IMG/VR virus record: IMGVR_UViG_2731957818_000004
Origin: a virus
Taxonomy: Duplodnaviria > Heunggongvirae > Uroviricota > Caudoviricetes
Direction: 5' to 3' (one strand)
DNA length: 64,000 nt
This document shows positions 1 through 64,000 of the stretch, piece by piece. A program made the translations under genes and the position numbers. The notes beneath the pieces are model-generated. The model made no database searches. It was not told the DNA's origin and was given only the letters and a program-made list of their open reading frames with translations. How positions within the stretch are numbered: position 1 is the first letter of the stretch; each line of letters opens with the position of its first letter.

Positions 1-15
1 TCTACGATCTTCAAA

Positions 16-654
16 TCAGGCATATTCCACCTTCACGCGTTCTTTGTAGTGCTTGGTGATCTGCATATCCGGGCGCAGCGCGTTCTTCAGGTCTTCGTGG
101 GTCGTCGCCACCATTACCGTCGCGCCAACCTTTCGGGCGGCACGCTGGAGGTTCGACGCCACAACCTGGGCGGTTACGCGGTCGAGAACAGCGCCAAATT
201 CGTCGGCTGCCCAGACTTTGGCGCCTGACTCGATCAGCTTGGCGATCTTGAGACGGTATTTCTGACCGTCAGACATCTCGGATGGCTTACGCACAAAGAG
301 ATAGGCGTCATTCAATCCCGCCATAGACAGCAGCCCCAGCGCTTCGCTGGTGGTTTTGCCCAGCTGGTCAATGACGTTAACCTCATTGTCGAAGGTAAAG
401 TCATCGATGGAGGCTACAGAAAGCCCTTCATCCTTCATCTGGCGTTGCAGCTCGCGCAGCACAACGGATTTACCGGAACCGGATTGGCCGGTGATGTACA
501 CCACATCGCCCTGCTTCACTTCCAGCTCCAGATTGTCGTAAAGCGTCCACTCTTTTTCGTCCAGGCCAAGACCGAACGATTCGGCAATCTCCAGCGTGCG
601 CGTGGTTTTGTTCACGCGGGTCTGAAACGATACGTTGATGGTGTATTTGCTCAT
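16..654 (-). CDS. Soluble ABC-type ATPase with no transmembrane domain. Last gene of a three-gene operon.
   Basis: Walker A GQSGSGKS, ABC-signature-like MSDGQKYRL, Walker B VWAADEFGAVLD. Its ATG overlaps the upstream stop as ATGA. Confidence 0.6.
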   Translation of the reverse strand: MSKYTINVSFQTRVNKTTRTLEIAESFGLGLDEKEWTLYDNLELEVKQGDVVYITGQSGSGKSVVLRELQRQMKDEGLSVASIDDFTFDNEVNVIDQLGKTTSEALGLLSMAGLNDAYLFVRKPSEMSDGQKYRLKIAKLIESGAKVWAADEFGAVLDRVTAQVVASNLQRAARKVGATVMVATTHEDLKNALRPDMQITKHYKERVKVEYA

Positions 655-1319
655 GCAGCCAGCTCCCCAGAAGAAACTTTCTCCGCATACGCCACGAAAG
701 CGTCTACCCCGCTCTCTCCCGTGATTTCTTCCATGTGGGCAAGCAAATCCCCAACCACAATGGCAGAGCCAGCAGGGAGCGTTTTAAAGCCCAATACGTC
801 GATGACGCGGACTTCTTCAGAGGCTACTTCGCGACTGATCTCGGTGTGCTCTTCTTTCTGGCGTTCCGTCTCTTCGCCCAGATCGAGCACCAGAGAGCCG
901 GTTTCCATCTCTTCGGTCATGCTGCCGACAAGCACGTTCAGCTCGCGCTCTTCAAAACCGAAGACCTCGACGTCGCCCAGCACCAGGGATTCCAGTTCCT
1001 GCTGCAATTTGATGGCGTCGTAGTCAATACTGGCCAGGCGGTTGTCTTCCAGACGCTTTGCCTTCACTTCTTCTTCGCTCAGATCGTCGCGAACGATGAC
1101 CGGCACACGCTCCAGACCAGCCAGAAGTGCAGCCTCACGACGACCGTGGCCAGTAATGATGACGTCATGCTTGTCGACCGTGATCGGCTGGTCAAAACCG
1201 CGCTTTTTGATGGCGGCCGCCAGGTCGCGGATCTGCTGTTCGTCATGTTTTTTGGCGTTCATCTCATACGGGATGAGTTCTGCCGGGTTTCGATAGACGA
1301 TTTCAAAGTTTTTGGTCAT
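651..1319 (-). CDS. ParB/Srx-like nuclease-domain protein with an acidic C-terminal half.
   Basis: N-terminal ParB N-domain-like pattern (PAELIPY..NAKKH....IRDLAAAIKKRGFDQPITVD..VIITGHGRREAA). Start moved to the ATG at 1317-1319, which has an AAGGAG RBS and a TAATG overlap with the upstream stop. Confidence 0.55.
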   Translation of the reverse strand: MTKNFEIVYRNPAELIPYEMNAKKHDEQQIRDLAAAIKKRGFDQPITVDKHDVIITGHGRREAALLAGLERVPVIVRDDLSEEEVKAKRLEDNRLASIDYDAIKLQQELESLVLGDVEVFGFEERELNVLVGSMTEEMETGSLVLDLGEETERQKEEHTEISREVASEEVRVIDVLGFKTLPAGSAIVVGDLLAHMEEITGESGVDAFVAYAEKVSSGELAA

Positions 1320-2017
1320 TACATACGCTCCTTGTAGTAGTCGACCAGCCACACCAGGGCTTCCCCGGCGTTCTCCATTTCGTTACCGGTATTGATTCCC
1401 TGCTCTTTGATGATGGTTTTGATGGTGTCGGCGACGCGATCTGACGCATCAAACGTCACTTTGAAGCGCATCGTCTGGTGTTCAGCGCCGACTCGCTCGG
1501 TTTTCTCGCGTTTGTCCTCATCGACCGGCTCGTCATCGCCACGGGAGAGCGCTTCCAGCGCTTCAAGATCGATAACGGACGCTTTGGCGAGTGTTGCCGC
1601 CATTTCGTCGTCATACGGGGCGATATCGGACAACCGGTAGTCGATTTCAGACTGGATTTCTTCGATTAAGCGCTGCAAAGCGACCTGATCGTCTTCGCCG
1701 TAGCGCTCGTTATCGACCAGGGACATCTGTTTGGCCACCAGGTCGTTAATTTTGCCCACGGAGATGACGGGAACCGTTGAAATGCCCTGCTCCATCGCGG
1801 CACGCCAGCGGTGTTCGCCACCGAGGATCTCAAAAACGCCCCCGTCCAGCTCCCGCGCCAGAATTGGCTTAAAAAAGCCCAATTTTTCGATAGAGCCTTT
1901 CAGTTTTTCGAAGTTTTGCGCCCCAACGGAGTTGGTATTCCAGGGATTCGGACGCAGGTTCGCGACTTCCACCTGCAGAATCGTAATTTTCACATCCATA
2001 ATTCTGATACAATCCAT
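1319..2017 (-). CDS. ParB/Srx-like nuclease-domain protein with an acidic C-terminal region.
   Basis: Motif LRPNPWNTN...ILGGEHRWRAAMEQGISTVPVI, typical of a ParB N-terminal domain. First gene of the operon. Confidence 0.55.
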   Translation of the reverse strand: MDCIRIMDVKITILQVEVANLRPNPWNTNSVGAQNFEKLKGSIEKLGFFKPILARELDGGVFEILGGEHRWRAAMEQGISTVPVISVGKINDLVAKQMSLVDNERYGEDDQVALQRLIEEIQSEIDYRLSDIAPYDDEMAATLAKASVIDLEALEALSRGDDEPVDEDKREKTERVGAEHQTMRFKVTFDASDRVADTIKTIIKEQGINTGNEMENAGEALVWLVDYYKERM

Positions 2018-2018
2018 T

Positions 2019-2037
2019 GTATAAGTACTTACTCACT
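2019..2037. promoter_or_regulatory. Class B palindrome half-site (TATAAGTACTTAC) in the divergent promoter region between the ParB operon and the helicase. A TATAAT box lies adjacent.
   Basis: Seen directly. Confidence 0.45.
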
Positions 2038-2081
2038 ATAATAGCCAATTACCATACAAAAGGCACGAAGGAAAGAGGTTT

Positions 2082-3641
2082 ATGACAGTTCGGATTGTAT
2101 CGAATGCAGTCAATGCGCTGATTTCTGGCGCTGATGACAACGTGAAACGGCTCGTTCAGGAGATGTTGAGCTATGAAGTGGAGGCTGGTGACTGGAAAGG
2201 AACCAGCACGATGTTCAACTGGAGTAAAAACGCGTTCCCGGCTGGGTTTGCGAAGCCAGTAGCGGCCAACCTTCTGAAAGCTGGCATCAAATGCGTGCAT
2301 GTGCGCAAGGAAAAAGCCCCCGCGCTGGGTAATCCGAACCCGGTAGTTAACCCATTCCCGTATAACCCGGACTATGCGTATCAGGATCAGACTGTGGAAA
2401 CACTGGTGCGCGAAGGGATGATGATTGCCCAGATTGCGACGGGTGGCGGTAAATCGAACGTAGCGTGTAAGGCAGCTGCTCGCATTGGTCGTATGACGCT
2501 GTTTTTAACCACGCGCTCGGTTCTGATGTTCCAGATGGCAGAGAACTTCCAGAAATCCATCGACTACCGCGCGGAGAATGGCGAGCCGTGGTTGAAAGGT
2601 CAGAAAGTTGGGGTGATTGGATCTGGTGAGTTCCAGGTCTCGCGCCATATCAACGTTGCCACGGTGCAGACCCTGGCCAGTTTTCTCGAAGAGCCACCGC
2701 GCGACGCATCGCCGGAGAAAAAACAGTACCACCTGAAGCGCCGGGAACTGGTTAAGCGCTTTCTGTCCAGCGTTTCTCTGCTGATTCTGGAAGAGGCACA
2801 CGAATCATCTGGTTCAAACTTCTACGATATCGCCAGGTTGTGCATCAATGCCGATTACCGTCTGGCGCTGACAGCTACGCCGTTCATGAAGGACTCGACC
2901 GAGGCAAATATGCGTCTCATGGCCGTTGCCGGCCGCATTGAGATAAAGGTAACGGAGAAATATTTGATCGATCGAGGTATTTTAGCGAAACCATACTTTC
3001 TATATCATAAAATCGCGTACACTCCAGACGAGGTGCGGATTAGGGCCGAACTTGCTTCGAAACACCTGAACTTTCGGGTTGGAATGAGTACGGCTTACCA
3101 GAAAGCCTATCAATTAGGCATCGTTTACAATCTGGGCCGCAACGAGGCTATTGTGCGCGAAGCGTTAATGTACAAAAGTCACGGTCTGAACTGTATGACG
3201 CTGGTTCGTTTGAAGCGTCATGGTCAGATTTTGATGGAAATGATGAAGGAAAGCGGCCTGAAGGTCGATTTCATCTACGGAGAATCAAACCAGACTACCC
3301 GACAAGCAAAGCTCAACAGTCTGGCGGCAGGCAAGATAGATGTTCTGATTGGTTCAACCATTCTGGATGTTGGTGTCGACGTTCCAAGCGTAGGGGCGGT
3401 GATTCTGGGTGGTGGCGGCAAAGCCGAAGTTGAGATGCGCCAACGTGTTGGTCGCGGTCTTCGAGCCAAAAAGAATCAGGCTAACGTGTGCTTTATTACC
3501 GACTTTATCGACGTGAGCAACAAATATCTCATGTCGCATTCATATGAGCGGAAGCACATTATCGATACGACGCCTGGGTTTGCCGAGGGCGTATTGCCGG
3601 TGGGTAGCACATTCGATTTCACTGTTTTGAATAGAGAGTAA
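2082..3641 (+). CDS. SF2 DNA helicase (DEAD/DEAH-like; ResIII plus helicase C-terminal domain; UvsW/RecG-like candidate).
   Basis: Motif I QIATGGGKSN, motif II LILEEAHE, motif III LTATPF, motif VI QRVGRGLR. Divergent from the ParB operon. Confidence 0.7.
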   Translation: MTVRIVSNAVNALISGADDNVKRLVQEMLSYEVEAGDWKGTSTMFNWSKNAFPAGFAKPVAANLLKAGIKCVHVRKEKAPALGNPNPVVNPFPYNPDYAYQDQTVETLVREGMMIAQIATGGGKSNVACKAAARIGRMTLFLTTRSVLMFQMAENFQKSIDYRAENGEPWLKGQKVGVIGSGEFQVSRHINVATVQTLASFLEEPPRDASPEKKQYHLKRRELVKRFLSSVSLLILEEAHESSGSNFYDIARLCINADYRLALTATPFMKDSTEANMRLMAVAGRIEIKVTEKYLIDRGILAKPYFLYHKIAYTPDEVRIRAELASKHLNFRVGMSTAYQKAYQLGIVYNLGRNEAIVREALMYKSHGLNCMTLVRLKRHGQILMEMMKESGLKVDFIYGESNQTTRQAKLNSLAAGKIDVLIGSTILDVGVDVPSVGAVILGGGGKAEVEMRQRVGRGLRAKKNQANVCFITDFIDVSNKYLMSHSYERKHIIDTTPGFAEGVLPVGSTFDFTVLNRE

Positions 3642-3643
3642 GC

Positions 3644-3922
3644 ATGAGCGAGAAACGCGCTATACACTGCCAGGTTCAGTTAACCGAAAAAGCAAACGAC
3701 AAGCTGGAAACCTTTCAGAATCGACTGCGTGAACGCAATATTAAGCTGTCAAAGGCAGACATCATCAATCTGGTGCTGTCCAACATGACGATGGCTGATT
3801 TTGATAAGGCAGCTACGTCATTAGAGGCTTCTGCAAAGGCCCGTGAAAAGGTCATGAAGATTTACGAATCCTCTGGCATGACCAAAGAAGATCTGGCCGA
3901 TATTCTCAAACGTCTCGATTAA
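3644..3922 (+). CDS. Small hypothetical protein, possibly a ribbon-helix-helix DNA binder.
   Basis: 92-aa ORF starting 3 nt after the helicase stop. N-terminal beta-strand-then-helix pattern (RAIHCQVQLTEKANDKL). Confidence 0.4.
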   Translation: MSEKRAIHCQVQLTEKANDKLETFQNRLRERNIKLSKADIINLVLSNMTMADFDKAATSLEASAKAREKVMKIYESSGMTKEDLADILKRLD

Positions 3923-3981
3923 GCATTAAGGGCGTCGCAAGACGCCTTGTTCGTTGAAGTGATAAGGATTTAGTTCAAGCC

Positions 3982-4284
3982 ATGAAACACGTTCTACTTC
4001 CACTGATTACCATCCCCGTTTTACTCCTGAGTGCATGTTCATACCGCCCTGTGTCTGTAGCCGATGCAAAACCGGCGCCGCAGGCCAGAGTTTTCAAATA
4101 CCAGACGTCTGCACCAACCACGCTGGTGGTTATGAGGGACAAAGGTATGATAGGTGCGGGCTGTGACGCACTGAACCCTGCTCGTCAGGAACGCGAGACC
4201 ATCACCAAAGCTGGCGAGACGAAAGTCTTCCGGGTGTTCACCAGCAACGCAGGTGACATCGATATCCTACCAACGACACTGTGA
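3982..4284 (+). CDS. Small lipoprotein.
   Basis: Signal peptide plus lipobox LLLSAC. Confidence 0.55.
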   Translation: MKHVLLPLITIPVLLLSACSYRPVSVADAKPAPQARVFKYQTSAPTTLVVMRDKGMIGAGCDALNPARQERETITKAGETKVFRVFTSNAGDIDILPTTL

Positions 4285-4816
4285 CGATATGACGAATATT
4301 ACTGACATCACCTACGGGATTCCTGCAGAAGTCTGGCCGCGCGATTACACCAACGTGGAGAAGGCGCTGATGTTCTGGCGTAAGTCTCTCATTCCTGTAA
4401 GGGTCACGATGGAAGATGGTCAGGTGTTCTGCATGTACGTTCAGGGTCTCATGTCGTCGCGCAACAAAGTCGATCTTTGCCCTGCCCCGTTCGACAAAGA
4501 AAATCGTATAAGGCTCCCACTTGAGCGAATCAGTACGATTGAATCAGGTGTGACAGAAGGCATTGCGCACGATTTCACGGGTCGGACAACGGTACACCCA
4601 GACTATGTGGACAATCGGCCATCTCGCCGTGATTTCTTCAAAATTTGTCGCCAGGCTCATGAGATGCAGAAGTCTATAAGGGTCTACATGGCGGATGGCC
4701 GTGAACTTGAAGGTGTGTCTTCAGGCGTTGACGCTTGTCAGGTCACACTCAGCGTTGGCGATGGTCGGAAGATGGTCGTCATGTTCGATTGGGTTGAACG
4801 AATTTTACCGTTTTAA
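4253..4816 (+). CDS. Hypothetical protein. The start is uncertain; an alternative ATG lies at 4289.
   Basis: ORF adjacent to the lipoprotein gene. No recognisable motifs. Confidence 0.4.
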   Translation: MTSISYQRHCDDMTNITDITYGIPAEVWPRDYTNVEKALMFWRKSLIPVRVTMEDGQVFCMYVQGLMSSRNKVDLCPAPFDKENRIRLPLERISTIESGVTEGIAHDFTGRTTVHPDYVDNRPSRRDFFKICRQAHEMQKSIRVYMADGRELEGVSSGVDACQVTLSVGDGRKMVVMFDWVERILPF

Positions 4817-4819
4817 GTT

Positions 4820-5128
4820 ATGAAAGCGATTTTACTATCCTCAATTCTTCTCGCATCGTCCACGGCAGCCTCAGCTATGGACTATAAACCAGTTATTCAG
4901 TCACTCATGAACGACGTCTGTTCGTCATCGGACAATGTGTCGATTTGCATGTACCAGTTCGCAGCCGCTGTCAAAGCGGGAAAGACAATTGGAGAGAGTG
5001 CCCAAAACTGTAAGGGGCGTTCGGCTGACCAAAGGGAGATGTTGGAGTGTGATGCCAGCGAGTCATCGGCACACTTCGTCGATGCACTCTTTGACACTAA
5101 CCGAAAAATTGTCGAGTCTGCTCAATAA
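4820..5128 (+). CDS. Small secreted/periplasmic protein.
   Basis: N-terminal signal peptide MKAILLSSILLASSTAASA. Cys-containing mature part. Confidence 0.5.
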   Translation: MKAILLSSILLASSTAASAMDYKPVIQSLMNDVCSSSDNVSICMYQFAAAVKAGKTIGESAQNCKGRSADQREMLECDASESSAHFVDALFDTNRKIVESAQ

Positions 5129-5450
5129 ATCTATAAGGGTAATAACCGGCTAAGTCCGGTTATTATTTTACGTGTCACTTCCCGTTATATTTATTTCACC
5201 CACCACGATTCCAGTTTAAATATATAAGGGTGATTGACCGAATAGGGAATTTATTTAGGCAACACCTTCGAGAAAACGCGATTTATTTCTAAGACTTTGA
5301 TTTTTATTGAAGAAAATTTTTTTTCGTTCCCGTGTAAAAAACTCTTGATTTTAATTTCTGTATATCGATAATTAGTCACATCGAAAGCGAACACGCTAAC
5401 GATAAACAAATAACAAATTAAGTTATCAATATTACATAAGGATTAATATC

Positions 5451-6101
5451 ATGTCTAACGTTGCTATCTCTAAAAAATCCATCATCGACGCTGCTGTAGT
5501 TATCGCTAACGAATTACAAGTAGCTGCCAACAATGCTACTCAGACTTATAACAATCATTATCAGAATGGTACGCACACAAAAGCAGATAAAGCCAACATG
5601 CTTGCAGCGACTACTAAACTGGCTTATTTCACCAACAACGTTTTAAACGCTGTTAATGATGATAAACTGGTTGGCGTGTTTTACTACGCGATTAAAGCAA
5701 GTAAACAAGCGCCAGAAGTGTTTTTCCGCGAAGCTATGACAAATAGCTATTCTCTCGAAAAATTGGTTTATCTGGTTAAATCTATCAAGTCTGGTAAATG
5801 CGTTTATTCCGTCGCTGATATGTCCGGATCTCGCGTATTCGCATTAATCGAAATGATTAATGATGAATTAGAAACATTCACAAATGGCGCTGTATTCGAT
5901 TTAATGAATGAAGCTAAAAAAGCATGTGAGATTAAATTAGACGCTGGCTATACGCAAGCAAACCAGTTAATTAATCTTTGTGAACGTCTCGGACTGGTCG
6001 AGAAGATCAAAGGAATGGGCGCAGCGAAAAACGGATCGCAACAATATCGCTTTATTAAGAATGATTTTTATAACTATCTGTCTGATGCTTTCAAAGCGTA
6101 A
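5451..6101 (+). CDS. Hypothetical protein encoded in a low-GC island.
   Basis: 216-aa N/K-rich ORF with an AT-rich upstream region and an AGGA-type RBS. Followed by a rho-independent terminator. Confidence 0.5.
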   Translation: MSNVAISKKSIIDAAVVIANELQVAANNATQTYNNHYQNGTHTKADKANMLAATTKLAYFTNNVLNAVNDDKLVGVFYYAIKASKQAPEVFFREAMTNSYSLEKLVYLVKSIKSGKCVYSVADMSGSRVFALIEMINDELETFTNGAVFDLMNEAKKACEIKLDAGYTQANQLINLCERLGLVEKIKGMGAAKNGSQQYRFIKNDFYNYLSDAFKA

Positions 6102-6111
6102 TTAGATGGAT

Positions 6112-6138
6112 ATAGCGCCCACTATGGGCGCTATTTTT
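6112..6138 (+). terminator. Intrinsic terminator, copy 1 (AGCGCCCACTATGGGCGCT plus T-run).
   Basis: GC hairpin followed by TATTTTT. Confidence 0.6.
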
Positions 6139-6151
6139 AAGGATAAAAATC

Positions 6152-6355
6152 ATGATTAGTTATGACCAGATCCGCGCGGAATATCGCGCAAAATATCGCG
6201 CTTATAAACTTGAATTAATCGACGACTTAAAAGCGCAACGTGACAAATTAAATTTTACGTTTTCTGATTTGCTTAACAGTAAAAGAGACTGTAAGCGCAA
6301 GCGTGAATATTTGCGCTTGTCTGAAATGATCGGAAAACTGCAAAACAGCATTTAA
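6152..6355 (+). CDS. Small basic helical protein.
   Basis: 67-aa ORF followed by a second copy of the same terminator. Confidence 0.4.
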   Translation: MISYDQIRAEYRAKYRAYKLELIDDLKAQRDKLNFTFSDLLNSKRDCKRKREYLRLSEMIGKLQNSI

Positions 6356-6360
6356 GCAAT

Positions 6361-6385
6361 AGCGCCCACTATGGGCGCTTTTTTC
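6361..6385 (+). terminator. Intrinsic terminator, copy 2: an identical hairpin.
   Basis: AGCGCCCACTATGGGCGCT followed by TTTTTTC. Confidence 0.65.
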
Positions 6386-6404
6386 GTTTCAAGATCCGCA
6401 CATC

Positions 6405-6433
6405 ATAACGCGCCATTGTTGGCGCGTTTTTTG
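6405..6433 (+). terminator. Intrinsic terminator.
   Basis: AACGCGCCATTGTTGGCGCGTT followed by TTTTTG. Confidence 0.5.
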
Positions 6434-6839
6434 TCTGAAGTCAGCCAAAACAGACCCAAAATAAGCGCCATAAATGCGCCAATTTAACGCGTTTTTATGT
6501 GTGGTGGTACATACCCATTACCCACAATAAAATCACGTTATAGCGCGTTTTACAGCGTTTTAGCGCGTGGATTATTTTGTCGTGTCGTGGGCGTGATCGT
6601 CTGGCGATAGCTGGCGACGTGATCCGCGCTATCCTTCGGGACGTGTCGGCAATGTTGGCGCTATCCGTGGGCGCTCGCGTATCATTGGCACGTTAGCGCG
6701 ACGTGTACGCGCTTGCAGTGGTTTACCCACGGATTCACATAATCACATAGCGAAAGCTATCTGGATGGCTCAGGGGCTGAAACCCACCAGCGCTACCCCA
6801 GCGCCCCTGCGATATTTTCTGGCAGGATTCTGGGCTTCT

Positions 6840-6960
6840 CCCGCTCTGTTTTCTACATAAAGGCAAACCCAGCCGTTTCCCGAAAATTCCCTGGCCGTTT
6901 CCCTTCGGTTCCCCGAACAGCCCTCTGGCCGTTTCTGAAATTCCCTGCGGCAGCTGGTGG
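6840..6960. repeat. Tandem degenerate repeats of about 25 bp (GGCCGTTTCCCGAAAATTCCCT-like).
   Basis: cagccgtttcccgaaaattccctggccgtttcccttcggttccccgaacagccctctggccgtttctgaaattccctgcgg. Confidence 0.5.
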
Positions 6961-6962
6961 AC

Positions 6963-6993
6963 GAAAAGAAAGGGGCGTTTCCAGCCCCTCCCC
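6963..6993 (-). terminator. Intrinsic terminator after 6996..7478.
   Basis: AGGGGC-TGGAAAC-GCCCCT plus a T-run on the minus strand. Confidence 0.5.
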
Positions 6994-6995
6994 TC

Positions 6996-7478
6996 TTACT
7001 TGCCATTCAGGATGTGAATGCGGTTCTTTCCGTACACCTCTTTCACGTATTCCCCGCACGAGACACTCCACGAGTCGATTCCTGCTTCGTAGGTGACGTT
7101 TTTGCACTTGATGGCATTGTTGGCGATACGCATCCCCTCCCCCACTGCTTCCTGTTCGCTGAAGTCGAACCCGGATTCTGTTTTAACCCATAGCGCGATC
7201 TGCGTGGCGAACTCGATGAGTTTTGACTGGCAGAAGCGACCGCTGCGTACCGGGAAGATGAATACGCCAAATCCCGAAGTGGAGACATACGCTTTTTCAA
7301 ATACGCGTTTATGGCGACGGTTGCAGATAATGTCATTGGTGATCTGCTGTTTCTCTTTCCCGGACAGCTCGATGGTTACATTGTCACGCCAGGCGCCCAG
7401 CACGCTTTTCTCGTCATCAGAGAACGTCACAGAAATATGGCCATGCGCAGGGGTGTTAACAGTAGCGATAAAGTTCAT
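6996..7478 (-). CDS. Hypothetical early protein.
   Basis: 160-aa ORF with the class A promoter/5'UTR motif and an AAAGGA RBS upstream. A terminator hairpin lies downstream at 6963-6993. Confidence 0.6.
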   Translation of the reverse strand: MNFIATVNTPAHGHISVTFSDDEKSVLGAWRDNVTIELSGKEKQQITNDIICNRRHKRVFEKAYVSTSGFGVFIFPVRSGRFCQSKLIEFATQIALWVKTESGFDFSEQEAVGEGMRIANNAIKCKNVTYEAGIDSWSVSCGEYVKEVYGKNRIHILNGK

Positions 7479-7492
7479 GGTGATAATCCTTT

Positions 7493-7505
7493 AAACAACT
7501 TGTTT
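7493..7505. promoter_or_regulatory. Class A palindrome (AAACAA-N-TTGTTT core of GAAAACAA-N-TTGTTTTC) in the 5' leader of gene 6996..7478.
   Basis: Between the -10 GATAAT and the RBS. Confidence 0.6.
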
Positions 7506-7682
7506 TCTTGTTGGTTTAATTATCGCTACGCGCATAAGGCGTCCAAGCGTTCTGTTCCGGCAGCTGGTGGCCGGCAGGGAGTCGGAGGGTTGTTCGGTAG
7601 CCTGGCGACAAGAGGTGGGTGTTTTTAGCCTGCGGGAACAGGATGGTCATTTAAGGCCACCAGCATGAGTGGCCTCGTCCTC

Positions 7683-7964
7683 TTAGTGGAGCAAACCGAC
7701 GTCGATGGTATCGCCGGAGCCATCCACGCGGATCATCAGCATGGCGAAGGCATTTAATGGGTAGCCTGCGTGCCAGTCCGGGAAGCGGTCATCGCGCATG
7801 AAGTCGGCAATGTCATAAACGCTGTCTTCAAAGCGGAAGAAGCGGGCATCACATTGTTCGTCCTGTTCAACGTGATCCATTTCCTGCTGCTCTTCCGGCG
7901 ACAGGTCGAGCCAGGATTCCAGCCATACGTTTTCAGCTTTAGGGGAGATAGTGAAATCGGTCAT
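7683..7964 (-). CDS. Small acidic early protein. Start moved to MTDF.
   Basis: GGAGG RBS 8 nt before the ATG at 7964. The ORF-track start lies inside the conserved UTR motif. Confidence 0.55.
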   Translation of the reverse strand: MTDFTISPKAENVWLESWLDLSPEEQQEMDHVEQDEQCDARFFRFEDSVYDIADFMRDDRFPDWHAGYPLNAFAMLMIRVDGSGDTIDVGLLH

Positions 7965-7983
7965 GTGCATATCCTCCATGCGT

Positions 7984-7998
7984 AAACATCTTGTTTTC
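7984..7998. promoter_or_regulatory. Class A palindrome, leader of 7683..7964. The extended -10 TGCGATAAT overlaps a TTATCCACA DnaA-box-like 9-mer.
   Basis: Seen directly. Confidence 0.55.
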
Positions 7999-8090
7999 TT
8001 GTTGGTGTAATTATCGCAATGTGGATAAGGCAAAAAACATTTTGTTATCGGGAATAAGAAAATGGCGCGGGGTACGCGCCATTGGAGGGA

Positions 8091-8486
8091 TTAAGCGAAT
8101 ACGCTTTCCGGGATGTAGGTTTCAACCGGTTCGTTGGACACGATGCGCAGACCGTATTGTCCAAGCCAGGTGTTGCTCGGGTTCAAGTGGGAGGTGTACA
8201 GCTCGTCTGCTTTCGCCATCATCTTCTCAAACATCTCTTTGTTTACGCCGCGGAAATACGTTTCCAGTTTCAGCAGCATTGGTTCGGATGCGTTGCTGAT
8301 GCTCTGGAAGCCTACGGTGTACACCCCATCCTCTTCTGTCCCGGTGCGAATCAGGTTGGTGGTGAGCACTTCAGTCCCGTTCGTGCTGTCACGCAGAATA
8401 GCGGTCAGTTTTGCAACTTTTCCGCCTGAGGTTGTTTCTGACGCATAGTACAAATCAAGAACCAGGTTTTCACGAATTACAGTCAT
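8091..8486 (-). CDS. Hypothetical early protein. Start moved to MTVIREN.
   Basis: GGGAGA RBS before the ATG at 8486. The track GTG start lies in the UTR. Confidence 0.55.
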   Translation of the reverse strand: MTVIRENLVLDLYYASETTSGGKVAKLTAILRDSTNGTEVLTTNLIRTGTEEDGVYTVGFQSISNASEPMLLKLETYFRGVNKEMFEKMMAKADELYTSHLNPSNTWLGQYGLRIVSNEPVETYIPESVFA

Positions 8487-8560
8487 TTTTGGTCTCCCTG
8501 TTGTTGACCTGATTATATTATTGTCATAGGTAAGCACTTACAATACAGGTAAGCAAAAAA

Positions 8561-8581
8561 GCCCCGAAGGATGGACGGGGC
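8561..8581 (-). terminator. Intrinsic terminator after 8615..8926.
   Basis: GCCCCGTCCATCCTTCGGGGC plus TTTTTT on the minus strand. Confidence 0.6.
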
Positions 8582-8614
8582 TGTCGTGGGGACGACTAAT
8601 CGCTTTTGCACATG

Positions 8615-8926
8615 TCAGGCTGTCGCCAGGAGAGAGGCACGCTGGATTTCTTGCTGGGCTACTTTGTTCGCTTCCAGTAGCGCCTGTTCCAGCTCTCCTT
8701 CCGGCCAGATGATCTGTTTTGCCATCCACCCTCTTCCACTCTGGCGACGCACACTCATTACGTAACGCGTGCGGGAACCATTGTCGAACGAGACCAGCGT
8801 CTCTTTGAACAGGCGAATGGCAGTGCCGTTGGCGATGATATCGAGCAGGGTCAGCTGGCTCATTACGGTTGGTTTTTCTTTACGTGGCTGGCCCGCGCTC
8901 AGTTTGGTGATCATCGCGTTTTTCAT
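8615..8926 (-). CDS. Hypothetical early protein.
   Basis: Class A motif plus GGAG RBS upstream. A terminator lies downstream at 8561-8581. Confidence 0.55.
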   Translation of the reverse strand: MKNAMITKLSAGQPRKEKPTVMSQLTLLDIIANGTAIRLFKETLVSFDNGSRTRYVMSVRRQSGRGWMAKQIIWPEGELEQALLEANKVAQQEIQRASLLATA

Positions 8927-8938
8927 AATTCACTCCGT

Positions 8939-8954
8939 AAACAACTTGTTTTCT
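8939..8954. promoter_or_regulatory. Class A palindrome, leader of 8615..8926, with extended -10 TGGTATTAT.
   Basis: Seen directly. Confidence 0.6.
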
Positions 8955-9065
8955 TGTTGGTGTAAATAATACCAGCGAGAAAACGGCTACAAAGCATAGC
9001 GTTACGGTGCTGCGCTGCCCGGAGGTTGCAAACAGCAAAAAGCCACCGTGCTGGTGGCCTCACGC

Positions 9066-9284
9066 TTAATCTTCGTCGTCCGGGAACTCGATGTGTACCG
9101 CGTCCACCAGCTCCCGCTTTTCATCTTCACTCAGCAGGTGCCAGATCTCCTTCCCTTTGGGTGATTCCCCTTCAGCCGGGACGAACGACCACAACTTGCG
9201 GTACAACTCCGGCCCCACAGCATCCAGGCACTCAGCCAGGGAATCCACGCTCCACACCTCAACCATCACAGGCATCTTAATCAT
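9066..9284 (-). CDS. Small acidic protein. Start moved to MIKMPVM.
   Basis: GAGGGTGAAG RBS before an ATG 10 nt after the upstream stop. The longer track ORF overlaps the neighbouring gene in another frame. Confidence 0.45.
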   Translation of the reverse strand: MIKMPVMVEVWSVDSLAECLDAVGPELYRKLWSFVPAEGESPKGKEIWHLLSEDEKRELVDAVHIEFPDDED

Positions 9285-9294
9285 CTCTTCACCC

Positions 9295-9510
9295 TCACTT
9301 CGTTTCTGACGTTGTGCAGTTCCACGCGACGGACATTGGGTTGTCCTCGATATGGAAATCAAACGTCCCTTCTCTGTATCCTTCAGAGATGAGCGTCGCC
9401 ACGCGACCAGCAACATCCTGAGAGCGGATAACGTCATCGAGGGAGATCTCACACTCGGAGGACGCTTCCTCGCCACAGAGGGTGATGCTGATATTCAGAT
9501 GCTTGTACAT
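9295..9510 (-). CDS. Small acidic early protein.
   Basis: AGGAGG RBS and a class A motif upstream. Confidence 0.55.
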   Translation of the reverse strand: MYKHLNISITLCGEEASSECEISLDDVIRSQDVAGRVATLISEGYREGTFDFHIEDNPMSVAWNCTTSETK

Positions 9511-9527
9511 GTGTTCCTCCTTTGTCT

Positions 9528-9542
9528 AAACACGTTGTTTTC
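9528..9542. promoter_or_regulatory. Class A palindrome, leader of 9295..9510, with extended -10 TGCGATAAT.
   Basis: Seen directly. Confidence 0.6.
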
Positions 9543-9779
9543 TTATTGGTGTTATTATCGCAATAAGACATAGGCGAAAAAGGATTTTATGTCGGGAAAG
9601 CCAGGCTGGGCAGTGAGCATCCGGGAACGACACGAGAGCCAGTATTTACGATATTCTGCTCTACGCGCGCCGCAGGGCTGGTGGGCAGAATTTTCTTCTT
9701 CCCGAAAACCTACTGAAATTGCTTGAGACCCGAGGATGGTCTGGCAGAATGGAGTTCAGCAGCTGCACAAGAGGGAACG

Positions 9780-10010
9780 ACACTCCCCCGCGATTTTCAG
9801 GCGAGCGAAGAGTAAGGCGCACTCCCGAGGATTTCCCGCACCGCTCCCGCAGCCGTCCCTCGCTCTGTACCGGGATGTACCCGTTTCCCGACCGGCAGCC
9901 AGCCTTTTCCCGGTTCGTATAACGGCACTCCCACCGTTTCCCTGAAAACCTCCAGCCTTTTCCCTGCGGCGACGCTCCCGTTCCTAAAAAGGGACATGGC
10001 CTTTTCCCTG
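9780..10010. repeat. Pyrimidine-rich repeat block with CCTTTTCCC / CCGTTTCCC motifs.
   Basis: cagccttttcccgg, cagccttttccctg, tggccttttccctg, cccgtttcccg, caccgtttccctg. Confidence 0.5.
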
Positions 10011-10229
10011 GATGGCCCGAAGGCTGACCGAAGGGGGGTGGTAGGGACGTTACGGGGGATGAGAACTATGGCTTGAATTTCTACGGAGAAAGTAGCGATA
10101 CCCCTCTTCCCCTTCCCACTTATACCTCCAGTTAAATCTCTACGGATTTTCTCTCCTATGAACGTGCAAACCTTCCCCCTGATAACGCTCTATACGGCTA
10201 GTATTCCTTTGGGTGAAATGGGTGGTTTG

Positions 10230-10740
10230 TTCTCTCTACCGGCATATGTGGTTTCGTTCTTCTTGAGGTGGTTCTTCTCTGTGTTTTCGTCTGGGTTGTT
10301 CTCGTCGTTTTGGTGAGTGTTCATCTCCGTGTATGGAGTAATGGCAGGTGCGCTTTTCTCTTCGTTTACGTGAAATGATGGAAGTGTGGGTAATGGCAGT
10401 AGGGCGCTTTAGTTGTTCTCCGCATATGAAGTAAAGGCGTTCCCTGCTATTCAGGAATTTGCGCTCTCTTCCGGGGTAATGGTGGGTAAACGAGATTGTG
10501 ACGGTTCCTGTTCTGGTCTGGGTTTGTCCGGGGTTTCGTTCTGACTGTTCTTCTCCGTATATTGGGTAATGGCGTGTCTGGGTTCGCGTGCGCGAGCTGC
10601 GTTCTCGGTTGCCTGGGAATATTAGGTGGGTGGTCTGTAGCCTGGGGCAATGAGGTGGGTCTTTTCGGTAGCCTGACAGGAAGAGGTGGGTGTTTCCGGG
10701 ATTGTGGGTAATGGCGTCTCTGGGTTTCCTGTGGGTGTGG
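10230..10740. repeat. Direct-repeat array with two unit types: TCTCCGYRTATGRRGTAAWGGC (4 copies) and GGGTAATGGCG (5 copies). The plus strand is G/T-rich and A-poor.
   Basis: Repeat units seen at 10232, 10324, 10408 and 10551; GGTAATGG copies at 10340, 10388, 10473, 10565 and 10703. Confidence 0.6.
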
Positions 10741-10741
10741 T

Positions 10742-10778
10742 TAACTTGTTTTCTTATGCCTGAAAACAACTTGTTTAG
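10742..10778. promoter_or_regulatory. Two adjacent class A palindrome copies with no obvious downstream gene.
   Basis: ttaacttgttttc ... gaaaacaacttgttta. Confidence 0.4.
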
Positions 10779-11152
10779 ACATCCAATATAACGCAACGGG
10801 AGCGCTTCTGAGCGCTTCTGTTTTTGGGTGGTATCACGAGTCGTTTTTGACGTTTTGGTCGCAGGGAGACGTTTTCTGGTGCGTAGGATTTTGGGTATAA
10901 GAGATGGCGTGCGAAAACGTCAACTTTTTAGACCAAATCAGGGGAAAGCGTTGACTTTACGTTGATGTGTTATTTTTTTGTTTTCTTATGGGTGTAATTA
11001 GTTTAAATGCCTTGTCACGCCTAGGCTGGGGTAGGTTGGAAAGGTGGGGAAAGTGGCGATCAACGGACTCTTATAGAAATCTACATTGTTGATGTAGTAA
11101 TTGCTCTGAATATCAATATAGTTGTCATACCCCCTCAACAACTGGAGTTGTT

Positions 11153-11458
11153 ATGAGTACGAGCGTTTGGACGTGGAAAGGGAAGTACTTCGGCTACATC
11201 AGCAATAACAATCTATATACCTATAGAGGAAAGCATGTTGGCAAATTTTCCGGTGATAACGTCTTTGACAGATACGGAAAATATATTGGCGAGATAATGA
11301 GTAATAACAGACTAATCACCAGTCGCCACAAAAGAAATCTCAGAGGTTCGAGTTTTACACCTTCCAACGGAGGCTCACGGGGTAGATATGCAAATTATAG
11401 CGGTTACGCGATGTACGCAGGCTATGAGGACTTCCCCCTGCCAGAAGAGTTCGAATGA
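11153..11458 (+). CDS. Repeat-containing small protein with three GK.xG.I..NN.L motifs of about 16 aa.
   Basis: GGAG RBS. The internal triple repeat is visible in the translation. Confidence 0.45.
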   Translation: MSTSVWTWKGKYFGYISNNNLYTYRGKHVGKFSGDNVFDRYGKYIGEIMSNNRLITSRHKRNLRGSSFTPSNGGSRGRYANYSGYAMYAGYEDFPLPEEFE

Positions 11459-11495
11459 CTAAAGATCGTGCGTCCACAATTTGGACGCACGATAA

Positions 11496-11816
11496 TTACC
11501 AATCCCATGCAGGCAGCCCATCCACCAGCTCGGCGTCGCAATCAAAGTGAACTGCGTCAAAGCCGGCATCCAGTACCTTCTGAATGTTCTCGATGGTTTG
11601 CCATGTGACGCCGTAATCACGTAGCTCTTCTTTCCAGTCGTTGCCACGCATACCTGCGCGGACAATCCATCCGTACTCCGTGCCGTGTACCCAATTCAGT
11701 CCACGATCTGTTAGTGGGTCGAAACAGATATTAGGCAGACACTCAGAGTCATGCTGTGTAACGTGGGCGGTGCTGATCACCGCCGTCTTATACGATTCGG
11801 TGATTTTCAGCATCAT
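11496..11816 (-). CDS. Hypothetical protein.
   Basis: ATGA overlap with the upstream gene. Confidence 0.45.
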   Translation of the reverse strand: MMLKITESYKTAVISTAHVTQHDSECLPNICFDPLTDRGLNWVHGTEYGWIVRAGMRGNDWKEELRDYGVTWQTIENIQKVLDAGFDAVHFDCDAELVDGLPAWDW

Positions 11817-12046
11817 GCCTTCTCCTTTGGAAACAGAATGTCGGCCGTGTCAGAAATGACATCCCAATTCACGCCGACGCTGGCGTCATGGCACTCTTTG
11901 ATTTTTCGCAAAACCTGAACGCACTGTTCGTCAGTCAGGTCTGGTCGCACTTCACCTACATCTTCCTTGTGCCACATCACCATCAGCAGCGGCTCGTCTT
12001 CTGGGTAGTTCTCCAGCTTTTCGATGATATCTTTTGCGGTTCCGAA
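11813..12046 (-). CDS. Small acidic protein. Start moved to MFGTAKD.
   Basis: AAGGAG RBS 7 nt before the ATG at 12046. The track start is a TTG inside the conserved UTR. Confidence 0.5.
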   Translation of the reverse strand, partial: FGTAKDIIEKLENYPEDEPLLMVMWHKEDVGEVRPDLTDEQCVQVLRKIKECHDASVGVNWDVISDTADILFPKEKA

Positions 12047-12061
12047 CATGATTAGCTCCTT

Positions 12062-12122
12062 AAACAACTTGTTTTCTTGTTGGTGTTATTATCTCAAATA
12101 ACAAAAGGCAGAAAACAAGATG
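12062..12122. promoter_or_regulatory. Class A palindrome pair flanking the -10 of gene 11813..12046, one at about -40 and one at about +10.
   Basis: taaacaacttgttttc at 12062 and gaaaacaagatgttta at 12102. Confidence 0.55.
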
Positions 12123-12134
12123 TTTAAGGGATGA

Positions 12135-12401
12135 TTAGGTGAGTTTGAAGTCGTCTATGTCATCAACAAACTCCATATACCTGGCTTCGACACTAGACAG
12201 ACTGATCAGATACGCAAGCCCGTAACTAAGTGAAGTGGGTTGCTCCAGCACAAATTCGAACCCATCATCATGCGTTTTGCCAAGCCAGAATCCCCCACCG
12301 TATTCTTTTTCACGTTGGAAGAAAACGAACTGTCCTGGTATCAGGTGTTTGAGTGCTTCGCCTCTATAGACGATCTCATATTTGGAATTCTTGCTACCCA
12401 T
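12135..12401 (-). CDS. Hypothetical protein.
   Basis: GAGGGTG RBS. Confidence 0.45.
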   Translation of the reverse strand: MGSKNSKYEIVYRGEALKHLIPGQFVFFQREKEYGGGFWLGKTHDDGFEFVLEQPTSLSYGLAYLISLSSVEARYMEFVDDIDDFKLT

Positions 12402-12486
12402 TGTTCACCCTCAACACTGTATGTATAAACAGTAGTTTTTTTTACGGTACTGGTCAACTTTACTGGTTAATTGAATAACAAGGTGG

Positions 12487-12503
12487 TGAAAACAATTTGT
12501 TTC
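12487..12503. promoter_or_regulatory. Class A palindrome in a plus-strand promoter, for gene 12588..12791.
   Basis: gtgaaaacaatttgtttcgg. Confidence 0.5.
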
Positions 12504-12587
12504 GGAACTTGAGATTTTGCAAACCGCACATACATGAAAAGCGGCAATTTTTGAAACCTGATTTGACCCAAGTGAAAGGAGGAAACG

Positions 12588-12791
12588 ATGAAGACCTATG
12601 ATCGCAACCGTAACGCTATCACTACCGGCAGCCGAGTGATGGTGGCAACGAATGGTGCAACGGGAGTCATCAAGGAAATCTGCGGAGAAGGCAAATCAGA
12701 AGAACAATTACGCCGTTCTGACTGCGTGTCTATCGAAGGTGTGGAGGGTCTGTTCTGCCCAATGGATTTAGTTCGCCTGGGGTTCCATTAA
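12588..12791 (+). CDS. Small protein.
   Basis: AAGGAGG RBS. A class A palindrome sits in its promoter at 12487-12503. Confidence 0.5.
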   Translation: MKTYDRNRNAITTGSRVMVATNGATGVIKEICGEGKSEEQLRRSDCVSIEGVEGLFCPMDLVRLGFH

Positions 12792-12804
12792 TTTCACCAC
12801 CTAT

Positions 12805-12840
12805 AAAACAAATTGTTTAAGGCCACAAATAGTGGCCTTA
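12805..12840. terminator. Class A palindrome fused to a GGCCAC...GTGGCC terminator hairpin, between convergent genes.
   Basis: aaaacaaattgtttaaggccacaaatagtggcctta. Confidence 0.6.
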
Positions 12841-12846
12841 TCTGGC

Positions 12847-13551
12847 TTACGGAACAGCGGTAATCAGATCGCAAATGCCTGTTTTAGTTAAATCACTATT
12901 CAGCTTCTGAAAATTGGCATTCAGCATCGCGGTGTGTATTCGAGTCTCAAGCTCAAAGAAAAGGTCGATCTTGCCCTCTTTTGCTGCGTACTTCTTCCAG
13001 ACATTAACTTGGTCATCGGCAATGCGACTGGCGCAGGTGAATAAGAACGAACTCCCTCTGGGAAGGGATGTCGTGCTGTAGTATTCACCGTCAACTTCAA
13101 TATACTTAGCTCGGAATGACTCCAGAGTTAGCTCATCACCGCTCTTAGCCTGCTTTGCGTCTGCCTTGCTTGTCTTTTCCTGAACTTCAGGCTGCTTCTG
13201 CACCGGCTTCGGTGTCTCATTGACCACCGCTGTGCTGGCCGAACCATCCAACCCCTTGAGTCCATTAATTTGGATAAGATAAGCCAGCTCAAGAGCCTTA
13301 TCATCAGTGAGTCTTCCACGCATATTTATCCACTGACGTTGAACCGTCTTTAGGGTGTCTGCATTTTCTGGGTTAGCCTTGAGCGCGCTGGAATAGGTTG
13401 CGCTAAGTTGTTCGTCTAATTTTGACAGGCGTTCGTTGTCACAGATTTTGTGTTCGATTTCTGTCGAAGCCTTTTGGCAGTCAAAGCTGGCTGCAAAAGC
13501 AGCCGGCGATGCTACCAACAATGATGCCAGTAGGATATTTTTCATATTCAC
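12847..13551 (-). CDS. Secreted DUF1311 / LprI-like (lysozyme-inhibitor-fold) protein.
   Basis: Signal peptide. The CD..K..T..E..IC......L...Y...QWINMRG pattern is typical of DUF1311. Confidence 0.5.
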   Translation of the reverse strand: MNMKNILLASLLVASPAAFAASFDCQKASTEIEHKICDNERLSKLDEQLSATYSSALKANPENADTLKTVQRQWINMRGRLTDDKALELAYLIQINGLKGLDGSASTAVVNETPKPVQKQPEVQEKTSKADAKQAKSGDELTLESFRAKYIEVDGEYYSTTSLPRGSSFLFTCASRIADDQVNVWKKYAAKEGKIDLFFELETRIHTAMLNANFQKLNSDLTKTGICDLITAVP

Positions 13552-13583
13552 TCCATAAATATAAAAGCGCCTGACTATAACAC

Positions 13584-14135
13584 TTAACCGACTGCTTCTC
13601 TCGCTTGATCGTCAAGCGCTTTCAGCCCATCACGTACCGCGTTCACGATACGTTCCAGGTATTGGTATCTGGGGTTTGGCACCGTTGGCCAACCGGCATA
13701 CCACGGATCGTCACCAAACAGACTCAGCAGTTCGTTGCCGACACCGAAACAGCAGCAACTTTCTTTTACGTCATCAGCGTTTTCTGCCTCGTCCCACATA
13801 TTGCGGGCCTGTTCTGCGTCGATTTCTTTCTCCCTGCGCAACTTTATGATTTGGGACTTTACGAAAAGCAGGTTTGCGTCGTTGTCATCGTCGACCGTAC
13901 TCAGCAATTGAGGGTCGAGGCAACCAATCAAATAATCGTTGCTCACTCTCTTAATAAACGTCTGCACGTCATCACCGCCCATCGCGAACCAGGCAGCAGT
14001 CCATGCTTTCCCATAGCAGGTGATGGTGACTCTTCCCTTGCCCGGCTCGTAGTTTTCAATCATTACGCGTACCGGGTCGAGACGCTCCAGATCCGTCAGC
14101 ACAAAGGAAAGAACATCTATTTTTTCGACCTTCAT
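13584..14135 (-). CDS. Hypothetical protein translationally coupled to the alarmone hydrolase. Start moved to MKVEK.
   Basis: ATGA overlap with the stop of 14132..14773. Confidence 0.45.
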   Translation of the reverse strand: MKVEKIDVLSFVLTDLERLDPVRVMIENYEPGKGRVTITCYGKAWTAAWFAMGGDDVQTFIKRVSNDYLIGCLDPQLLSTVDDDNDANLLFVKSQIIKLRREKEIDAEQARNMWDEAENADDVKESCCCFGVGNELLSLFGDDPWYAGWPTVPNPRYQYLERIVNAVRDGLKALDDQAREAVG

Positions 14136-14773
14136 GCAGCCTCCCACGCGCCCCAGATCAGCGCTTTGTGTTTTTCATAACGTTTGGTGTGTACCGGTTG
14201 CAGACTGGCAATGCCTTTCGTCACCATCGCCCGGGCGTTTATCAGCAACGAATGCTCTATGCCTTTTTTCTCCAGGTACTCGACAACACCGGCATCGGCA
14301 CCAATCTCCTTGCCGTCAAAGAGTACGGCCAGCATCAGCTCTTTCTCTGCGAGGTAGATGGCTGAGAACTCAGGGTCGCGACTCACGATAGAAGAGGTAT
14401 TGTCCAGCAGGTCAGCCAGCTTGATCATGCGCGTCTGCATGTCGAGGCTTTGCTCCAGCTCCCGGACGTTGATGATGAAGCGCTGTATTCGATTGCCGTC
14501 TTCTGGTCTGGCAATGTTGGTCAGAGCCAGAACCATTTCGGCTACGTGCTCACCGAAGTGCCCACGAACCATCTCTATGGTGACATGGGTGTCTTCGACC
14601 ACATCATGCAGCAGCGCCGCGATCTGCATCTCCACGGTTCCACCATGCCAGGCAACAATCTCGCGGACTGCAACCGGGTGGTTGATGTAGTCTTCACCGG
14701 TATATTTTCTTTTCTGGCCAACGCCGCCATGAGCGCCAGCGGCAAACATATGGGCTTTGGAAATACGGGACAT
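14132..14773 (-). CDS. RelA/SpoT-family HD-domain (p)ppGpp / alarmone hydrolase (small alarmone hydrolase-like).
   Basis: Motifs HxxGQxRKYTGEDYINHPVAV, AALLHDVVEDT, FG..VAEMV, IKLADLLDN match the SpoT/Mesh1 HD domain. Start moved to MSRISK with a GGAG RBS; the track ORF extends through a terminator hairpin. Confidence 0.7.
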   Translation of the reverse strand: MSRISKAHMFAAGAHGGVGQKRKYTGEDYINHPVAVREIVAWHGGTVEMQIAALLHDVVEDTHVTIEMVRGHFGEHVAEMVLALTNIARPEDGNRIQRFIINVRELEQSLDMQTRMIKLADLLDNTSSIVSRDPEFSAIYLAEKELMLAVLFDGKEIGADAGVVEYLEKKGIEHSLLINARAMVTKGIASLQPVHTKRYEKHKALIWGAWEAA

Positions 14774-14826
14774 TCTTAACTCCGTTGTTTTCTGGATGTG
14801 GTTATTTTCACAGATAAGAAAAGGTA

Positions 14827-14861
14827 GAAAACAAATTGTTAAAGGCCACAATAGTGGCCTT
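14827..14861. terminator. Class A palindrome plus the same GGCCAC...GTGGCC hairpin, between 14865..15236 and the alarmone hydrolase gene.
   Basis: gaaaacaaattgttaaaggccacaatagtggcctt. Confidence 0.6.
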
Positions 14862-14864
14862 CAT

Positions 14865-15236
14865 TTACTCAGCGATAAGCGATCCAATCATCGCCTGTAG
14901 CTCTCGTTCTTTTTCTTTGGCTACGCGGAGTAATTCGGCATTTACATGACGTTGCAGCTTATCCATTACACGGAACGACGGACGGCGCATGACGCTCTCG
15001 TCGATGGCTTTGGTATTCAAGCTAATAAGATGCCCGAAGTGGTTGAAGCCAGCCCCGACGAACACTTCATATAGCTGGGCGTCGCGCTCAAACAGAGCTA
15101 TCCCATTTCGCACCTCAAGCAGCGTTCCTTCCTCAATAAGCGTATCCAGCGCCTTATCCCAGACCGGACAAAAGCGATAATTGAAACCTTCCAGTAATGC
15201 TGTAAAAAACAGCGAAACGGCATTACCCAACTTCAT
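14865..15236 (-). CDS. Hypothetical protein.
   Basis: ORF in an operon. The terminator hairpin at 14842-14861 follows it. Confidence 0.45.
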   Translation of the reverse strand: MKLGNAVSLFFTALLEGFNYRFCPVWDKALDTLIEEGTLLEVRNGIALFERDAQLYEVFVGAGFNHFGHLISLNTKAIDESVMRRPSFRVMDKLQRHVNAELLRVAKEKERELQAMIGSLIAE

Positions 15237-15238
15237 AG

Positions 15239-15529
15239 TTACTCTTCCTTACTCCTTGCTCTGTTAGCCTGCACTTCCTTAGCCAGCTCATAGGTAATTT
15301 TGCACGGCACAATCATCGCCCAGCCTTTTTCGTGGCTGTTAATCACCTGCTGAACATGGCCGTCTGTAATGGGCAGATCCGGCAACTGTTTAAAAACTTC
15401 CATCTGCTCATGGATATGCAGAAACCACCTTGCCAGCTCCATCTGCTCACCGCGGGTGAGGGGATTATCCAGCGGGGACTTAACAAAAGCGGAGACGCGC
15501 TCGACAGGCAGATCATTCATGCCGCGCAC
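15239..15529 (-). CDS. Hypothetical protein.
   Basis: Compactly packed ORF. Confidence 0.4.
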   Translation of the reverse strand: MRGMNDLPVERVSAFVKSPLDNPLTRGEQMELARWFLHIHEQMEVFKQLPDLPITDGHVQQVINSHEKGWAMIVPCKITYELAKEVQANRARSKEE

Positions 15530-16206
15530 CTCTCTGCTTTATCCTGCAATTCGCGGACATACTCGACCAAAGAGCCGCCTGGTGGGATCTGGCATTCCTC
15601 AACTAACTGGAAGTAGATGTCTGCGGCCGCGCGTGTGTTCGAGCCTTTGTTTAGCTGCTCTTCGCGCAGCGCATCACGTTCGTTGATCAAACGAACACAC
15701 TCGCCGTTACGCTGATCAACAACGGCCTCAAGTTCAGCGATACGTTCGCCTGGCGTCTTGCCTTCTTTGCGCTGGATGGTGACGGTAAACTCGCCCATTT
15801 CAGGAACGTTGTACCACAGCTCCAGGTAGTTTCTGGCGCCGCTGCGGACGAACTCACCTGCGAACATGGTGGCGAACATCGCAGAGGCCATTTCTCCTTT
15901 GAAAAGCGACTCCAGATCTAACGGAGTGCCGGCAGACAGAGCCTCTTTTGCTGTGTCCATTGCGTCCATGAACCGGTCGAACTCATTGGCGCGTTTCTCA
16001 AGGTCTCTCCACTGCTGGCTCCAACGGCGTGCCAGATGTTCGATAAAAACCTGCGCCGATTCATCAAAGTTACCTTCGAACGTCACAAGCTCCTTGTCGA
16101 TTTTGATGGTTCCGGCAGGCGTTCCTTCGTTCCCCTGTAGCACTAAACTAAATGGCAGCTTCGCCTGATTAACGCTGGCGAATGTAATTCTCGAGTTTTC
16201 GCTCAT
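15517..16206 (-). CDS. Hypothetical protein.
   Basis: A class B palindrome lies just upstream at 16247-16266. Confidence 0.5.
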   Translation of the reverse strand: MSENSRITFASVNQAKLPFSLVLQGNEGTPAGTIKIDKELVTFEGNFDESAQVFIEHLARRWSQQWRDLEKRANEFDRFMDAMDTAKEALSAGTPLDLESLFKGEMASAMFATMFAGEFVRSGARNYLELWYNVPEMGEFTVTIQRKEGKTPGERIAELEAVVDQRNGECVRLINERDALREEQLNKGSNTRAAADIYFQLVEECQIPPGGSLVEYVRELQDKAERCAA

Positions 16207-16246
16207 GTGTTCACCTCTGATAAAGTGGCTCTATTCTTACATAAAT

Positions 16247-16266
16247 TAGGTAAGTATTTACCTATC
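16247..16266. promoter_or_regulatory. Class B palindrome TAGGTAAGTATTTACCTATC.
   Basis: Perfect 7-bp arms. Upstream of 15517..16206. Confidence 0.55.
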
Positions 16267-17950
16267 ATTTTACGCGTTTGAAAACGTATACGCTTACAGT
16301 GATTCCGGTGTCTTCAAACTCGTCAGTAAACGACTTCCCTTTGGCATAAACGTAATTATCCAGCGTCATCCAGTTCAGAACTGGCGCATCACCCGGCAGT
16401 ACTGCCACCAGTCGCCCGCCGACTTTCAGATGCTCCAGCGCGGCCAGCGTATGCTCTCTGTGACGGCCAAGAGAGTAGGGCGGGTTCATGACGATTTTGT
16501 CGAACTGATAGCCTGCGTTGTCCTCAGACCACTTCATGAAGTCGCAGCAGACCGTATTTGTGTACCCCTTACCAAGCAGGATATCAGCGAAGAGAGGTGC
16601 GACTTCTATGCAGGTAACGTCTTCCGGATTAGCGTCGATGCAGGCCAGCAGATCTCCACGCCCGGCTTCAGGCTCCAGCAGCTTCTCACCTGGCTTCAGC
16701 TCAATGGCTCTGGCAACGTACTCCGCTATCAAACGTGGGGTAGGGTAGAACTGGTGTGATTTTGTATCCGGTATTAAGCCGGTGGCCACAATCGTATTGA
16801 GCGTATGGCCGATCTCATACGGGAACTGCCAGTGCTTTTTCTCCTGTACGCCGCCAATGAAGTTCAGTGTGCGCTCAAGCTCTTCCACCTGCGACTTCTG
16901 GAGGTTGGAATCAGAAAAGTACCAGACGCCTTTGTCTTTGCTGAATCGCCCGTCGCGCAGCGCGGTACGAACCGGCTCGGAGATCGTCTTCTGGATTAAC
17001 CCGAACTCTTTTGGTGCCCGTGTTTTGGGTGCAGTACGGCATGGCGCCGGGATTGCTGCAGGCATACTGTAAGCCAGCACCTCATTCAGCTTCCAGGCCA
17101 CGTCAGGATGTATTTCAAAGTGAACGTTGCCGTTCTTGAACATCTTCACGCGCATCAGGTTTCCGTCGACATTCATCCAGTCACCGGTCTGGCAGTCGTT
17201 TGCCCGGTACGCAGCTGATAGCATCTCAGTTGTGCGGTTGATGGTGATGAACTCTTTGTGTGCGAAGAAATGAAGCATGACGCGCAGGTCGTCGATGTAG
17301 TCCTCTTTCCGGTAGTTCACGCTGACGCTGTCCCGCCAGAACTCGGAAATGCAGTTGGCGATGATCAGACGCTCGCTAAAGCCGTTCGTCTTATTGGTCT
17401 TGTGGGCAGGACTCAGCGCTTTAAACAAGCCATACACGCGCTCAGAGAGATATTTGTGCCTGTCATTCAACAGATTGAGCATCGTGGGGATGACCGTTTC
17501 TGCTTTGAACTCCGGCACACCAACGAACTCCTTAACCTTCATCTGGTAGCCGGTTCTGTCAGTCCTGATGGTCTCCTGCTTGCCCTCGATAAACTGCTCA
17601 CGCCACTCGTCGCGGCGGGAAGCTGGCATGATCAGCAGAACGTTTGTCATATCCGTGACCTTCTTCCAGTACTCGGCCCAGATATTCTGTTTCACCCATT
17701 CAAGGTCGACCTTGTCCAGCCAGGCTCTGTTAAAGCGTGTGCGCTCGTCATCCGGCCGGTGGTTGAGTCGCAGCAGGCGGTTAATCATGTTGTGGCGTTC
17801 GTCGCCATAAACGAAGTCGTGAACCTGATGCATGAATGCGATCTCTTTCTCGCACTCGGCCACAATTTCGTGGATGACGTTCATTTCCTGCCGGTAGTCG
17901 ATATCAGTGTTTGGGGTGATAGCGTCAATGATGGAAAGGGCTGTATTCAT
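16265..17950 (-). CDS. DNA methyltransferase (N6-adenine or N4-cytosine) with a large N-terminal domain of unknown function.
   Basis: Motif I LLEPEAGRGDL and motif IV IVMNPPYS near the C-terminus. Start moved to MNTALS; the track TTG start lies in the UTR. Confidence 0.6.
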   Translation of the reverse strand: MNTALSIIDAITPNTDIDYRQEMNVIHEIVAECEKEIAFMHQVHDFVYGDERHNMINRLLRLNHRPDDERTRFNRAWLDKVDLEWVKQNIWAEYWKKVTDMTNVLLIMPASRRDEWREQFIEGKQETIRTDRTGYQMKVKEFVGVPEFKAETVIPTMLNLLNDRHKYLSERVYGLFKALSPAHKTNKTNGFSERLIIANCISEFWRDSVSVNYRKEDYIDDLRVMLHFFAHKEFITINRTTEMLSAAYRANDCQTGDWMNVDGNLMRVKMFKNGNVHFEIHPDVAWKLNEVLAYSMPAAIPAPCRTAPKTRAPKEFGLIQKTISEPVRTALRDGRFSKDKGVWYFSDSNLQKSQVEELERTLNFIGGVQEKKHWQFPYEIGHTLNTIVATGLIPDTKSHQFYPTPRLIAEYVARAIELKPGEKLLEPEAGRGDLLACIDANPEDVTCIEVAPLFADILLGKGYTNTVCCDFMKWSEDNAGYQFDKIVMNPPYSLGRHREHTLAALEHLKVGGRLVAVLPGDAPVLNWMTLDNYVYAKGKSFTDEFEDTGITVSVYVFKRVK

Positions 17951-17962
17951 GATTGCACCATT

Positions 17963-17977
17963 AAACAAATTGTTTTC
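17963..17977. promoter_or_regulatory. Class A palindrome, leader of the large methyltransferase gene.
   Basis: aaacaaattgttttc. Confidence 0.55.
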
Positions 17978-18091
17978 TTGTTGGTGTTATTTTCCCAAAG
18001 TTGAAAAGGCGTAAAAGCAGCATTCACAGGCGTTTCAGCTGATTTAAGGCGTAAAAAAGGGGGCTTTCGCCCCCTGTCGGCAGGTGAGATA

Positions 18092-18664
18092 TTAGTGGTG
18101 TACGTGCTGCGTTTTGTGCGGCTGTTTGTTCAGGTCGTGGCGATGGGTCAGCTCGCGCATCATGTCTTCAAGACGGCTCTTGGTGTCGTCAAGCTGGTCG
18201 GCCATTGCCCCCAGCAGATGGCGAACGGCTATCGGATCGTCGCTGTTCAGCTCAGGCATTTTGAACCCAGCCTGGGAAGACATCAGTTTGAAGGCGGCCA
18301 GCAACATCGCCAGAGAAGACTTCAGCCCGGCGATTTCACGATCTTTGCTGGCGTTGGTTTCATCTGCCTTGACTGAATCCGGTGAGCACTTCGGCTTGCT
18401 TACCATTTCCAGAGTTGCCTGAAGTTTGTCGGCGCGTTCTTTCTCTTCCAGATACGCTTCGCCGAAATGACGCGCCAGCATCACAATTTCAATCGGATCA
18501 TCAATCATGCTTGAGAACTTGAGAACGCTGAAAAGGCGGTCGATAGGGGAGGCGTCGTCTTCGTGACCAACCACAAGACCCATGATCTCAACCAGTTCGG
18601 CCGCACCAACTTTTTTAATCACGTTTTCAACTTTGGCATTAGTTTTTTTGCATTTTTCGCACAT
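18092..18664 (-). CDS. Hypothetical protein with a Cys-rich N-terminus (MCEKCKK). Start moved.
   Basis: AAGGA RBS before the ATG at 18664. Class A palindrome at 18685-18700. Confidence 0.45.
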   Translation of the reverse strand: MCEKCKKTNAKVENVIKKVGAAELVEIMGLVVGHEDDASPIDRLFSVLKFSSMIDDPIEIVMLARHFGEAYLEEKERADKLQATLEMVSKPKCSPDSVKADETNASKDREIAGLKSSLAMLLAAFKLMSSQAGFKMPELNSDDPIAVRHLLGAMADQLDDTKSRLEDMMRELTHRHDLNKQPHKTQHVHH

Positions 18665-18684
18665 GTGTTTTTTCCTTATGTTTT

Positions 18685-18700
18685 TAAACAAGTTGTTTTC
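18685..18700. promoter_or_regulatory. Class A palindrome, leader of 18092..18664.
   Basis: aaacaagttgttttc. Confidence 0.55.
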
Positions 18701-18772
18701 TCGATGGCGTTATTGTGGCGTGACTGAAAAGGTGGGCAAACGCTACGTAAAGGCGGACGCCAACACTGACGG

Positions 18773-19615
18773 TTAATGAAGACATTTGGATTCCTTCATT
18801 TCACGTTCGACATGCTCACGACACGGCTCATACTCAATGGCGCTGGCGATAATTTTCCCGGCAGCAATTAGCTTCACGGCAGCAAAGCAAAGTCCTTTAA
18901 AGGTGAACTTGGCCTGGTTGCGTCCGTTTCCGATGACAACGTTTTTGCCATATCCGCGGTCAATGAAGATCTTGAGGAACTGGCGGTTAACAGTGGTGTA
19001 TTTGCGCTTAACGTACACATCACCCAGCGAGTCCATCAGCGCACCCAGAACAGCCCCGGACGTTCCGAGAATGCGACCAGCTTCATTCAGCCCATAAAGC
19101 TCATCAGCAGTGCCGCAAATGGTGTCCATGAGAATGGCTTTTGGCCTTGCCACCGACAGCTTGCGCTCAAGATCAGCACGCTGTTCTTCAAGATCGGCTG
19201 CCAGTCGAAGTGCTTCTGAAAAGGTTTCCGGGATGCTGGGGTAGGCACCGTAAAGCGCCCCGCTTGAAACACTCATTTCCAGCTCATGCCAGCGCTCAAT
19301 GACAGCAGCGCGGTACTTCAACGAGTAGCCGGTAATGAGAACATCGGTATGCTTTCGGTCGAGCATGTACTCGCCTTCCATTCCCCGGTAATCGATGTTG
19401 ACAACAATGCCTTCAACAATTGTAAGTAACTGATTTTTCTCATAACGCAATTTTGCGTTATGGTAATCGTCGGCATACAGCTCATTCAGCACGCTACGGA
19501 TGTCGCGAAGAATGTCACTGTGTCGTTTACCGGTCAGCTTTGAGATTTCTTTTGAGGACATCAATGGTCTGTCCGGGAGCACACCGGGAATCGATAAAGT
19601 AGTCATCTCAAACAT
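18773..19615 (-). CDS. rha: Rha-family phage regulatory protein with a KilA-C/ANT C-terminal domain (antirepressor-like).
   Basis: N-terminal SKEISKLTGKRHSDILRDIRSV matches Rha, and the C-terminal region resembles a KilAC domain. GGAG RBS. Confidence 0.6.
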   Translation of the reverse strand: MFEMTTLSIPGVLPDRPLMSSKEISKLTGKRHSDILRDIRSVLNELYADDYHNAKLRYEKNQLLTIVEGIVVNIDYRGMEGEYMLDRKHTDVLITGYSLKYRAAVIERWHELEMSVSSGALYGAYPSIPETFSEALRLAADLEEQRADLERKLSVARPKAILMDTICGTADELYGLNEAGRILGTSGAVLGALMDSLGDVYVKRKYTTVNRQFLKIFIDRGYGKNVVIGNGRNQAKFTFKGLCFAAVKLIAAGKIIASAIEYEPCREHVEREMKESKCLH

Positions 19616-19633
19616 ACATTCTCCATTCAGTGT

Positions 19634-19698
19634 AAAAAGGGCCGTCAGTGGCCCTTGTTGTTAACTCTCATTGGTTAATTGGCTAAACAATTTGTTTT
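19634..19698 (-). promoter_or_regulatory. rha leader: class A palindrome (19685-19698) followed by a terminator-like hairpin GGGCC-ACTGAC-GGCCC plus T-run (19634-19656), then the RBS.
   Basis: Seen directly. Candidate attenuator. Confidence 0.5.
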
Positions 19699-19723
19699 AA
19701 CAGTGCCGAAAATGGATTCGGCA

Positions 19724-19912
19724 TCAAAAGAACCCGAGAATGCTGCCCACCGGAACAACGAAAATTCCCACGACACGCGCAAGTGTCATTCCGGCATCAA
19801 ACTGAAGATCGCCACCGTTCACGAGTTTCACCAGATTCATGATCCAGCCACCAAGCAGAAAAATGGCGAGGCCAACAATCATCGCGGTGACTTTCTGGAA
19901 GCTCCATTTCAT
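19724..19912 (-). CDS. Small membrane protein.
   Basis: Two hydrophobic segments in 62 aa. Confidence 0.35.
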   Translation of the reverse strand: MKWSFQKVTAMIVGLAIFLLGGWIMNLVKLVNGGDLQFDAGMTLARVVGIFVVPVGSILGFF

Positions 19913-19921
19913 GCAATAGCC

Positions 19922-20416
19922 TCAGTCACAGTAGAAGGAAGATCCGGAGTTGCAGGTCGAGCTGGAATCGTGTCCAGCAGCATCCCATCCAGAGAGACAG
20001 GAGGTCGTTCTGGCAGGGGCGTCGTCTGCAAGGTTGTGGTGGAAGTAGTTGTGTCCGGTATCAACAGACTCTGACCGGCTGGCACGGCTACCGCTGCCAG
20101 GGTTGCTAAAATTACTCCGTAGGCCATTGGCTTGAGTCGATTTCGTTGAAAATTTTCCATGAGAACTGTCCTTGTGTGCCTGGGATTCACGCAACACACG
20201 AGAGGCGACGGAATCACGCACCTTCTCCATGCCTACTGTCGCGCCCAGATTTGCTATGGCGGTAGCTTGCGCATCAATGCGCTTCTCCAGCTCAAACACT
20301 CGTTCTTCCAGTTCCGCAAGGCGTGCAGAAACACGGCCGCTAAACAGCTCGGCCAGAACCAGGCGAATTGAACGGGGACGTTTATTGAAAGAAGTGAAAG
20401 GCGTTTGACGTGCCAT
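19922..20416 (-). CDS. Hypothetical protein.
   Basis: Class B palindrome upstream at 20545-20566. Confidence 0.45.
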   Translation of the reverse strand: MARQTPFTSFNKRPRSIRLVLAELFSGRVSARLAELEERVFELEKRIDAQATAIANLGATVGMEKVRDSVASRVLRESQAHKDSSHGKFSTKSTQANGLRSNFSNPGSGSRASRSESVDTGHNYFHHNLADDAPARTTSCLSGWDAAGHDSSSTCNSGSSFYCD

Positions 20417-20544
20417 TTGGATTCCACTCAGTGTCAGAAAGAGTTGCGGCTGGACAAGCCAGCCGCCTTTTGGCGTTCCATCCTGGAACAGTACCTAACC
20501 GGTACTTCGTCATCCTGACGAACGGTAAGATACCTGATTTAAAA

Positions 20545-20566
20545 TGATAGGTAAATACTTACTTAT
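20545..20566. promoter_or_regulatory. Class B palindrome GATAGGTAAATACTTACTTATC.
   Basis: Upstream of 19922..20416. Confidence 0.55.
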
Positions 20567-21167
20567 CGTTTTGTGACAAAAATCCAATGTCACGCTTGTG
20601 AGGCATATCAGCTGCGGAGTAGGCGGCGATCTTCGCCAGGCGGTCACACATTTCGTTCTCGCGATGACCGGCATGACCTTTAACCCACTTCCAGCGGACA
20701 TTGTGACGGCTGGCGGCCGCATCGAGACGTTTCCAGAGATCGACGTTTTTGACTGGCTTCTTCTCAGACGTGATCCATCCGTTACGCTTCCAGCCTTTCA
20801 TCCAGAGCGTCATGCCGTTTTTAAGATACTGGCTGTCGGAATGCAGGATCACGTTGCAGGGGTACTTCAGACGCTCCAGCGCAATCAGGGCGCCCATCAT
20901 CTCCATCCGATTGTTGGTCGTGCTGTGGAAACCCTCAGAAAGCTCGCGCTCTTCGCCTCGATACTGGAGAACGATGCCGTAACCGCCCGGTCCGCCCGGA
21001 TTTTTGAGGCAAGAGCCATCACTGAATACTTTTACGGTTTTGAGCTGGGGATTGAACTCGACTACGGGGGTTTTGAAGTTGGTACGGGATTGCTGGTGGG
21101 TTTGGTATCTGGCTTTGGACTTCGTGCGGCAGCCAGTATGTTGCCGGGCTGGGGTCTTGGTCGTCAT
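20559..21167 (-). CDS. rnhA: Ribonuclease HI.
   Basis: [17 protein letters not shown]...TNNRMEMM...LHSDSQY...[16 protein letters not shown] pattern of RNase H1. Confidence 0.85.
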
Positions 21168-21745
21168 TTTGGCTCCAGAATCGCGCGCCGCGACGATTTT
21201 TTTCCCTCGCGCGTGTGCGCACGCGTGCGTGTAAATATTAAAAATTTTTTAGAAAATAAAACTTACTTCCCAGAACAGGTTTTAATAAAACCTGAACTGA
21301 ACGAACGAAGTGAGTGAAGTTCACCTCGAACGAAGTGAGAGGTTGTCTTTTCAGGTAATACTTTCCCAGGGAGGTGAGTACAAAATTTCCTCACCAACCT
21401 GGTCGTTACATAACCTGAAAAGTTATGACCTAAGTCTACTGCCAGCTTAGGCTTGGGAAGTTATGGATGACAGCACCCCAGAACCGAGATCTTCCCACAC
21501 TTTATGAAGGGGAGTACTGGATTCAACCTCTCGAAACACTCCAGACTCGACAATCATAAAGTGACCCTTCTCTCTGCTCACTTTGGTTCCCCCTTCCCCA
21601 ACCCCTAAACGGTGCCGGTTCTACGCTGGTAGTGAGCTTTTTTAAACCTGACGCCAGTGACGCTATCCCCCACCCATCAGGTCGAGCTGCCGGAATCAAT
21701 CCGGAAAGCGGGTATATTTTATCACTGGCGATCTGCGTTTTAAAT

Positions 21746-21759
21746 GGTAAGTACTTACC
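21746..21759. promoter_or_regulatory. Class B core GGTAAGTACTTACC, a perfect 14-bp palindrome, at the head of a 580-bp non-coding leader before rnhA.
   Basis: Seen directly. Confidence 0.5.
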
Positions 21760-21761
21760 GA

Positions 21762-21992
21762 TTATTTCGATTGATTATTTTCTCGCCCATGAAGCTGGAC
21801 GTTCAGGGCAAACACCTCATTGATGAGTTCCCCTAACAGCTGCTCCACCAGCTCTTTGTGCTCGCCTGAATGAAGACATTTGAGCGACCATTCGTAGAGA
21901 CTGAAAGCCTTATCGCGATCTTTCATCATGTCGCGCACTTTGGCCAGAAAATCGCTCTCAACGAGCGCTACGACGTTCGTCGGGTATACCAT
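21762..21992 (-). CDS. Small hypothetical protein.
   Basis: 76-aa ORF. Confidence 0.35.
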   Translation of the reverse strand: MVYPTNVVALVESDFLAKVRDMMKDRDKAFSLYEWSLKCLHSGEHKELVEQLLGELINEVFALNVQLHGRENNQSK

Positions 21993-22110
21993 GATAGTTT
22001 TCCTTACTGTGGTTCATAAAATCGATTCTAGAGCGTCTGAAGAGGGGTTCCAGTGGGTTCTGGAGGTGTAAAACGGTCAGGGAGTTGTTTGGACATCACG
22101 TCTTAAAAAG

Positions 22111-22167
22111 CCTGCGTCTGTATATATTAATAATTAGTACTTAGTTATTTATATATACAGACGCAGG
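22111..22167 (-). terminator. Very long hairpin with a 17-bp perfect stem (CCTGCGTCTGTATATAT ... ATATATACAGACGCAGG), a 23-nt loop and a T-run on the minus strand. It is the terminator after the dam-like gene.
   Basis: Seen directly. Confidence 0.6.
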
Positions 22168-22194
22168 TTCTCAAACTAACTCCCAGACTGGTGT

Positions 22195-22788
22195 TTACGC
22201 TGCCTTTTTACGTGGTCTCTTCTTCCTGACAACATTGGCAGGATCATAACCACCCAGCTTTTTCATCACCGCCAGCGGTATCTTGTTGATGGTGTGCCCA
22301 GATTCCTGACAGTAGCCACGGAAGATAAGCAACATGCTGCCACCAGGGTTGATGTTCACCTCCACCAGCCCAAGTTCAACATCTGGCTCAACGAACGCCA
22401 CGCGGCCGCCAGACAAGATGACGGTTTCGTTGGCGCATTCAGCCGCACGCTCGTACCACTGCGTATCGAGGGATTGTGGTATCAGCATGACCGTCGTCAC
22501 TCCACGCGCCTGCTCGCGGATGGCTGCGTCTATCCAGGGGGTGATTTTGGAGTAGGGCGGGTTAAGGAACGCCACAGTGCCAGGTTCTCCCCAGCTGCAC
22601 TTGAGCGCATCACGCTCAACACCGATAAAGTTCGGCAGGAGGGCATTATCTTTGTTGCAGGCGACGTCCACATCGAACTTTGCGCCTATGTAACGTTGGA
22701 TGGCGACAAACAACCACTGCGGTGTGCGCCAAAGGTCGCGAAGAGAGGCATCACGCTCTCGCTTTTTGATTTTTTCGGCTGCGATCAT
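22195..22788 (-). CDS. dam: Phage-type N6-adenine DNA methyltransferase (Dam-like).
   Basis: NPPYS motif plus the surrounding pattern of the phage N6A-methylase family. Confidence 0.7.
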   Translation of the reverse strand: MIAAEKIKKRERDASLRDLWRTPQWLFVAIQRYIGAKFDVDVACNKDNALLPNFIGVERDALKCSWGEPGTVAFLNPPYSKITPWIDAAIREQARGVTTVMLIPQSLDTQWYERAAECANETVILSGGRVAFVEPDVELGLVEVNINPGGSMLLIFRGYCQESGHTINKIPLAVMKKLGGYDPANVVRKKRPRKKAA

Positions 22789-22799
22789 TACTTTGCTCT

Positions 22800-22820
22800 G
22801 ATAGGTAATTACTTACCTAT
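22800..22820. promoter_or_regulatory. Class B palindrome GATAGGTAATTACTTACCTAT.
   Basis: Immediately upstream of the dam-like gene. Confidence 0.55.
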
Positions 22821-22973
22821 TTTTTCATTTAATCCAACGGATAGCAAACAAAGAAGAACGCGCCAGATTCGCAAACGGGAAGCTCTCTGGCGCGTTTTAT
22901 CGATGCTGGGTATGCAATTAGCTTACCCAGCGTCCTAAAGCTGTCAGGGGGCTTTAGATCGGGTAGGGGAACA

Positions 22974-23816
22974 TCATCCAATGGAATACTCCGCTATGAA
23001 TTTTTTGACGATCGGCGACTCTTTATTAAGGGTTAGATTTCCACCTTCCCTGGTGGCAATGCCAGTAGCTGGAAACACAGCCATCATCTGGCCAGCCTGA
23101 GTCGAAGCGGTGTTGAGCGGATATGGTTTCTCCGGGTTGCTCATTAGCGCCAGTTTAATGCTATTGCTGGTCGCCGTGTTCGCGTCAAGGATATGGCGCA
23201 TTGCGATTACCGTGTAGACGCTGATTTCCGGCCCACCACTAAACCAGTTCAAAAGGTTTAAGATCTTGTCTTTCGCTTTGACTGGCGCCCCTTCGAATGC
23301 GGCAGTAAAGCTCTCACTTTCCAGACCGGCTGTCGCATAGAACGATTCGTCCTTACCTTCCAGCGTGAAGCGAGGTTTGGCCGGGGTACGCTCTGATTTT
23401 GCCTTCTGGCGTTTTGGCTGCTCTTCTTCAGGTTTAGGCTCTGACGCCACTGAAGGTAAAGGGGTTGGATCTGTACCGGTAGTCTCAGTACTTCGAGCGT
23501 CAAATTCAGGCGCTGTCTCGTTCACTATCTCCGCAACAAGGTCACGCTCTGGTTCCTCGACCTTCACCGATTCGTGCTCAATCTCAAGCTCTTCCAGAAC
23601 GCTACTCAGATCGCCGGTAGAGCTGGCATTCATGACTTCATCCGCCACCGCCTCGACTGGTTTTGCGATTGCATCATCCAGACCAGAGAGAAGATCGTCG
23701 ATCTCGTCGACACCGCTCATTTTCGCAGCTTTCTGCACTGGTTCGTCGAGAGATTGCAACATTGCAGTCAGTTCGTCCAGGTCATCGTTTTTAACAGTGT
23801 TTGTAACTGCGCTCAT
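22974..23816 (-). CDS. Hypothetical acidic protein. Start moved to MSAVTN.
   Basis: AAGGAG RBS 7 nt upstream of the ATG at 23816. Confidence 0.45.
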   Translation of the reverse strand: MSAVTNTVKNDDLDELTAMLQSLDEPVQKAAKMSGVDEIDDLLSGLDDAIAKPVEAVADEVMNASSTGDLSSVLEELEIEHESVKVEEPERDLVAEIVNETAPEFDARSTETTGTDPTPLPSVASEPKPEEEQPKRQKAKSERTPAKPRFTLEGKDESFYATAGLESESFTAAFEGAPVKAKDKILNLLNWFSGGPEISVYTVIAMRHILDANTATSNSIKLALMSNPEKPYPLNTASTQAGQMMAVFPATGIATREGGNLTLNKESPIVKKFIAEYSIG

Positions 23817-23944
23817 TTTTAACTCCTTATGTTTTCGTTGGTGCGTTTCCGCGTTTTGGTTGAGCGTATTCTGGCAAAACCTATCAGGCGGAAAAGTCAT
23901 AATTACAGGCAGTTAGAAGAACTGAAGGCAAAGAAAAAGCGCCA

Positions 23945-24502
23945 TCAGGCGCTTTCGAATGGGAGTTTGAAGAAGCCGTATTTCTCTCGGGCTTTGAAGA
24001 AACACTGCATCATCAGGTCAGTATCGTAGAGAGCGCTGTGGGCCTTCTCACGGTCGTAAGTGAACCCAAGTGAGAACGCCAGCTCTTCCAGGCGTGGGCG
24101 CTTCCCATCCTCGGTAGCCCACAAGCCATCCAGCATGGAGTCAACCAGAGGGATATCTGGCAATTTCACCCCATAGCTACCGAACTCGTGGCGAATGAAC
24201 GGAAGGTCAAAAGCCTCTCCGTTATGGGCGACTAACGCGCTACATGCGCCCATGTACGCAGCAATCTTGCCTGCGTGGTCAGCCAGTAGCGGTTCCGTCG
24301 CCAGATCTTCCAGTGAAATGCCATGCACTGCCTGCGCCTTCGGATCGATACTGCGACGCGGGTTGAAGCGCATCTCAAGGCTGTCGATGTGCTTCTGGGT
24401 TTCCAGTTCATAACGGGTTATCGCGATTTCGATAATTTTGTGGCCGGATGTGAAGTCCAGCCCTGTGGACTCAATATCGACGCCACCGACAATCGTGGTC
24501 AT
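23945..24502 (-). CDS. DnaQ-like 3'-5' exonuclease (DEDDh).
   Basis: ExoI DIESTGL, ExoII HNGEAFDLPF, ExoIII HSALYDTD. Confidence 0.75.
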   Translation of the reverse strand: MTTIVGGVDIESTGLDFTSGHKIIEIAITRYELETQKHIDSLEMRFNPRRSIDPKAQAVHGISLEDLATEPLLADHAGKIAAYMGACSALVAHNGEAFDLPFIRHEFGSYGVKLPDIPLVDSMLDGLWATEDGKRPRLEELAFSLGFTYDREKAHSALYDTDLMMQCFFKAREKYGFFKLPFESA

Positions 24503-24511
24503 TGGTACTCC

Positions 24512-24931
24512 TTACAGCTTCTTCGCGCCTTTCAGCAGTGCGCCACGCACAAACTGAGCAGCCTTTTTCAGTGCGTCCTCGCCACTTTCGCAGACGACCG
24601 GCTCGCGCCATTCGCCCGTTGATGTGTTGAGGATCTGGATTTGATTGGTCTCCAGGCAAACGGATACGAACAGAACCGTACCGCCTGAGAGTTTGAGGTG
24701 CATAGGAAACAGAGGGCGCTTGGTGCCGCTATTGAACTGCGACATCGCCACATTGATGGCTTCGCCAACCTCTTCCCCAACAAGCCCTTGAACGGACTCA
24801 AACACTGCGCGGATAGCCAGACGTGCTTCACGTTCACTCATCAAAGAGCGGGATTGTTCGTCAGCAATGCGGATCAGTGCTTCAATCGCTTTACGATCTA
24901 ATTCATCCGAGAGGGGAAGTTCGTCTATCAT
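24512..24931 (-). CDS. Hypothetical protein.
   Basis: ORF packed within the operon. Confidence 0.4.
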   Translation of the reverse strand: MIDELPLSDELDRKAIEALIRIADEQSRSLMSEREARLAIRAVFESVQGLVGEEVGEAINVAMSQFNSGTKRPLFPMHLKLSGGTVLFVSVCLETNQIQILNTSTGEWREPVVCESGEDALKKAAQFVRGALLKGAKKL

Positions 24932-24994
24932 TCTGTTTTTCCTCGATTCATTTCGCGTGTCTTATTGTCACACTGCCCAACAGGGGAGCAACAT

Positions 24995-25639
24995 TCAGTG
25001 GAAGGTCACTCGTCCTGTTATACGGCGCTCGATGTTTTCAGCGGCTCTGTCCAGCACTCGCAATACCGATCTGGCTCGCGCTTCAACCGTGCGGCACTTT
25101 TCAGAAATAACGAACACCTGCAGATCGCCGGTTTGGGGAAGCGTGTTGATTTTCGTCAGCTCACCGCACATAAGTGCATCGATGCGAGCAACATAGAGAC
25201 GGTCAAGCGATCCTCGCTGGGGACGCGCGAGATCTTTGCTGGAAAGCTCAACGCCCGGGCGAAGACCCGCGATAGCATTGAAGTTGGAAATGGCCGCTTT
25301 GTGGCAAAACTGCTCAATGTCGAGAGCCAGCTCGATGCAGCGGTCTTCGTTGGTCTGGCCGACCAGGTCAAGCGTATAAGCCATGACATCGGCTGGCGTG
25401 CGGTCGATAACAAAACCTTCAACGCCGCGGGTGATCATCTCGATGTGTCTGGCAATCTCCATCTGAACCTGAAGACGTTCGTAAAGGGGCAAACGCTCGC
25501 CAACCTTCACCCCCAGACTGCTCATCAGCTTGCCAACGCCGGCATCCACATACGGAATGCCATAATGCGCATCGATGTACCTTGCCAGGGTTGTTTTTCC
25601 ACTGCCCTGTGCGCCAGTGATTCCAATCCGGTAATCCAT
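24995..25639 (-). CDS. P-loop nucleotide kinase-like protein (dNMP/adenylate kinase-like candidate).
   Basis: Walker A GITGAQGSGKTT at the N-terminus. Lies in a nucleotide-metabolism operon. Confidence 0.45.
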   Translation of the reverse strand: MDYRIGITGAQGSGKTTLARYIDAHYGIPYVDAGVGKLMSSLGVKVGERLPLYERLQVQMEIARHIEMITRGVEGFVIDRTPADVMAYTLDLVGQTNEDRCIELALDIEQFCHKAAISNFNAIAGLRPGVELSSKDLARPQRGSLDRLYVARIDALMCGELTKINTLPQTGDLQVFVISEKCRTVEARARSVLRVLDRAAENIERRITGRVTFH

Positions 25640-26115
25640 TACGACCTTCTGTATACGATCTGCAAAAAGCCAGGCTCATCCTCATTTGCACGTTGGGTAT
25701 AAGCCGTTTCTACTGGTACGAACCCTAAAGAACGCATCATTGGCGCCGGGAAGAACGCATCCGCGCCCGGCACATCCACGCCAATATGCGACAGCCAGAT
25801 CTCTTCTACGTGTGGCATAAAGAGCGAGTAAATCTGCCCGCCACCAATCACCCAGACCGGATCTGGCAGTCTCAAAACGTCATCGATGCCAGCGGGGTAG
25901 AACCCATTGGGGATATACCCACAAGAGCGCGTCAAAACGAGGTTATGGCGCTCTGGCAGCGGGCGCTTGAGACTTTCCATCGTCTTGCGTCCCATCACGA
26001 CAGTGGCGTTTTTGGTGAGTTGTTTGAACAGTTTCAGATCGGTCGGGCAACGCCAGGGAAGTTCGTTGCCAATGCCGATTTCATAGTTGCGGCCGACAGC
26101 TGCAATCATCTTCAT
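25639..26115 (-). CDS. folA: Dihydrofolate reductase.
   Basis: IAAVGRNYEIG..LPW....DLKLFK..T....VVMGRKT.ESL..PLP.R.N.VL matches DHFR. Confidence 0.8.
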   Translation of the reverse strand: MKMIAAVGRNYEIGIGNELPWRCPTDLKLFKQLTKNATVVMGRKTMESLKRPLPERHNLVLTRSCGYIPNGFYPAGIDDVLRLPDPVWVIGGGQIYSLFMPHVEEIWLSHIGVDVPGADAFFPAPMMRSLGFVPVETAYTQRANEDEPGFLQIVYRRS

Positions 26116-26525
26116 TGGCTTACCTCATAGATGGTTGGTCGCTGGTGAGAATCTGCCAGCGCAGAACGCAGACGCGGATCATGAACCAGTGCGGCGATAA
26201 GTAAGTCGCCTTTGTGCTCTGCCAGCGTGCGCTTGATATGGGTTTCAAAACTGACACCGCGCGGAACAAGGTGGAGCCAGTCATAATCAATGCCGAAGTC
26301 CTTCAGCCAGCGTTTGGTTGGGCCTTCGAGCGCTTCCGGACGACTACTGATAAGCACCACTTCAGCACCGGAGCGAGCAAAACCACGCAACATGCGGCTG
26401 GTGGGAAAGATGAGTTCATCACCAGCAATGAGAGCGCCTGCATCCGCATCAGGCACTGCTTTGCGATGGCTGGCTCTCGCCAGCACACCTTCAATTTCAC
26501 ACAACACATACATCCCTCTGGCCAT
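26112..26525 (-). CDS. Hypothetical protein with a HAD-like motif arrangement. Start moved to MARGMYVL.
   Basis: The ATG at 26525 lies 1 nt after the thyA stop. The hhhCEIEGVL / SGAEVVLISSRP / K / GDLLIAALVHD order resembles a HAD fold, but the DxD nucleophile is replaced by ExE. Confidence 0.3.
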   Translation of the reverse strand: MARGMYVLCEIEGVLARASHRKAVPDADAGALIAGDELIFPTSRMLRGFARSGAEVVLISSRPEALEGPTKRWLKDFGIDYDWLHLVPRGVSFETHIKRTLAEHKGDLLIAALVHDPRLRSALADSHQRPTIYEVSQ

Positions 26526-26526
26526 A

Positions 26527-27642
26527 TCACACCGCCACTGGAACCTTGATCCACGGAAGAGGGCTGTAGCCGCACACCTGCACACCTTCCCATTTGAAGT
26601 CGTCCAGTTCGGCCCATTCAGGCGGAAAAATGACAACCGGGTCGGACTCTTTGGGCGGCTCGCGCTTCATCAGCTCCTCAACGCCTTCCATGTGGTTGTC
26701 GTAGAGATGAACGTCAAAGCCAAAATGCACGAATGCGCCAGCCATGTGGCCGGTGATCTTCGCGAGGAAGTGGGTGAGAATGCCGTAACCGGCGATGTTG
26801 AACGGCATACCAACAAAGGTATCGACGCTGCGCTGCACCAGACATGAGTTCAGAATGCGTTTCGGGATGCCCAGCTCGTCCAGCATGTTCTCAGTAATGC
26901 CGCCATCTCTTTCCAGAAGACACAGCATCTGGGTGTAAATGGATTCGTGGCCGTGGCGGTTGTGCTGGATGCCAATGTCGGTGGCCATCGTCAGTCGAGT
27001 CTCAAAGTCCAGCTCGCGACTCCACAGTGAAAACACGAAATGGCATGGCGGCAGCTTCATATCTTCCAGTTCGCCAACATTCCAGGCATTCAGCAGGATG
27101 CGACGATCTGTCGGGTTGGTGCGAAGCGTGTGAACGATACGCTGTAGCTGGTCGATTTCACGGGACAACACAACGCGATCTTCACTTACGCCCAGATACC
27201 CCTCAACCTTGTAACCGCGCTCACGGAACGTGTCGATTTTGCTCAAATACTCGCTATGGCTCACGATGCGGGTATCTTCCCACCGACGCCATTGTTTGCC
27301 ATAGACCGGGCCTAAATCGCCATTTTCATCAGCCCAGGCATCCCAGATTTTGACGCCATTGTCTTTCAGGAACTGGATGTTGCCCGTTCCTTTGAGATAC
27401 CACTCCAGCTCAACCAGTAACGGCTTCAGGTTGACGGCTTTTCCGGAGATAAGTGGAACAGAGCCGCCCGTCAGCATGTAGTAGGAAGGGACATATGAAA
27501 CGCTTTTTGTGCCGGTTCCGGTGCGATCACCCGCGTGAACGCCAGTGTTGAGCACCGTTTCAACCACTTTGGCATACGAACCACTGGCAAACTGACCGTT
27601 CGTAAAGTCTCGATTCAGTAGGATAGACAAAATCAACCTCAC
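26527..27642 (-). CDS. thyA: Thymidylate synthase. The N-terminal start is uncertain; a GTG or TTG start is possible.
   Basis: GDRTGTGT...LKPLLVELEWYLKGTGNIQFL..NGVKIWDAWADENGDLGPVYGKQWR, close to E. coli ThyA. Confidence 0.85.
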   Translation of the reverse strand: MRLILSILLNRDFTNGQFASGSYAKVVETVLNTGVHAGDRTGTGTKSVSYVPSYYMLTGGSVPLISGKAVNLKPLLVELEWYLKGTGNIQFLKDNGVKIWDAWADENGDLGPVYGKQWRRWEDTRIVSHSEYLSKIDTFRERGYKVEGYLGVSEDRVVLSREIDQLQRIVHTLRTNPTDRRILLNAWNVGELEDMKLPPCHFVFSLWSRELDFETRLTMATDIGIQHNRHGHESIYTQMLCLLERDGGITENMLDELGIPKRILNSCLVQRSVDTFVGMPFNIAGYGILTHFLAKITGHMAGAFVHFGFDVHLYDNHMEGVEELMKREPPKESDPVVIFPPEWAELDDFKWEGVQVCGYSPLPWIKVPVAV

Positions 27643-27646
27643 ACAA

Positions 27647-27665
27647 GATAAGTAAGTACATACAT
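27647..27665. promoter_or_regulatory. Class B-like motif GATAAGTAAGTACATACAT.
   Basis: Immediately upstream of thyA. Confidence 0.45.
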
Positions 27666-27800
27666 ATTATTTTATACAAGTTTATCTGTCAGAAGTGTGT
27701 AAGGCTAGGAGGGGAGTAAAAAAAATGGTGGCTCTTAGGCCACCATTGCAATGAGCAATTAATAACTTGGACAATAAAACACGCCCAGGCAATATATAAT

Positions 27801-27820
27801 GATAAGTAGATACTTACAAT
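27801..27820. promoter_or_regulatory. Class B-like motif GATAAGTAGATACTTACAAT.
   Basis: Between the MazG-like gene and the thyA terminator/promoter. Confidence 0.45.
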
Positions 27821-28755
27821 TATTTTTTTACCATCTCGTAAAGAGATGAGGCTTTCGCCTTCTCAACAAAGCGAGTCAGATCCACATCGCTGTAGGTTGG
27901 GAATTTGAGGATCTTGCCATCAGAAACTCTGAAGCCAATCATCATGTCAGTCCCTTCAGCGTGGCGGAAGCCCAGATCTTCCTTGTCGTATTTGCAATTC
28001 TCTACCGCCACACGACGCTCTTCGGCGTCAGCCGGCCACAGCTTGGTCATGTTGGAACGATGGATTTCTGCCACCAGCTCAACAATATCGATACCGAGAA
28101 AATCAGCCAGGCGGTAGGTCATCATGCAGGCAACGTAGATTTTGTTCATCACGCGGCGCAGCTCCTGCACCAATTCGGAATCGTTAATCGGCTTCGCTTC
28201 GAGTTTGTCAGCCAGTGCATTCAGCATTAATGCAGCTTCTTTTGCTTCTTCAAACGGGATGGCCATGTCGTCAAAGACCGTGTTGCCTGGAACCATGATG
28301 GTGTGGATGAAGCGATCAACACTCTGCTCTTGGGTGTAGTAGCTCATGCCTGTAGAGATACCGCCTTTGATGGCCACCATTGTGCCGACGCCCACGTAAA
28401 GGAAGTCAGCCATCGCATCCAGCAGCGCCGTCATGTCCCCGTTTTTAGCTGCCGGGATGCCCTCGGTAACAGCTTCTTCGTGGATCAGCTTGGCACGCAG
28501 ACGCAGTAGTGCCGGATCTGGAATGGCACGGCGTGGGTGCTGAAACAGTGTGTGGAACTGGTCAACCATCAGGTAGATGCTTTCCGTTGCCTTGCCAAAA
28601 CCGGGATTCAACTCGTAAGGCTCTGGCTTAAATCCCACGAGTTTGTCTGCGGCAAGTTTCAGATGATCGGTCAGTTTCGTAAATTTCATGTCTTCTTTCT
28701 TTCCTTTGGACTTCATTTGATACGTCAATTGTGACCCAGCAGCGCCAGGCCACAA
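27820..28755 (-). CDS. MazG-like all-alpha NTP pyrophosphohydrolase (tandem-domain candidate).
   Basis: LRAKLIHEEAVE...ALLDAMADFLYV (EExxE...DxxxD/E pattern) and a C-terminal LGIDIVELVAEIHRSNMTK resembling the MazG C-terminus. Confidence 0.4.
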   Translation of the reverse strand: MWPGAAGSQLTYQMKSKGKKEDMKFTKLTDHLKLAADKLVGFKPEPYELNPGFGKATESIYLMVDQFHTLFQHPRRAIPDPALLRLRAKLIHEEAVTEGIPAAKNGDMTALLDAMADFLYVGVGTMVAIKGGISTGMSYYTQEQSVDRFIHTIMVPGNTVFDDMAIPFEEAKEAALMLNALADKLEAKPINDSELVQELRRVMNKIYVACMMTYRLADFLGIDIVELVAEIHRSNMTKLWPADAEERRVAVENCKYDKEDLGFRHAEGTDMMIGFRVSDGKILKFPTYSDVDLTRFVEKAKASSLYEMVKK

Positions 28756-28771
28756 AGTGGTTAAACTCGGC

Positions 28772-29914
28772 TTAAAGGTCTGCGAACTGGCTCAGGCCGG
28801 AGCGATCGACAGCGGAGTCAATCTGGCCAACGAGGTAGTTGCTTTGTTCAGCTTCCTGCGGAGCGATCTGCAGGGTGTCTGACAGCAGCCATTTGTTCAT
28901 CCATACCAGTGGATCGTCTTTGATTTCCGGGAACAGCGGTCGCAGCCCAAGACGACGCATTGCCAGGTTGGTGCGGTATTTCACATAGCTTTTGAGGATG
29001 TCGGCATTCAAGCCAATCATTGAGCCGTCTTTAAACAGATAGTCAGCCCAGCGCATTTCCTGCCCGGCCACGTCCATCATGGTCTGATAGATGAAGCTCT
29101 CTTCTTCTGCGGCAATCATCTTCCACATCAGACCTTCACGACCGGTACGCATAAAACGGATCATGCGTTCAGTACCTTCGCAATGCAGAGCCTCGTCGCG
29201 CGCGATGAAGCGCATGATCTTCGTGTTGCCCTCCAGCAGCTTCCGCTCACCAAAGGCGAACGTACACGCAAAGCTCACGTAGAAGCGAATCGCCTCCAGT
29301 GCATTCACCGACACCAGTGTTCGGAACAGCTGGCGCTGGAGAGGGTAGGGCTTGCCATCAAACTCGCTGACATACAGCCGTTCAAATTCGTCTTCACCAA
29401 GATGCTGGCGAGCGCAGGTCATTTCGTACAGCCTGTCATATTCGCTTGAGATGCTTACAGCCCGGCTGATGATCTCTTCGTCCGTGACGATGCCGTCGAA
29501 AACGATGCTCGGGTCATCCACCATACCGCGGATAATGTGGGTATAGCTGCGGCTGTGAATCGTCTCAGAGAACGACCAGGTCTCAACCCATGTCTCCAGC
29601 TCAGGAATGGAGATCAGCGGCAGTAGTGTTGCGTTTGGACTGCGACCCTGAACGGAATCCAACAACGTCTGGTAACGCAGGTTGCTCAGGAAAATATGGC
29701 GTTCGTGCTCTTGCAGCTTGGTATTGAAGTCGATGCGGTCAGTGGTAATGTCGACTTCTTCAGGGCGCCAGAAGAACGAAAGTTGTTTCTCAATCAGCTT
29801 TTCGAAGTCACGGTACTTTTGCTGATCGTAGCGTGCTACGTTGACAGACTGGCCGAGGAACATAGGTTCCTTCGTTGCGTCGTTAGCGCCCAAACGGAAA
29901 GTAGAATAAGTCAT
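28772..29914 (-). CDS. nrdB: Ribonucleotide reductase class Ia beta subunit.
   Basis: [40 protein letters not shown]...IGLN.D....YV.Y.......LGL...F. Nearly collinear with E. coli NrdB, including the C-terminal SQFADL. Confidence 0.9.
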
Positions 29915-29946
29915 GTGTTTCCCTCTGAATGTTATCGAGTGGCTTT

Positions 29947-29959
29947 AAACAAATTGTTA
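29947..29959. promoter_or_regulatory. Class A palindrome in the nrdB leader.
   Basis: aaacaaattgtta, preceded on the minus strand by ACCAATAAGATAAC. Confidence 0.5.
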
Positions 29960-30021
29960 TCTTATTGGTTTAAACAAGGTGCTCAACTCAATGAAAAGGT
30001 GGGGATCTCTCCCCACGCTCA

Positions 30022-32337
30022 TCAGATTTTGCACGCGCCATCGCACTCATCTTCTGGCTCAACAACCTCCGCAGCGGAAGGTTTTGACACCTGATCGTCG
30101 TCATCACGCTTACCAGCGCCATCACGCGTGTTGTGGTAATAAAGCGTCTTCACACCTTGCTGATACGCAAACAGCAGGTCTTCCAGCAGCTTCATCATTG
30201 GAACCTTATCGCCAGGGAAGCGAGTCGGGTCGTAGTTGGTGTTCGCAGAGATGGCCTGATCGAAGAACTTCTGAATAATGGCCACCTTAGTCAGATAGCC
30301 GCGGTTATCCGGCATATCCCACAGGTACTCGTACTGGTCTTTCAGTTGCGCGAAGTCCGGAACGACCATCTTCACGATGCCGTCTTTTGAAGACTTCACG
30401 GACACCGGGCCGCGGGGCGGCTCAATACCATTGGTGGAGTTGGTGATCTGGCTGGACGTCTCACACGGCATTTGCGCTGTAAGAGTGGAGTTACGCAGAC
30501 CATGCTCACGGATACGGCCACGCAGCTCTTCCCACGGCATTTTCAGCTCGAAAGAGGTCTCCGGGTTGGTATCCAGCGTTTTGCGATAGTGGTCGACTGG
30601 CAGCTGGCCCTGTGCATATTTGGTGTGGGAGAACCAGTCACATGCACCTTTCGCTTCGGCCAGTCGGCAGCTCGCATCGAGCAGGTAGTACTGAATGGCT
30701 TCGAAGGTCTCATGCACCAGCTGGTTGCCCGCAGCGTCAGAGTAGTTAAAGCCGTTCTTCGCCAGATAGTAGGCAAAGTTGGTTACGCCAATGCCCAGGC
30801 TACGACGTGCTTTAGCCGGGATTTCTGCAGCAGCCATCGGGTAGTCCTGATAGTCGAGCAGAGAGTCCAGTGCCGCCACAGCGTAGAACGCCACGTCTTT
30901 CAGTGAGTCCAACGTGCGGATCGCGCCCAGGTTAAACGCAGACAGAGTGCAAAGCGCGATTTCCCCGTTCGAATCGTCAGTGAACGCCAGTGGCTTGGTC
31001 GGTAGCGTGATCTCCATGCAGAGATTGGACTGGTGTACCGGTGCAATTTCCGGAACGAATGCGCCGTGATCGTTCATGTGGTCGACGTTGGCAATGTAAA
31101 CACGACCAGTAGAGGCACGCTCCTGCATCAGCGTAGAGAACAGGTCGACGGCCGGGATAGATTTCTTACGGATGCTCTCGTCGGCTTCGTACTTCAGGTA
31201 CAGCTCTTCGAACTTGTCCTGATCAACAAAGAACGCGTCGTACAGGCCCGGCACATCGTGTGGGCTGAACAGCGTAATGTTTTCGTTGCGCACCAGGCGG
31301 CGATACATCAGACGGTTAATCATCACGCCATAGTCGAGATGACGAACGCGGTTCTCTTCAATGCCACGGTTGTTTTTCAGCACCAGCAGGCTTTCTACTT
31401 CCAAGTGCCAGATCGGATAGAACGCTGTAGCAGCGCCGCCGCGAACACCGCCCTGAGAGCAGGATTTCACCGCCGTCTGGAAGTGTTTCAGGAATGGAAT
31501 AACGCCAGTGTGGGTGGCCTCGCCATTGCGGATCTCACTTCCCAGCGCACGCAGACGCCCAAAGCCAATACCAATGCCCGCGCGACGTGACACGTAGTCG
31601 ATGATTGCGGAAGACGCAGCGCTAATCCCTTTCAGACTATCAGCAGCTTCAATCAGCACGCAGCTGGAGAACTGGCGAGTAGGGGTGCGCACGCCGGCCA
31701 TAATTGGCGTTGGCAGAGACAGCTTGAATGTACTGGTCACATCGTAGAAGCCTTTAACCATCTCCAGACGCGTCTTACCGGCGCAGCCATCTTCCCAATT
31801 CTGGAACAGGCACATGCCTACCAGCATGTAGAGTTGCTGTGGCCCTTCGTAGATAGCGCCAGTTACACGGTTTTGAACGAGATACTTGCTCGCCAGCTGC
31901 ACGGTTGCGGCATAGCCGAAGTATTCGTCGCGCTTAGGCTTGATGTACACGCCCAGCTCGGCAATTTCTTCCTGAGAGTAGTATTTGAGAAGGTCTTCAT
32001 CGTAAACGCCACGGCTGACGTTGCTGACGATGTGATTGTAGAAATTCGGGTAGTCATACTGCCCGAAGGCGTCCTTGCGGATCTTGAACAGGCTCAGTCG
32101 CGCGGCAACCTGCGAGTAGTTCGGGGTTTCCGGAGAGATCAGATCGGCAGCGGACTTCACCAGCGCTTCATGCAGCTGGCAGGTGGTCATTCCGTCGAAA
32201 ATGCTGGCAGCGGCGCCCATAGCGACAGCAGACGCGCTAACGTTGCGAATGTTTTCGACTCCCCACATCACAACGCGGTTGTATTTTTCCTCTGACAACG
32301 GCTCTGTGGAACCGTTACGTTTTACGATGCTTATCAT
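30022..32337 (-). CDS. nrdA: Ribonucleotide reductase class Ia alpha subunit.
   Basis: 771 aa, ATP-cone at the N-terminus, active-site NLCMEI, C-terminal CDGACKI. Confidence 0.9.
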   Translation of the reverse strand: MISIVKRNGSTEPLSEEKYNRVVMWGVENIRNVSASAVAMGAAASIFDGMTTCQLHEALVKSAADLISPETPNYSQVAARLSLFKIRKDAFGQYDYPNFYNHIVSNVSRGVYDEDLLKYYSQEEIAELGVYIKPKRDEYFGYAATVQLASKYLVQNRVTGAIYEGPQQLYMLVGMCLFQNWEDGCAGKTRLEMVKGFYDVTSTFKLSLPTPIMAGVRTPTRQFSSCVLIEAADSLKGISAASSAIIDYVSRRAGIGIGFGRLRALGSEIRNGEATHTGVIPFLKHFQTAVKSCSQGGVRGGAATAFYPIWHLEVESLLVLKNNRGIEENRVRHLDYGVMINRLMYRRLVRNENITLFSPHDVPGLYDAFFVDQDKFEELYLKYEADESIRKKSIPAVDLFSTLMQERASTGRVYIANVDHMNDHGAFVPEIAPVHQSNLCMEITLPTKPLAFTDDSNGEIALCTLSAFNLGAIRTLDSLKDVAFYAVAALDSLLDYQDYPMAAAEIPAKARRSLGIGVTNFAYYLAKNGFNYSDAAGNQLVHETFEAIQYYLLDASCRLAEAKGACDWFSHTKYAQGQLPVDHYRKTLDTNPETSFELKMPWEELRGRIREHGLRNSTLTAQMPCETSSQITNSTNGIEPPRGPVSVKSSKDGIVKMVVPDFAQLKDQYEYLWDMPDNRGYLTKVAIIQKFFDQAISANTNYDPTRFPGDKVPMMKLLEDLLFAYQQGVKTLYYHNTRDGAGKRDDDDQVSKPSAAEVVEPEDECDGACKI

Positions 32338-32349
32338 GTATCACCCAAT

Positions 32350-32404
32350 AAAAAAGGCCACTAAATATAGTGGCCTCATGTTAATAGATAAGCACTTACC
32401 TATC
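32350..32404 (-). promoter_or_regulatory. nrdA leader: class B palindrome GATAGGTAAGTGCTTATC (32387-32404) followed by a terminator-like hairpin GGCCACTATATTTAGTGGCC plus T-run (32350-32377), only 12 nt before the nrdA ATG.
   Basis: Seen directly. A possible TTGATA-17-TAACAT promoter overlaps the palindrome. Confidence 0.5.
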
Positions 32405-32414
32405 AATTACCGAC

Positions 32415-32984
32415 TTATAAAATTCCTGCAAGAACATCGCGAACCTGACGGAATTGATCAGTTTGCATACCGGTGTAAATCGACGCAACAGCGTCCGCAA
32501 GGTGCTCGTTTTTATTCACCAGCACTTCCTTGCCAGATTGCTTCCGGCGCAACCACGGGGCGTTTGGTTGCTTCTGCGTAGCCCACTGAATGATCTCTTC
32601 CTTCGACGTGGTCAGCTTATTCCCAACATAGTGCTTAATCTCGTTTGGCGTGACCTGTATAAGTGGCTTATCCACGCACGCCAGTACGCCAATGCAAATG
32701 CCATATGAGGTCTGAGAGCGACTCGATTGGCTACCAACCGGCAATTCACAAAACACCATATGAGCCTGCTCGATTATGGGCTTGGCGGTACGCCAGATTT
32801 CATTAGCGCGGCGCAGATCGTCGCTGTTTACGCGAACCGTCTTCTTGTTGCCGCCAGCTTTGGTTTCCACCAATGTCAGGCCATGAATGTCCAGCTTATC
32901 CGTTTCCAGATCCAGCGTGCCAATCGCCAGGCCAAAGTTGCTCATTGAAGGGTCGACGCCGACCACACGAATGGTTTTACTCAT
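32415..32984 (-). CDS. RuvC-like Holliday-junction resolvase. Start moved to MSKTIRVVG.
   Basis: IRVVGVDPSMSNFGLAIG (RuvC motif I) and EHLADAVASIY. AAGGGGA RBS. Confidence 0.6.
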   Translation of the reverse strand: MSKTIRVVGVDPSMSNFGLAIGTLDLETDKLDIHGLTLVETKAGGNKKTVRVNSDDLRRANEIWRTAKPIIEQAHMVFCELPVGSQSSRSQTSYGICIGVLACVDKPLIQVTPNEIKHYVGNKLTTSKEEIIQWATQKQPNAPWLRRKQSGKEVLVNKNEHLADAVASIYTGMQTDQFRQVRDVLAGIL

Positions 32985-32995
32985 TTTTGGTCCCC

Positions 32996-33742
32996 TTACC
33001 ACGTAGCCCAGGTTGGGCATTCCATTAGTTTCTGTTCAAGTGTCTTTTCCGGCTCGCGAGTTGGCGGCTTCGGAATGTCGCTAACAACGTGAATGCTATC
33101 GTTGGTTAGAACGCCTGCAGCAATGTCCGTATCGATCATGCTCTGGCCGATGAAATGCCGCATGATGTCGATCAGATGGTGTGCAGCCGTTTCATTCGCG
33201 CTGAATACATGGGGGAGAAGAACTTCAATAATCGCTACTTCACATCCCTCCTCGTAAAAGCAGAGTTTCGCCCGCTTTGAAATTGGCGCGTGCAGGTCAT
33301 AGTCAACAGAGAAGCTGGCGAAGGCAGCACCCGGCATTGCAACGTGATCCGCGCGTGCGTTAGCGTGTCGAATCAGATTAGTGAATGCGGTGCTGATGTG
33401 CGTCTCCATCGCATTGAAGAGCGCATTTTCTTGGATGTTCAGCGTTCCGGTTTCAGGAATCACAACGAACCCCGGCCCAGAATGTGGGAGATATCCACCT
33501 TCCGTAAATGGATTAATAAGGATCGGCGCAGTGCTTCCTGACGGCAGCATAGACAAACTCGGCATCAACGGAGTCGATGACAACAGACTGGTTAATACCG
33601 AGAACTGGTCGTCATTGATGTTTTCGTTTTTCCACAAAAGTGCAGGCGCAGCTGCTTTTGCCGTATGGTGGTTTATCAGCTTTATAGACTGCATCACGGC
33701 AAACATCTGCAAAAACTGCGTTCGGCTCAAGTTAAACGACAT
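32996..33742 (-). CDS. Hypothetical protein.
   Basis: 248-aa ORF between the SbcC-like and RuvC-like genes. Confidence 0.45.
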   Translation of the reverse strand: MSFNLSRTQFLQMFAVMQSIKLINHHTAKAAAPALLWKNENINDDQFSVLTSLLSSTPLMPSLSMLPSGSTAPILINPFTEGGYLPHSGPGFVVIPETGTLNIQENALFNAMETHISTAFTNLIRHANARADHVAMPGAAFASFSVDYDLHAPISKRAKLCFYEEGCEVAIIEVLLPHVFSANETAAHHLIDIMRHFIGQSMIDTDIAAGVLTNDSIHVVSDIPKPPTREPEKTLEQKLMECPTWATW

Positions 33743-35648
33743 AGCTGCGACCCTCTTTGACTTCGACTGTGATGGTTTCCCGGAACCACGATTTCATCTC
33801 TTTGTGGGAGATGATCATCACTGTGCCGCGTTCACGCGCTTTGGCTTCCAGAATCCCCATGAGACGCTCCAGACCGGCAGTGTCGAGCGCGTCGTCAATT
33901 TCATCGCCGATAAACAGCTCGATATTCTTACTGGCGCGACTGGCAACCAGATCCTGCAAGGCAAGAGAGCACGCAATGCGTACCTTACGCTTCTCGCCAC
34001 CAGACAACGTCTGGAAGGATTTGCTGGAGCCTGTTTTGGTTACGCTGATATTGAATTTGTCGCGATACTCGCCTTTCTTCGTTGTCTCCATTGTCGACCA
34101 TTCGGCAACGATATTGCCGTCCGACAGCGTGTTGAGATACTCCGCAGTCCTGATGTTCAGGAAAGGCGTAACAGACGTCAGGATGTGTGAACGCACGCCT
34201 GCTGGGGAGTAAACCTGGCGAGCTTTCTCCAGCAACAGAGCCTGTTCCTGAATGCTTTTTAACTCTTTTTTAAGTACTGCATGATTAGATTTATTGGCAG
34301 CCAGGTTGTCTTCATGGCGCTTAATGACAGCCAGAAATGGGTTTACCTCTGCCATGATGCGATTCACGTCAGTACGCGCCCGCGCCACCATCGCTTCGAC
34401 GGCCACAACTTCACGTTCTCGATGACGCAGCGCACTTAGCTCATTGGTCAGGCGTTCGATTCTGGCGATGATTTCTGAGACGTCGGGTGTGGCTGCGACC
34501 AGTGCAGACTCGATGCCGAGCGCTTTCTCAAGACGAGCTTTGTGTTGAGCCACTGCCGCTGCTGATGCCTGCGCCTGGCCGATCTCATTACGCGCTTGTT
34601 CAATGAAACTCTCCTTCACGGTGGACAAATCTTCTTCGCAGTAGGGCTTTCCGCACGTAACACAAGGTGCTCCGACCTTTGTGTTGACCTCTTCTGCTTT
34701 GGTTTTAAACGAGCGAGCACGGTTCATCGACTCGTTCTGTGCCGCTTCTGAAGTGCGGATGCTTGAGCGGATCTCCGTAATCGCACCGCGCACCTTCAGC
34801 AGTTTGGCGTCATGCTCTTCTTTGGAGGCCAGCTTGCTGCGTTCGCCAGCAATCGCGTTTTCCGTATCCCGGATCTGTTCCGGCAGCGAGCGAATTTCCA
34901 TCACGACTTCAGACAGCGTTACCTCCGCGCCAGCCAAATCGACGCGGGCCTTGTCCAGACGTTCGCCGCGATCGCGTTCCCAACTATCAGAGGACGCTTT
35001 GGCCGCCTCAATCTCTGACTGCGCGGTCTCGATAAGCGTGAGACAGGCTTCCATTTTGGATTTGGTAACATCCATGCGTGCGGCAGCTGCATTAGCACGC
35101 TCGCGAGCAATGGCATAGGCTCGCGTTAACCGGTCGACGCCAGCGGCTTCTTCAACGATGGTTTTGAGGTTCTTGTCGGACATACCCGGCAGATCTGGCA
35201 TTGCTTCCTGACTGGCGTAGATGGACGCCATGAACACCTCTTTCGATGCACCAATCAGGCGTTCAACGAACTCCTGCGTCAGTGTGTCTTTGCCTTTGGT
35301 CATATCACCGTCTTCGCCACGGACGATCAGCCGGTTCTTGAACTCTTTGTGTTTGCGGTGGCGAATGATGGCGTAACGCTTTCCTTCATCCTCAACAGTC
35401 ACCATCACGCGACAGTTTTTCTCGTGGCCTGTAGAGAGCACGTCGTCACCTTTAACGCCATGCGCAGTTTCACCATACAGACACCACATCAGGCTGTTCA
35501 TCAAAGTCGATTTGCCAGCGCCATTGCTGGCAGCGGAAGAGTCGCCACTGTTAACACCCTGAATGAGCACCAGACCGCGTTGGTCTAACTCAACTTCGGC
35601 GCTGGCTAACGCCATGAAGTTCTCAACCTGGAGCTTCAGAAATTTCAT
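33732..35648 (-). CDS. sbcC: SbcC/Rad50-like ATPase.
   Basis: N-terminal Walker A GVNSGDSSAASNGAGKST, long coiled-coil middle region, C-terminal signature LSGGEKRKV and Walker B LFIGDEIDDALD. Confidence 0.8.
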   Translation of the reverse strand: MKFLKLQVENFMALASAEVELDQRGLVLIQGVNSGDSSAASNGAGKSTLMNSLMWCLYGETAHGVKGDDVLSTGHEKNCRVMVTVEDEGKRYAIIRHRKHKEFKNRLIVRGEDGDMTKGKDTLTQEFVERLIGASKEVFMASIYASQEAMPDLPGMSDKNLKTIVEEAAGVDRLTRAYAIARERANAAAARMDVTKSKMEACLTLIETAQSEIEAAKASSDSWERDRGERLDKARVDLAGAEVTLSEVVMEIRSLPEQIRDTENAIAGERSKLASKEEHDAKLLKVRGAITEIRSSIRTSEAAQNESMNRARSFKTKAEEVNTKVGAPCVTCGKPYCEEDLSTVKESFIEQARNEIGQAQASAAAVAQHKARLEKALGIESALVAATPDVSEIIARIERLTNELSALRHREREVVAVEAMVARARTDVNRIMAEVNPFLAVIKRHEDNLAANKSNHAVLKKELKSIQEQALLLEKARQVYSPAGVRSHILTSVTPFLNIRTAEYLNTLSDGNIVAEWSTMETTKKGEYRDKFNISVTKTGSSKSFQTLSGGEKRKVRIACSLALQDLVASRASKNIELFIGDEIDDALDTAGLERLMGILEAKARERGTVMIISHKEMKSWFRETITVEVKEGRSYVV

Positions 35649-35877
35649 ACAATGCCTCTAACTTTTTGATTCAAATGCTGGCCTTTTCGCAGTTGAAACT
35701 CCGTGTGGGCTGGGAAAGATCGGCGTTTCAGTACGCCTTGTTTGCTCAGTCTTCCCAGATAAAACGCCACAGGGTTTCCGTTGGGTGGGTAGGGCTTGTG
35801 GAACATCACCGTCTGGCCTCGTTCAAGTCTTTTCATCGTGGAGATGAAGTCCCGAAAGCTCCCAGAATGGCTCGTAC

Positions 35878-36963
35878 TCACATTGCCTCCGCACTCTCCG
35901 CTTCGGTCAGGATCTCCTGACACAGCATGTCCAGCTTGCTCAGGTCGAAGCCGCCGTCAGTGTCGTGAACGATCTTGCAGTACGCCGCGACGGACTCGCC
36001 CAGGCTGTCTATTTTGCTGGTCTCCGCAGTACTGGCAGTGCCTTCCATCATCGATGCCTTGCGGATGAAGTTGCAGACGACACCCTTCGCGCCCATTGTT
36101 TTCAGGACGTTCTGGATTTTGATGCCCTCTTCATCGCTCTCCACAACGGCACGGAAGCGCACGTAGTTACCGCGAATTTGGTCGTCTTCCACATCGTCCT
36201 CAAGGTTGACGAACTTGGGTGCGGAGGTTTCGTGGTGGGTGAATGTGCCGTCAGGGTTGACGATCATGAAGCCAGCCAGCGAGCCAACATCGCCCCAATT
36301 CTGGTGCGTCAGCGCCCCGATGCTAACCACTCCAGGCAGCACTTCTTTGTGGTTGTGGTAGTGTCCGGACAGCAACAAACGGAAGCCGATATCTTTCAGT
36401 TCCTGTGCGTCGATGCCGACATCTGGCATGGTGGGGATCGCTTTGTTGATCGAGGTATGCACAACGACATCGTGATTGTCGCCATCCAGCCCGGAACGCA
36501 GTGTTTTGAGGTCGCTAATAAGCTCTGCGTGGTTGTTACGCCAGCTAATCAGGTGGACGGTTACGTCGCCCATTTTGATGGAGTGAGGACGTTTGCCGCA
36601 GACAATTTCCACACCGATTGAGCGCAGAGAGGCCGCTGCATTGGCGCTGTATACGGAATCGTTGGTTTCGAGGTCGTGGTTGCCGGCCAGCATAACCACT
36701 TCGAGACCCAACTCTTTGATGATCCACTCGTAAGTTTCAGTCACGAAATGCAGGACGGAAGGTGATATAGCACCACGAACATGGAAAGTATCACCAGCCA
36801 CCAGCATGTACTTACAGCCCGCAGCTTTCATGGCTTTGGCTGCTTCTTTAGTGGCGTCCAGTTGGATCTCCAGTCGAGAGTTCAGCCCGTCAGCGTTTGT
36901 TGTCGCAAAAGCATCCCAACGATGATAATGGGGATCTGATATCACCCCGTATGGCAATGTCAT
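35878..36963 (-). CDS. sbcD: SbcD/Mre11-like calcineurin-type phosphoesterase nuclease.
   Basis: DPHYH, GDTFH, GNHD phosphoesterase motifs. Confidence 0.8.
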   Translation of the reverse strand: MTLPYGVISDPHYHRWDAFATTNADGLNSRLEIQLDATKEAAKAMKAAGCKYMLVAGDTFHVRGAISPSVLHFVTETYEWIIKELGLEVVMLAGNHDLETNDSVYSANAAASLRSIGVEIVCGKRPHSIKMGDVTVHLISWRNNHAELISDLKTLRSGLDGDNHDVVVHTSINKAIPTMPDVGIDAQELKDIGFRLLLSGHYHNHKEVLPGVVSIGALTHQNWGDVGSLAGFMIVNPDGTFTHHETSAPKFVNLEDDVEDDQIRGNYVRFRAVVESDEEGIKIQNVLKTMGAKGVVCNFIRKASMMEGTASTAETSKIDSLGESVAAYCKIVHDTDGGFDLSKLDMLCQEILTEAESAEAM

Positions 36964-37076
36964 GTGTCTTTTCCTTTGTGGTTATTTTGATACAGATGTT
37001 AAGCGTGTTTGAGAGGCGAGCAACCCAGACAACACGGCACAGAAGAAAAACTACAGGCACACGATTATGACAAAAT

Positions 37077-37098
37077 ATATAAGTAAGTGAATACCTAT
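37077..37098. promoter_or_regulatory. Class B-like motif upstream of sbcD.
   Basis: tataagtaagtgaatacctatt. Confidence 0.45.
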
Positions 37099-37191
37099 TT
37101 TATGAAGCGGCATAGATTTCTAAATGTTACAAGCCACTCTATAATCGCAGTCACTCATTGATGACAACTAAACGAAAAAGGAGAACGGACG

Positions 37192-37695
37192 GTGAAACGC
37201 GTAATTATAGGGACGATGGCCATTGCTCTGATCGGATGCGTGCCAAAGCCGCCTCAAGATGAAAAGTCAGCTGGCGGGTACGTTGATATTTATTCCACTT
37301 CAAGCGTAGCTATTGCCCAAGACAGAGCCGACAAATTGTGTGGAAGCCATGCCTATTATGTCTCCAACGACAATGATTTAACTAAAGTCATGGGTAAATA
37401 CGCGCCTTCATTCCCAAAAATCCGTTTCAACTGTGATCTTGAAATGGCCGCTTATCTCGGTAGCAAAGAGGCAAAGGAGATCAAGATGAAGCGCATAGAG
37501 GAAGCCTACAAGGAGATGTACAAGACCCAATATGAGCTGAAAGAAGTGCGCCGTAAGAACGCTGATCCGAAGAAGCTGGAGTCCTACACAGAACGCGATC
37601 CTGACGGCACTATTCGCAGCTACAGCTTTTTTAATGGCAAATCTTGTGAAGCCATCACCTATCCCGATGGAACTGGCAAAACCACCTGCGATTAA
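37192..37695 (+). CDS. Lipoprotein.
   Basis: Signal peptide plus lipobox LIGC. GGAG RBS. Confidence 0.5.
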   Translation: MKRVIIGTMAIALIGCVPKPPQDEKSAGGYVDIYSTSSVAIAQDRADKLCGSHAYYVSNDNDLTKVMGKYAPSFPKIRFNCDLEMAAYLGSKEAKEIKMKRIEEAYKEMYKTQYELKEVRRKNADPKKLESYTERDPDGTIRSYSFFNGKSCEAITYPDGTGKTTCD

Positions 37696-37802
37696 AGTTT
37701 CAGGGCAACCCGTATGGGTTGCTCCCATTTCAAATTCCCGTAGCGCTAAACGCTTCTGTGAGACGCGATGTTTTCTCGCCATCCAAAGACATAGCTTTGT
37801 AA

Positions 37803-38447
37803 TTAAATCGTCTCTGAGGGCTTCTGACGCGCTATGTTGATGTCGATCACCCCTGCTTTTGGACGTGGGTCAACGAGATGTAGCTCTTCCTCGCTGTGAT
37901 ATTCGGTGTCGAACTCCCGGTCGAGGTGCTTGACGTAAATAGCCGTCAGCAGGCTGTCGTCTTTGAGAAAGTGTCCGTAAGATTTGCGGATAACTTCGCT
38001 CACCTTCTCGATCTTCTCTCCGCCCATACACAGATGGTTGAACCGGCTGTGTTTACGCAGCATCTCATCCACCGGCCCGGAATAGACCTTGTCCACTTTG
38101 CCAAACCGGATGATCTTTCCAGTATCAGCCTCAACCAGACAAACAAGCTTTCCAGGTTCGACGCGGTCTCGCCATGTCACGCCAGAGCGCAGCGTGTTGA
38201 AGTAGGGCGCGTCTAATCCGATGATCGGTTTGCGAAATGCCAGCAGAGGCACGTATCTGATGCAGCTATTCAGGTGAAAGTGGGCGCCTGCCTCATGTAG
38301 TTTTATGCGCGCTTCGTTAATCGGACATTTGGAAGCAATGCCACACAGTTCACAGAGGAGCTTCTGCTTGTTCAGGTTGGTGTTTGACTCAATGGTGTAG
38401 GAGCCATCCTCAAGACGGCGTACCCAGCGTGTGCGTTTTAGATCCAT
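37803..38447 (-). CDS. Hypothetical Cys-containing protein.
   Basis: 214-aa ORF divergent from repA. Confidence 0.4.
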   Translation of the reverse strand: MDLKRTRWVRRLEDGSYTIESNTNLNKQKLLCELCGIASKCPINEARIKLHEAGAHFHLNSCIRYVPLLAFRKPIIGLDAPYFNTLRSGVTWRDRVEPGKLVCLVEADTGKIIRFGKVDKVYSGPVDEMLRKHSRFNHLCMGGEKIEKVSEVIRKSYGHFLKDDSLLTAIYVKHLDREFDTEYHSEEELHLVDPRPKAGVIDINIARQKPSETI

Positions 38448-38534
38448 GTTCTTAATTCACGTTATTGTTGCTCGCCGCAAACATAGCGCATGAGGTGCGG
38501 CAATGTTCGCAAACGCCTGTTTTAGTTATTCACA

Positions 38535-38543
38535 TTATCCACA
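38535..38543. promoter_or_regulatory. Consensus DnaA box TTATCCACA in an oriR-like region.
   Basis: Exact 9-mer, about 100 bp upstream of the iteron array. Confidence 0.5.
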
Positions 38544-38547
38544 GGGT

Positions 38548-38612
38548 AGATCCTATTAATTAGATCCCGTATAGATCCCTATATAGATCAAAAGAGATCC
38601 CCGATCCTCGCA
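38548..38612. repeat. Cluster of five GATC-containing short repeats (AGATCC) in an AT-rich stretch, analogous to the Dam-methylation cluster of P1 oriR.
   Basis: gtagatcc...tagatccc...tagatccc...tagatca...gagatcccc, seen directly. Confidence 0.5.
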
Positions 38613-38647
38613 GGCCGCGCCACGTCTGGCCTCACGGGGTATTCGCG

Positions 38648-38748
38648 TATGCTGTCAGCGGTAAAAGATATGCTGTCAGCGGTGAGCGATATGCTGCCAT
38701 CTGTTTTTGGTATGCTGCTAACGGCAAATAACGTATGCTGTCAGCGGT
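38648..38748 (+). repeat. Five direct 15-bp iterons (TATGCTGYCAGCGGT) at 21-bp spacing upstream of repA, incC-like.
   Basis: Copies at 38648, 38669, 38690, 38711 and 38734. Confidence 0.85.
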
Positions 38749-38769
38749 TGGAAGCGGAAAGGTGTCAAC

Positions 38770-39870
38770 ATGCCCACTCGAAAGAAAAAAGAAACCAAAA
38801 ACAATGTGTTAGACGACAGTATAGATAATTTTGAAGAAGAATCCCTCGAACTATACACAGGCGATCTTGTTCCAAACAGCAACAATACTGTTCAGCCTAT
38901 AGCGTTGATGAGGCTTGGTTTGTTCGTGCCCACGCTAAAGGGAACAAAGAACAGCAAGCGGAACAGACCTAATGAGATCGACGCCTCAAAAGAACTGGTT
39001 CAGCTGGAGGTTGCTCGTTCAGAAGGGTATTCCGACATCAAGATAACAGGTCCACGCCTGGATATGGATCACGATTTTAAAACGTGGGTCGGCGTCGTGC
39101 GCTCTCTGGCCGAGTACGGGGAGCCGAGTGGCCGCGTCGAGTTGAGCATTACCAAGTTCGCCAAATTCTGCGGCTATCCGTCGTCGCAGATCCGCAAGAC
39201 GCTGCGTGACAGGCTCACCAACAGCCTCCTGAAGATCATGCGCACCACGCTCTCTTTCCAGCGCACGTATGAAGAAAAGAACGTCGACGGCTCGAACAAA
39301 ATCTCGCTCCTGATGGTTCACCTGGTGAACAGCGTCGATTACAACGAGCAAAAAGACTCCATCATCTTTCACGCAGAGCCGAAGCTGGCCGAACTCTATC
39401 GCTTCGACCACAAAGTGCTGCTCCAGCTAAAAGTCATTAACAAGCTGCCGCGCAAAGAGACCGCCCAGGCGCTGTATACGTTCATCGAAAGTCTTCCAGC
39501 CAAACCGGCACCAGTATCGCTGGCAAGGCTTCGAGCCAGACTCAATTTGAGTAGTCGTAACGTCAGCTCGCAGAACCAGACCATCCGCAACGGCTTAAAA
39601 ACGCTGGAGGAATTGGGCTATCTCGAATACAGCGAGATTAAGCGTGGCCGCTCGATTTACATTCAGATCCACAGCCGCAATCCCAAGCTCAAAGCCTCTT
39701 CGGTCAAAGAGGAAATGCCCGCGCTTCCGGATAAGCCGGTCGAGAACACGTCTTCTGGTGTCGATGCAAAACAAAACCTCGTGAACAAAATCACCGAGTT
39801 ATCGCAGAACCTGACGCCCGAAAACATCAAGCTGATCGAGATTCTCTCCAACAGCCTGAAACTCCTTTGA
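38770..39870 (+). CDS. repA: Iteron-binding plasmid replication initiator RepA (P1/pMT1 family).
   Basis: Flanked on both sides by iteron arrays. NSNNTVQPIALMRLG and YTFIESLP..PAP.SLARLRARLNL match the P1 RepA family as I recall it. GGAAAGG RBS. Confidence 0.8.
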   Translation: MPTRKKKETKNNVLDDSIDNFEEESLELYTGDLVPNSNNTVQPIALMRLGLFVPTLKGTKNSKRNRPNEIDASKELVQLEVARSEGYSDIKITGPRLDMDHDFKTWVGVVRSLAEYGEPSGRVELSITKFAKFCGYPSSQIRKTLRDRLTNSLLKIMRTTLSFQRTYEEKNVDGSNKISLLMVHLVNSVDYNEQKDSIIFHAEPKLAELYRFDHKVLLQLKVINKLPRKETAQALYTFIESLPAKPAPVSLARLRARLNLSSRNVSSQNQTIRNGLKTLEELGYLEYSEIKRGRSIYIQIHSRNPKLKASSVKEEMPALPDKPVENTSSGVDAKQNLVNKITELSQNLTPENIKLIEILSNSLKLL

Positions 39871-40347
39871 TATGCTGTCAGCGGTAAAACGTATGCTACC
39901 AGCGGCACAAGATATGCTGTCAGCGGTATTTTTCACATAAAGTATGCTGTCAGCGGCAAAAAGATATGCTGTGAGCGGTAATTTTTAGAAAATGTATGAT
40001 ATCAGCGGGCGATTTTGCTCATTAGCCCGCCGTTATCTGGTCTGCGCGCCTCTTCGATCCCATTTCCCGCGACAACTTCCCCAGTGGTCACTAACCCCGC
40101 AAGCCGCATGAAATAAGGGTTTGCACTCACTAACTTGATTGTTTTTCTCGTCCTGACAGAGCGCCCACAGAGGCGAAAAACGCCGATATGCTGCCAGCGG
40201 TATGAGGTGATGTTTGGATATGCTGTGAGCGGTAAACCTTGTCTTGTGGTCATAACGTATGCTGTCAGCGGTAAATTGAGCGACTAAAAGATATGCTGTC
40301 AGCGGTAAAAAAGAGGAGAATTTAGACAAACGTATGCTGTCAGCGGT
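39871..40347 (+). repeat. incA-like downstream iteron array: 11 copies of the 15-bp iteron in two clusters (6 + 5) separated by about 175 bp.
   Basis: Copies at 39871, 39892, 39913, 39943, 39965, 39995, 40188, 40220, 40257, 40293 and 40333. Confidence 0.85.
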
Positions 40348-40420
40348 AGGCACTATGATGTTGCTTCTACGGGCAAGATAACCACTATGGGAAGTGGTTC
40401 TTCCCATAGTGGATAATGGA

Positions 40421-40636
40421 TCAGATGATTTTCTTCAGCAGCCCCCAGAGTGTCCCGGCCTTCGTCGTGAGCTTACCTGTTTCCGGATCGTACATGCGCC
40501 ATTCGCGACGCTGGTGGACAATGACACCGTCCTCACGCTCCAGACGCTCCAGCACGCCGGGTTGCTTAAACCCTTTGGCACGCCAGTAGCCACTTGTTTT
40601 TTCGATTTCCAGACCTGCCAGTGTAACCGCCATCAA
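40421..40636 (-). CDS. Small hypothetical protein.
   Basis: 71-aa ORF with an ATGA-type overlap with the next gene. Confidence 0.35.
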   Translation of the reverse strand: MMAVTLAGLEIEKTSGYWRAKGFKQPGVLERLEREDGVIVHQRREWRMYDPETGKLTTKAGTLWGLLKKII

Positions 40637-40968
40637 CCAACCTCCTTGCAGTCATCGAAAAGGTAGCTGGCGTTCTTCGCGTGAACGCCGTAGACATCAC
40701 CTGATTTGTTGTAAACGAACTTATCTTCACCCACGCCAGACGGTTTGCCGTTACGTTTGGTGAGATAGGGGGAAGACAGGACGCGATCATCGCGCACAAC
40801 ATAAAACTGTTCGCCGCTGTCCACAACCATCGCGCCGTAGCTGGCTTTGACGACATTGCGGATCTCGTCGTTTTTCACTTCGGCCACTGACATCTCACAC
40901 TCATAGACGTGCGTGTCCGAGTATACAGGGAGGGAGAGCAGTGCCAGAGCCAGGACTATTTTCTTCAT
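40633..40968 (-). CDS. Small secreted protein.
   Basis: Signal peptide MKKIVLALALLSLPVYS. Confidence 0.45.
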   Translation of the reverse strand: MKKIVLALALLSLPVYSDTHVYECEMSVAEVKNDEIRNVVKASYGAMVVDSGEQFYVVRDDRVLSSPYLTKRNGKPSGVGEDKFVYNKSGDVYGVHAKNASYLFDDCKEVG

Positions 40969-40980
40969 GCCACGACTCCT

Positions 40981-41145
40981 TAGATAACGCCAAATGCTGA
41001 GTCGAATACCAGCACTACGGCCAGCGCATTAACCATCGCGCCATTAACAGGCGTCAGCGCTTTACGGATTGCTCCGGTGAAGATGCAATCGAGCACAAAA
41101 GCTATCGAGATAATAAGTAATAAAGTGTCAAATACAGTTTTCATG
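40981..41145 (-). CDS. Small (54-aa) hydrophobic membrane protein, absent from the ORF track because it is shorter than 60 aa.
   Basis: ATG at 41145 through stop at 40981; reads MKTVFDTLLLIISIAFVLDCIFTGAIRKALTPVNGAMVNALAVVLVFDSAFGVI. A class B palindrome lies immediately upstream. Confidence 0.4.
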
Positions 41146-41165
41146 ATAGGTAGATACTAACTTAT
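41145..41165. promoter_or_regulatory. Class B-like motif GATAGGTAGATACTAACTTAT.
   Basis: Upstream of the 54-aa membrane ORF. Confidence 0.45.
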
Positions 41166-41184
41166 ATATTTTTTGCTGTAAATA

Positions 41185-41460
41185 TCACTCAAAAGTGCTG
41201 ATACCTAAGATACGCTCAAGATGAGCCGCGTCTTCATCGCTTACCGGCATCGTGTCGTCGACGTACCAGCAACTACCGTTGTGCCAACAAACACCGTCAT
41301 CATCGACATACACAGAATCTGCATCCATGCCAGTGTACTCAACGAGATTGCGCTCAATTGCCGCTTGAATTTCTTCATCGTTCAGCCCATCACACTTGAC
41401 CATGAACAACGGGTAAACGTCATAGTCGGTGCTGGCTGAAATGCGAACCAAAATCTTCAT
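41185..41460 (-). CDS. Hypothetical acidic protein.
   Basis: AAGGAG RBS. Class B-like motif at 41476-41491. Confidence 0.45.
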   Translation of the reverse strand: MKILVRISASTDYDVYPLFMVKCDGLNDEEIQAAIERNLVEYTGMDADSVYVDDDGVCWHNGSCWYVDDTMPVSDEDAAHLERILGISTFE

Positions 41461-41527
41461 GTGTTTCTCCTTGTTGGTAAGTACTTATTTATATTAATGT
41501 GCGCCATGCGGCGCACAATCATTGTGT

Positions 41528-41938
41528 TCAGGCTGGAGGAAAGAACTTCTCCAGCGTGCGGTCGACAGCCTTATCAATGTGCATCAGATGCCAGACGACC
41601 ATATCTTTGTTTCCCAGACCGCGGGTGTAGATCACGTCGAACTTACGCCAGGCGGCGTGAAACCAGTGCGGTGTATCATCAACCGGCAGGTTCTCTCCAG
41701 CTTCCTTGAAGTACTTGAGCAACATGGCCTGTTCAGCGGTTGGCGTCGGGCCAATCTCTTCCGCGTACATTCTGATGAAACGCTGCCAGTCGGCTTCATC
41801 TTCTGAAGGTTCCGGTGCGTTCATCTCTGCAATCGCCTCACGCAGCTGCGTCGCCCATTCTGGCTCCGGGAAGCCCTGGGCAATTTCGGTATCCACTACA
41901 TCCAGCGCAGCGTTGGCCGCGTCATACAGTTTCTTCAC
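41528..41938 (-). CDS. Hypothetical protein.
   Basis: 136-aa ORF. Confidence 0.45.
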   Translation of the reverse strand: MKKLYDAANAALDVVDTEIAQGFPEPEWATQLREAIAEMNAPEPSEDEADWQRFIRMYAEEIGPTPTAEQAMLLKYFKEAGENLPVDDTPHWFHAAWRKFDVIYTRGLGNKDMVVWHLMHIDKAVDRTLEKFFPPA

Positions 41939-42293
41939 GCTTTTTCTCCTGCATTAAAAGGAACACGGTCATTGCCGCTCTGAAAGGGTTAGGGTTCTGG
42001 ATCAGATGTTGTGGCGTTGAGCTATCCACTTTTCTGTGGGCCGCTCTCCACTCGCCAGGCTGTCTGGCAGGGATTACGCCGATTCTGTATCGGTAAATAA
42101 TGTCCCACGCATCTTCCGGATCGTTACACCAGTCGAAGGTTCCGGCTCCGTTCGGGCCGATGGCGACCACTGCGGTGTAATCGCCTTCCTGTGAGCCTTT
42201 CCAGCCATATTGTGAGATAAGCGGTCGATGGCCGGTGGCTTCCGCGACCAGGCAGTTAATCTCAAAGTCCGTCATCTCGCTGTAATTTTTCAT
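41922..42293 (-). CDS. Hypothetical protein. Start moved to MKNYSE.
   Basis: AAGGAG RBS 8 nt before the ATG at 42293. Confidence 0.45.
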   Translation of the reverse strand: MKNYSEMTDFEINCLVAEATGHRPLISQYGWKGSQEGDYTAVVAIGPNGAGTFDWCNDPEDAWDIIYRYRIGVIPARQPGEWRAAHRKVDSSTPQHLIQNPNPFRAAMTVFLLMQEKKREETV

Positions 42294-42377
42294 TCCCGAT
42301 CTCCTTCTCATCCGTTGCCGAACAACTATGTGGCGTTGTCACTTTGTACTTCTACGGATGGTAATTCCGTATTAGTA

Positions 42378-42391
42378 ACCAATTTGTTTTC
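42378..42391. promoter_or_regulatory. Class A-like motif upstream of 41922..42293.
   Basis: aaccaatttgttttcttgttggtgataat. Confidence 0.45.
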
Positions 42392-42455
42392 TTGTTGGTG
42401 ATAATGCGGAAATAAAAAAGGCGTCCAAGTGGACGCCGTATCTTTGAAAAGGCTG

Positions 42456-43286
42456 TTACTTCAACGCGATAAACGGAGTATTCGCCCCTTCAGTCATGTA
42501 CTGAGGCAACTGGCCATTCCATTTGTTGATGGCTTCCAGCTCCATGACGTTCGGGTTCTGACGTAATGCTTCACCGCGCAACTTGATGGCATCAGCTTCT
42601 GCTTGAGCACGCTTGCGGATAGCGTCGGCTTCACCTTCGGCTTGTTCACGCAGCATGTTCGCTTCTGCCTTGCGCTGCTCAACTTCCTGCTGGCGCTGGA
42701 GCGTTTTCTGGTTCGCGGTCACTTTGGCATTGATAGATTCGATGACAGTGTCCGGGTAGTCTGGTTTGCCCACCCATGACAGGCTAATAACCTCAATACC
42801 TACCGGTGACATTTCTGCCTGAATGTCTTTCAGCGCATTGTCGAGCAGAGACGCCTTGCCACCGTCGATGAACGTGTCGGTAGTCATGCGGCTGGCCAGA
42901 CGGTTCAGTGAATCCGCAATCTTCTGGCGCAGATCAGTGTCGGTAATGTCATCAACACCTTTGCGATAGGTCTGGAATACGGTAGTTACTTTGTCGCGAT
43001 TAACCAGATATGCCACACCAATTTTGTGGCCGATGGCTGTACCGTCGCTCATCTGGAATGTGAACGGCTCATCGTAGGTTTTCATCTGTTTGAAAGTGGG
43101 GAAGGTGTACAGCTCGGTATTCAGACCAGTCCACTGACGGCCAACGCCGACAACTTCACCGATACCTTTGTCTTCACCCAATTTGTTTACCTTAATGCCA
43201 ACGTATCCCGGTTCCACGCGATCGCAGCCGGTCAGACCCATTGTGCAAATAGCAGCCAAAGCCACCGCCAGTAAACCTTTCTTCAT
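42456..43286 (-). CDS. SPFH/band-7 (HflK/C, YqiK-like) domain lipoprotein.
   Basis: Lipobox LTGC. SPFH core and a C-terminal coiled coil with an ELEAINKWNGQLP-type ending. Confidence 0.55.
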   Translation of the reverse strand: MKKGLLAVALAAICTMGLTGCDRVEPGYVGIKVNKLGEDKGIGEVVGVGRQWTGLNTELYTFPTFKQMKTYDEPFTFQMSDGTAIGHKIGVAYLVNRDKVTTVFQTYRKGVDDITDTDLRQKIADSLNRLASRMTTDTFIDGGKASLLDNALKDIQAEMSPVGIEVISLSWVGKPDYPDTVIESINAKVTANQKTLQRQQEVEQRKAEANMLREQAEGEADAIRKRAQAEADAIKLRGEALRQNPNVMELEAINKWNGQLPQYMTEGANTPFIALK

Positions 43287-43289
43287 TAC

Positions 43290-43490
43290 TTACTTCTCCT
43301 TAGTTTTATTGAGTGAGTTGATATACCTGCGGCCAGCTTTTAACAAGGCAACCGGGAAGATTAAAGCGATGGCAAGTCCGATAAAGAAGGCCAGATCGCT
43401 TTTAGCTGATATAAGCGATGGAACCAGTAAACCGTAAATAAAGCAGACTGATACCACTGCTGAAACAGCCATGAGATAACCCTTGATCAT
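43290..43490 (-). CDS. Small two-TM membrane protein.
   Basis: 66-aa hydrophobic ORF that ends 4 nt before the SPFH gene start. Confidence 0.4.
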   Translation of the reverse strand: MIKGYLMAVSAVVSVCFIYGLLVPSLISAKSDLAFFIGLAIALIFPVALLKAGRRYINSLNKTKEK

Positions 43491-43521
43491 GTGTTTCCCT
43501 TTGTCGTTTTGGTGTAGAAAT

Positions 43522-43540
43522 GATAAGTAAGTACTTATAT
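43522..43540. promoter_or_regulatory. Class B palindrome GATAAGTAAGTACTTATAT.
   Basis: Upstream of 43290..43490. Confidence 0.5.
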
Positions 43541-43581
43541 ATTTTCAAGTATAAAAAAGGCGTCCAACGGACGCCTTGTGA

Positions 43582-44658
43582 TTACGCTTCTTCTGTCTCT
43601 GCTGGGGACGACTCTTTCGCTCGCCGTTCGTCTATCGCCTGGAGTGCTGCGATGATTTCCGGGAGTGGCTTCTCGCGGTACATCTCGACGATCTGCGATT
43701 TGGTGTATTTCTTATCGCCAATTTCCACACGCCCGCTGGCGTTCTTGGGCAGGTATCCTTCCTCCAGCATGTACTCAACCAGCGATTCGATGACGTCCAG
43801 CCCGCGAGTCGGGTCGAAGTAGAATTTCCATGAGCATTTGCCAAACGGAGGCGCGACTTTGTTTTTAATGCACTCGGCGCCAACGTCCTGTCCGATCTTC
43901 TCTTTGCCATCCTTCATAACGGATGCGCCCAGACGGATGCGCACCGACGCGTAGAACTTCGGAGAGTCGCCACCTGGAGACGTCGTCGGATCGCCAAACA
44001 TCACGCCAATTTTGGTACGCACCTGGTTCAAGAAGATGATGCACGCGTTGTACTTACGCGCCCAAAGCGCCAGAGTAGGGAAGTTCGCACTCGTCGCGCG
44101 CGCCAGCGCCGTGTTGTCGTTCATGTTCAGCTGATCTTTGTCCTTCGCAGTGCCTTCTGCCATCTTGTCGAACTTCTCAGCCTTCGAGTTCGGAACCATC
44201 GACGCCAGAGAGTCGGCAACGATGCAGATAGGGGCTGTTTCCGGGATAAGCTCTTCGTCGCGCACCAGCTTGAGGATTGTGCCGATCAGCTCGACGGAAT
44301 CTTCGAAGGTATCCGGCTGTTTGTAGACCCACTGACCGTCGTCTTCGTCGGCGTTCAGTCCGTTCGCCACCGCCAGACCAACGTCGAAACTGTTTTCGTG
44401 GTCAAGGAATACGGCCAGACCATCCTGTTTCTGTGCTGACACCATTGCAGCCGTGGCTAAGAACGTTTTTCCTGCACTCGGAGGCCCAAATACCTCAACG
44501 ATGCGCCCACATGGGAAGCCGCCGTCGTAACGTCCGGAAATGGCTTTGTTCAGTGGAGGGAAACCGGAGTCAATCCAGTGGGAGACCTTCTGGATCTCGT
44601 CATTGCTGCCGATTTTATTTTTCAGCGCCAGTGCCAGTGCGGATTTGCCTTTTGCCAT
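43582..44658 (-). CDS. RecA/UvsX-like recombinase.
   Basis: GRIVEVFGPPSAGKTFLATAAM RecA-type Walker A region. 358 aa. Confidence 0.65.
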   Translation of the reverse strand: MAKGKSALALALKNKIGSNDEIQKVSHWIDSGFPPLNKAISGRYDGGFPCGRIVEVFGPPSAGKTFLATAAMVSAQKQDGLAVFLDHENSFDVGLAVANGLNADEDDGQWVYKQPDTFEDSVELIGTILKLVRDEELIPETAPICIVADSLASMVPNSKAEKFDKMAEGTAKDKDQLNMNDNTALARATSANFPTLALWARKYNACIIFLNQVRTKIGVMFGDPTTSPGGDSPKFYASVRIRLGASVMKDGKEKIGQDVGAECIKNKVAPPFGKCSWKFYFDPTRGLDVIESLVEYMLEEGYLPKNASGRVEIGDKKYTKSQIVEMYREKPLPEIIAALQAIDERRAKESSPAETEEA

Positions 44659-44660
44659 GA

Positions 44661-44927
44661 TTAGGCTCCTTTTGATTCGTTGATTCGCTTCGAAGCAGCG
44701 GCTTCGTCAAACTTGATTGCGTCGTGGTTCAGGTGTTTGGCGACGCGAGCGATGATCTTCACGACCTGCTCGCTGACCAGCGCGAACTCACGCTCAGTAG
44801 CAGAAATGCCAGCAGCGCCCAGAATGTTCGGCAGCGCCACCACAGCGTGCTCGCCGTGGCAGAAGACAATCTCTTTAGCCAGCATGGTTGGCGTAGTTGC
44901 CCCGCCATTAATGATGGATTTCAGCAT
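44661..44927 (-). CDS. Hypothetical protein.
   Basis: 88-aa ORF. Confidence 0.35.
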   Translation of the reverse strand: MLKSIINGGATTPTMLAKEIVFCHGEHAVVALPNILGAAGISATEREFALVSEQVVKIIARVAKHLNHDAIKFDEAAASKRINESKGA

Positions 44928-45871
44928 CAGCAGTACCTCTCAAATGGCAGAACAAACACTTCCAGATCTTCCAGAAACGACCGGAAGTTCAGCTCGTAAC
45001 ACATCTGTTCGAAGGCATTCATGTCGCGTGCGCCTTTAATCGACTCGATTTCGCTGGGTGGGAATTTTGTGTCGATAAGGTTCATCAGCATCATGTTGCG
45101 CTTAAAGGCTTCGAGCATCCGGCAGCCCGTCTTCTCGTTGAAGGCATTCTTTGCCAGCTTGTTGAATGCCGTCTTATAGCGACCTTTGTTGATGACAATG
45201 GAGCCGTCGTTAATGCCGCGTACCATTGCGGCCACGCTTCCCCATTCATGAAGCAGCTCTTTCGCGCCACCATCACCAATGCCACCGACGCCTTTGATGT
45301 TGTCCGAGTTATCGCCCTGCAATGCTTTCGCTTCCAGAAACGCTCGTGGCGTTGGCAGACCGGTCAGCTCTGCGAACTGTTCGAAGTTCACCTGCTTGTG
45401 CTTGGCATCTTCACGCAGGCTTACCCAGCTCACATTCTCGCGAACCAGCTGGAGCCAGTCGCCATCGCCAGTCAGCAGGTAGATGTGATCGACGGTCGGC
45501 TGCGGAGCCAGGCGAGAGACCAGCATTCCAGCCAGGTCGTCCGCTTCTGCGTCCTTTGCAATGAGTTGGTTAACGCCCAGCGCGGTCATCATTTTCAAGA
45601 TGTACGGCTTCTGGATGGCAAAGCCTTCTTTCATCTTCTTCATATCCGGGTCGTCATCGCGATTCGCTTTGTACTCCGGGTAGAAGTCGCGACGTTTGTC
45701 GCTGAATCCATCCCACAAGATCATTGGGCGGGCATGGAGAATTGAGGCGTAACGACGAACGTTCTTCACGAAGCCAAAAGCCGCCTGAACTTCCATCTCG
45801 CCGTTGTGTAATTTGTCGGATTGCTGGTGGTAATAGCCCAGGCTGTTACCGTCCACAAAGAGATAATTCAC
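44927..45871 (-). CDS. 5'-3' exonuclease / flap endonuclease (FEN family, T4 RNase H / Pol I N-domain-like). Start moved to the GTG at 45871.
   Basis: LFVDGNSLGYY, EADDLAG, LTGDGDW, GVGGIG helix-hairpin-helix. GGAAGGAG RBS 7 nt before the GTG. The track N-terminus runs through a terminator hairpin. Confidence 0.7.
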   Translation of the reverse strand: MNYLFVDGNSLGYYHQQSDKLHNGEMEVQAAFGFVKNVRRYASILHARPMILWDGFSDKRRDFYPEYKANRDDDPDMKKMKEGFAIQKPYILKMMTALGVNQLIAKDAEADDLAGMLVSRLAPQPTVDHIYLLTGDGDWLQLVRENVSWVSLREDAKHKQVNFEQFAELTGLPTPRAFLEAKALQGDNSDNIKGVGGIGDGGAKELLHEWGSVAAMVRGINDGSIVINKGRYKTAFNKLAKNAFNEKTGCRMLEAFKRNMMLMNLIDTKFPPSEIESIKGARDMNAFEQMCYELNFRSFLEDLEVFVLPFERYC

Positions 45872-45887
45872 CGGTACACTCCTTCCA

Positions 45888-45917
45888 AAAAGTAAGGCGT
45901 CCGTAGACGCCTTACTG
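45888..45917 (-). terminator. Intrinsic terminator after the gp32-like gene.
   Basis: AAGGCGTC-CGTA-GACGCCTT followed by a T-run on the minus strand. Confidence 0.55.
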
Positions 45918-45931
45918 GTCACGTTATGGGA

Positions 45932-46960
45932 TTACAGAGCGTCCAGTTCAGCCAGCAGGTCGTCGAGACCTTCGTCAGCTGGTGCAGATGCAGCGGCAGC
46001 AGATGCTGAAGCACTTGCAGATGCGGCGGCTTCCGGAGCTTTAACTTCTTCCGGTTTAGTTTCTGGCTTGAACTCAGCTTCAGCGGCACGCAGGATCTCT
46101 TCATCAACCAGGCTGGTGGACTCTGGAGCCGGAGTGTGTGCTGTAGCGACAGCAGCTGCACCTTCCGTATGACCAGTGATAGAGCCAAAGCCTGGCAGTT
46201 CAGCAGCAGCTGATTTTGCAGCGGAAGAAATGGCCGGAGAGGACATTGTTGCTGCCGGAGCCGCGATACCAATCAGACGACCCATAGTGCGAGCCGTAGA
46301 CAGCAGACGGGTTTCGTCAGCCTGGTTCGCGTATGCGATCAGATCGTGTTGGGTAGTCCAGAGCTTCTCAGGAACGTCGCCTTTGTAGACTTTACGTTTC
46401 GGGGATACGTCGTACTTGGTGTCACGACCGGAACCGGTACGCTTAATCAGGAACGCATAGCCTTCTTCTTTGCTCAGTGGGTTGCCGATATCATCCGCAA
46501 TATCTTCGGACATCACTTTGCAGATATCGTCGAAGACCGTAGACGGCAGCTCAATCAGCTGGCATTTCTCTGCGTCCGCAAAGTCTTCGCGCGCAGACAG
46601 AACACCGTTGACCAGATAACGCGGTGTAGCACGCATACTGTTAATGCGCTCTTCCATCGCTTTGTTGCCCTTAAAGCGAGCACGACCTTCCATAACCATC
46701 TCACACAGCTGGCAAGCGTGGCCGTGGGTGTGCTGTTCGCAGATGTAGGCGGTGGTTACATCTTTGCCTTCCTCATTCTGATGCTTAACGTAGTGCATAC
46801 CGAAAGTCTGGAAGAACACGCCATTCGGGTCGTCCTTGTTCGGAAAAATGCGCAGATAGTTATTGCCGTCTTTCAGACGGGTCAAATCAACGTTATTGCC
46901 ACGTTTAGAAGCAATATCGCCACGGGTCTTGTTAAGCAGATCAAGTAATGACTTAGACAT
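45932..46960 (-). CDS. T4 gp32-like single-stranded DNA-binding protein with a Zn-binding module and an acidic C-terminus.
   Basis: YLRIFPNKDDPNG..F...G.HY....YICEQHTHGHACQLCE resembles the gp32 Zn site. C-terminal ADEGLDDLLAELDAL. Confidence 0.6.
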   Translation of the reverse strand: MSKSLLDLLNKTRGDIASKRGNNVDLTRLKDGNNYLRIFPNKDDPNGVFFQTFGMHYVKHQNEEGKDVTTAYICEQHTHGHACQLCEMVMEGRARFKGNKAMEERINSMRATPRYLVNGVLSAREDFADAEKCQLIELPSTVFDDICKVMSEDIADDIGNPLSKEEGYAFLIKRTGSGRDTKYDVSPKRKVYKGDVPEKLWTTQHDLIAYANQADETRLLSTARTMGRLIGIAAPAATMSSPAISSAAKSAAAELPGFGSITGHTEGAAAVATAHTPAPESTSLVDEEILRAAEAEFKPETKPEEVKAPEAAASASASASAAAASAPADEGLDDLLAELDAL

Positions 46961-47049
46961 GTATTTCTCCTTGTTGTGATTGTGGCCATTGGCGCTATGC
47001 GCGTTGGGCGTTCGTTTATTCGTGGCTCTTTCGAGCGAGAAGAATAATA

Positions 47050-47070
47050 GATCAGTACTTACTTACGATC
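47050..47070. promoter_or_regulatory. Class B-like GATCAGTACTTACTTACGATC.
   Basis: Upstream of the gp32-like gene. Confidence 0.45.
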
Positions 47071-47079
47071 TAGTATAAA

Positions 47080-47511
47080 TTAACGGGGAGAGTGGAAACG
47101 TTCGGCGCCCAAACGTTCAATCTCCACGATAGCCATTTTGGACGCCTGGACAATCATGTCGCGGCGGTGAGAGAAGGCGGCTACAGCGTGCTTGTACAGA
47201 TCCGCAATGTGCCGGGCATCGTCGAGTTTCTGGCGCTTTGCGAGGTATTGCGGGTTGGTTCTTACCTTCGCCTCCAGTACGGATTCATTGAACTTAATGC
47301 CGTTCATACTCAGGTTCTTACGCTCATTGTCGTAGATTTTCGCCTCAATCGCATCGAGGGAGAGTTTTGCATCTGCGACCTCGCGTTCTGCCCGCGCCAG
47401 CTTAGAGCCGTATTCCATCAACAGGCGCGGTTGCTGACGCCAGACGTCCTCAAGATTGTCGCGGTCGAACTCCAGATCGGACATGATTTTTTCGTAGATA
47501 TCTGCACTCAT
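47080..47511 (-). CDS. Hypothetical helical protein; a possible UvsY-like recombination mediator is speculative.
   Basis: 143 aa next to the gp32-like and RecA-like genes. Coiled-coil character only. Confidence 0.3.
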   Translation of the reverse strand: MSADIYEKIMSDLEFDRDNLEDVWRQQPRLLMEYGSKLARAEREVADAKLSLDAIEAKIYDNERKNLSMNGIKFNESVLEAKVRTNPQYLAKRQKLDDARHIADLYKHAVAAFSHRRDMIVQASKMAIVEIERLGAERFHSPR

Positions 47512-47731
47512 TTTGATAGGTTCCAGCTTATTTCTTTATATCAATTTTATCATGAAAGAAATGAAGGATGGAGCTTATAGAAGGAAGAAGTTAGGGGGCA
47601 GGGTAGGTAAGTTGATGAAAACAGGGAGTGTTCTGATAATCTATAGCCGTTTTCTGCGGCCGTAGACGTCAGAAAATAGACAGTGTTGACACGCGCTCAC
47701 ACTATACCTATCATAATGACATCGGAGGAAA

Positions 47732-47983
47732 ATGAAATCACATCCGAATAAGCATATTCAAGAGGCCATTGAATACGCGTTGAGTAAAGGCTGGGTTTGG
47801 GTTCCAGCAGGTAAGTCAGCACATTGCTTCTGCAAGCTGCGCTGCGGCGATAAATCAGGTGAACATACAAGTCACCACAGAAGTGTATGGTCGACTCCAG
47901 ATGTACCGGAGCACCATGCCACGCAAATCAGGCAAGCGGTCGACCAGTGTGGCCGTATCAAAAGCCAGATGAGCAAAAAATAG
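47732..47983 (+). CDS. HicA-like mRNA interferase toxin candidate.
   Basis: LSKGWVWVPAGKSAH...HRSV resembles the HicA GW...GSHH core. Upstream of a HicB-like ORF. Confidence 0.35.
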   Translation: MKSHPNKHIQEAIEYALSKGWVWVPAGKSAHCFCKLRCGDKSGEHTSHHRSVWSTPDVPEHHATQIRQAVDQCGRIKSQMSKK

Positions 47984-48055
47984 TAGTTAGTGGCGGTTTT
48001 GGCCGCCATTTGTTCCAAAGGTACATTAATACTTCACTTTAGATAAAGAGGTTTT

Positions 48056-48619
48056 ATGGCGCTTTATAACTTCACTCTGACTCTCTCAGGCGTAACCTAT
48101 GAGACCGAAGGATTGGAAGATGCGCTGTACGAAAGCGGCTGTGGCGATGCGATTGTTTGCGCATATGGAAACTCCGTCTATGTTGAGTTCGACCGCGAAG
48201 CCGAATCGCTGGATGCAGCCATTGCATCAGCGGTCGACAATATCGAATCTGCCGGTATCGGCGCGATTGTAGAATCAGTCGACTCGGCCTTAGTTGGCCT
48301 GAGCGATGTAGCTGAAATGACGGGCATGTCTCGACAAGCAATTACCATGCTTAAAGATGGGCTTCGTGGTGGTGGCGACTTCCCTTGCCCTATCCAGAGA
48401 ATCCAGGGACAGTCCCCGCTGTGGGATTGGGCTGATGTGGCGAACTGGCTTGAAGCCAATGGACGCCTTAAAGAAAACGCAGAGCTGGCACACAATGCTC
48501 GCGTATTAAGTAAGTGGAATTTGGCCCTTCGCAATAGCGTCTCAAAAGACTTTGTTGAGATTGAACATATCGCTTCTTCACTTATCGAACGTCGACGTCA
48601 TCACGCCGAATGCGCATGA
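48056..48619 (+). CDS. HicB-like antitoxin candidate: N-terminal HicB-fold-like region plus a C-terminal HTH.
   Basis: LVGLSDVAEMTGMSRQAITMLKDG HTH segment and toxin-then-antitoxin order as in hicAB. Confidence 0.3.
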   Translation: MALYNFTLTLSGVTYETEGLEDALYESGCGDAIVCAYGNSVYVEFDREAESLDAAIASAVDNIESAGIGAIVESVDSALVGLSDVAEMTGMSRQAITMLKDGLRGGGDFPCPIQRIQGQSPLWDWADVANWLEANGRLKENAELAHNARVLSKWNLALRNSVSKDFVEIEHIASSLIERRRHHAECA

Positions 48620-48648
48620 AAAAACCCGCCGATTGGCGGGTTTTTGCT

Positions 48649-49092
48649 TTATGCGACTTTCTTACCAAAAATGTTGGATAGTGTGACTCTGGTCTGGCGT
48701 TTCAACCTGTACTGTCTCACATCACCAATCTTGTTCACTTCCATAAACTCTTTGGCCACCTTCAGCACCAGCCGATTGCGGAACACTTTGAACGCCTCCA
48801 GCTGTTCCTCTGGGTTATCCGATTCGTAAATCTCCAGCAGATACTGGCACGCCTTCGGATCTTGCGTTTTAAGCGCCAGCGCTCTGGCACATTTACGCAG
48901 ACGACTGACTTTATCGGCACCATCCAGCCCGGCGAACGCCAGCGCCAGATCTAACGTGACCGGGCAGTCGATGATTTCCCAGAACTGCGACCGCATGGTG
49001 GCCGCAACAGCTTTATCCTGAAAATCCGCTGGGATAGCCGCCAGCGCTTGTGCAATCTTCTGTGCCTCGTTCATGGTGTTCTCTTTATTCAT
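48649..49092 (-). CDS. Hypothetical protein.
   Basis: 147-aa ORF with an ATGA overlap with the dnaE C-part. Confidence 0.45.
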   Translation of the reverse strand: MNKENTMNEAQKIAQALAAIPADFQDKAVAATMRSQFWEIIDCPVTLDLALAFAGLDGADKVSRLRKCARALALKTQDPKACQYLLEIYESDNPEEQLEAFKVFRNRLVLKVAKEFMEVNKIGDVRQYRLKRQTRVTLSNIFGKKVA

Positions 49093-50258
49093 TTGCTAAT
49101 AGTCTCCGCTACCTCTGCCAGAATTGCTTCCAGCTTTTCGCCTTCTTCTGGGCGAAAGTACAAAATGTTTGGGTTAAATCCGTAGAAAACGGTCACATCC
49201 AGCTCCGGCAGATACTCTTTGCGTCCAACCAGGTCGGATGGTTTGTTCTTGTTGTTGAAGAGTGACGTCGCCCGACTGCCACACGTCAGCACATAGGTCG
49301 GACGCACCAGATTGATCTCTTCACGCATAAAGTCGGTGAACTGGCCGATCTCGTCTTTGGTGTAGTCCTTCTCTTTGTCCTTCACCTTTTTGCACACGCC
49401 GGTGACGTAGAGATCGCCCATGCGCAGATCGCCTGCAGTAAGCAACTTCGCTTTAAAGTCGTCGTAGCCGTTCTCCATGAAGTAACCGGTACGCCCATCA
49501 TTGCCGTTCGCGTTGTCCAGAATGACCATGATTTTCGGCTTAATGCCAATGCTTGGGCGGATCAGGTCGTCTCCCAGACCCATTTCAGCCGCCATGCGAG
49601 TCATCAGTACATTCACTTCAGCAGAGCGCTTAGGGTTCATCTCGAACGGTCGAGAGGCTTTTACAGCGTCGATCACCAGATTGCCCATCAACTCTGCCTG
49701 GTCGCGCAGTCGTTCCGGATCTGTCGCTGGCAGACTGCCAGGCTCAATCGATGCGAACGCACCTACTTTTTGCAGTGACTCGCGTACCCGGCTGTTACAC
49801 GCACGCTTCTCGACCGCTTCCTCAAATTGCTCAAGTGACTCGAATTTGCCGCCAACTTTCTCACGCGCTCTCATGATGGCCTGGCAACCATTCTCAGAGC
49901 AGCCTTTTACAGCAGAGAATGGCGCATACAGAACCTGGCTGCCGTCTTCCAGCGTGCGGATCTCAATGCGATTAGACGATATGTTCACATCTGGTGGCAG
50001 TACGCGAATGCCATAGGTCAGCGCATCCTTCACAAGCCCCTGATGTTTGTCCTCGCCCAGAATGGTGAGCGCAGCAGCAAAAAACTCAGCCGGGTAGTGC
50101 GTTTTTAGCCACATGGACTGATAGCTGATTAAAGAATAAGCAACAGAGTGCGATTTGTTGAAGGCATACGCGCCGGATTTCTCAAACATATTCCAGATTT
50201 CTTCGGCTCGTTCGTGCGTCAGGCCATTGCTCTCTTCAACAACACCGATAATTTTCAT
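49089..50258 (-). CDS. dnaE: DNA polymerase III alpha (DnaE)-like, C-terminal fragment.
   Basis: AFNKSHSVAYSLISYQSMWLKTHYPAEFFAA, the DnaE fingers motif GFNKSHSAAYAL..YQT.WLKAHYPAEF. The ATG overlaps the HNH ORF stop as ATGA. Confidence 0.8.
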   Translation of the reverse strand: MKIIGVVEESNGLTHERAEEIWNMFEKSGAYAFNKSHSVAYSLISYQSMWLKTHYPAEFFAAALTILGEDKHQGLVKDALTYGIRVLPPDVNISSNRIEIRTLEDGSQVLYAPFSAVKGCSENGCQAIMRAREKVGGKFESLEQFEEAVEKRACNSRVRESLQKVGAFASIEPGSLPATDPERLRDQAELMGNLVIDAVKASRPFEMNPKRSAEVNVLMTRMAAEMGLGDDLIRPSIGIKPKIMVILDNANGNDGRTGYFMENGYDDFKAKLLTAGDLRMGDLYVTGVCKKVKDKEKDYTKDEIGQFTDFMREEINLVRPTYVLTCGSRATSLFNNKNKPSDLVGRKEYLPELDVTVFYGFNPNILYFRPEEGEKLEAILAEVAETISK

Positions 50259-50989
50259 GCAGTCACCTCATCAATCTTCATGAACTTATACCCATTGGAC
50301 ACCAGCCAGTCCCGTTGGCGCACCCAGCTCCATACCTCTTCATGCATTTCGCTATGCAGACGAATGTGAGCGTCTTCTGGAAGTGCCACCAGATTCCCAG
50401 GGACGTTATCTAGCGTGTCGCGGTTAATGTGGTGGACATGTTCATCGTCACGTAGCTCCCGACCGAGATGTTCTTTCGCTATCAACCGATGAACGTATTC
50501 GTATTGCGAAACGCCATTGTTACCAACCAGCTGCATCATGTAGCCGTTGGTTTTTATGATGACGCCACCTTTGTAGTTGTTCGCTTCTTCTCCGGTCTTT
50601 CCGCGTTTGGCAGCAGCCAGCTTTTCCTTCGTCTCCAGGCGGATTGTTCTGCCGGTCAGCTTTTTCGAAACGGTGGCCACTCGCTCATCGGTATCGGCAC
50701 GCAGCCCTGCATTCCACGAGGTTTTCCCATACATAGGGTTGCCAGCGCCAGTCCGGGCTTCGGAGAGTCGCTTTATGCGTTCGTCATTATTTTTGTTTTT
50801 GCCACGATTCCAGGCTGGGGTAGCGGAGATCCGCGCGTTTCCGCGCCTGATCCCCCATTTGGCTAATAAGCGATCAATGTTTGCCTTGCTGCAACCAGCT
50901 TCGGCGGCAATGTCTTCTTTTCTCATCAGGTCAACCATGTAACGCTGACGTAACCATTCTTCTGTGATTTTGTACTTCGTACCCGGCAT
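50255..50989 (-). CDS. HNH homing endonuclease inserted within dnaE.
   Basis: C-terminal EHVHHINRD...N HNH motif and N-terminal NUMOD-like helix-turn-helix repeats. Its own class A promoter lies at 51004-51040. Confidence 0.7.
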   Translation of the reverse strand: MPGTKYKITEEWLRQRYMVDLMRKEDIAAEAGCSKANIDRLLAKWGIRRGNARISATPAWNRGKNKNNDERIKRLSEARTGAGNPMYGKTSWNAGLRADTDERVATVSKKLTGRTIRLETKEKLAAAKRGKTGEEANNYKGGVIIKTNGYMMQLVGNNGVSQYEYVHRLIAKEHLGRELRDDEHVHHINRDTLDNVPGNLVALPEDAHIRLHSEMHEEVWSWVRQRDWLVSNGYKFMKIDEVTA

Positions 50990-51003
50990 TTCTAAGACTC
51001 ACT

Positions 51004-51040
51004 AAACAAATTGTTTTCTTATCCTATAAATTAATTATCA
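51004..51040 (-). promoter_or_regulatory. Class A promoter for the HNH endonuclease. Its -10 GATAAT overlaps the stop codon of the dnaE N-fragment.
   Basis: gataattaatttataggataagaaaacaatttgttt on the minus strand. Confidence 0.55.
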
Positions 51041-53401
51041 AATATCGAAGCTCGTTATGTCGGCATTTATTGCCATTGCTTCGGCATAAGTGCGACGCTC
51101 ACCATCAGCGCAAAGCAAACGTGCCGTTTTATGAATTTTCCGCGTAGAACCATCATCAAGTGACACTGTCACCCAGCCTTTCTCCGCTCGCTTAATGAAG
51201 TCGCCACCAATGGATTTCATTTTTTCCATATCTTTTTTCCCGATCGCTTTCCTGACCGAGTCTGCTTCCGCCATTGAGAACCCCGCCAGGATTCGCGTAG
51301 CAGCCATGATTTGCTCCTGATAAATCAGTACGCCGTTTGTATCGCGAGATATATCGTCTAGCATTGGGTGCAAGGAATGTGGTGGCATGAAGCCTTTGGC
51401 CACAGAAACGTAGTCATCCAACATGCCTGACTGGATGGGGCCGGGGCGGAAGAGCGCGGTGGTCGCGACAACCGTTTTAAAGCTCATTGGCTCGATACCG
51501 CTACCCAGATCTCTAAGCAGCTTGCGCATTGGGCCAGATTCCAGCTGGAAGACGCCCTGTGTGTAGCCAGCTGCGAAACCATCCAGAACTTTGCGGTCGT
51601 CGAGTGGAATGGCGTCGAGGTTGATATCGTTGCCAGTGCTCTCTTTGATGTAACGCTTTGCGCTATCCAGCAGATCGAGCGTGGCCAGACCGAGAACGTC
51701 CAGCTTAATCAGCCCCATCGCCTCGCAGTAACGTTTATCGAACGCAATACAGCGAGCATTGCCACGCAGCTCGACGGGCGTGCGCTCTACCAGTGGAACG
51801 CCAGCGACGATCATCCCCGCAGCGTGGCGACCAAAACCACGCATCAGGCTTTGCAGCTTACACGCCGCTTTGAACGCTTCCGGGTATTTCGTGGCGTATT
51901 TGTCCAGGCTGGCCAGTTGCTCGCGCAGCTCTTCCAGCGACAGGCTATCGTCCTCCAGATTCTTGAACTCTTTGGATACCGCCATATCCGCAGCGTCGAC
52001 ACCGTAAATACGCGCAGTGTCACGCAGCGCCGAAGCAGCGCCCAGATAGGTGAAGTTCGGAATACCGGCAACGTAATCTTCGCCATAGCGTTCATTCAGA
52101 TACTCGATCACCTCATGACGACGTGCCTGGCTGAAGTCCAGATCCGCATCCGGCAAGTCGAGACGTTCAGGGTTAATGAAACGCTCAAACAGAAGACCGT
52201 GACGGATAGGATCAACGTTGGTTATGCCTATGCACCACGCCACCAGAGACCCGGCAGAGGAACCACGACCTGGCCCGACAGGAATGCCAGTTTCACGGCT
52301 GTGATTCATCAGGTCGCGCACCATCAGGAAGTAGCCACAGAAGCCCAAGCGGGTCAGCGTGTCCATTTCGTACTTCAGGCGATCAACATACACACGGTGC
52401 TCAGAAGCCGGTGGTGTGTAGCCAAATTCTTTGGTAGTAAGACGCTTGCGTAGCCCCGCGACAGCCAGCTTCATCAGCGTTGCAGGCTCGTCGTCTGCCA
52501 TCTTGGGCAGTGCTGGTGGCAATTCATGCCAGCGCCATGTGCAGGCTTCAATAATGGTGTCCTGCGTTGTTGAGGCCATTGCAGCTGTTACCGGCACATC
52601 CATTCGAACGGAGAAGGCTTTCAGCGCTTCAAGGAGATGGCGGCGACCATTAACGGCGTTATCTCGCTGGTGGGGAATACGCAGACGATGCGGCTGGTCG
52701 ATTTTGATGTTGTTCGTAACCATGTGCGCAATGTCTTTAATGTCAGCGTCGTCGACCGCTTCGTAATAAGCGGGATAGAACGCCACTGGCTCTATTTTCA
52801 GTGCGCTCGCCACTTTCATCGCCCGGACGTTAATCTGGTCGTAGAATGGGGTAGGGTGCGGATAAACCACGCTGTAGAAGTTATCGCGTCCTCCAGCTGT
52901 CACCAGCGTCCCGATAATCTTTGCGAAGTCCCGGCGCTGGAATACACTGCCAATGTCGGACGTCAGCAGGATGATGTTGCCTTTGGCATATGCGGCCGCC
53001 AGCTGGTCAAGTGCCAGACGCGGGACAAAGTAGAATTGCTCGCGCTTGTTCGCTAAGGTCATCAGTTCGCACACGTCGCGATAACCTTGCTCATTCTTTA
53101 TCAGTGCCGTGAAGCAGTAGCTGCGATCACGCACCAATGATTCCATACATCCCCCTGACTCTTTCGCCAGGCGGGCGCGGTGCTCGTATGTCGGATCGTC
53201 GACCACATTCAGCTTAACACCACAAATAACCGCCATGTCGTCGCCAGCGGCACGCTGCAGGGGGATCACACTGGCAATGTTCATGCTGTCAGCGGAAATG
53301 ACAGCGGTGTAGCCAGCGTCTCTCGCGATTCTCACCGCGTTTTCTGCTTTTAGAGCCGACTCTCCCAGGGAGAAGTCAGTTCTGACCATCAGAGCCTTCA
53401 T
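51038..53401 (-). CDS. dnaE: DNA polymerase III alpha (DnaE)-like, N-terminal fragment (PHP-like, palm, thumb).
   Basis: LLFERFINPERLDLPDADLDFSQARRHEVIEYL matches the DnaE palm catalytic region FERFLNPERVSMPDFDVDF...R..VI.Y. About 44 non-homologous residues precede the stop. Confidence 0.8.
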   Translation of the reverse strand: MKALMVRTDFSLGESALKAENAVRIARDAGYTAVISADSMNIASVIPLQRAAGDDMAVICGVKLNVVDDPTYEHRARLAKESGGCMESLVRDRSYCFTALIKNEQGYRDVCELMTLANKREQFYFVPRLALDQLAAAYAKGNIILLTSDIGSVFQRRDFAKIIGTLVTAGGRDNFYSVVYPHPTPFYDQINVRAMKVASALKIEPVAFYPAYYEAVDDADIKDIAHMVTNNIKIDQPHRLRIPHQRDNAVNGRRHLLEALKAFSVRMDVPVTAAMASTTQDTIIEACTWRWHELPPALPKMADDEPATLMKLAVAGLRKRLTTKEFGYTPPASEHRVYVDRLKYEMDTLTRLGFCGYFLMVRDLMNHSRETGIPVGPGRGSSAGSLVAWCIGITNVDPIRHGLLFERFINPERLDLPDADLDFSQARRHEVIEYLNERYGEDYVAGIPNFTYLGAASALRDTARIYGVDAADMAVSKEFKNLEDDSLSLEELREQLASLDKYATKYPEAFKAACKLQSLMRGFGRHAAGMIVAGVPLVERTPVELRGNARCIAFDKRYCEAMGLIKLDVLGLATLDLLDSAKRYIKESTGNDINLDAIPLDDRKVLDGFAAGYTQGVFQLESGPMRKLLRDLGSGIEPMSFKTVVATTALFRPGPIQSGMLDDYVSVAKGFMPPHSLHPMLDDISRDTNGVLIYQEQIMAATRILAGFSMAEADSVRKAIGKKDMEKMKSIGGDFIKRAEKGWVTVSLDDGSTRKIHKTARLLCADGERRTYAEAMAINADITSFDI

Positions 53402-53579
53402 GTGTTTTTACCTTTCTGGTTTTCTTGATTTTGTCATTGGGGAAGCCAACGAACTTCCCATACATCGAAATCGCAACCTCTTTGGCTGACTGGTGGCACT
53501 CGGGCCTATCCGGACACGCCAGACAAGCCCGGCCAGTTTCAGACGCTGCGATAAGAGAGCCGAAACATCCTTTACGCAC
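53376..53579 (-). CDS. Possible small Zn-ribbon protein with a GTG start.
   Basis: C..........C..C......C pattern. No clear RBS. Overlaps the dnaE start by 26 nt. Confidence 0.25.
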   Translation of the reverse strand: MRKGCFGSLIAASETGRACLACPDRPECHQSAKEVAISMYGKFVGFPNDKIKKTRKVKTHEGSDGQN

Positions 53580-53581
53580 GA

Positions 53582-54817
53582 TTAACCGAAGATCTTCAGA
53601 ACCACTTCACGCGCTGCCTGTGCAGACGTGGATGGAAGTTTATTGATAAACGACTTTTCGATGCCGGCAGAGAAATCACCGCGCATCATTCCGATTTTTG
53701 CGGACAGCAGCAGCTCGCGAGGGCCGATTGGCTGGCTGATCAGATGCTGTTCATAACCTTCACGGACAAGGTTCGCGAATTTCACCATCTTCTCGGCGTA
53801 TTCGCGGATGACGCCAGCCTCAGCCAGCATGTTGACTTCAGCCTTAGTGCTCATGTACTTCACGTTCGATACAATGCCGAAGCGCGAGAAGTTCGCCGCG
53901 TTCTGGATGTTCGTTCCTTGATAGAGACCCGTTTCGTCGCCAGAGCCGTTAGTGTTGCCAGTGCCAATGAAGGCAAAGCGTTTATGCGGAGTGATACGGC
54001 GCCAGTCCGGAGTTGCCTCTTTGATGATCAGCGGTTCTCCTTCAAGAACTGGCTGGTACACACCCAGAATCTGCGGGAACGCGAAGTCATATTCATCAGC
54101 GAGGTACACCCAGCCATTTTTCATCGCCAGCGCCAGCAAACCAGGCTCGAAGTAGGTGGAACCATCGCGAGCGAGTATCTGGCCTGTAACGTGTGCCTCT
54201 TCCATAGACGCCGTATGCTGGGCGCGGATCAGTGGTCGATTCAGCAGGGCGCATAGCTGCGTAGGAAGAGAAGATTTACCGGTTCCTGCATGACCCCAGA
54301 GATAGCCTGGGATTCCGATTTCCAGCATCATGAAGATGTCTTTAATCAGGTCGAAGTCGCCATACACATAGTTCTTCTTCGCTTCCGGTACGAACTCCGG
54401 ATATGGCGTGTTGACGTTGACTGTCACCTGTAGTGGTTTTCCGCGTGGCGTTCCCAGCTCTTTGATCGTTACGCCAAGCAGCTCGTGCGCGGCCACCAGT
54501 TCGGTCTTGTATTCGACCGTTCCTGCGTAGCCCGGATGTGCGCTAATCTCCGCTACTTTTCCTTCGCCTGAATGCTTTTCGGCACGCTTCTCATTGAGTT
54601 TGGCCAGTGCCGTGCGAGAGATCGTTGGTTCATCCGGAAACGCAGTGGTGTACATTTTCACCACCTCGTCCACGTCCAGACCTTTCGCTGACTCAGGAAT
54701 GTTCTCGCAGCGGCCCATAGAGATATGGGATTTCAGGTAATGAAAGGATTTGCCACACCACTTGCAGACGATGGCTTCCGGCAAATGTTCTTCTTGCTGT
54801 AGTGCAGTAGCGGTCAT
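53582..54817 (-). CDS. CobS/MoxR-like AAA+ ATPase.
   Basis: Walker A GHAGTGKSSL and Walker B VYLADEYD. Paired with the VWA protein. Confidence 0.7.
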   Translation of the reverse strand: MTATALQQEEHLPEAIVCKWCGKSFHYLKSHISMGRCENIPESAKGLDVDEVVKMYTTAFPDEPTISRTALAKLNEKRAEKHSGEGKVAEISAHPGYAGTVEYKTELVAAHELLGVTIKELGTPRGKPLQVTVNVNTPYPEFVPEAKKNYVYGDFDLIKDIFMMLEIGIPGYLWGHAGTGKSSLPTQLCALLNRPLIRAQHTASMEEAHVTGQILARDGSTYFEPGLLALAMKNGWVYLADEYDFAFPQILGVYQPVLEGEPLIIKEATPDWRRITPHKRFAFIGTGNTNGSGDETGLYQGTNIQNAANFSRFGIVSNVKYMSTKAEVNMLAEAGVIREYAEKMVKFANLVREGYEQHLISQPIGPRELLLSAKIGMMRGDFSAGIEKSFINKLPSTSAQAAREVVLKIFG

Positions 54818-54876
54818 GTGTTTTCCTTACTGTTTGTCGTTCGTGGGGTATATCTTATATAAATATATTAGGCTGT

Positions 54877-54895
54877 ATAGTAAGTGATTACTTAT
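54877..54895. promoter_or_regulatory. Class B-like ATAGTAAGTGATTACTTAT.
   Basis: Upstream of the CobS-like gene. Confidence 0.45.
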
Positions 54896-54912
54896 TTTTA
54901 CGGGTAAAGCAA

Positions 54913-57291
54913 TTACCCAAGAATGATACGAGATAGCTCTGTGACGACTGACGGCCCTAACTCTTCTACGCTGTTTACCAGTGCGTAATTTTTGTAGTAA
55001 CGCCGTGGTGCGTCGGTCAGAACGCCGATAGCCATCAAATCGATGTCACTCAACGTCTCAATTTCCTTGGTGACGGTTCGCAAATGCTGATGGAACCCAT
55101 CGCCTGCAGCACATGGCGCCCCGTCGCTCATAACCAGCATGATCTTCTTGTCCTCCATTCGCCCTGCAAACAGAGTCGCCAGCTGCGCGACGCTCTCACC
55201 ATCGACGTTATTGAGCAGGGGGAACGTCTCACACACGCAGCCCATGCGGGCGCGGATCTCTGGAGAGTTAGCTTTCTCATTCCAGTTTTTGATAATGGGC
55301 AGCATTAGCGCCTCGAAGCGAGTAAACCCGCGCTTCGACATGGTTTCATAATCTGGACTACCAAACGTGGTAAAGCCGGTGATGATGTTAGGCACATTGA
55401 TACGATCCAGAGCATCCGCAATGGTGTAGGCGCTTGCGAGTGCCAACTGAATCTTCCTGCCGCCCATTGAGCCGGACAAGTCGATCACTTGCTGGACGCA
55501 CGCGTTCACCGCTCTGTGGTCTTCTTTTTTGCGGAACACGCGGTCGTCGTTCATTGCCAGACGATACAGGTTCGCGCCATGTATCCGCCCACGTCTCTGG
55601 CCTGGGATAAACTGAACTCGGTTGCGGCTGGCGATAGCTCGCTCCAGGTCTTTGGCCAGAGTCGAAGAAACGCCTGCTGACAGATGTTTTTCGATTTTCA
55701 GTTCAAAGAGCTTTCTGCCTTCCGGAACCATGCGGTAGCGATCGACCGGTGAGTGCATCGGGATTGCGCCGAACGTCTTTCTGGTGCGCTTTACATGCTC
55801 TTCAGCCTCATCAATCAACCCGATAAAGTCGTATGAACGATCGTATGGGCGATACTCAGAAAGTGAGGTGCTCATAAGCTCTTTGCTGATGGTGGCCGAC
55901 AGTGCGTCTTCGGTCATTTCGCCTGTTCCGTCTTCCATCTCGTCGAGCGCCTTGAGTGCGTCCTCCAGAGTCATTTCATCCGGAGCAGGAACAAAGCCTG
56001 ATTCACTGTCTTCAGGCGCTTCCGCGGCATCCTCATTTTCTTTACCTTCGCCGTCTGTGTGATCGGCGGCGTCATCTTCCTCTTCGCCTTCTCCTTCGGA
56101 CTCCCCATGACCGGCATCGGAGTCTTCGCCGTCATCACTATCACCATCACCATCACCATCGCCAGCGGCGCCAGAGCCATAACCATCGGAGTCATCGGCG
56201 TCATCGCGAATGCCATCACCAGGCGTTGGAGAGCCAGTGTCATCACTACCACCTTCGTCATCAGAATCACCTGATTCCATGCCGGCATCATCGGATTCTG
56301 GGGTGTCTCCTGATTCCTCTTCGCCTGCTTCTGTATATTTACTTTCTGTATCACTAATTTCTTTATCTTCTGTAGGTAAGTCCTTATATACTGATTCAGG
56401 CAAATCAGAATCCCCAGACTCTTCCTCTTCTGAGGCATCATCTTCTTGCTCTTCCTTGTCGTCGTCTTCGCCTTTGGTACGCTTTGGTGCTGATTCACTA
56501 TGAGTCGGTTCATCACCGGCTTCTGGGGTTTCCTCTGACTCGTCCTCACTCTTCGACGGCTTCCTAGCAGACGATTTCAGCTCTGGTAATTTGCCCTCTG
56601 GCTTGTCTTTCATATCCTGCATGATTTGGGCGATAGCAGCTGCGACCTTCACACAGTCTTCTGTGTTCGACATATTGCGAACGGCCACGTCGATACCATG
56701 CTCTTTGAGCAAGGCCACAGGCTTCTCGATGAGGTGCCAGTGTTCTTCCATAAAGTCGATGAAAGGGCTTTGGCCATCCCAGGCGCGAACGACCGGGCAA
56801 AGGAAGAATTTCAGGAACAATTCACGCTGGTTGCCGTGGCAGATTGAAACCGCCTCTGACACTTTGCCCTTGAAGTATTTGTCGATCACCAGGTTCTGTG
56901 TGGCCAGTAAATTGCGACGGGTTCCGTTGAATACCTGTCCCATTCTGCGTTCAATAAAAACGTCTTCCAGCGCGTTCCAAAGCCCGGTAGACGGAGCCTT
57001 TCCTTTCTCGCGCATCTTCATTGCGACTTTCGGATCAGTAAAGAGGATATGGGCTACCTCATGGTCGAGAAAACCACGTACTGCGTTCATGAGGGTTGGT
57101 GACGCGTCGTCCGGTATAGATGGGATGTTTACCAGCACTGGTTCGCCGCGCCGGTTGTAGCGGACATATGCTTCATTGCCTCGCTCTGCAACAGGTATCT
57201 GTTTGCCTGATAGCATCGCTACAACTCGTTTCACGCAGTCGCGGAAGTCCTGTACCTCTTTCAGCACAGCTCTGGTCATGGCTTTGGACAT
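54913..57291 (-). CDS. CobT-like protein with a long D/E-rich linker and a C-terminal von Willebrand A domain. Start moved to MSKAMT.
   Basis: MIDAS motif VIDLSGSMGG. An acidic low-complexity tract of about 250 aa. AAGGAAA RBS before the ATG at 57291. The track N-terminus translates the class A UTR. Confidence 0.65.
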   Translation of the reverse strand: MSKAMTRAVLKEVQDFRDCVKRVVAMLSGKQIPVAERGNEAYVRYNRRGEPVLVNIPSIPDDASPTLMNAVRGFLDHEVAHILFTDPKVAMKMREKGKAPSTGLWNALEDVFIERRMGQVFNGTRRNLLATQNLVIDKYFKGKVSEAVSICHGNQRELFLKFFLCPVVRAWDGQSPFIDFMEEHWHLIEKPVALLKEHGIDVAVRNMSNTEDCVKVAAAIAQIMQDMKDKPEGKLPELKSSARKPSKSEDESEETPEAGDEPTHSESAPKRTKGEDDDKEEQEDDASEEEESGDSDLPESVYKDLPTEDKEISDTESKYTEAGEEESGDTPESDDAGMESGDSDDEGGSDDTGSPTPGDGIRDDADDSDGYGSGAAGDGDGDGDSDDGEDSDAGHGESEGEGEEEDDAADHTDGEGKENEDAAEAPEDSESGFVPAPDEMTLEDALKALDEMEDGTGEMTEDALSATISKELMSTSLSEYRPYDRSYDFIGLIDEAEEHVKRTRKTFGAIPMHSPVDRYRMVPEGRKLFELKIEKHLSAGVSSTLAKDLERAIASRNRVQFIPGQRRGRIHGANLYRLAMNDDRVFRKKEDHRAVNACVQQVIDLSGSMGGRKIQLALASAYTIADALDRINVPNIITGFTTFGSPDYETMSKRGFTRFEALMLPIIKNWNEKANSPEIRARMGCVCETFPLLNNVDGESVAQLATLFAGRMEDKKIMLVMSDGAPCAAGDGFHQHLRTVTKEIETLSDIDLMAIGVLTDAPRRYYKNYALVNSVEELGPSVVTELSRIILG

Positions 57292-57309
57292 GAGAATTTC
57301 CTTGTTATT

Positions 57310-57325
57310 AAAACAATTTGTTTTC
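57310..57325. promoter_or_regulatory. Class A palindrome with perfect 8-bp arms, in the leader of the CobT/VWA gene.
   Basis: aaaacaatttgttttc. Confidence 0.6.
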
Positions 57326-57400
57326 TGATGTGCGTAATTTATCACTGTACGAACAGGCGACTAAGCTGTTCGTACAGGCTTCTATCGGCAGGAATGTGTG

Positions 57401-57613
57401 TTAAATGGTTCTCACGGCAAGGGAGCCGCAACCAGTATTGATGAGTGTGAAATGTTTATTTTTTAGTTCAAAAGTGAAAACCGTCGTATCAACCATCTCC
57501 ACGGGAAGCTCTTCAGATTCTAGTTCTGTCAGAATCGTCGCAACGCCATCCAGCCCAATCGCATATGCGTGTCCAACCTCAAGGGCGGTCAATTTAGAAG
57601 TTATATTTTTCAT
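57401..57613 (-). CDS. Small hypothetical protein.
   Basis: 70-aa ORF. Confidence 0.35.
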   Translation of the reverse strand: MKNITSKLTALEVGHAYAIGLDGVATILTELESEELPVEMVDTTVFTFELKNKHFTLINTGCGSLAVRTI

Positions 57614-57876
57614 TTCATATCATCCAACTGAACACATTTGAAAGTTCGGCAATACTACTACCTATTGTATCAATATGGAATGCACCTATATCAGATATGT
57701 CTTACTTTTCTCCGTAAGCGAATAGTGACAAATCGCCTAAAAACCATAGTATAATGGCGGTATGCCGGGATTTTGTTCCTACCGAAATTAAATAGATAAG
57801 TCTTTACAACCCTGGCCTTTGCTGTAATATCAGTAAGCACTTACCAGAGATAAACAAAACACGCAAGGTTCACTAC

Positions 57877-58263
57877 ATGGCTACCAACGAAACAGAGATC
57901 AAACAAGGTCGCTACGCAGCTTACATTGACTCGTTAATCACAATCTCGCCTAAAAGTCAGGCTACCATTGCCAAAGAGGTTGGGTACAAGAACGCCAACA
58001 ATCTCTCTCTCATCAAAAGCGGCAAAATCCCACTTCCAGTAGATAAGGTTCGAGCATTAGCCGAAGCGCTGGATGCAGATCCGGTTCGACTGATGCTGAT
58101 GGTTCTGGAAGAACGTCATCCTGAGCTGCTTGAGTTTTTTCGCGAAGAGGGCACTGCACCTCTCTCCGCTGATGAAAAACTCGTTCTAGAAGCGTTCCGT
58201 AACCGTTTTGACGGTCAACAAGGTGCGTCAGAAAAGGTGGTTGAGGCCATCAAGTCACTGTGA
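57877..58263 (+). CDS. XRE-family helix-turn-helix transcriptional regulator.
   Basis: QATIAKEVGYKNANNLSLIKSGKIPLPVDKVRALAEAL HTH pattern. Convergent with the recombinase gene. Confidence 0.55.
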   Translation: MATNETEIKQGRYAAYIDSLITISPKSQATIAKEVGYKNANNLSLIKSGKIPLPVDKVRALAEALDADPVRLMLMVLEERHPELLEFFREEGTAPLSADEKLVLEAFRNRFDGQQGASEKVVEAIKSL

Positions 58264-59361
58264 GAAATTTACACGAATAAGCTCGGTGGCTAGACGATCT
58301 CCCTTGAATTTGTGGTCTATCTCGTCTAAGTCTGTTTGATTAACGATGGATGCGATGTACGTTGAGAAGTTATTCAAGGCGTCTCGCATCTCATCCATAT
58401 AATCGTGGCGGTCATAGACGCGATCTATCCCTTCAAGACTGTGGTTCATAATCTTACGAGCCACCTCCTGACTGATCCCCAGAGCCGGAAAGTAACTGCG
58501 CGCGGTTCTTCGCAGATCGCGCGGGGTGAACGGCTCTAACTCCATCATTTCAGGACGCTCCAGAATCCTGCGCAATGACTGCGCTATGGCCACCTTAGAC
58601 ATTGGCACATCCTCGCCGCGCTTCTTGTTCGACGGGACAAGCCATTGGCTCCCCTTTCCGTACTCGAACAGTTTCTCAACACATTGCCGCATTAAGGGGC
58701 TTAACGGGAGACTGTGCTGTCGGCCCGATTTGTTGCGGGCGCCTTGATTCCATACATCACGCTGAAGGTTGAACTCACTCTTCTTCGCGCGGAGCACTTC
58801 ATCAGGGCGTCTGGCAGCTACAAGACAGAGTCTGGCAGCCCATTTCGTCCCTTCGCAAACGTTGAAGTAGTCCCAGACGTTCCAGAACACCCACACTTCG
58901 GCATCTGTCAGCTTCCGTTCCCGCGGCATGGGCTTAGCGCCCCCGGCGACTTTGTTTAGAGAGATGTCATTCAGCGGAGAGGTTTCAATTACACCCTGAA
59001 ATGCACACCAGCCAAGAAACTGCTTCATCAGCGAGAACACACGTCTGCCCTGGACAATCTTGCCTTCCAGGATCAGCGGGTTAACCAGCTGGTTGACCAG
59101 CACCCTATTTATGTCACTTACCTTAACATCAGCAATGTGTGGCATAACATGTATCAAAACACAATGGACGGCTATCTCCGGTCGACGTCTCGTTATCAAT
59201 AAAGATAAGCGAGTGAATAACATGAATGCCGATGAGAACCGCATGTCCCCATCCAGGTTAATGGTCGATACCGCCGACAGGCCAGCTGCCCATTCGAGAT
59301 AAGCAATGGCCTCGCGTGAGGTGTTTTCGGCTGCGCGTGCTTTATCAAAGGTGTTTTTCAT
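58255..59361 (-). CDS. Tyrosine site-specific recombinase (integrase / resolvase family).
   Basis: R (AARRPDE), DLRRTARS, MNHS and catalytic Y in DRVYDRHDY. A LexA-box-like site lies 22-41 nt upstream. Confidence 0.65.
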   Translation of the reverse strand: MKNTFDKARAAENTSREAIAYLEWAAGLSAVSTINLDGDMRFSSAFMLFTRLSLLITRRRPEIAVHCVLIHVMPHIADVKVSDINRVLVNQLVNPLILEGKIVQGRRVFSLMKQFLGWCAFQGVIETSPLNDISLNKVAGGAKPMPRERKLTDAEVWVFWNVWDYFNVCEGTKWAARLCLVAARRPDEVLRAKKSEFNLQRDVWNQGARNKSGRQHSLPLSPLMRQCVEKLFEYGKGSQWLVPSNKKRGEDVPMSKVAIAQSLRRILERPEMMELEPFTPRDLRRTARSYFPALGISQEVARKIMNHSLEGIDRVYDRHDYMDEMRDALNNFSTYIASIVNQTDLDEIDHKFKGDRLATELIRVNFSQ

Positions 59362-59386
59362 CGCTCACTCTCTGAGTGACGCCTTT

Positions 59387-59406
59387 AACTGTATGTTTGT
59401 ACAGTA
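59387..59406. promoter_or_regulatory. Candidate LexA (SOS) box AACTGTATGTTTGTACAGTA in the recombinase promoter.
   Basis: CTGT-N8-ACAG with an AT-rich spacer. Matches 16 of 20 positions of TACTGTATATATATACAGTA. Confidence 0.5.
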
Positions 59407-59455
59407 TATTAGGCACAAATTTTTATAGGATCAACACCAAAATAGCTGTTTTTGA

Positions 59456-59494
59456 CCAATGATTCCATACTTAATAGGTATGGAATCATTGAGA
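59456..59494. terminator. Perfect 14-bp inverted repeat CAATGATTCCATAC-N8-GTATGGAATCATTG.
   Basis: Seen directly. Lies after the 59533 gene and before the recombinase promoter. Confidence 0.4.
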
Positions 59495-59532
59495 GTCGAT
59501 TTTTTTAAATCTGAGAAACAAGCAAGATGATT

Positions 59533-59949
59533 TTAGCGGTTGTGAAAATCTTCAGCACAGGCTGAAAAGTGGGAGATTAACTGTGTGTTGGCGGCGCTCA
59601 TGAGATCGTGTGCTGGGGTAACAACTGCAAGAATGGAGTATCTGTCCGGATTCCACAAATGCTGTGCATAAACTAAATAAGTATTACTCTTCTTCTGCCG
59701 ATCTGGAGTGCGAGGTGGCCAGGGCTGTTCGTCGGGTAGCTTGATGTGGATGCGAGCGAGTTGAGCGTCTACGGCATAAGGTGGAAAAGTGAAGACGGCG
59801 TCACTGCCGAAGGTATCCGTTGTGGCGTTGTGCTCCTTGCAGTAAATAAATTCCTCTATGAGCTGCTGTTCCAATCCAGGGAACTTTTTGAAAGTGGGGT
59901 CTAAAAATGCGGCGCGTGTATCGGGGTTGATCTCGACAATCAGAGCCAT
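59533..59949 (-). CDS. Hypothetical protein; a resemblance to YafO-type toxins is possible but unverified.
   Basis: 138 aa, translationally coupled to the upstream periplasmic protein gene. Confidence 0.35.
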   Translation of the reverse strand: MALIVEINPDTRAAFLDPTFKKFPGLEQQLIEEFIYCKEHNATTDTFGSDAVFTFPPYAVDAQLARIHIKLPDEQPWPPRTPDRQKKSNTYLVYAQHLWNPDRYSILAVVTPAHDLMSAANTQLISHFSACAEDFHNR

Positions 59950-60464
59950 TTGGTCGAAGCCTCTGTGCCACTGGCTGCCAGAACAGCAAGAGCCGCATGG
60001 CTAATTTCTGATTCGCGAAGAGGGCTAACTGTCAGGATCTGATTAACCAGATTATCGAGATTTTTGGCCCCGTGACGCATCTCAGCGACAGCCCTGCATA
60101 GCTTGTATTCAGTGGAGTTTTTGTCGTAAGACCGGATGATCGACATCTCTGGTAATGCCTGGAATAAGAACTCGGCAATTGCCAGGGAGCCAATTACATC
60201 AGCACGTAAGCCTTCTGCGGCAAACTTTGCCTGCTCAAAATCATGTTCTGCCAACGCATCCAGTCTGGCGTAAATTTCACGGCCATCAGCGGTAACTTCC
60301 TGGATTTTACCCACACTTTCGCGCAGTTCTGCGAGGGATGGTGCGCTCGCCCCTGAAGTAATAGCGCTGCGTTCATGGGTGTGATCTTTGGCATAAGAAC
60401 CGTGTGACAGGCTGCTTAGTGCCAGTGCCACAACCATTGCGATTTTGGTGATTGAGTCTTTCAT
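59940..60464 (-). CDS. Periplasmic protein with a cleavable signal peptide.
   Basis: MKDSITKIAMVVALALSSLSHGSYA signal. Its own sigma70-like promoter TTGTCG-17-TACACT lies upstream. Confidence 0.5.
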   Translation of the reverse strand: MKDSITKIAMVVALALSSLSHGSYAKDHTHERSAITSGASAPSLAELRESVGKIQEVTADGREIYARLDALAEHDFEQAKFAAEGLRADVIGSLAIAEFLFQALPEMSIIRSYDKNSTEYKLCRAVAEMRHGAKNLDNLVNQILTVSPLRESEISHAALAVLAASGTEASTKWL

Positions 60465-60560
60465 GATTTATCTGCCTGCTTTTTGCTGGCTCGTAACTAA
60501 GTGTACGCGTTCCCTGAAACTGCGACAAACAGAAACGGCCCCAAAAGGAGCCGTATTGTA

Positions 60561-60809
60561 TTACAGGGTGCTCGCAAAAGCAGCAAATTCCGTATAACCC
60601 CCGATAGGTTCGCCATTTACGAACACCTGCGGTATGGTCTCCACCGGCTTGCCAACCAGGTCGCTCAACTTCTCTTTGTCGATCCCGGCAGACACAATAT
60701 CGATGTATTCATAATCGCCAAAGCCGTGGCCGTGCAGCTGCTTCGCCAGCTCGACCGCACGTTTGCAGTATGAGCAATTATCCCGTCCGTAGATAACGAC
60801 CTTCATCAC
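60561..60809 (-). CDS. Glutaredoxin / NrdH-like redoxin, the probable RNR electron donor.
   Basis: VVIYGRDNCSYCKRAVELAK CxxC glutaredoxin fold. 82 aa. Confidence 0.7.
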   Translation of the reverse strand: MMKVVIYGRDNCSYCKRAVELAKQLHGHGFGDYEYIDIVSAGIDKEKLSDLVGKPVETIPQVFVNGEPIGGYTEFAAFASTL

Positions 60810-61171
60810 TTCACCTCGTGCAGCTGCTGCTTGAGAAGATAGCCTTCCAGGGGCCAGATTTTGGCAATCGCGTTCTGGCGTGCAATTTTACGTCCGATCT
60901 CCGGATCAAAGTTCTCCGGGCTGGCGCACGCAGACTCGCCGGTTACGGTGTAGCCGTTCTCCAGCACAAGAACGCAGAATGTCAGCAGTTCGAGTGATTG
61001 CGGGGCCGGTTCAGGCTCTTCCTGCTTCAGCCACAACGGTGAGCTGCGATATCCGTCCGCGCCGGTAAAGTAAAATTCGCCTGAGATAACAGCTTCAATG
61101 CGTTCCGGGGTAACACGCGCGGCCGTTTTGCCTTTGGCCACAATCTCTTTTTCGATATCCATATCGGTCAT
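60806..61171 (-). CDS. Hypothetical protein.
   Basis: ATGA overlap with the glutaredoxin gene. Confidence 0.45.
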   Translation of the reverse strand: MTDMDIEKEIVAKGKTAARVTPERIEAVISGEFYFTGADGYRSSPLWLKQEEPEPAPQSLELLTFCVLVLENGYTVTGESACASPENFDPEIGRKIARQNAIAKIWPLEGYLLKQQLHEVK

Positions 61172-61186
61172 TTTGGTTTCCTTACG

Positions 61187-61390
61187 TTAAAAACGAGCGA
61201 TTCGGGCACGAAGAATTAGCTCATAGGCTTTCATCGCGTCCAGCTGCTTAATGAGCATGTTGCGGTCGACTTGAGGGAGACGACTAAAAATCTCGGTGGC
61301 TGTGAAGCACTCCAGCTTGAAAATACGGCGCGACAGATCTTCCTGTTCCTCTATCACACGCTGCTGGTGAGGCAGATATTCTTTGGTCAC
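61187..61390 (-). CDS. Small hypothetical protein, GTG start inferred.
   Basis: GGAGATAAGC followed by a GTG 11 nt after the phoH stop. The track ATG start would overlap phoH by 80 nt. Confidence 0.3.
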   Translation of the reverse strand: MTKEYLPHQQRVIEEQEDLSRRIFKLECFTATEIFSRLPQVDRNMLIKQLDAMKAYELILRARIARF

Positions 61391-61400
61391 GCTTATCTCC

Positions 61401-62174
61401 TTATTGGTAGGCTTCAAGCGCAATTTTGCATAACTCAGACCGTACACAGTCCTCGCTCTCGAACTCGATCCGTCCAACATATTCAGACGGCTTAAAGCGC
61501 TCCATAGCGTCTTCCAGCCCGGATTTGACGCTGCCAGGAAGATCGCATTGGGTGATGTCCCCGTTAACGATAACCGTGACGTTTTCTCCCATACGGGTCA
61601 GGAACATTTTCATTTGTGACGCTGTCACGTTTTGAGCTTCATCCAGAATTACCACAGCGTTTTCGAAAGTGCGCCCACGCATGTAAGCGAAGGGGGCAAT
61701 CTCCACTTTGGCCACCTCTGGCTTTAAGCAGTATTCGAGAAACGAGCCACCCAGACGCTTCTGTAGCACGTCATAGACGGGCCGGAAGAACGGAGCGAAC
61801 TTCTCGCTCATGTCGCCCGGAAGGAAGCCCAGATCTTCGTCTGCTTGCAATACCGGACGAGTCACGATGATCTTGTCCACTTCCTTATTAAGTAGACGCT
61901 GCGCTGCAACGGCCGCGGCCAGGTACGTTTTACCGCAGCCAGCTTCGCCAGTGGCGAACGTTAGCGTTTTGGTATCGAGGGAGATGAGATAGTGGGCCTG
62001 GGCCTCGTTTCGCGCTTCGAGAGGAGAGTTGTCGCGCTTCGGTTTCGGAGGCAGAGCAGGGGCGGCAGCCAGCTCGTCAACGATGATTGTGTCAATTTCG
62101 TAGCCGTGGATGCGTGGCTTTGACTTCAGTGCCTGACGAGCTGCGCGACGCGCCTGTTTACGTTTGTTTCCCAT
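61401..62174 (-). CDS. phoH: PhoH-like ATPase. Start moved to MGNKRKQ.
   Basis: GEAGCGKTYLAAAVAAQ Walker A and PhoH family architecture. AAAGGA RBS. The track N-terminus translates the class B palindrome. Confidence 0.75.
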   Translation of the reverse strand: MGNKRKQARRAARQALKSKPRIHGYEIDTIIVDELAAAPALPPKPKRDNSPLEARNEAQAHYLISLDTKTLTFATGEAGCGKTYLAAAVAAQRLLNKEVDKIIVTRPVLQADEDLGFLPGDMSEKFAPFFRPVYDVLQKRLGGSFLEYCLKPEVAKVEIAPFAYMRGRTFENAVVILDEAQNVTASQMKMFLTRMGENVTVIVNGDITQCDLPGSVKSGLEDAMERFKPSEYVGRIEFESEDCVRSELCKIALEAYQ

Positions 62175-62221
62175 ATTGAGTCCTTTCAAGTGAGTCACCG
62201 AAAGAACTATACCGACAAATA

Positions 62222-62242
62222 ATAGGTAAGTCATTACTTATC
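62222..62242. promoter_or_regulatory. Class B palindrome ATAGGTAAGTCATTACTTATC.
   Basis: Upstream of phoH. Confidence 0.5.
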
Positions 62243-62412
62243 AATTGCATTTTTATGAGACATTCAAGACTCATTGTTTCAGTCTTTGGAAGACTGTTGC
62301 TGCGCGGTTATCGAAACTTGGTTAATGCTAATGTACGCGTACATTAGCATTAACCCTCTCATTCCGGCAACAAATAGCATTACAGCAGTGGGAAGCGACG
62401 AGAACCATCAAC

Positions 62413-62437
62413 AAAAAAGGGGCCGAAGCCCCTTTGG
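62413..62437. terminator. Bidirectional intrinsic terminator GGGGC-CGAA-GCCCC flanked by A- and T-runs.
   Basis: Seen directly. Lies downstream of the tRNA on the minus strand. Confidence 0.6.
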
Positions 62438-62591
62438 ATTTTGCGCTGAAAAAAGTGTAACTACGATGCTAAGAAGCACTATGGTTAAGAACGTCTGCCG
62501 TGTCTATCACAGCGTTGAACGGTCTGGCGACATTTGCGGAGTCTTTCCGTTCGGACGGTGGTGGCGAACTCCAAACCGTTCAGCGCTGTGT

Positions 62592-62666
62592 TGGCGATGG
62601 TGGGTGGACTCGAACCACCGACCAGTTGATTAACAGTCAACCGCTCTACCACTGAGCTACACCATC
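62592..62666 (-). tRNA. tRNA-Asn (anticodon GUU) with an encoded CCA.
   Basis: Manual cloverleaf: acceptor GATGGTG/CACCATC (7 perfect bp), D-arm GCTC-AGTGGTA-GAGC, anticodon stem GTTGA/TCAAC with loop CTGTTAA, T-arm GGTGG-TTCGAGT-CCACC, discriminator G, CCA. Confidence 0.8.
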
Positions 62667-63397
62667 ATTATTCGCGGCGGTACTTGTTCATGGACAACCA
62701 GGCAACCAAGAACTTTCCCGCAACTTGCACTTTACGTTAGTGCCAGACGAGGCTTGTGGCTTGCTCACATAGAGCGAAGATCTGGAATCCTTCTCGGCGG
62801 TTGATGGCCGCCAGATTCTTCGATCTTATTGGATGTATGGAATCATCCATGTTGTGAAACCAGGGGCTACATAGGCAACAATGATTTCACCAGAGGGTTA
62901 AAGAATCCTGCTTTCACAACGTTGAGGCCACTGACCCATTTATGTTCGACCCAACATATTGATCAGTCACTACAGCTCTGTGGAATCACCTGTATGATTA
63001 AAAGAAAAACAGTGACCTCAACGTTGTGCGCTGGCTAACCAAGCCAGCCGGGTTACGTCGCCGCTTTTAACCCAAGATTAAACGACATAAGTAATGGAAA
63101 TGACGTAACAGGATGGACGGTCAGCTGGCTGAAACCGGGATGATGGAATGGAATGAGGAAAACCAACCGCCCATCCTGTTACTTCATCGAATAGGGCATG
63201 GGTGGTGCAACATGCCCTATCCTGCGTTCTGCAATCACACTCGCTCAGTGTGTCCCATTTCGGTGACGAGGCTGGAAACTGACCTCGCTGGTGTTTGGCT
63301 TCTTAGGCTACTGCCAGGTACGTATCTTCGTTTGCAGTTATATTTAACGTTCAAACAGTCGCGTCTCAACGAAAACAAATGAACCTTATACATAATA

Positions 63398-63418
63398 GAT
63401 AAGTAAGTAAATACTTAT
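63398..63418. promoter_or_regulatory. Class B-like GATAAGTAAGTAAATACTTAT.
   Basis: Seen directly. Confidence 0.4.
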
Positions 63419-63720
63419 TTTTCTGTTACTCGTTCAGTTGCTATCTTTTTGATCAAACTCACCTTCTGTTCCGGCGTTCTCGTGATGATGGCCGTAAAAC
63501 GCTTCGCTTGGATAGTGATAGTTTCGTTCTCCTTCAGTTCGCCGTAGTGAGTCTCCAGCAGAGAACCCAGGCGCCACAGACCGTCGTCTATGCGTTTATG
63601 GCTGGCAAATCTGATCAGCAGTAGCTTTACGATTAACTGACCAATGTAAAAGGCATATCCGACGCCGGCCGCCACGAGGTAGGTTGCCAGCCACCAGTCG
63701 AAAGAGGTCAAATTGCTCAT
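63415..63720 (-). CDS. Membrane-anchored protein.
   Basis: N-terminal TM segment WWLATYLVAAGVGYAFYIGQLIVKLLLI. Confidence 0.4.
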   Translation of the reverse strand: MSNLTSFDWWLATYLVAAGVGYAFYIGQLIVKLLLIRFASHKRIDDGLWRLGSLLETHYGELKENETITIQAKRFTAIITRTPEQKVSLIKKIATERVTEK

Positions 63721-64000
63721 TTCTGCACTCCCGTCTCGTGAACAACCCGATACAGACGCTTACCGATGCGAAGCGTTTTGGTTTTCAGTTCCTGCCTGAC
63801 CAGATCGGGGTCGTCTCAGAAAACGGAATCTATGGTCACTCCCGTTTTTGCAACACCGATTTTGACGACAAGTTGGCTTGCTTGAATCTATCCGGCGTCT
63901 GAATGGGATTTTATTCCCGCGCCTTGATGAGTTCCGCGCCTGATGAACCTCCAGAAAATATACGGCTTCAATGAGCCTTTCCGTTTTACAGGTTCCTCAA

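Follow-up and report, generated by a model that had tools for sequence, protein, structure and literature searches.

The first 3,641 positions of the window (the whole stretch of viral DNA that we analysed, 64,000 nucleotides of IMGVR_UViG_2731957818_000004) carry these features:

1..23, minus strand: start of a fourth operon gene (84 aa, phrog_796, a variable slot; the translation, MPDLKIVE..., matches the gene at 8769-9023 of locus L002)
16..654, minus strand: soluble ABC-type ATPase, 212 aa (ORF call; Pfam ABC_tran, 4e-13; phrog_293, 6.5e-59)
651..1319, minus strand: ParB/Srx-like protein B (ParB-B), 222 aa from ATG (Pfam ParB_N, 9e-9; phrog_930, 3e-115)
1319..2017, minus strand: ParB/Srx-like protein A (ParB-A), 232 aa (Pfam ParB_N, 7e-14; phrog_723, 6.5e-86)
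2018..2081, no strand: divergent intergenic region of 64 bp with the palindrome core TAAGTACTTA (sequence inspection)
2082..3641, plus strand: SF2 DNA helicase/translocase of the XPB/Rad25/UvsW type, 519 aa (Pfam DEAD/ResIII/Helicase_C; PDB profile matches)

The longest ORF for ParB-B begins with a GTG at 1352, and an alternative ATG at 1999 would give a ParB-A of 226 aa. The ORFs and the sequence agree that the three minus-strand genes are coupled, as a preliminary description of this DNA had stated: as read in the sequence, the genes for ParB-A and ParB-B overlap as TAATG (1321-1317), and those for ParB-B and the ATPase overlap as ATGA (654-651). That description holds for gene content and coupling, but not for the end of the operon, which it placed at position 16, because the ATG of the fourth gene (23-21) overlaps the ATPase stop codon as ATGCCTGA and its ORF leaves the window. 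The operon is cut by the window edge, and in full it extends past position 16. Its continuation can be read in SSU5 and in plasmids that are 99% identical: the 84-aa gene, a gene for a 296-aa GNAT-fold protein, and an 88-aa gene, followed by TerS, TerL, portal, and capsid. Between this operon and terS there is a large palindrome. The gene order is ParB-A, ParB-B, ABC ATPase, a variable small gene, the GNAT-fold protein, and a small conserved protein. The trio in the window is the front half of this lytic-cycle operon of at least six genes in an SSU5-type phage-plasmid. Because the window cuts the operon, the decisive GNAT-fold partner was invisible in the preliminary description.

The helicase is indeed divergent from the operon across the 64-bp gap, and it is divergent and syntenic throughout the SSU5 clade. 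Its Pfam matches (DEAD, ResIII, and Helicase_C) lie at about 1e-13 to 1e-15, and its PDB matches are to XPBII (3e-12) and UvsW (2e-7). The gap had been thought to contain a half-site of a class B palindrome. The complete 10-bp core is present (2022-2031), but its flanks match the 20-bp consensus poorly. A simple scan found no sigma-70 consensus promoter in the 64-bp region or elsewhere in the operon.

ParB-A and ParB-B are collinear and 27% identical over 221 aa, which bears out their description as paralogues. Their supposed acidic tails are internal linkers, which are followed by a conserved C-terminal domain, and the term "nuclease" is an annotation label: we identified no nuclease-specific feature in the ParB proteins. 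ParB-A has the motifs NPWNxN, GGEHR, and DNxRYG and, by an alignment of its orthologs, a conserved C-terminal NAGDAL domain. Only ParB_N was detected in ParB-A by Pfam, with no HTH domain, and its PDB profile matches cover just the N-domain of Noc/ParB/Spo0J. We found a recognisable sequence-specific DNA-binding domain in neither ParB-like protein. At the CTP-clamp boxes (GERRxRA and ENLQR), ParB-A reads GGEHRWRAA and DNERYG, of which only G-x-H-R/T and DNxRYG persist in its orthologs; ParB-B reads GHGR, and this motif and PYxxNxKxH are conserved in its alignment. ParB-B is of a subtype that phage DNA methyltransferases also carry at their N-terminus (phrog_498 "DNA methyltransferase", 2e-32; PADLOC MTase_II, 6.5e-18), and what PADLOC matches in the ParB proteins is the ParB part of ParB–methyltransferase fusions.

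The ATPase was described as soluble with Walker A, signature, and Walker B motifs, and these are all there (GQSGSGKS at aa 56-63, SDGQ at 128-131, and VWAADE at 147-152), along with the D-loop (AVLD) and the H-loop (TTHE). All of them are invariant across the family alignment. The best structural matches of the ABC fold are nucleotide-binding domains (NBDs) of transporters; the domain also resembles ABC-F and ABCE1. Both the ATPase and the 296-aa protein encoded downstream hit a common set of fused archaeal ORFs, the former in their ABC half and the latter in their GNAT half. For one fused ORF (L089), the E-values for the ABC and GNAT halves were 2e-57 and 5e-18 with phmmer and 1e-81 and 1e-82 with jackhmmer. 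The N-terminal extension and consensus motifs of the COG2401 family are present, as is a GNAT-like domain with HYK and RGxG; the GNAT fold and cofactor-loop motifs are intact in the 296-aa protein, and so are the ATPase motifs. The ATPase is orthologous to the N-terminal half of the fused ABC–GNAT proteins and is one half of a split COG2401-type ABC–GNAT enzyme. Membership in COG2401 does not in itself supply a mechanism. (The literature that we searched contained nothing on the function of COG2401, on ParB with ABC and GNAT, or on hypermodification in SSU5, and no report of a modified base in SSU5-type phages.) The GNAT fold is a generic one, and the usual acyl acceptors of GNATs are proteins or small molecules.

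In many distant relatives, ABC and GNAT form one chain: single ABC–GNAT proteins of about 450-500 aa recur commonly in the 943 profile hits. There are also ParB–Zn-ribbon–ABC–GNAT triple fusions, whose loci lie directly upstream of terminase and whose ParB domain matches ParB-B (hhalign 98.1%, E = 8e-14), a PolB–ABC–GNAT protein that we read on 24 contigs, within a viral replication module, and a Gins51_C–ABC–GNAT protein. ParB is both linked to the enzyme in the operon and fused to it in the triples, a linkage that is also characteristic of the DNA modification systems with a ParB partner (Dnd, Dpd, and ParB–MTase).

The core of the operon is directly upstream of TerS/TerL/portal in all five SSU5-clade loci, at about 40-45% identity; one of the five is a prophage that is integrated in a Dyella chromosome of 4.99 Mb. 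Synteny, which takes in terminase and replisome genes, is kept in the Dyella prophage, Hyphomonas, Ectothiorhodospira, Pseudomonas phage nickie, and Rhizobium phage RHEph10. Among the 19 other (non-SSU5) bacterial loci, TerL is within 6 kb in six and ParB is adjacent in nine; TerL is also within 6 kb in 2 of 8 archaeal loci (Bathyarchaeia/Nitrososphaeria) and at both triple-fusion loci. At two loci (L115 and L117), ABC–GNAT abuts TerL with zero genes between them. Fused copies in Bathyarchaeia can sit amid cellular genes with neither ParB nor terminase, and we found no functional clue in their chromosomal neighbourhood. A scan of viral contigs with the GNAT profile matched only near-identical SSU5-like loci. 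At least 778 sequenced plasmids, from Klebsiella, E. coli, Enterobacter, Yersinia, and Salmonella, carry the genes. By these comparisons, ParB–ABC–GNAT is a widely conserved core module of phages and not a variable island.

RNA-seq data are available for E. coli LF82 carrying Cyrano, which is a relative with 82% DNA identity and not the element in the window (PMC9928086, S1 table). In the Cyrano lysogen, the ParB-like genes (5.0 and 9.5), the ABC gene (9.2), and the GNAT gene (8.0) are at background (median 9.8), as are TerS, TerL, and the MCP (7-8), while RepA (133) and ParA (49.8) are expressed in the plasmid state (PMC9928086). By these data, which sample lysogeny and not the timing after induction, the operon is silent in the plasmid state. 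The helicase ortholog is at 46, against the background of 9.8 (PMC9928086, S1 table), so the helicase is regulated differently from the ParB operon.

We propose, with a little less than even confidence, that the operon encodes a single machine: an ATP-driven, acyl-CoA-dependent transferase, formed by the split ABC NBD and the GNAT, which the ParB/Srx NTP-binding modules bring to DNA. The ParB-like proteins would bind the phage DNA and there recruit the enzyme or gate it, the ABC domains would dimerise with ATP and so clamp or present the substrate, and the GNAT domain would then transfer an acyl group. The likeliest target would be a base in replicated phage DNA, which would receive a protective mark just before packaging; alternatively, a DNA-bound protein might be acylated. 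Either way, the enzyme would act between replication and packaging. The formation of a complex, the DNA target, the acyl transfer, and its purpose are what we infer. The fusion partners (ParB, DNA polymerase, and GINS) and the adjacency to terminase suggest DNA as the site of action, but given the Bathyarchaeial copies among cellular genes, phage DNA is not necessarily the substrate of the core enzyme. Other points against the proposal are that the papers searched report no modified base for SSU5-type phages, that the GNAT does not match Mom significantly in profile comparison, that most GNATs have other targets, that TerL was detected near only six of the 19 non-SSU5 bacterial loci, and that a sequence-specific DNA-binding domain was recognised in neither ParB-like protein. 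TmcA is an example of an ATPase-coupled GNAT that acts on a nucleobase.

Databases and the phage-plasmid literature call these genes ParB or partition proteins, and an unusual partition or segregation module had been suggested. In such a module, the ParB paralogues would bind a centromere and the ABC ATPase would be the motor. This is very improbable and, indeed, largely refuted: ParA is not adjacent (the window has no ORF with KGGxGK[ST], and the neighbouring ATPase is ABC-type, with GQSGSGKS and SDGQ), no HTH_ParB domain was detected, no repeat array was found in 1-6500, and conservation of the module extends to a prophage that is integrated in a chromosome. On a plasmid with 99% identity, a ParA-type ATPase (KGGPGKS; Pfam AAA_31/MipZ/CbiA) is encoded about 30 kb from the operon, in agreement with the earlier view that the trio is not the element's partition pair, and the separate ParA is expressed in the plasmid state while the operon is silent. 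(Cyrano's CYRAN_99, "MinD", is not the partition ATPase: by Pfam it is of the Mrp/NUBPL type, and the relevant gene is CYRAN_28.) A phage-plasmid-borne defence system in the style of OLD, Gabija, or PARIS, with ParB-type nucleases replacing Toprim, had also been proposed, and we consider it quite improbable. ParB-family proteins do occur in conflict systems (PMC5512222, PMC10853773), and PADLOC gives weak hits of the ATPase to mad3 (1.8e-13) and mad8 (1.2e-8) and of the helicase to PbeA (1.8e-22). However, these hits reflect generic ABC and helicase homology; other than the ParB part of ParB–methyltransferase fusions, PADLOC gave only generic P-loop/ABC hits in the operon, with the ATPase-Toprim hit at just E = 0.0019 and none for the GNAT protein. 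(MADS, mad1-8, was rejected as well, as its other components match no operon protein.) Also, the ABC domain is of the transporter class and not the SMC/OLD class, the module is a syntenic core beside terminase that is found in phages deposited as isolates, such as nickie, and expression is at background in the lysogen, the state in which a defence gene of a prophage ought to be active. Conservation as a phage core module and silence in the plasmid state argue against both a partition system and a defence system that a prophage expresses; an anti-defence role via DNA modification is possible.

A rather unlikely but more substantial alternative is that the module is a packaging accessory. The ParB/Srx proteins would be NTP-regulated nickases or DNA-recognition factors that help terminase to start or resolve packaging, and ABC–GNAT would acetylate TerS, TerL, portal, or a nucleoid protein (HU or Alba), so that DNA is cleared or licensed for encapsidation. 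GNATs mostly acetylate proteins, and in several phage lineages that are unrelated to one another, the module directly precedes TerS/TerL, even touching TerL at the two loci mentioned above; the palindrome before terS would fit as well. For ParB-family domains encoded next to late genes, a role as NTP-regulated DNases has been proposed (PMC5512222), but neither ParB protein has an identified nuclease-specific feature. Furthermore, the PolB and GINS fusions point to replication instead of packaging, and the SSU5 clade already has a TerS-like gene. Host takeover, in which the GNAT would acetylate a host target (aminoacyl-tRNA, the ribosome, or a metabolic protein), an ABC-F-like ATPase would be its targeting motor, and the ParB-like proteins would degrade or sense nucleotides, seems improbable. 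The resemblance to ABC-F and ABCE1 favours it, as does the PHROGs category of the ABC and GNAT families ("moron, auxiliary metabolic gene and host takeover"). But the fusion partners (ParB, PolB, and GINS) are DNA-transaction proteins and not translation factors, and strict synteny with packaging genes is unusual for takeover genes.

A broader and distinctly tentative possibility is that ParB–ABC–GNAT is an unrecognised ATP- and acyl-CoA-dependent system for DNA hypermodification. It would make an acylated base, would be coupled to replication (as in the PolB and GINS fusions), would finish before packaging, and would be present in tailed viruses of bacteria and archaea, including hundreds of clinical enterobacterial phage-plasmids. 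If the product is a new DNA modification, there would be consequences for restriction evasion, for the host range of phage-plasmids with resistance genes, and for detection based on sequencing. More immediately, the routine labels for these genes are "ParB partition protein" and "ABC transporter", and "parB" is among the marker genes named for screening SSU5-type phage-plasmids. Reading them as components of a single lytic-cycle enzyme corrects the annotation and separates them from the element's real maintenance genes. It also defines a conserved module (ParB/Srx, ABC NBD, and GNAT) that is tractable by experiment.

With type I ParABS systems (P1, F, and pMT1 parAB), the operon shares the N-terminal ParB/Srx fold, which by PDB matches is closest to the NTP-binding domain of Noc/ParB/Spo0J, but it lacks the ParA partner, the HTH and dimerisation domains, the parS repeats, and expression in the plasmid state. 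As in OLD, Gabija GajA, and PARIS AriA, a soluble ABC-superfamily ATPase accompanies proteins annotated as nucleases; here, however, the ATPase is from another ABC clade, a scan of the operon proteins detected no Toprim or DUF4435 partner, and the genes are in a core position and silent in the lysogen. Family-specific motifs are shared with the COG2401-type [quoted passage not shown] (MK0520-like). Unlike those fused proteins, the enzyme here is encoded by two genes, which small genes often separate, and is flanked by two ParB/Srx genes and terminase. (JGI and ENA annotators already apply the COG2401-type label.)

Among DNA-modification systems, Dpd, which makes 7-deazaguanine, pairs a ParB/Srx protein with a DNA-modifying enzyme (the ParB-like ATPase DpdB and the transglycosylase DpdA), and phage ParB–DNA methyltransferase fusions also join ParB to a DNA-modifying enzyme. 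The N-terminal modules of those fusions are the closest relatives of ParB-B, but unlike either system, the operon has no TGT-like or methyltransferase domain and has a separate ABC ATPase. Mom of phage Mu is a GNAT-fold protein that modifies adenine in DNA, but it works without ABC or ParB partners and lacks a 120-aa C-terminal helical domain; we rejected homology to Mom, as the likeness is only at the level of the fold (hhalign of the family profile, probability 0.2%, E = 0.31). The precedent for a ParB-superfamily protein that acts with an ATPase and a DNA-modifying enzyme is Dnd phosphorothioation, which combines DndB, an NTPase or regulator of the ParB superfamily, the ABC ATPase DndD, and DndC/DndA/DndE (PMC10853773). 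The combination here is similar, but the enzyme is a GNAT instead of a PP-loop/cysteine desulfurase pair, and the setting is a phage lytic operon instead of a host defence island.

The window belongs to an SSU5-type phage-plasmid: over its first 4 kb, identity is 96.8% with Salmonella phage SSU5 and 99.2% with ~110 kb IncFIB plasmids from Citrobacter and Enterobacter, and this region is present on 778 PLSDB plasmids. The genes considered here are:

16..654, minus strand, ABC ATPase (212 aa)
651..1319, minus strand, ParB-B
1319..2017, minus strand, ParB-A
2082..3641, plus strand, divergent helicase

A preliminary description had the lengths, strands, and overlaps of these four ORFs right, and Pfam, PHROGs, and NCBIfam all back its domain reading, with ParB_N in two of the proteins, ABC_tran in the third, and DEAD/ResIII/Helicase_C in the helicase (nearest matches XPB/Rad25 and T4 UvsW). 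The 212-aa protein has the full set of ABC motifs, which are also invariant across its wider family, and ParB-A and ParB-B are indeed paralogs (collinear, with 27% identity over 221 aa). The acidic regions that had been described as tails are present, but they are linkers: in each protein the acidic stretch joins an N-terminal ParB/Srx domain to a C-terminal domain that is small and conserved. ParB-A could start at either of two ATGs in the same frame (2017 and 1999), neither with a clear Shine-Dalgarno sequence; the resulting 232-aa and 226-aa forms are both found among database annotations.

The window edge truncates the operon, as the next gene begins at 23-21 and overlaps the stop codon of the ABC gene. 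In SSU5 and plasmid NZ_CP048417, the same strand continues after the ABC gene with:

84-aa gene
296-aa gene (phrog_886)
88-aa gene
195-bp gap
213-aa TerS-like DNA-binding protein
TerL, portal, and major capsid protein

The 296-aa protein is confidently predicted to adopt a GNAT fold (pLDDT 90) with an extra C-terminal helical domain; along with several basic residues, its HYK motif and CoA-loop motif (RxxGxG/S) are invariant.

Gene fusions link these parts. Searching 1.84 billion representative proteins by profile turned up 943 relatives of the GNAT protein; many of these are 450-500 aa long and have an N-terminal ABC domain that shares the motifs of the window's ABC protein. (Both halves carry the JGI/ENA label "ABC-type ATPase with predicted acetyltransferase domain," which is the COG2401 label.) Four proteins of 666-699 aa have another domain ahead of ABC–GNAT, and both ParB-B (hhalign 98.1%, E = 8e-14) and ParB-A (hhalign 96.1%, E = 3e-9) are homologous to it; immediately downstream of one such triple fusion come a 158-aa gene, TerL, portal, and MuF. 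In the replication module of an uncultured virus, a 1260-aa protein, read on 24 contigs, joins a family B DNA polymerase to ABC–GNAT (7001-10783 of L152/L153), and other metagenomes (L150/L151) encode the C-terminal domain of archaeal Gins51 joined to ABC–GNAT (Gins51_C–ABC–GNAT). These fusions argue that ParB, ABC, and GNAT are parts of one machine. The ABC domain of one matching protein (P0290) is interrupted by an intein. The slot between ABC and GNAT (1-23 in the window; relatives L003-L005 and L144-L146) varies in content: it is empty in Cyrano, an SSU5-like phage-plasmid, and in Dyella, and it holds the 84-aa gene in the window's element and Phage_gp49_66, RyR-domain, or DUF2829 genes in other relatives. 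This slot resembles a small hotspot for insertions within a split enzyme.

The order helicase (divergent), ParB-A, ParB-B, ABC, zero to three small genes, GNAT, a small gene, TerS, TerL, portal, capsid recurs, with protein identity of ~40-45%, in five places:

a prophage in the 4.99-Mb Dyella telluris chromosome
Ectothiorhodospira
Hyphomonas
Pseudomonas phage nickie
Rhizobium phage RHEph10

Among 19 loci from Planctomycetota and other bacteria, at least 9 have a single ParB-like gene after ABC/GNAT (fused or adjacent) and at least 6 have TerL within 6 kb, and TerL is nearby in at least 2 of 8 Bathyarchaeia/Nitrososphaeria loci; these are lower bounds because detection was by iterated searches seeded from the window's element. 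Some Bathyarchaeial copies sit among cellular genes. By its conserved gene order, the ParB–ABC–GNAT block is a core phage module.

Supplementary normalised RNA-seq counts are available for E. coli LF82 carrying Cyrano (PMC9928086). The ParB-like genes (5.0 and 9.5), ABC (9.2), and GNAT (8.0) are at the median background of 9.8, as are TerS, TerL, and the major capsid protein (7.1, 8.4, and 7.4), so the operon is repressed with the late genes in the plasmid state. In contrast, the helicase across the 64-bp intergenic region escapes this repression (46); RepA and ParA are at 133 and 49.8. Downstream of the helicase is a 92-aa gene (3644-3922, plus strand; phrog_1466, function unannotated), whose Cyrano ortholog CYRAN_117 reaches 114 against the background of 9.8, as a moron or maintenance gene would. 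Another Cyrano gene, CYRAN_99 (L154 3739-4839), adjoins a MetRS gene and is at ~9x background; although labelled "septum site-determining protein MinD," it belongs to the P-loop proteins of Mrp/NUBPL type (PF10609, 2e-102).

Earlier work on related phage-plasmids remarked on the duplicated ParB and took it as partition. The preliminary description held that the trio is not the P1-type ParA/ParB pair, and elsewhere on the plasmid there is indeed a ParA-type ATPase, small in size (KGGPGKS; AAA_31/MipZ/CbiA) and accompanied by a 117-aa partner. We reject partition because there is no ParA beside the trio, Pfam and PDB profile matches detected no HTH_ParB domain in either ParB, a search near the trio found no centromere-like repeats, and the module is also kept in an integrated prophage. 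The suggestion of a defence system fared no better: PADLOC gave only generic ABC/helicase similarity (mad3, mad8, PbeA), plus the ParB portion of ParB-methyltransferases, with no match for the GNAT protein. The module's syntenic core position and its silence in the lysogen speak against a prophage defence island.

The 64-bp region holds a 10-bp palindrome, TAAGTACTTA (2022-2031), 5 or 23 nt upstream of the ParB-A start depending on which ATG is chosen (2017 or 1999). With up to one mismatch, it occurs at 15 sites in the window versus 0.5 expected: four are exact (2022-2031, 21748, 41478, and 43528) and 11 have one mismatch (e.g., 8531, 16251, 22806, and 32389). The extended consensus is about ATAGG-TAAGTACTTA-CCTAT. 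As 12 of the 15 sites lie outside ORFs of at least 90 aa, many of them within ~50 nt upstream of a minus-strand gene start, we infer that its probable role is that of a dispersed element, either operator or phage promoter. Two large perfect palindromes have centres similar to this motif: CTGCTTCCGTATATAT(21 nt)ATATATACGGAAGCAG, just past the window edge in the gap separating the 88-aa gene from terS (7518-7570 of L002, a relative that extends further), and CCTGCGTCTGTATATAT...ATATATACAGACGCAGG (about 22110-22170 in the window). The linear SSU5 GenBank record terminates within the former, which might serve in regulation or lie close to cos/pac. Two copies of a GC-rich hairpin with a T run after it (ATAGCGCCCACTATGGGCGCTATTTT; 6112-6137 and 6359-6384, 96% identical) flank a 67-aa ORF and look like a pair of terminators.

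The trio genes are already annotated in hundreds of records, and our literature search turned up nothing that describes the ParB–ABC–GNAT unit, its fusions, or its link to terminase. The ParB, PolB, and GINS fusions, along with the neighbouring terminase genes, point to DNA as where the ABC–GNAT enzyme works, at a stage between replication and packaging. Given these observations and the precedents below, we propose that a ParB-tethered, ATP-gated ABC–GNAT may transfer an acyl group to phage DNA. The main alternative is that it acylates a DNA-bound or packaging protein instead. The acyl-transfer hypothesis is directly testable in culturable phages.

Dnd is a precedent for combining a ParB-superfamily protein with an ATPase and a DNA-modifying enzyme, as are Dpd and the fusions of ParB to methyltransferases, to which ParB-B shows its greatest similarity (PADLOC, PHROGs). 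C-P lyase is a soluble enzyme powered by transporter-class NBDs, and TmcA, in which an ATPase is coupled to a GNAT, acetylates a nucleobase. Mom resembles the GNAT protein in fold alone. We class the module as a putative member of the ParB-assisted DNA-modification or DNA-processing systems.

Follow-up and report, generated by a model that had tools for sequence, protein, structure and literature searches.

A degenerate palindrome dispersed through the intergenic regions of an SSU5-like phage-plasmid as a candidate operator of its own repressor

Introduction

Phage P1 carries the operators of its C1 protein, which are asymmetric and 17 bp long, at more than 14 places across the genome. In the IncP plasmid RK2, global repression is exerted by KorB, a ParB-family CTPase with its own HTH domain, through operators (OB) that comprise at least a dozen copies of a palindrome at variable distances from promoters. 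In cluster A mycobacteriophages, the repressors (L5 gp71 and that of TipsytheTRex) have more than 20 sites genome-wide, known as stoperators, which are located at promoters and in short gaps between co-directional genes, structural genes included (PMC9283540). Here we describe a palindrome family, class B, in a 64,000-nucleotide stretch of viral DNA (the window, IMGVR_UViG_2731957818_000004), which is an SSU5-like phage-plasmid. By analogy, P1 C1 operators and L5 stoperators appear to be its closest counterparts.

Results

Class B is a degenerate repeat family located in intergenic regions

Sites were searched for with an iterated palindromic 26-bp weight matrix, which gave 22 sites in the window at a cut-off of at least 9 bits (50 Markov shuffles averaged 0.4, with no more than 2 in any) and 19 sites at a cut-off of at least 13 bits. 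The family is real, though degenerate: a palindrome of 22-26 bp with the consensus atGATAGGTAAGTACTTACCTATcat, a core RGTAA-N4-TTACY and the half-site ATArGTAAGt, in which the information content is highest at G8 T9 A10 A11 and the mirrored T16 T17 A18 C19. With up to three mismatches, the 14-mer GGTAAGTACTTACC is found 15 times in the window (1.11 expected; 15 was reached in none of 100 shuffles) and the full 22-mer four times (0 expected). A preliminary description had reported a perfect core recurring in many intergenic regions. The motif family was indeed present at the places listed there, and all of them were recovered by the matrix scan, the copy in the loop of the hairpin at 22111-22167 being counted as doubtful because it lacks the best-conserved G8-T9 and A18-C19; the core, however, is not perfect at most sites, and the exact 14-mer occurs only once.

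The intergenic placement given in that description was borne out by the scan. Non-coding DNA makes up 16.5% of the window and harbors 18 of the 19 sites of at least 13 bits (binomial p ~1e-13), and a site is present in 18 of the 54 intergenic gaps of 30 bp or more. In the whole SSU5 genome, 26 of 28 copies are in the 11.6% that is non-coding, and the same holds for 32 of 39 copies in an Acinetobacter relative and 27 of 32 in an Aeromonas relative (both ~12% non-coding according to an ORF-mask estimate). Coordinates are listed in Table 1; thyX has two copies, at 27645 and 27799.

Table 1. Class B sites of the window and genes of the putative switch region
Feature	Coordinates	Strand	Score (bits)	Context
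Class B, weak	2014..2039		16	64-bp divergent region between ParB-like (start 2017, -) and UvsW-like helicase (start 2082, +) genes; orthologous copies at SSU5 99795 and Cyrano 105104
Class B	8523..8548		18.6	Between hyp113 and hyp114; on the - strand, directly after an intrinsic terminator
Class B	16243..16268		33	Overlaps stop of DNA methyltransferase gene (095); centre 49 nt upstream of start of ORF 15517..16206
Class B	20544..20569		32.6	Overlaps RNase H stop; centre 140 nt upstream of start of ORF 19922..20416
Class B	21740..21765		28.9	Contains the sole exact GGTAAGTACTTACC (21746-21759); just past hyp089 stop, at head of long RNase H leader
Class-B-like, doubtful	22130..22155		20	Loop of terminator-like hairpin 22111-22167, very stable (-33 kcal/mol, z = -8.4); hairpin family also at SSU5 33470, 78316 and Cyrano 31172, 78096, 108354
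Class B	22798..22823		33.3	Ends 9 nt ahead of dam start codon
Class B	27645..27670		33.8	Ends 14 nt ahead of thyX start; overlaps sigma70-like CTGACA-17-TAATAT
Class B	27799..27824		24.3	Overlaps MazG stop; followed by terminator-like hairpins
Class B	32381..32406		30.8	Order on - strand: RuvC-like stop, site, intrinsic terminator (32377-32354), nrdA start (32337)
Class B	37076..37101		27.1	Upstream of sbcD; overlapped by two sigma70-like matches
Class B	41143..41168		24.4	Last two bases within hyp066 ATG
Class B	41470..41495		26	Downstream end enters hyp065 Shine-Dalgarno
Class B	43520..43545		34.3	Order on - strand: RecA/UvsX stop, terminator, site, membrane-protein gene 43290..43490; coincides with best sigma70-like match, TTGAAA-17-TATCAT
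Class B	47044..47069		26.4	Between UvsY and gp32-like SSB genes
Class B	54873..54898		23.5	Between CobT-like and CobS-like genes; conserved island in alignment of four enterobacterial lineages
Class B, weak	57789..57814		14.9	Right arm is the TTTACA -35 (57803-57808) of the putative repressor promoter
Class B	57826..57851		20	Begins within the TAATAT -10 (57825-57830) of the putative repressor promoter; covers predicted transcription start; ends 25 nt ahead of repressor ATG
Class B	62219..62244		30.7	5' end of phoH
Class B	63396..63421		30.9	Overlaps hyp048 stop codon
Candidate binder, 128-aa XRE/Cro-C1-type HTH protein	57877..58263	+		Homologue of CYRAN_45, 'putative repressor'; divergent from lytic-direction genes; 3' end overlaps convergent integrase gene (58255-59361, -)
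orf70, 70 aa	57401..57613	-		Homologue of CYRAN_46; divergent from repressor gene; Cro-like position

Conservation among relatives and relation to class A

The core RGTAA-N4-TTACY fills intergenic gaps of relatives in E. coli, Acinetobacter and Aeromonas whose capsid proteins are only 53-60% identical, and orthologous gaps carry it across lineages (e.g. terL/portal, or the capsid gene followed by a site and then a terminator). The same core in orthologous gaps of such distant lineages argues that the element encodes a conserved reader specific for this sequence. The sites had been considered a regulon of DNA-metabolism and middle operons, which they are not: seven of the SSU5 copies lie inside the structural and lysis module (in the terL/portal gap, at the portal 3' end, downstream of the major capsid gene, between tail genes and between Cor and holin), and orthologous gaps are likewise occupied in the Acinetobacter and Aeromonas relatives.

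A second motif family, class A, is distinct from class B and occupies different gaps, in agreement with the earlier remark that the two sets barely overlap. Class B is found at nrdA and class A at the adjacent nrdB, and in SSU5 class A also stands at the head of the terS operon; both observations argue against a simple division into early and middle genes. In the Aeromonas relative class A is missing, and the Acinetobacter relative has hardly any (3 copies at no more than one mismatch, versus 18-20), yet the repressor family described below is kept in both, so that class B is the only abundant dyad there.

Class B has the features of a protein-binding DNA dyad

The distance from class B sites to the start codon ranges from overlap to more than 400 nt, the sites are heterogeneous in their geometry, and -10-like hexamers at a fixed offset from them showed no downstream excess over the mirrored upstream side. 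These facts favor an operator-type protein site over a fixed part of the core promoter, as was initially proposed from the sequence. Sigma70-like hexamer pairs coincide with 6 of 19 sites in the window, and 8 of the 22 non-coding sigma70-like matches overlap a class B site (1.7 expected). The sites are also oriented with respect to transcription, since they have an A-rich upstream flank (Fisher p = 0.001) and lie nearer to the upstream stop (median 10 nt) than to the next start (median 43 nt; p = 0.04); of the two outer half-sites, it is the upstream one that shows the stronger conservation in the Acinetobacter and Aeromonas relatives.

Watson-Crick pairing between halves was as in shuffled controls, both in SSU5-type sites (157 versus 155.9 +/- 3.6, p = 0.43) and in those of Acinetobacter (293 versus 292 +/- 6, p = 0.45), i.e. 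the arms showed no covariation in either set, and G-T mismatches were no commoner than A-C ones (13 versus 15). As RNA, the top-scoring sites fold weakly (0 to -2.3 kcal/mol). The information peaks, T5 A6. G8 T9 A10 A11 and their mirror, are ~11 bp apart, the geometry expected for an HTH dimer. The independent conservation of the half-sites, the poor RNA folds and the lack of a fixed -10 point to binding by a dimeric DNA-binding protein, as opposed to an RNA hairpin or a core promoter.

A conserved XRE protein is the most likely binder

The 128-aa XRE-family repressor encoded at 57877-58263 is the most likely class B binder. It is a core gene of the phage-plasmid family: the protein was found in 998 PLSDB plasmids, compared with 963 for the capsid protein, and nearly all matches are on contigs of ~100-116 kb. 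The gene adjoins the CobT-like gene in the enterobacterial and Acinetobacter lineages and in Aeromonas, and is beside the integrase gene in most lineages examined; at the Photorhabdus locus the CobT gene was not found, while the integrase neighbor is kept. Conserved residues of the recognition helix are N41, which is nearly invariant, S44 and I46 (invariant). AlphaFold predicts a Cro/C1-type fold, and the model matches C.AhdI, 434 Cro and P22 c2 with an rmsd of ~1.5-2.0 Å over 60-64 residues. CYRAN_45 is among the genes transcribed above background in an LF82 lysogen, by 10-fold, and Cyrano is inducible by ciprofloxacin (PMC9928086). No S24 peptidase domain was recognisable in the 128-aa protein, so that induction would need another route.

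The switch region holds class B copies in every lineage examined. They overlap a conserved TTTACA-16-TAATAT repressor promoter in three enterobacterial lineages (the window, Cyrano and L014), and the Serratia switch region keeps only the copy at -35. With sites in a third of all gaps, however, the presence of one near the repressor gene is weak evidence.

SSU5, described as virulent (PMC5427195), differs from the window by a clean deletion of ~5.2 kb (window 57380-62552) through which the repressor, the orf70 gene and the integrase are gone, together with the whole immunity module, while all the other sites remain. At 98% identity to the window, SSU5 is too closely related for its kept sites to carry any weight.

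Discussion

A dispersed operator of the element's own repressor

The reading that we favor, with a probability of roughly 0.5, is that class B is a dispersed operator through which a dimer of the element's own XRE repressor may silence viral genes in the plasmid state. The binder is assigned from co-occurrence, synteny and the sites near its own gene, and that its binding silences transcription is likewise what we infer. In the plasmid (lysogenic) state, repressor dimers would occupy ~20 sites in the window and ~28-39 per genome, in the short gaps between co-directional lytic genes. At sites that overlap weak internal sigma70-type promoters, initiation would be blocked by the bound repressor, and at those directly after a stop codon, against a ribosome-binding site or beside a terminator it would be a roadblock to read-through. 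The two weaker copies flanking the repressor promoter would provide negative autoregulation, and the entire genome would be released at once if the repressor were lost or inactivated.

Several facts count against this interpretation. With 15 and 20 bits, both copies at the repressor promoter rank among the weakest of the window, in which no strong site was found on a recognisable promoter of the divergent orf70. A plain symmetric repressor site does not predict the polarity of class B. In addition, the promoter-like cassettes of class A must also be silent in lysogeny, yet carry a different dyad. Other proteins present in all lineages could be the reader, namely the two ParB-like proteins or SSU5_130, an 88-aa protein whose gene is just upstream of terS.

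An activator role seems unlikely, although part of the evidence suits it. Class B would then mark factor-dependent middle/late promoters, with the dyad centred near -20 of a weak -10, where an element-encoded dimeric activator would recruit or remodel the host RNA polymerase (cf. P1 Lpa, T4 MotA) and switch on DNA-metabolism and structural genes. The sites do precede the gene classes controlled by T4-like middle/late programmes, their flank polarity and a typical distance of 43 nt to the following start codon suit a promoter, and SSU5, lacking a repressor, must still express these genes and keeps the sites; SSU5_130, moreover, is small, conserved and encoded in a frequent location of late activators. 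The outer arm reads TATCAT, TAATAT or GATCAT, and 6 of 19 sites are on sigma70-like pairs, but -10-like hexamers at the arm are as frequent or more frequent on the upstream mirror than downstream (15 versus 10 in SSU5, 23 versus 8 in the Acinetobacter relative) and thus belong to the palindrome as such, without giving a direction; nor does the arm resemble a -10 in the GC-rich Aeromonas relative. At several sites a transcript with a ribosome-binding site would not fit, as at terL/portal (12-24 nt to the start in three lineages) and likewise at dam, hyp065 and hyp066, and a few are immediately followed by a terminator. The copies that head the late operon belong to class A and not to class B, an ordinary HTH dimer on a dyad with its centre at about -20 would be in a repressing position, and neither the enterobacterial nor the Aeromonas elements have a counterpart of the sigma-70-family gene found in the Acinetobacter relative.

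It is quite improbable that class B represents the sites of a conserved ParB-like protein, be it a KorB-like global regulator or a DNA-organising/partition clamp at parS-like dyads. RK2 KorB has 12 dispersed palindromic sites whose distances from promoters vary, all lineages and SSU5 share two conserved ParB_N-domain proteins (651-1319 and 1319-2017), and one site is at the start of the ParB-like operon. However, the N-terminal ParB/Srx domain is all that Pfam finds in them, without an HTH domain for DNA binding, PHROGs places them with ParB-like nucleases and methyltransferase N-terminal domains, and their location with ABC ATPases heading the terminase operon suggests a packaging or DNA-processing role; nor would such a model predict the strict intergenic placement, the transcription polarity or the copies on the XRE promoter.

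Finally, a transcribed hairpin for processing, stability or anti-termination between cistrons is very improbable: even if the sites lie between co-directional genes just past stop codons, terminators follow a few of them and the best-paired copies fold at -6 to -8 kcal/mol, the arms do not covary in two lineages, G-U-compatible mismatches are not in excess on the sense strand, the highest-scoring copies are the poor folders mentioned above, stem sequence and not pairing is conserved from Salmonella to Acinetobacter and Aeromonas, copies are present in divergent promoter regions, and an Rfam search gave no match.

Comparison with known systems

The dispersed-operator reading can be set against the systems mentioned at the outset and against lambdoid repressors. 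Class B resembles KorB OB in that a single palindrome recurs across a plasmid genome with no set distance to promoters; its sequence is unrelated, and the ParB-like proteins found here are not linked to the sites by evidence. With the lambdoid Cro/CI proteins (434, P22 c2, lambda), the candidate binder shares its predicted fold, and with their operators class B shares a dyad with AT-rich half-sites (ATTTAAG in P22, ATAGGTAAG here) and copies overlapping the repressor's own promoter. Lambdoid operators are confined to OL and OR, whereas class B has 20-40 copies genome-wide with a shorter inner spacing (AAG-N2-CTT against AAG-N4-CTT), and the 128-aa protein differs from CI in lacking a recognisable S24 peptidase domain.

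As in P1, a phage-plasmid would combine a candidate immunity repressor with many operators ahead of replication, recombination and other lytic functions, scattered in both cases, unlike systems with one or two operator clusters. P1 operators are, however, asymmetric and unrelated in sequence, C1 is not of the XRE type, and P1 late genes are controlled indirectly via Lpa, while class B is also found inside the structural operon.

Class B differs from the L5 sites, which are asymmetric 13-mers, each recognised by a monomeric repressor that contains two DNA-binding domains, whereas the 22-26 bp dyad of class B would fit a small Cro/C1-type HTH protein acting as a dimer. The L5-type repressor and the 128-aa XRE protein showed no relation in sequence or fold; the hosts here are Gram-negative, and an elongation block is only a proposal in this case. 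Like stoperators, class B sites are dispersed at promoters and in short co-directional gaps, including those between structural genes, and show polarity relative to transcription; and, as in D29 with respect to L5, a virulent relative without the repressor, SSU5 with respect to the window, keeps the sites.

Distribution of class B sites

Window positions 20000-32000 share 97.9% identity with Salmonella phage SSU5, and the nearest plasmids are ~97% identical elements of roughly 110 kb from Citrobacter and Enterobacter, so that the window can be assigned to an SSU5-like phage-plasmid. Elements of this type take in pHCM2 of Salmonella Typhi, pMT1 of Yersinia pestis and many ~110 kb plasmids of Klebsiella, Enterobacter, E. 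coli and Acinetobacter; resistance genes are present on some of them, and the capsid protein has matches in 963 PLSDB plasmids. The majority of the window genes are on the minus strand, and the gene content includes T4-like functions for replication, recombination and nucleotide metabolism (NrdAB, ThyX, DHFR, Dam, SbcCD, UvsX/Y/W-like proteins, a gp32-like SSB, CobS/T-like proteins, PhoH and DnaE). Coordinates of the features discussed are collected in the table.

Several other features of the element were recorded. The plasmid replication initiator gene, repA, is flanked on either side by copies of the iteron TATGCTGTCAGCGGTA, nine to ten in all. One ORF matches Pfam Flag1_repress (FljA, phase-1 flagellin repressor; E = 5e-81), i.e. 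a host flagellar-phase regulator on a phage-plasmid. The DnaE-like polymerase gene, a single ORF of 1172 aa in SSU5, is interrupted in the window by an HNH/NUMOD3 homing-endonuclease ORF, and a NUMOD4 gene is found at the same dnaE position in the Acinetobacter and Aeromonas relatives.

The preliminary description had reported a palindrome with a perfect core, class B, as the mark of a regulon of DNA-metabolism and middle operons. The motif family is present and was recovered at every locus named there, with the exact core GGTAAGTACTTACC occurring only once; allowing up to three mismatches, the 14-mer has 15 copies in the window, 1.1 being expected. With an iterated palindromic 26-bp matrix, 22 sites scored at least 9 bits (0.4 in shuffles) and 19 at least 13 bits. 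The scan of the window revealed enrichment in intergenic DNA, as 18 of these 19 sites are non-coding in a window whose non-coding share is 16.5% (p about 1e-13); of the 54 gaps that are 30 bp or longer, 18 carry a site. The element is a dyad of 22-26 bp with information peaks at positions 5-11 and 16-22, ~11 bp apart. One class B site is separated from the mapped N-terminus of RNase H by an unusually long gap of ~480 nt, which holds a 58-aa ORF and a sigma70-like match with an extended -10. A further copy had been placed in the loop of a large hairpin; the loop resembles class B, but the match is poor and the hairpin is a separate repeat. This hairpin is very stable and terminator-like (-33 kcal/mol, z = -8.4), with arms CCTGCkTCTGTATATA / TATATACAGAmGCAGG, an AT-rich loop of ~26 nt and a T-run, and its family, distinct from class B in spite of the class B-like loop, has about three copies per genome.

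SSU5, scanned as a complete genome, has 28 class B sites, 26 of them within the non-coding 11.6%. Seven fall in the structural and lysis module (terL/portal gap, portal 3' end, after the major capsid gene, between tail genes, and Cor/holin gap), which contradicts the proposed DNA-metabolism regulon. E. coli phage Cyrano (~77% DNA identity) carries about 31 sites at orthologous positions and with the same consensus. Two distant relatives were located via the capsid protein: an Acinetobacter baumannii plasmid (capsid 59.5% identical, GC 42%), with 39 sites and consensus AAAATATTAGTAAGCGCTTACTAATATTTT, and an Aeromonas caviae plasmid (capsid 52.6% identical, GC 55%), with 32 sites and consensus GATCAGTAAATATTTACTGATC. 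Non-coding DNA holds 32 of the 39 and 27 of the 32 sites, respectively, and 82-95% of them over all genomes scanned. The same gaps are occupied in both plasmids, for example terL/portal, the order gene, site, terminator is also kept, and copies occur as well in Photorhabdus and Serratia fragments. Given that RGTAA-N4-TTACY is invariant among lineages and that the same gaps are occupied in distant relatives, class B is, as judged from sequence conservation, an old, family-wide feature and not a regulon confined to DNA metabolism.

Coordinates of features in the window and in related elements
Feature	Genome	Coordinates	Strand	Detail
Exact core GGTAAGTACTTACC	window	21746		
Class B sites located after a terminator	window	43520; 8523		
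Top-scoring class B sites with weak RNA folds	window	43520; 27645		-2.3; -1.1 kcal/mol
Long gap before RNase H	window	21260-21740		
58-aa ORF in this gap	window	21523-21699		
sigma70-like match, extended -10	window	21744-21716		
Terminator-like hairpin	window	22111-22167		
Hairpin-family copies	SSU5	about 33458-33515; 78304-78360		
Hairpin-family copies	Cyrano	about 31160; 78084; 108342		
repA	window	38770-39870		
Iteron copies	window	38648-38745; 39869-40345		
Flag1_repress ORF	window	4370-4816	+	
Split DnaE-like gene	window	49089-53401	-	parts 51038-53401 and 49089-50258
HNH/NUMOD3 ORF	window	50255-50989		
Rha/Ant-like gene	window	18773-19615		
Class A 13-mers	window	7493; 7984; 8939; 9528; 12062; 17963; 18686; 29947; 42377; 51004; 57311; also 10764; 12490; 12806; 14829; 19685	-	
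Candidate repressor	window	57877-58263	+	128 aa
Block deleted in SSU5	window	57380-62552		Cro-like ORF, switch region, XRE repressor, integrase, YafO toxin module, glutaredoxin-like gene, PhoH
sigma-70-family gene	Acinetobacter plasmid (L009)	40449-41114		NZ_CP061515.1 90449-91114
Class B sites	E. coli lineage L014	456; 7196; 17316; 19009		
Repressor region	E. coli lineage L014	9700-10000		

Promoter, RNA element or operator

Class B could be taken for a promoter of fixed geometry, because its arm, TATCAT, is -10-like, and about a third of the sites coincide with sigma70-like hexamer pairs, in differing registers (8 of 22 non-coding sigma70-like matches overlap a site, with 1.7 expected). This was rejected: with the sites aligned along transcription no conserved -35/-10 column appeared outside the dyad, no downstream offset was enriched for directional -10 hexamers, and both scans show only the palindrome. 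The -10-like hexamer was counted 15 times in the mirrored upstream arm versus 10 in the downstream arm in SSU5, and 23 versus 8 in the Acinetobacter relative; the Aeromonas relative, which is GC-rich, has an arm that does not resemble a -10. The Lpa-type late-promoter layout, in which an inverted repeat precedes a directional -10 by a constant distance, was not seen at class B sites either. The earlier reading of an operator, not part of the core promoter, was thus judged reasonable, there being no fixed -10/-35 geometry around the sites. Some of them border directly on the ribosome-binding site or reach into the start codon (terL/portal in three lineages, dam, and the window genes hyp065 and hyp066), others are followed by a terminator (downstream of the capsid gene, before nrdA and after mazG), and two come after one. 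Since the geometry varies from site to site and the sigma70 overlap is partial, the sequence pattern is that of operators, some on internal promoters and others standing alone, and not that of a promoter element of fixed spacing.

The sites lie at a median of 10 nt past the upstream stop codon and 43 nt ahead of the next start (p = 0.04), and their upstream flank is A-rich (AAAA in 8 sites and in none in mirror; Fisher p = 0.001), the core itself being symmetric. Of the two outer half-sites, the upstream one is the better conserved in the Acinetobacter and Aeromonas relatives. This polarity is real and is accounted for only in part by left arms supplying the stop codon of the upstream gene.

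A structured RNA was also considered, the palindrome being able to fold, at 0 to -8 kcal/mol, and was rejected on covariation and folding. Arm pairing scored 157 for the SSU5 type against 155.9 +/- 3.6 with right halves shuffled among sites, and 293 against 292 +/- 6 in the Acinetobacter relative, so that no covariation between halves was detected in either. Sense-strand G-T mismatches were not favoured over A-C (13 vs 15), top-scoring sites fold weakly, one high scorer has no fold at all, and comparison with Rfam gave no family match. An obligatory coupling to terminators was rejected as well, because a terminator-like hairpin follows within 60 nt at only 3-4 sites per genome. The lack of covariation and the weak folds indicate that the palindrome consists of two independently conserved half-sites. 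At the sequence level, this independence together with the ~11-bp peak spacing reads as the signature of a dimeric DNA-binding protein; independent half-sites about one helical turn apart are what a Cro/CI-type dyad operator has.

Candidate proteins for class B

To our knowledge, none of the LexA, Fur, TyrR, TrpR, NrdR or CRP boxes fits class B, and a host factor common to Salmonella, Acinetobacter and Aeromonas is an unlikely reader. The two ParB_N proteins, both conserved, showed no detectable HTH domain, and nothing was found that connects them with class B sites. Searches of Pfam, NCBIfam and PDB sequences gave nothing useful for SSU5_130, an 88-aa conserved protein encoded just upstream of terS, or for 038, 043, 051 and 087, and the small conserved proteins yielded nothing in Pfam and NCBIfam. 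A phage sigma factor could be invoked from the Acinetobacter relative, where a gene for a sigma-70-family protein (Sigma70_r2, weak) sits between those of the CobS-like ATPase and dnaE. It cannot be the general explanation, since tblastn searches of the window, SSU5, Cyrano and the Aeromonas relative turned up no counterpart, and a gene confined to one of the elements compared cannot account for a motif common to all of them.

Among the proteins common to all lineages, a sequence-specific DNA-binding fold could be recognised in one alone, the 128-aa XRE-family product listed in the table as candidate repressor. Its match to Pfam HTH_31 is weak and below the cut-off (18 bits vs 27), it matches phrog_8 'transcriptional regulator' (E = 1e-11), and a sequence search against all PDB chains gave no match at E up to 10. 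In the AlphaFold2 model (mean pLDDT 78.7) the N-terminal 60-70 residues align structurally with C.AhdI, 434 Cro and P22 c2 (rmsd 1.5-2.0 A; target-normalised TM 0.75-0.80); the predicted structure is thus a five-helix Cro/C1 HTH fold with a single HTH domain. The top 50 Foldseek matches were mostly Cro/C1-type and restriction-modification controller proteins, and none among them is described as a mycobacteriophage repressor. Its homologue in Cyrano, CYRAN_45, is annotated 'putative repressor' and is listed with those genes whose transcription exceeds background in the LF82 lysogen; Cyrano is induced by ciprofloxacin (PMC9928086).

The repressor family occurs almost exclusively on contigs of ~100-116 kb and is found in 998 PLSDB plasmids, compared with the 963 of the capsid protein. 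The gene adjoins the CobT-like gene in enterobacterial lineages and in the Acinetobacter (38% identical) and Aeromonas (35% identical) relatives, and an integrase gene is next to it in most lineages examined; the Photorhabdus locus keeps the integrase neighbour, no CobT gene being called in the stretch examined. Within the recognition helix, N41, S44 and I46 are conserved. A 70-aa ORF in Cro-like position runs divergently from the gene, whose conserved promoter, TTTACA-16-TAATAT, is flanked by two class B copies in the window, Cyrano and L014, one of them supplying the -35 and the other beginning in the -10 and covering the predicted transcription start. Of these two, Serratia conserves only the -35 copy; in the Photorhabdus relative a strong copy lies beside the Cro-like ORF, and copies are also found upstream of the repressor gene in the Acinetobacter and Aeromonas relatives. 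Co-occurrence, synteny and the copies on its own promoter make this protein the candidate class B binder.

In E. coli lineage P0017/L014 the recognition helix reads KYQNQVSF, not KNANNLSL, and class B copies appear, in the 20 kb available, shifted to GTAAAT / GTATGT, the repressor-promoter copy being much stronger (31 bits). L014 may have a different immunity specificity, and this helix-motif covariation is a lead, not a result; PLSDB and complete E. coli genomes contained no full copy of the lineage.

The other dyad family, class A, takes the form of a conserved cassette that resembles a promoter and lies on the minus strand (gCCTTt, about 17 nt, GATAAT, taACACCAACAAGA, AAACAAnTTGTTT, ribosome-binding site and ATG). 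It stands in front of nrdB, the genes for the CobT-like protein and the large methyltransferase, and many small genes, and SSU5 has 20 copies, two of them upstream of terS. There are none in the Aeromonas relative and, at up to one mismatch, 3 in the Acinetobacter relative, vs 18-20; these two elements keep the repressor family while being essentially without class A. The suggestion that class A and class B mark separate temporal classes was not supported.

SSU5, which has been described as virulent (PMC5427195), lacks ~5.2 kb of the window through a clean deletion that takes out the repressor and its surroundings. Judged from this comparison, SSU5 resembles a derivative of a phage-plasmid that has lost its immunity by deletion, and the pair parallels D29 and L5.

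Proposed mechanism and relation to known systems

We rate class B as probable dispersed repressor operators, a known principle, in a clinically relevant and poorly studied family. In the plasmid state, a dimer of the candidate repressor would sit on the dispersed dyads, occluding internal promoters where these overlap a site and blocking read-through elsewhere, while weaker copies on its own promoter would provide negative autoregulation. Because the protein has no peptidase domain, induction would probably go via an antirepressor or another route. The window also encodes a Rha/Ant-like protein. The data show directly the sites with their number, placement and conservation, the independent half-sites, the lack of a fixed promoter geometry, the fold, distribution and synteny of the candidate repressor, and the SSU5 deletion; binding, repression and roadblocking by the candidate repressor are what we infer. 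In its full extent the proposal is tentative, with a probability of about 0.3: that a single small Cro/C1-type repressor silences a whole phage-plasmid of ~100-110 kb, late structural operon included, through 25-40 intergenic dyads acting partly as elongation roadblocks, and that this is an independently arisen dimer-and-dyad counterpart of mycobacteriophage stoperators, conserved over the SSU5/pHCM2/pMT1 supergroup from Enterobacteriaceae to Acinetobacter and Aeromonas.

In the literature searched we found no description of the class B sequence or of operators or promoters of SSU5-like elements, nor any account of how these phage-plasmids stay lysogenic or are induced. With a conserved operator defined and a candidate repressor named, the lysis-lysogeny switch becomes directly testable; the pair would explain the virulence of SSU5, predict immunity groups and offer a handle to cure or induce SSU5-like plasmids. 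If intergenic copies block elongation, the stoperator principle would reach beyond actinobacteriophages.

By analogy, the class B network would work most like the L5 stoperators (PMC9283540) and the dispersed C1 operators of P1, being a member of neither. With the former it shares the dispersal of at least 20 copies over promoters and short co-directional gaps (19 in the window to 39 in the Acinetobacter relative for class B). Stoperators, however, are asymmetric 13-mers bound by a monomer with two DNA-binding domains, whereas class B is a dyad with a single-HTH candidate, a Cro/C1-type protein unrelated to L5 gp71. The operators of P1 C1 are also dispersed and are asymmetric 17-mers, from which the class B dyad differs. 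Lambdoid repressor-operator pairs have the protein fold and the dyad logic in common with the system proposed here, which departs from them in its 20-40 dispersed copies.

Follow-up and report, generated by a model that had tools for sequence, protein, structure and literature searches.

A palindromic promoter-leader cassette dispersed over an SSU5/pHCM2-type phage-plasmid, carrying what is most likely the binding site of a putative repressor of lytic genes

Among the described systems closest to the one presented here, P1 is a plasmid prophage with dispersed operators for its C1 repressor, at operons scattered over about 100 kb. One operator sequence, an asymmetric 17-mer (ATTGCTCTAATAAATTT) read by a monomer, is copied at lytic and accessory operons a dozen or more times per genome, and some sites are paired in inverted orientation, so that a single repressor controls many separate promoters. 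Omega of pSM19035 and KorB of RK2 are partition proteins as well as global repressors: a protein that binds the centromere and partners a ParA ATPase also recognises short repeats in several promoters of the same replicon, its own included, and maintenance is coupled to gene silencing. Omega recognises 7-bp heptads arrayed ahead of promoters, and KorB a 13-bp palindrome at variable distances. The operators of lambdoid phages (lambda, 434, P22) are pseudo-symmetric with an odd, uncontacted centre, overlap promoters, are bound cooperatively as pairs and cluster at one or two control regions beside the repressor gene. Salmonella FljA on fliC mRNA and T4 RegA on many early mRNAs at once are small phage- or island-encoded proteins that repress translation at the leader, near the Shine-Dalgarno (SD) sequence. 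Finally, the PeSL (promoter-early / stem-loop) cassettes reportedly described by Arbiol, Comeau and Krisch in 2010 in T4-type phages are near-identical short cassettes that flank numerous small early genes where the genome is plastic, with a host-type early promoter and a terminator hairpin, and coincide with module boundaries.

The stretch of 64,000 nucleotides analysed here (the window) is part of a temperate SSU5/pHCM2-type phage-plasmid, and a palindrome is repeated in the leaders of its early genes, where it is most likely the binding site of a putative repressor that silences lytic genes in the plasmid state. A literature search did not find this motif described in print. As in P1, copies of one site are dispersed and some are paired, but here a 13-bp palindromic core stands at fixed positions, +14 and -38, in an otherwise conserved promoter/leader block, and no C1 homologue was seen in the phage-plasmid. 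As with omega and KorB, a ParA operon carries the site; however, about 20 phage promoters have it here as a 13-bp palindrome, alone or in pairs, at +14 and -38. Unlike lambdoid operators, the copies are dispersed over the genome, absent from the control region of the XRE-type repressor gene and conserved up to the central base. We know of no operator palindrome reported in the transcribed leader of PeSLs and of no second copy over their -35 region, whereas here the conserved part reaches +25 and also persists outside the plastic regions (nrdB, cobT, dnaB, parA). FljA-fliC and RegA involve neither a DNA palindrome nor sites upstream of the promoter, and leader binding by such a protein is putative here.

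The repeated block is real and far beyond chance, as a motif search of the window shows: the 17-mer GAAAACAANTTGTTTTC gives 11 matches with up to two mismatches (0.03 expected), a 14-mer gives 16 with up to one mismatch (0.03 expected), and the 13-mer core AAACAA-N-TTGTTT occurs 17 times with up to one mismatch. A position-weight scan sets 11 full minus-strand cassettes apart from the remaining matches; together with one half cassette on the same strand, which keeps only the left half of the leader site, these make up the window total (Table 1). The original prediction had placed the block in front of at least 17 transcription units; the repeat stands, and the count comes down to about 12 cassette promoters. 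Six further palindromes were counted besides the cassettes. Copies outside the leader position include second sites of the same promoters (12119, 8041, 14835), one further terminator-fused copy (12812) and solitary copies (10770, 12496, 19691); a copy upstream of a -10 (12119) and two fused to terminator hairpins (12812, 14835) had been foreseen correctly.

A gap-free alignment of the cassettes extends over about 68 nt. Each runs from a -10 without -35 (GATAAT, often TGn-extended) through an A/C-rich leader (ACACCAACAAG) to the palindrome, which is set against the SD; the full operator site is about AGAAAACAAnTTGTTTAAGG. No recognisable -35 was present in the 11 full cassettes, and the TG of the predicted extended -10 was found in only 6-7 of them. 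With start sites placed from the -10, the leader palindrome would be centred at about +14. In the canonical form, a second, inverted copy is centred at about -38, exactly 51 bp upstream and close to five helical turns away. Three palindromes of the window overlap the -35 region in this way, one of them degenerate, so that a complete upstream copy is missing from most of the approximately 12 promoters. What had been taken for a 17-bp palindrome is symmetric in its 13-bp core only: the flanks are asymmetric (AGA-AAACAAnTTGTTT-AAGG), and flank self-pairing is nearly absent. The genes named as cassette-driven, namely the DUF4942 methyltransferase-like gene, nrdB, the CobT/VWA gene and the HNH endonuclease gene, were correctly recognised, and several ORF starts are indeed artefacts that begin at TTG or GTG within the leader (e.g. 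16265..17968, 18092..18691, 11813..12067 and 54913..57345).

Table 1. Cassettes, other palindromes and candidate regulator genes in the window (O1, leader copy; O2, upstream copy)
Feature	Position	Strand	Sites and signals	Gene or context
Full cassette	7487..7554	-	-10 GATAAT 7518-7523; leader AAACCAACAAG; O1 7491-7507 (centre 7499)	SD, then ATG of ORF 6996..7478
Full cassette	7978..8049	-	TGcGATAAT; O1 7982-7998 (centre 7990); degenerate O2 8033-8049 (centre 8041), 51 bp upstream	ORF 7683..7970; terminator 8083-8061 just upstream
Full cassette	8933..9000	-	TGgTATTAT; O1 8937-8953 (centre 8945)	ORF 8615..8926; terminator 9061-9039 upstream
Full cassette	9522..9589	-	TGcGATAAT; O1 9526-9542 (centre 9534, variant AAACAACGTGTTT)	ORF 9295..9510
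Canonical two-site cassette	12056..12131	-	TGaGATAAT; O1 12060-12076 (centre 12068, about +14); O2 12111-12127 (centre 12119, inverted, about -38)	ORF 11813..12052
Half cassette	14777..14843	-	O2 14827-14843 (centre 14835) fused to terminator hairpin 14863-14840; then TGtGAAAAT; left half of O1 only (AGAAAACAA, 14785-14793), GGAG directly after	HD-domain gene 14132..14773
Full cassette	17957..18024	-	TGgGAAAAT; O1 17961-17977 (centre 17969)	DUF4942 methyltransferase-like gene 16265..17950
Full cassette	18680..18747	-	Weaker -10 CACAAT; O1 18684-18700 (centre 18692)	ORF 18092..18664
Cassette-like leader (full cassette in scan)	29941..30008	-	O1 29945-29961 (AAGATAACAATTTGTTTAAAG, centre 29953); no good -10 at standard distance; terminator-like hairpin GGGGAGAGATCCCC ahead of leader	nrdB 28772..29914
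Full cassette	42371..42438	-	-10 CATTAT; O1 42375-42391 (centre 42383, variant TTGGTT)	NinX-like gene 41922..42311; directly after terminator GGCGTCCACTTGGACGCCTTTTTT
Cassette-like leader (full cassette in scan)	50998..51065	-	O1 51002-51018 (centre 51010)	HNH/NUMOD3 endonuclease gene 50255..50989
Cassette (full in scan)	57305..57372	-	TGaTAAATT; O1 57309-57325 (centre 57317)	CobT/VWA gene 54913..57291
Solitary palindrome, O2-like orientation	10762..10778	-	Half site AAGAAAACAAG (about 10745-10755) about 21 bp downstream	Edge of non-coding iteron-like repeat region
Half cassette AACTAATTACACCCATAAGAAAACAAAAAAATAA	10970..11005	-	Left half site only	No ORF after
Solitary palindrome, O2-like orientation	12488..12504	-	Promoter context decayed	About 95 nt upstream of ORF 12135..12401
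Palindrome	12804..12820	-	Fused to 3' side of terminator hairpin AAGGCCAC..GTGGCCTT	Gene 12847..13551
Solitary palindrome	19683..19699	-		76 nt upstream of Rha-family gene 18773..19615
FljA-family protein gene (PF03614)	4289..4816	+		Candidate trans factor for RNA-level control
XRE-type repressor gene (homologue of CYRAN_45)	57877..58263	+		Judged unlikely binder

Copies were compared among the window, SSU5, Cyrano, three diverged plasmids and IMG/VR contigs. Motif and spacing are kept in related plasmids of Salmonella, E. coli, Klebsiella, Enterobacter and Yersinia, and two complete relatives carry about 18-20 palindromes each, including copies before parA, dnaB and the terminase gene. Among 63 unique copies of the leader type and 48 of the -35 type, both half sites are 90-100% conserved and the central base varies freely. 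Paired sites are 51 bp apart in 52 of 84 close pairs (both strands counted), and the 31 bp between them vary in sequence without indels, so that the spacing appears to be selected, which links the upstream copy with the promoter and not with the transcript arriving from upstream. Some sites stand outside any leader, such as the copies at -38, the TTGTTTTCT half sites that form arrays and, ahead of the terminase gene in both SSU5 and Cyrano, copies in tandem at a distance of 25 bp. In the Cyrano lysogen, cassette-driven genes stay at background (CYRAN_47, 7.8; nrdB, 12.9; CYRAN_101, 7.5; median 9.8; PMC9928086 supplement).

The proposal of a co-regulated early regulon under a dimeric DNA-binding protein is thereby partly supported. 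It fits the anatomy best because the core is strictly kept, the inverted second copy covers the -35 region at an unvarying distance of 51 bp, site and spacing persist in diverged relatives and the cassette genes are silent in a related lysogen. We give about an even chance to the cassettes being host sigma-70 early promoters equipped with DNA operators for a putative element-encoded repressor. In the plasmid-prophage state, a sequence-specific DNA-binding protein encoded by the element would occupy the cassette sites and block the binding and escape of RNA polymerase, which would keep about a dozen early transcription units of the window, and other units of the genome that carry sites, switched off until induction. 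Against a DNA operator, most window cassettes are without a complete upstream copy; the leader copy always has the same orientation to the gene and is part of the SD region, neither of which a pure DNA operator needs. Moreover, the palindrome is absent from the Pectobacterium relative Drgb1, where a half motif (AAACAAATTAAGG) remains, always sense and adjoining the SD, a pattern more reminiscent of a signal in RNA or translation.

The same Drgb1 half, SD-proximal only, would also suit a block that works without any dedicated trans factor, as an optimised promoter with a translation-enhancing leader in which the palindrome is incidental. Such a block would have spread among early genes by duplication and recombination and would mark module boundaries, like the T4-type PeSL cassettes. 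The leaders are A/C-rich and unstructured, each small early gene forms its own terminator-promoter-gene unit, and a mobile, free-standing HNH/NUMOD3 endonuclease gene, which splits the DNA polymerase III alpha gene, has its own cassette copy. Ends of homology blocks shared with relatives lie within 45 bp of a palindrome in 22% of endpoint clusters against 8.9% expected at random, although this enrichment is confounded by gene boundaries. This explanation is nevertheless distinctly improbable: half sites and 51-bp spacing are invariant where the surrounding intergenic DNA has diverged to 70-80% identity or below, a translation enhancer would serve no purpose at -38 or beside terminators, and the cassette genes are silent in the lysogen despite host-type promoters, so that something must repress them.

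Structure in the RNA had been envisaged as a 6-bp stem with a 5-nt loop. This hairpin does not form consistently: folding energies of ten leaders range from -1.5 to -7.3 kcal/mol, no better than those of shuffles (z -1.35 to +1.4), and natural variants of the palindrome break the pairing without compensation. Over a longer range, the upstream copy could pair with the leader copy (20 bp) in read-through RNA, which would bury the downstream SD or make an RNase III site, so that only transcripts from the gene's own promoter would be translated. For the minus-strand RNA of 12040-12135 the folding energy is -30.2 kcal/mol (z = -5.97), a stability that none of 200 shuffles attains, and its Cyrano equivalent has z = -2.57. 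In an alignment of 21 distinct two-site promoters, 81.7% of the cells of the inter-site helix are paired, double changes occur at flank columns 7/74 and centre columns 15/66, and covariation scores 0.093, where shuffles score 0.073 and 18 of 500 reach the observed value; the self-hairpins give no such signal. The two copies of any palindrome pair trivially, however, and the additional signal is weak and comes from sequences related to one another. Long-range pairing is also made extremely doubtful by the small share of window promoters with an upstream copy, by the degenerate pair (7958-8057), whose fold is non-significant (z = -1.11), and by the solitary and tandem copies, which it leaves unexplained.

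A gene for an FljA-family protein (4289..4816), overlooked in the original prediction, keeps alive its reading of the palindrome as a translational operator. In this serious, if rather unlikely, rival to a DNA operator, the protein would bind the A-rich/U-rich leader AACAAGAAAACAAnUUGUUUAAGG near the SD, block ribosome binding and promote the decay of every cassette mRNA. The gene adjoins the early region and belongs to the core of 831 SSU5-type plasmids, including those of Klebsiella pneumoniae and Yersinia pestis, which to our knowledge make no flagella, so that its target is probably within the element itself. Its expression in the Cyrano lysogen is 18 against a background of 9.8 and rises in other conditions. 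The product matches Flag1_repress of Pfam over its full length (E 4.6e-96) and is predicted to consist of two tandem Hfq/Sm-like domains: the model contains two modules of a helix and five strands (pLDDT 82, pTM 0.80), and nearly all of its top 50 PDB matches are Hfq (target-normalised TM-scores 0.68-0.84). Hfq binds (A-R-N)3 tracts, and AACAAGAAA is one. FljA proteins are described as post-transcriptional repressors of fliC (PMC2652032; bioRxiv Senftenberg paper). Just 5' of the SD, CAAGTTGT is common to the cassette and the Salmonella fliC leader AACATCAAGTTGTAATTGATAAGGA (primers: PMC3410353, PMC5056187), and it is absent from a fljB-type leader. This common 8-mer is, however, a single observation at the level of coincidence, and the fliC leader of E. 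coli K-12 matches only weakly. The constant sense of the leader copy relative to the SD and the half motif of distant Drgb1 also speak for RNA-level control. On the other hand, a single-strand RNA binder accounts neither for the strictly kept palindrome nor for the -38 copies at fixed spacing and the tandem copies outside leaders; the FljA-family protein falls to 33-36% identity in plasmids with an unchanged motif, and in the lysogen cassette transcripts are absent, not merely untranslated.

If the site is a DNA operator, the regulators named in the original prediction are poor candidates for its binder. Rha is missing from relatives that retain the motif, and the 92-aa RHH-like candidate (3644..3922) is poorly conserved. 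The XRE-type protein, presumed master repressor of lysogeny, has a core gene on about 820 plasmids and is well expressed in the Cyrano lysogen (96), and an odd-centred site of 17 bp is what helix-turn-helix dimers typically bind; SSU5, used in the past as a lytic biocontrol phage, lacks both this gene and the adjacent integrase gene. It is very improbable as the binder, however, because it is tied to a second dispersed palindrome. Its divergent control region lacks the cassette palindrome in all four cases (window, Cyrano, Klebsiella clade, Drgb1) and carries TAAGTA-type inverted repeats, which recur at about 10 other promoters (10 matches against 0.4 expected); in Drgb1 this motif changes from AAGTA to AGGTA together with the recognition helix (NANNLSLIKSGK to SHNNVSMLKSGK).

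Given a DNA operator, the leading candidate for its binder, to which we give a chance of about one in three, is a 96-119-aa protein encoded outside the window as the partner of the type Ib ParA (SSU5_034 / CYRAN_29), which would act like omega or KorB as a partition protein doubling as a global repressor. Its operon has a leader-type site in three clades (SSU5 30449, Cyrano 29259, L129 19197), and its expression in the Cyrano lysogen is 89. At least 95% identical in 735 of 797 plasmids, it is the most conserved putative DNA binder of the plasmid family, and variants of 50-69% identity keep three invariant blocks (an Arg-rich tail, KSRTMS and RSDVIRAAI). Attempts to recognise it as a ribbon-helix-helix protein gave no support: it has no Pfam family, its monomer model is weak (pTM 0.44) and finds no Foldseek match, and profile comparisons with hand-entered ParG, omega and CopG sequences are null. 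Against this candidate, a homologue in which a similar strand (KSRTVSM) is retained occurs in Drgb1, which lacks the palindrome, and Y. pestis pMT1 has kept five palindromes and lacks its gene, although pMT1 is a recent, defective derivative.

Salmonella phage SSU5 aligns with the window at 94-96% identity, in opposite orientation, and 110-kb plasmids from Citrobacter and Enterobacter do so at approximately 97%; the window therefore represents part of a phage-plasmid of the SSU5/pHCM2 type. To this type belong pHCM2 (S. Typhi), pMT1 (Y. pestis), pLF82/Cyrano and hundreds of others from Klebsiella, E. coli and Enterobacter. Such elements are frequent in clinical isolates and are able to carry resistance genes, and no account of their decision between lysis and plasmid life was found in the literature searched. 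From 6.7 kb to 64 kb almost every gene is encoded by the minus strand, and a short plus-strand operon (2082-6355) converges on this group.

The palindrome AAACAA-N-TTGTTT is extremely enriched in the window, with 11 matches to the 17-mer (up to two mismatches) and 16 to the 14-mer (up to one mismatch), against 0.03 expected in either case, and 17 copies of the 13-mer core at up to one mismatch. Eleven copies lie inside a minus-strand block that can be aligned without gaps over about 68 nt, the elements of which are listed in the table together with the other mapped features. This enrichment bears out the repeated palindrome block in front of genes described in the original prediction, but the 17 transcription units attributed to it are too many, since several palindromes are additional sites at promoters already counted. 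The perfect 17-bp palindrome does not hold either, as the symmetry is limited to 13 bp; outside this part the site is asymmetric (AGA-AAACAAnTTGTTT-AAGG) and self-pairing of the flanks is essentially nil. Many mechanically called TTG or GTG starts do fall inside the leader, as had been suspected of the ORF starts.

Promoter cassette elements and related features of the window and its relatives
Feature	Location	Sequence or description
Cassette element 1		T-rich stretch with GCCTTTT
Cassette element 2	16 bp past the GCCTTTT stretch	(TGn)GATAAT
Cassette element 3	After the -10	nACACCAACAAG
Cassette element 4	After nACACCAACAAG	AAAACAAnTTGTTTA
Cassette element 5	19-39 nt past the palindrome centre in most copies	Shine-Dalgarno (SD) sequence and ATG
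Twelfth cassette promoter	14777-14843	-10 present; leader site reduced to its left half
Second motif	Minus strand; overlaps a TATCAT-like -10	ATAAGTAnnnnACTTACTTATCAT
Second-motif centres, window	2028, 16255, 20555, 22809, 27659, 27809, 37090, 43532, 54887, 62233, 63410	
XRE-proximal related inverted repeat	57829-57843	
Terminase/late-operon leader sites	SSU5 (L001) 40-134; Cyrano (L004) 40-135; pMT1 (L130) 5240-5320	
XRE/integrase module	Window 57401-59361 vs SSU5 (L001) 41776-42761	

Most of the genes served by cassettes are small ORFs without any Pfam family. Also among them are genes for a DUF4942 methyltransferase-like protein, an HD-domain hydrolase, a NinX-like protein, NrdB, a CobT/VWA protein and an HNH/NUMOD3 endonuclease. 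When the cassette-driven small proteins and the candidate regulators were scanned against Pfam and PHROG, almost all returned 'unknown function'. Strong terminator hairpins precede several cassettes, so that each small early gene forms its own transcription unit. The free-standing HNH/NUMOD3 endonuclease gene (50255..50989), which has its own cassette-like leader, splits the DNA polymerase III alpha gene (49089-53401, minus strand) into 51038..53401, with the PHP, NTPase and finger parts, and 49089..50258, with the HHH part; SSU5 has one uninterrupted gene. Half cassettes at 10735-10765 and 10967-10997, both of which would transcribe inward, bound a non-coding stretch (10270-11005) of iteron-like direct repeats, with a 30-nt unit present three times at 10602-10692 and many copies of TGGGTAATGGCG. 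This stretch might serve as an origin or encode a non-coding RNA, and the ORF listed at 10236..10796 is probably spurious.

A TG dinucleotide stands one base 5' of GATAAT, GAAAAT, TATTAT or TAAATT in six to seven of the 11 cassettes, and a -35/-10 consensus scan picks none of them, indicating that these promoters lack a usable -35. As judged from their sequence, they appear to belong to the sigma-70 extended -10 type, in which TGn precedes a TATAAT-like hexamer and the -35 is dispensable. At three window promoters a second copy of the palindrome, inverted with respect to the leader copy (CCTT-AAACAAnTTGTTT-TCT), covers the -35 region, with centres at 12119, 14835 and, in degenerate form, 8041. 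The copies at 12119 and 8041 lie exactly 51 bp from the leader copy, and that at 14835 keeps the same distance from the -10 as the other upstream copies. Pooling the window, SSU5, Cyrano, three diverged plasmids and SSU5-like IMG/VR contigs yields 63 unique copies of the leader type and 48 of the -35 type, with half sites 90-100% conserved, and gives CCTTAAACAAnTTGTTTTCTGCCTTTTCTTATTTGnGATAATAACACCAACAAGAAAACAAnTTGTTTAAGG as the canonical promoter. The 51-bp spacing is found in 52 of 84 close pairs (both strands counted), with minor classes of 25, 37 and 20 bp, and in 21-24 distinct promoters with two sites the intervening 31 bp vary considerably in sequence and never in length. With the -10 set at -12 to -7, which places the start by inference from the -10, the two sites would be centred at about -38 and +14. 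The site has the features of a repressor operator overlapping a promoter at the DNA level, occupying a fixed position relative to the -10 and the start and being conserved independently of its flanks.

The alternative reading of the leader as a stem-loop or structured translational operator finds no backing in its RNA. Ten leaders have minimum free energies of -1.5 to -7.3 kcal/mol (z from -1.35 to +1.4), and the palindrome hairpin appears inconsistently in their minimum-energy folds; natural variants (A6 to T, A6 to C, A3 to C and G10 to A) lack compensating changes, and the self-hairpin covariation score (0.029) is below the shuffle mean (0.043). The hairpin is rejected on these grounds. In Rfam 15 at the gathering threshold, the only match in the window is a tRNA (62595-62666), with nothing relevant to the leaders. 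Recognition at the DNA level is instead supported by the strict preservation of the palindromic core around a free centre, by the selected spacing of the -35-region copies, and by the occurrence of tandem copies and half-site arrays outside leaders. In the Cyrano lysogen, the cassette-driven genes are at background: CYRAN_47, nrdB and CYRAN_101 have RNA-seq values of 7.8, 12.9 and 7.5, against a median of 9.8, and CYRAN_105 to CYRAN_110 mostly range from 6 to 17, while maintenance genes are expressed (PMC9928086 supplement). Since promoters of the host type are silent in the lysogen, a repressor is needed. The same data set gives a value of 7084, about 700-fold background (9.8), for the 'hypothetical protein' gene CYRAN_43 (L004 40268-40822, minus strand; PMC9928086 supplement); this far exceeds any other gene of the element, and the locus may therefore be a non-coding RNA.

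The upstream copy, flanks included, is the reverse complement of that in the leader, and an RNA reading through both is therefore predicted to fold into a 20-bp stem in which the SD is buried. The RNA 12040-12135 reaches -30.2 kcal/mol (z = -5.97), and the two copies covary weakly at positions in the flanks and the centre; however, most cassettes lack a complete upstream copy, so that such a stem cannot be the general function, and this explanation is considered very improbable. The cassettes may also resemble the PeSL cassettes of T4-type phages, in which an early promoter and a stem-loop flank small ORFs and coincide with module boundaries, and units of terminator plus promoter are present here too. 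Homology junctions are enriched at cassettes (22% vs 8.9%), a difference that is confounded with gene boundaries.

Among the relatives, the complete genomes of SSU5 and Cyrano contain 20 and 18 copies of the palindrome, respectively. Those beyond the region covered by the window are located in the terminase/late-operon leader (two sites), before parA and before a dnaB-type helicase gene. In the late leader, two tandem palindromes 25 bp apart precede a GC-rich hairpin and its T-rich tail (GAGCGCAAGGATGCGCTC TGAGTGTTTT), which by sequence resemble a terminator close to the promoter, one that would have to be overcome by antitermination. The identical palindrome recurs 10-14 times per 40 kb in the diverged plasmids (K. 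oxytoca pCAV1015-111, K. pneumoniae pL3995-2 and Enterobacter pCP102), the backbone proteins of which are only 50-85% identical to those of the window. The distantly related Pectobacterium plasmid Drgb1 (38% GC) has lost it, with a single match in 108 kb, and retains a half motif, AAACAAATTAAGG, which in at least six genes precedes the ATG by 5-8 nt, always in the sense orientation. An IMG/VR scan with the 17-mer returned SSU5-like contigs and chance matches in low-GC phages, and no second phage family with the cassette.

Candidate binders were ranked only by conservation, expression and the logic of autoregulation. Two of the proteins initially put forward are weak candidates: Rha is absent from Cyrano and pCP102, and the 92-aa protein (3644..3922), strongly expressed in the lysogen (114; PMC9928086 supplement), is only 32-57% conserved, its N-terminal strand-like segment included. 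Among putative DNA binders, conservation is highest for the small protein whose gene immediately follows that of the type Ib ParA (SSU5_034 in SSU5, CYRAN_29 in Cyrano), located outside the window and hereafter called the ParA partner. Of 797 plasmids, 735 encode it with at least 95% identity, and variants of 50-69% identity keep the invariant blocks PQGRPTRGK, KSRTMS.EDE and RSDVIRAAI. Its gene is expressed at 89 in the Cyrano lysogen (PMC9928086 supplement), and its operon has a leader-type palindrome in three clades. It is a possible type Ib centromere-binding protein of the ParG/omega kind: the gene order and an Arg-rich tail are present, and the structural model has disorder at residues 1-40, helices at 48-59 and 70-82, and two more. 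Neither a fold match in Foldseek nor a Pfam family was obtained, and hhalign comparisons with ParG, omega and CopG were null, giving no confirmation of a ribbon-helix-helix fold or of homology to these three. The ParA partner would be an autoregulated partition protein doubling as a global repressor, a candidate role that fits the pattern of omega of pSM19035 and KorB of RK2, both partition proteins that are also global repressors. Comparisons of motif and regulator do not discriminate among the candidates for AAACAA-N-TTGTTT: in the three diverged plasmids the motif is identical (with FljA-like proteins 33-54% identical), and in Drgb1, which keeps a protein similar to the ParA partner without the palindrome, all candidate regulators have diverged. 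Nor is pMT1 informative as a natural knockout of the ParA partner, being a defective derivative of recent origin that has lost the early region.

The XRE protein (57877..58263; 128 aa), also proposed as a binder, is a core gene product on approximately 820 plasmids, and its gene is expressed at 96 in the Cyrano lysogen (PMC9928086 supplement). As the cassette binder it is made very unlikely by its own divergent control region, which in four clades has no copy of the AAACAA-N-TTGTTT palindrome and instead carries TAAGTA-type inverted repeats, e.g. GGTAAGTGCTTAC(C). This second motif occurs at about ten other window promoters (10 matches vs 0.4 expected), mostly of replication and nucleotide-metabolism genes, plus a divergent ParB-like/helicase promoter. 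Here the Drgb1 comparison is informative, as the half site has changed from AAGTA to AGGTA together with the recognition helix of the XRE protein. This co-change and the content of the control region assign the XRE protein to the second palindrome family, which, on sequence grounds, is probably its operator regulon. SSU5 lacks the XRE repressor, a small divergent ORF and the integrase, all of which are carried by the window, Cyrano and approximately 820 plasmids; it may thus be a natural deletion mutant of this module, unable to maintain lysogeny. SSU5 is used as a lytic biocontrol phage.

Two dispersed operator families would define two regulons, AAACAA-N-TTGTTT covering early promoters, parA, dnaB and the late leader, and the TAAGTA type covering replication and nucleotide-metabolism promoters, with the ParA partner, the XRE protein and a FljA-like protein as the short list of regulators. 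Dispersed operators of a plasmid-prophage repressor are a known kind of system, to which the cassettes can be likened, as in P1. What is new is the sequence, the fixed -38/+14 inverted-pair architecture within a conserved promoter-leader block, the two separate operator regulons and the candidate regulators. The motif is not printed in any paper of the literature searched, the SSU5 literature searched contains nothing on repressors or operators of these elements, and we know of no match among the consensus sites of E. coli transcription factors.

The third protein on this list, encoded by ORF 4289..4816, matches Pfam PF03614 over the entire profile (1-170 of 170; E 4.6e-96, 319.9 bits against a cut-off of 24) and is 34% identical to annotated fljA. 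No flagellin gene lies near it, unlike in functional FljA, which is linked to a flagellin gene and acts as a repressor of fliC via the 5' leader. Its gene belongs to the conserved backbone of the phage-plasmids, with a helicase gene on one side and the early region on the other, and occurs on 831 SSU5-type plasmids, among them plasmids of Klebsiella pneumoniae and of Yersinia pestis. These two hosts lack flagella, and the target of the protein is thus probably within the element. A model built from a 28-sequence alignment (pLDDT 82, pTM 0.80) consists of two tandem modules, each of a helix plus five strands, and nearly all of the top 50 PDB matches in Foldseek are Hfq proteins of many species (probability 1.00, target-normalised TM 0.68-0.84). 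At the sequence level, the only PDB matches are to the Hfq-like protein of M. jannaschii (E 0.6). The protein is accordingly predicted to have the Hfq/Sm fold in two tandem domains, a connection with FljA of which no report was found in the literature searched. FljA, the textbook regulator of flagellar phase variation, represses fliC post-transcriptionally via its mRNA (PMC2652032), and a tandem Hfq/Sm fold, if the model is correct, would explain this action. A phage-plasmid origin of FljA is also suggested.

In the same way, the FljA-family protein of the element might act on the leader RNA of the cassettes. The leader has an (A-R-N)3 tract and a U-rich tract adjoining the SD, CAAGTTGT is common to it and the Salmonella fliC leader at an equivalent place, a fljB-type leader lacks this core, and the half motif retained in Drgb1 is also specific to leaders. 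An RNA binder, however, leaves the palindromy and the -38 copies unexplained, the protein falls to 33% identity while the motif stays unchanged, and in the lysogen the cassette transcripts are absent rather than just untranslated, so that this candidate for RNA-level control is judged unlikely. Control at the DNA and the RNA level may also operate together. Still more doubtful is an extended version, according to which a tandem Hfq-fold binder of RNA (possibly also of A-tract DNA) targets the leader as a global post-transcriptional silencer of early genes, RegA-like on an Sm scaffold, and Salmonella FljA would be a domesticated copy retargeted to the fliC leader, which has the CAAGUUGU core in common with the cassettes. 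Drgb1 (L131) encodes, next to dnaB, a 73-aa Hfq of its own (23234-23455), in addition to a FljA-like protein of 28% identity.
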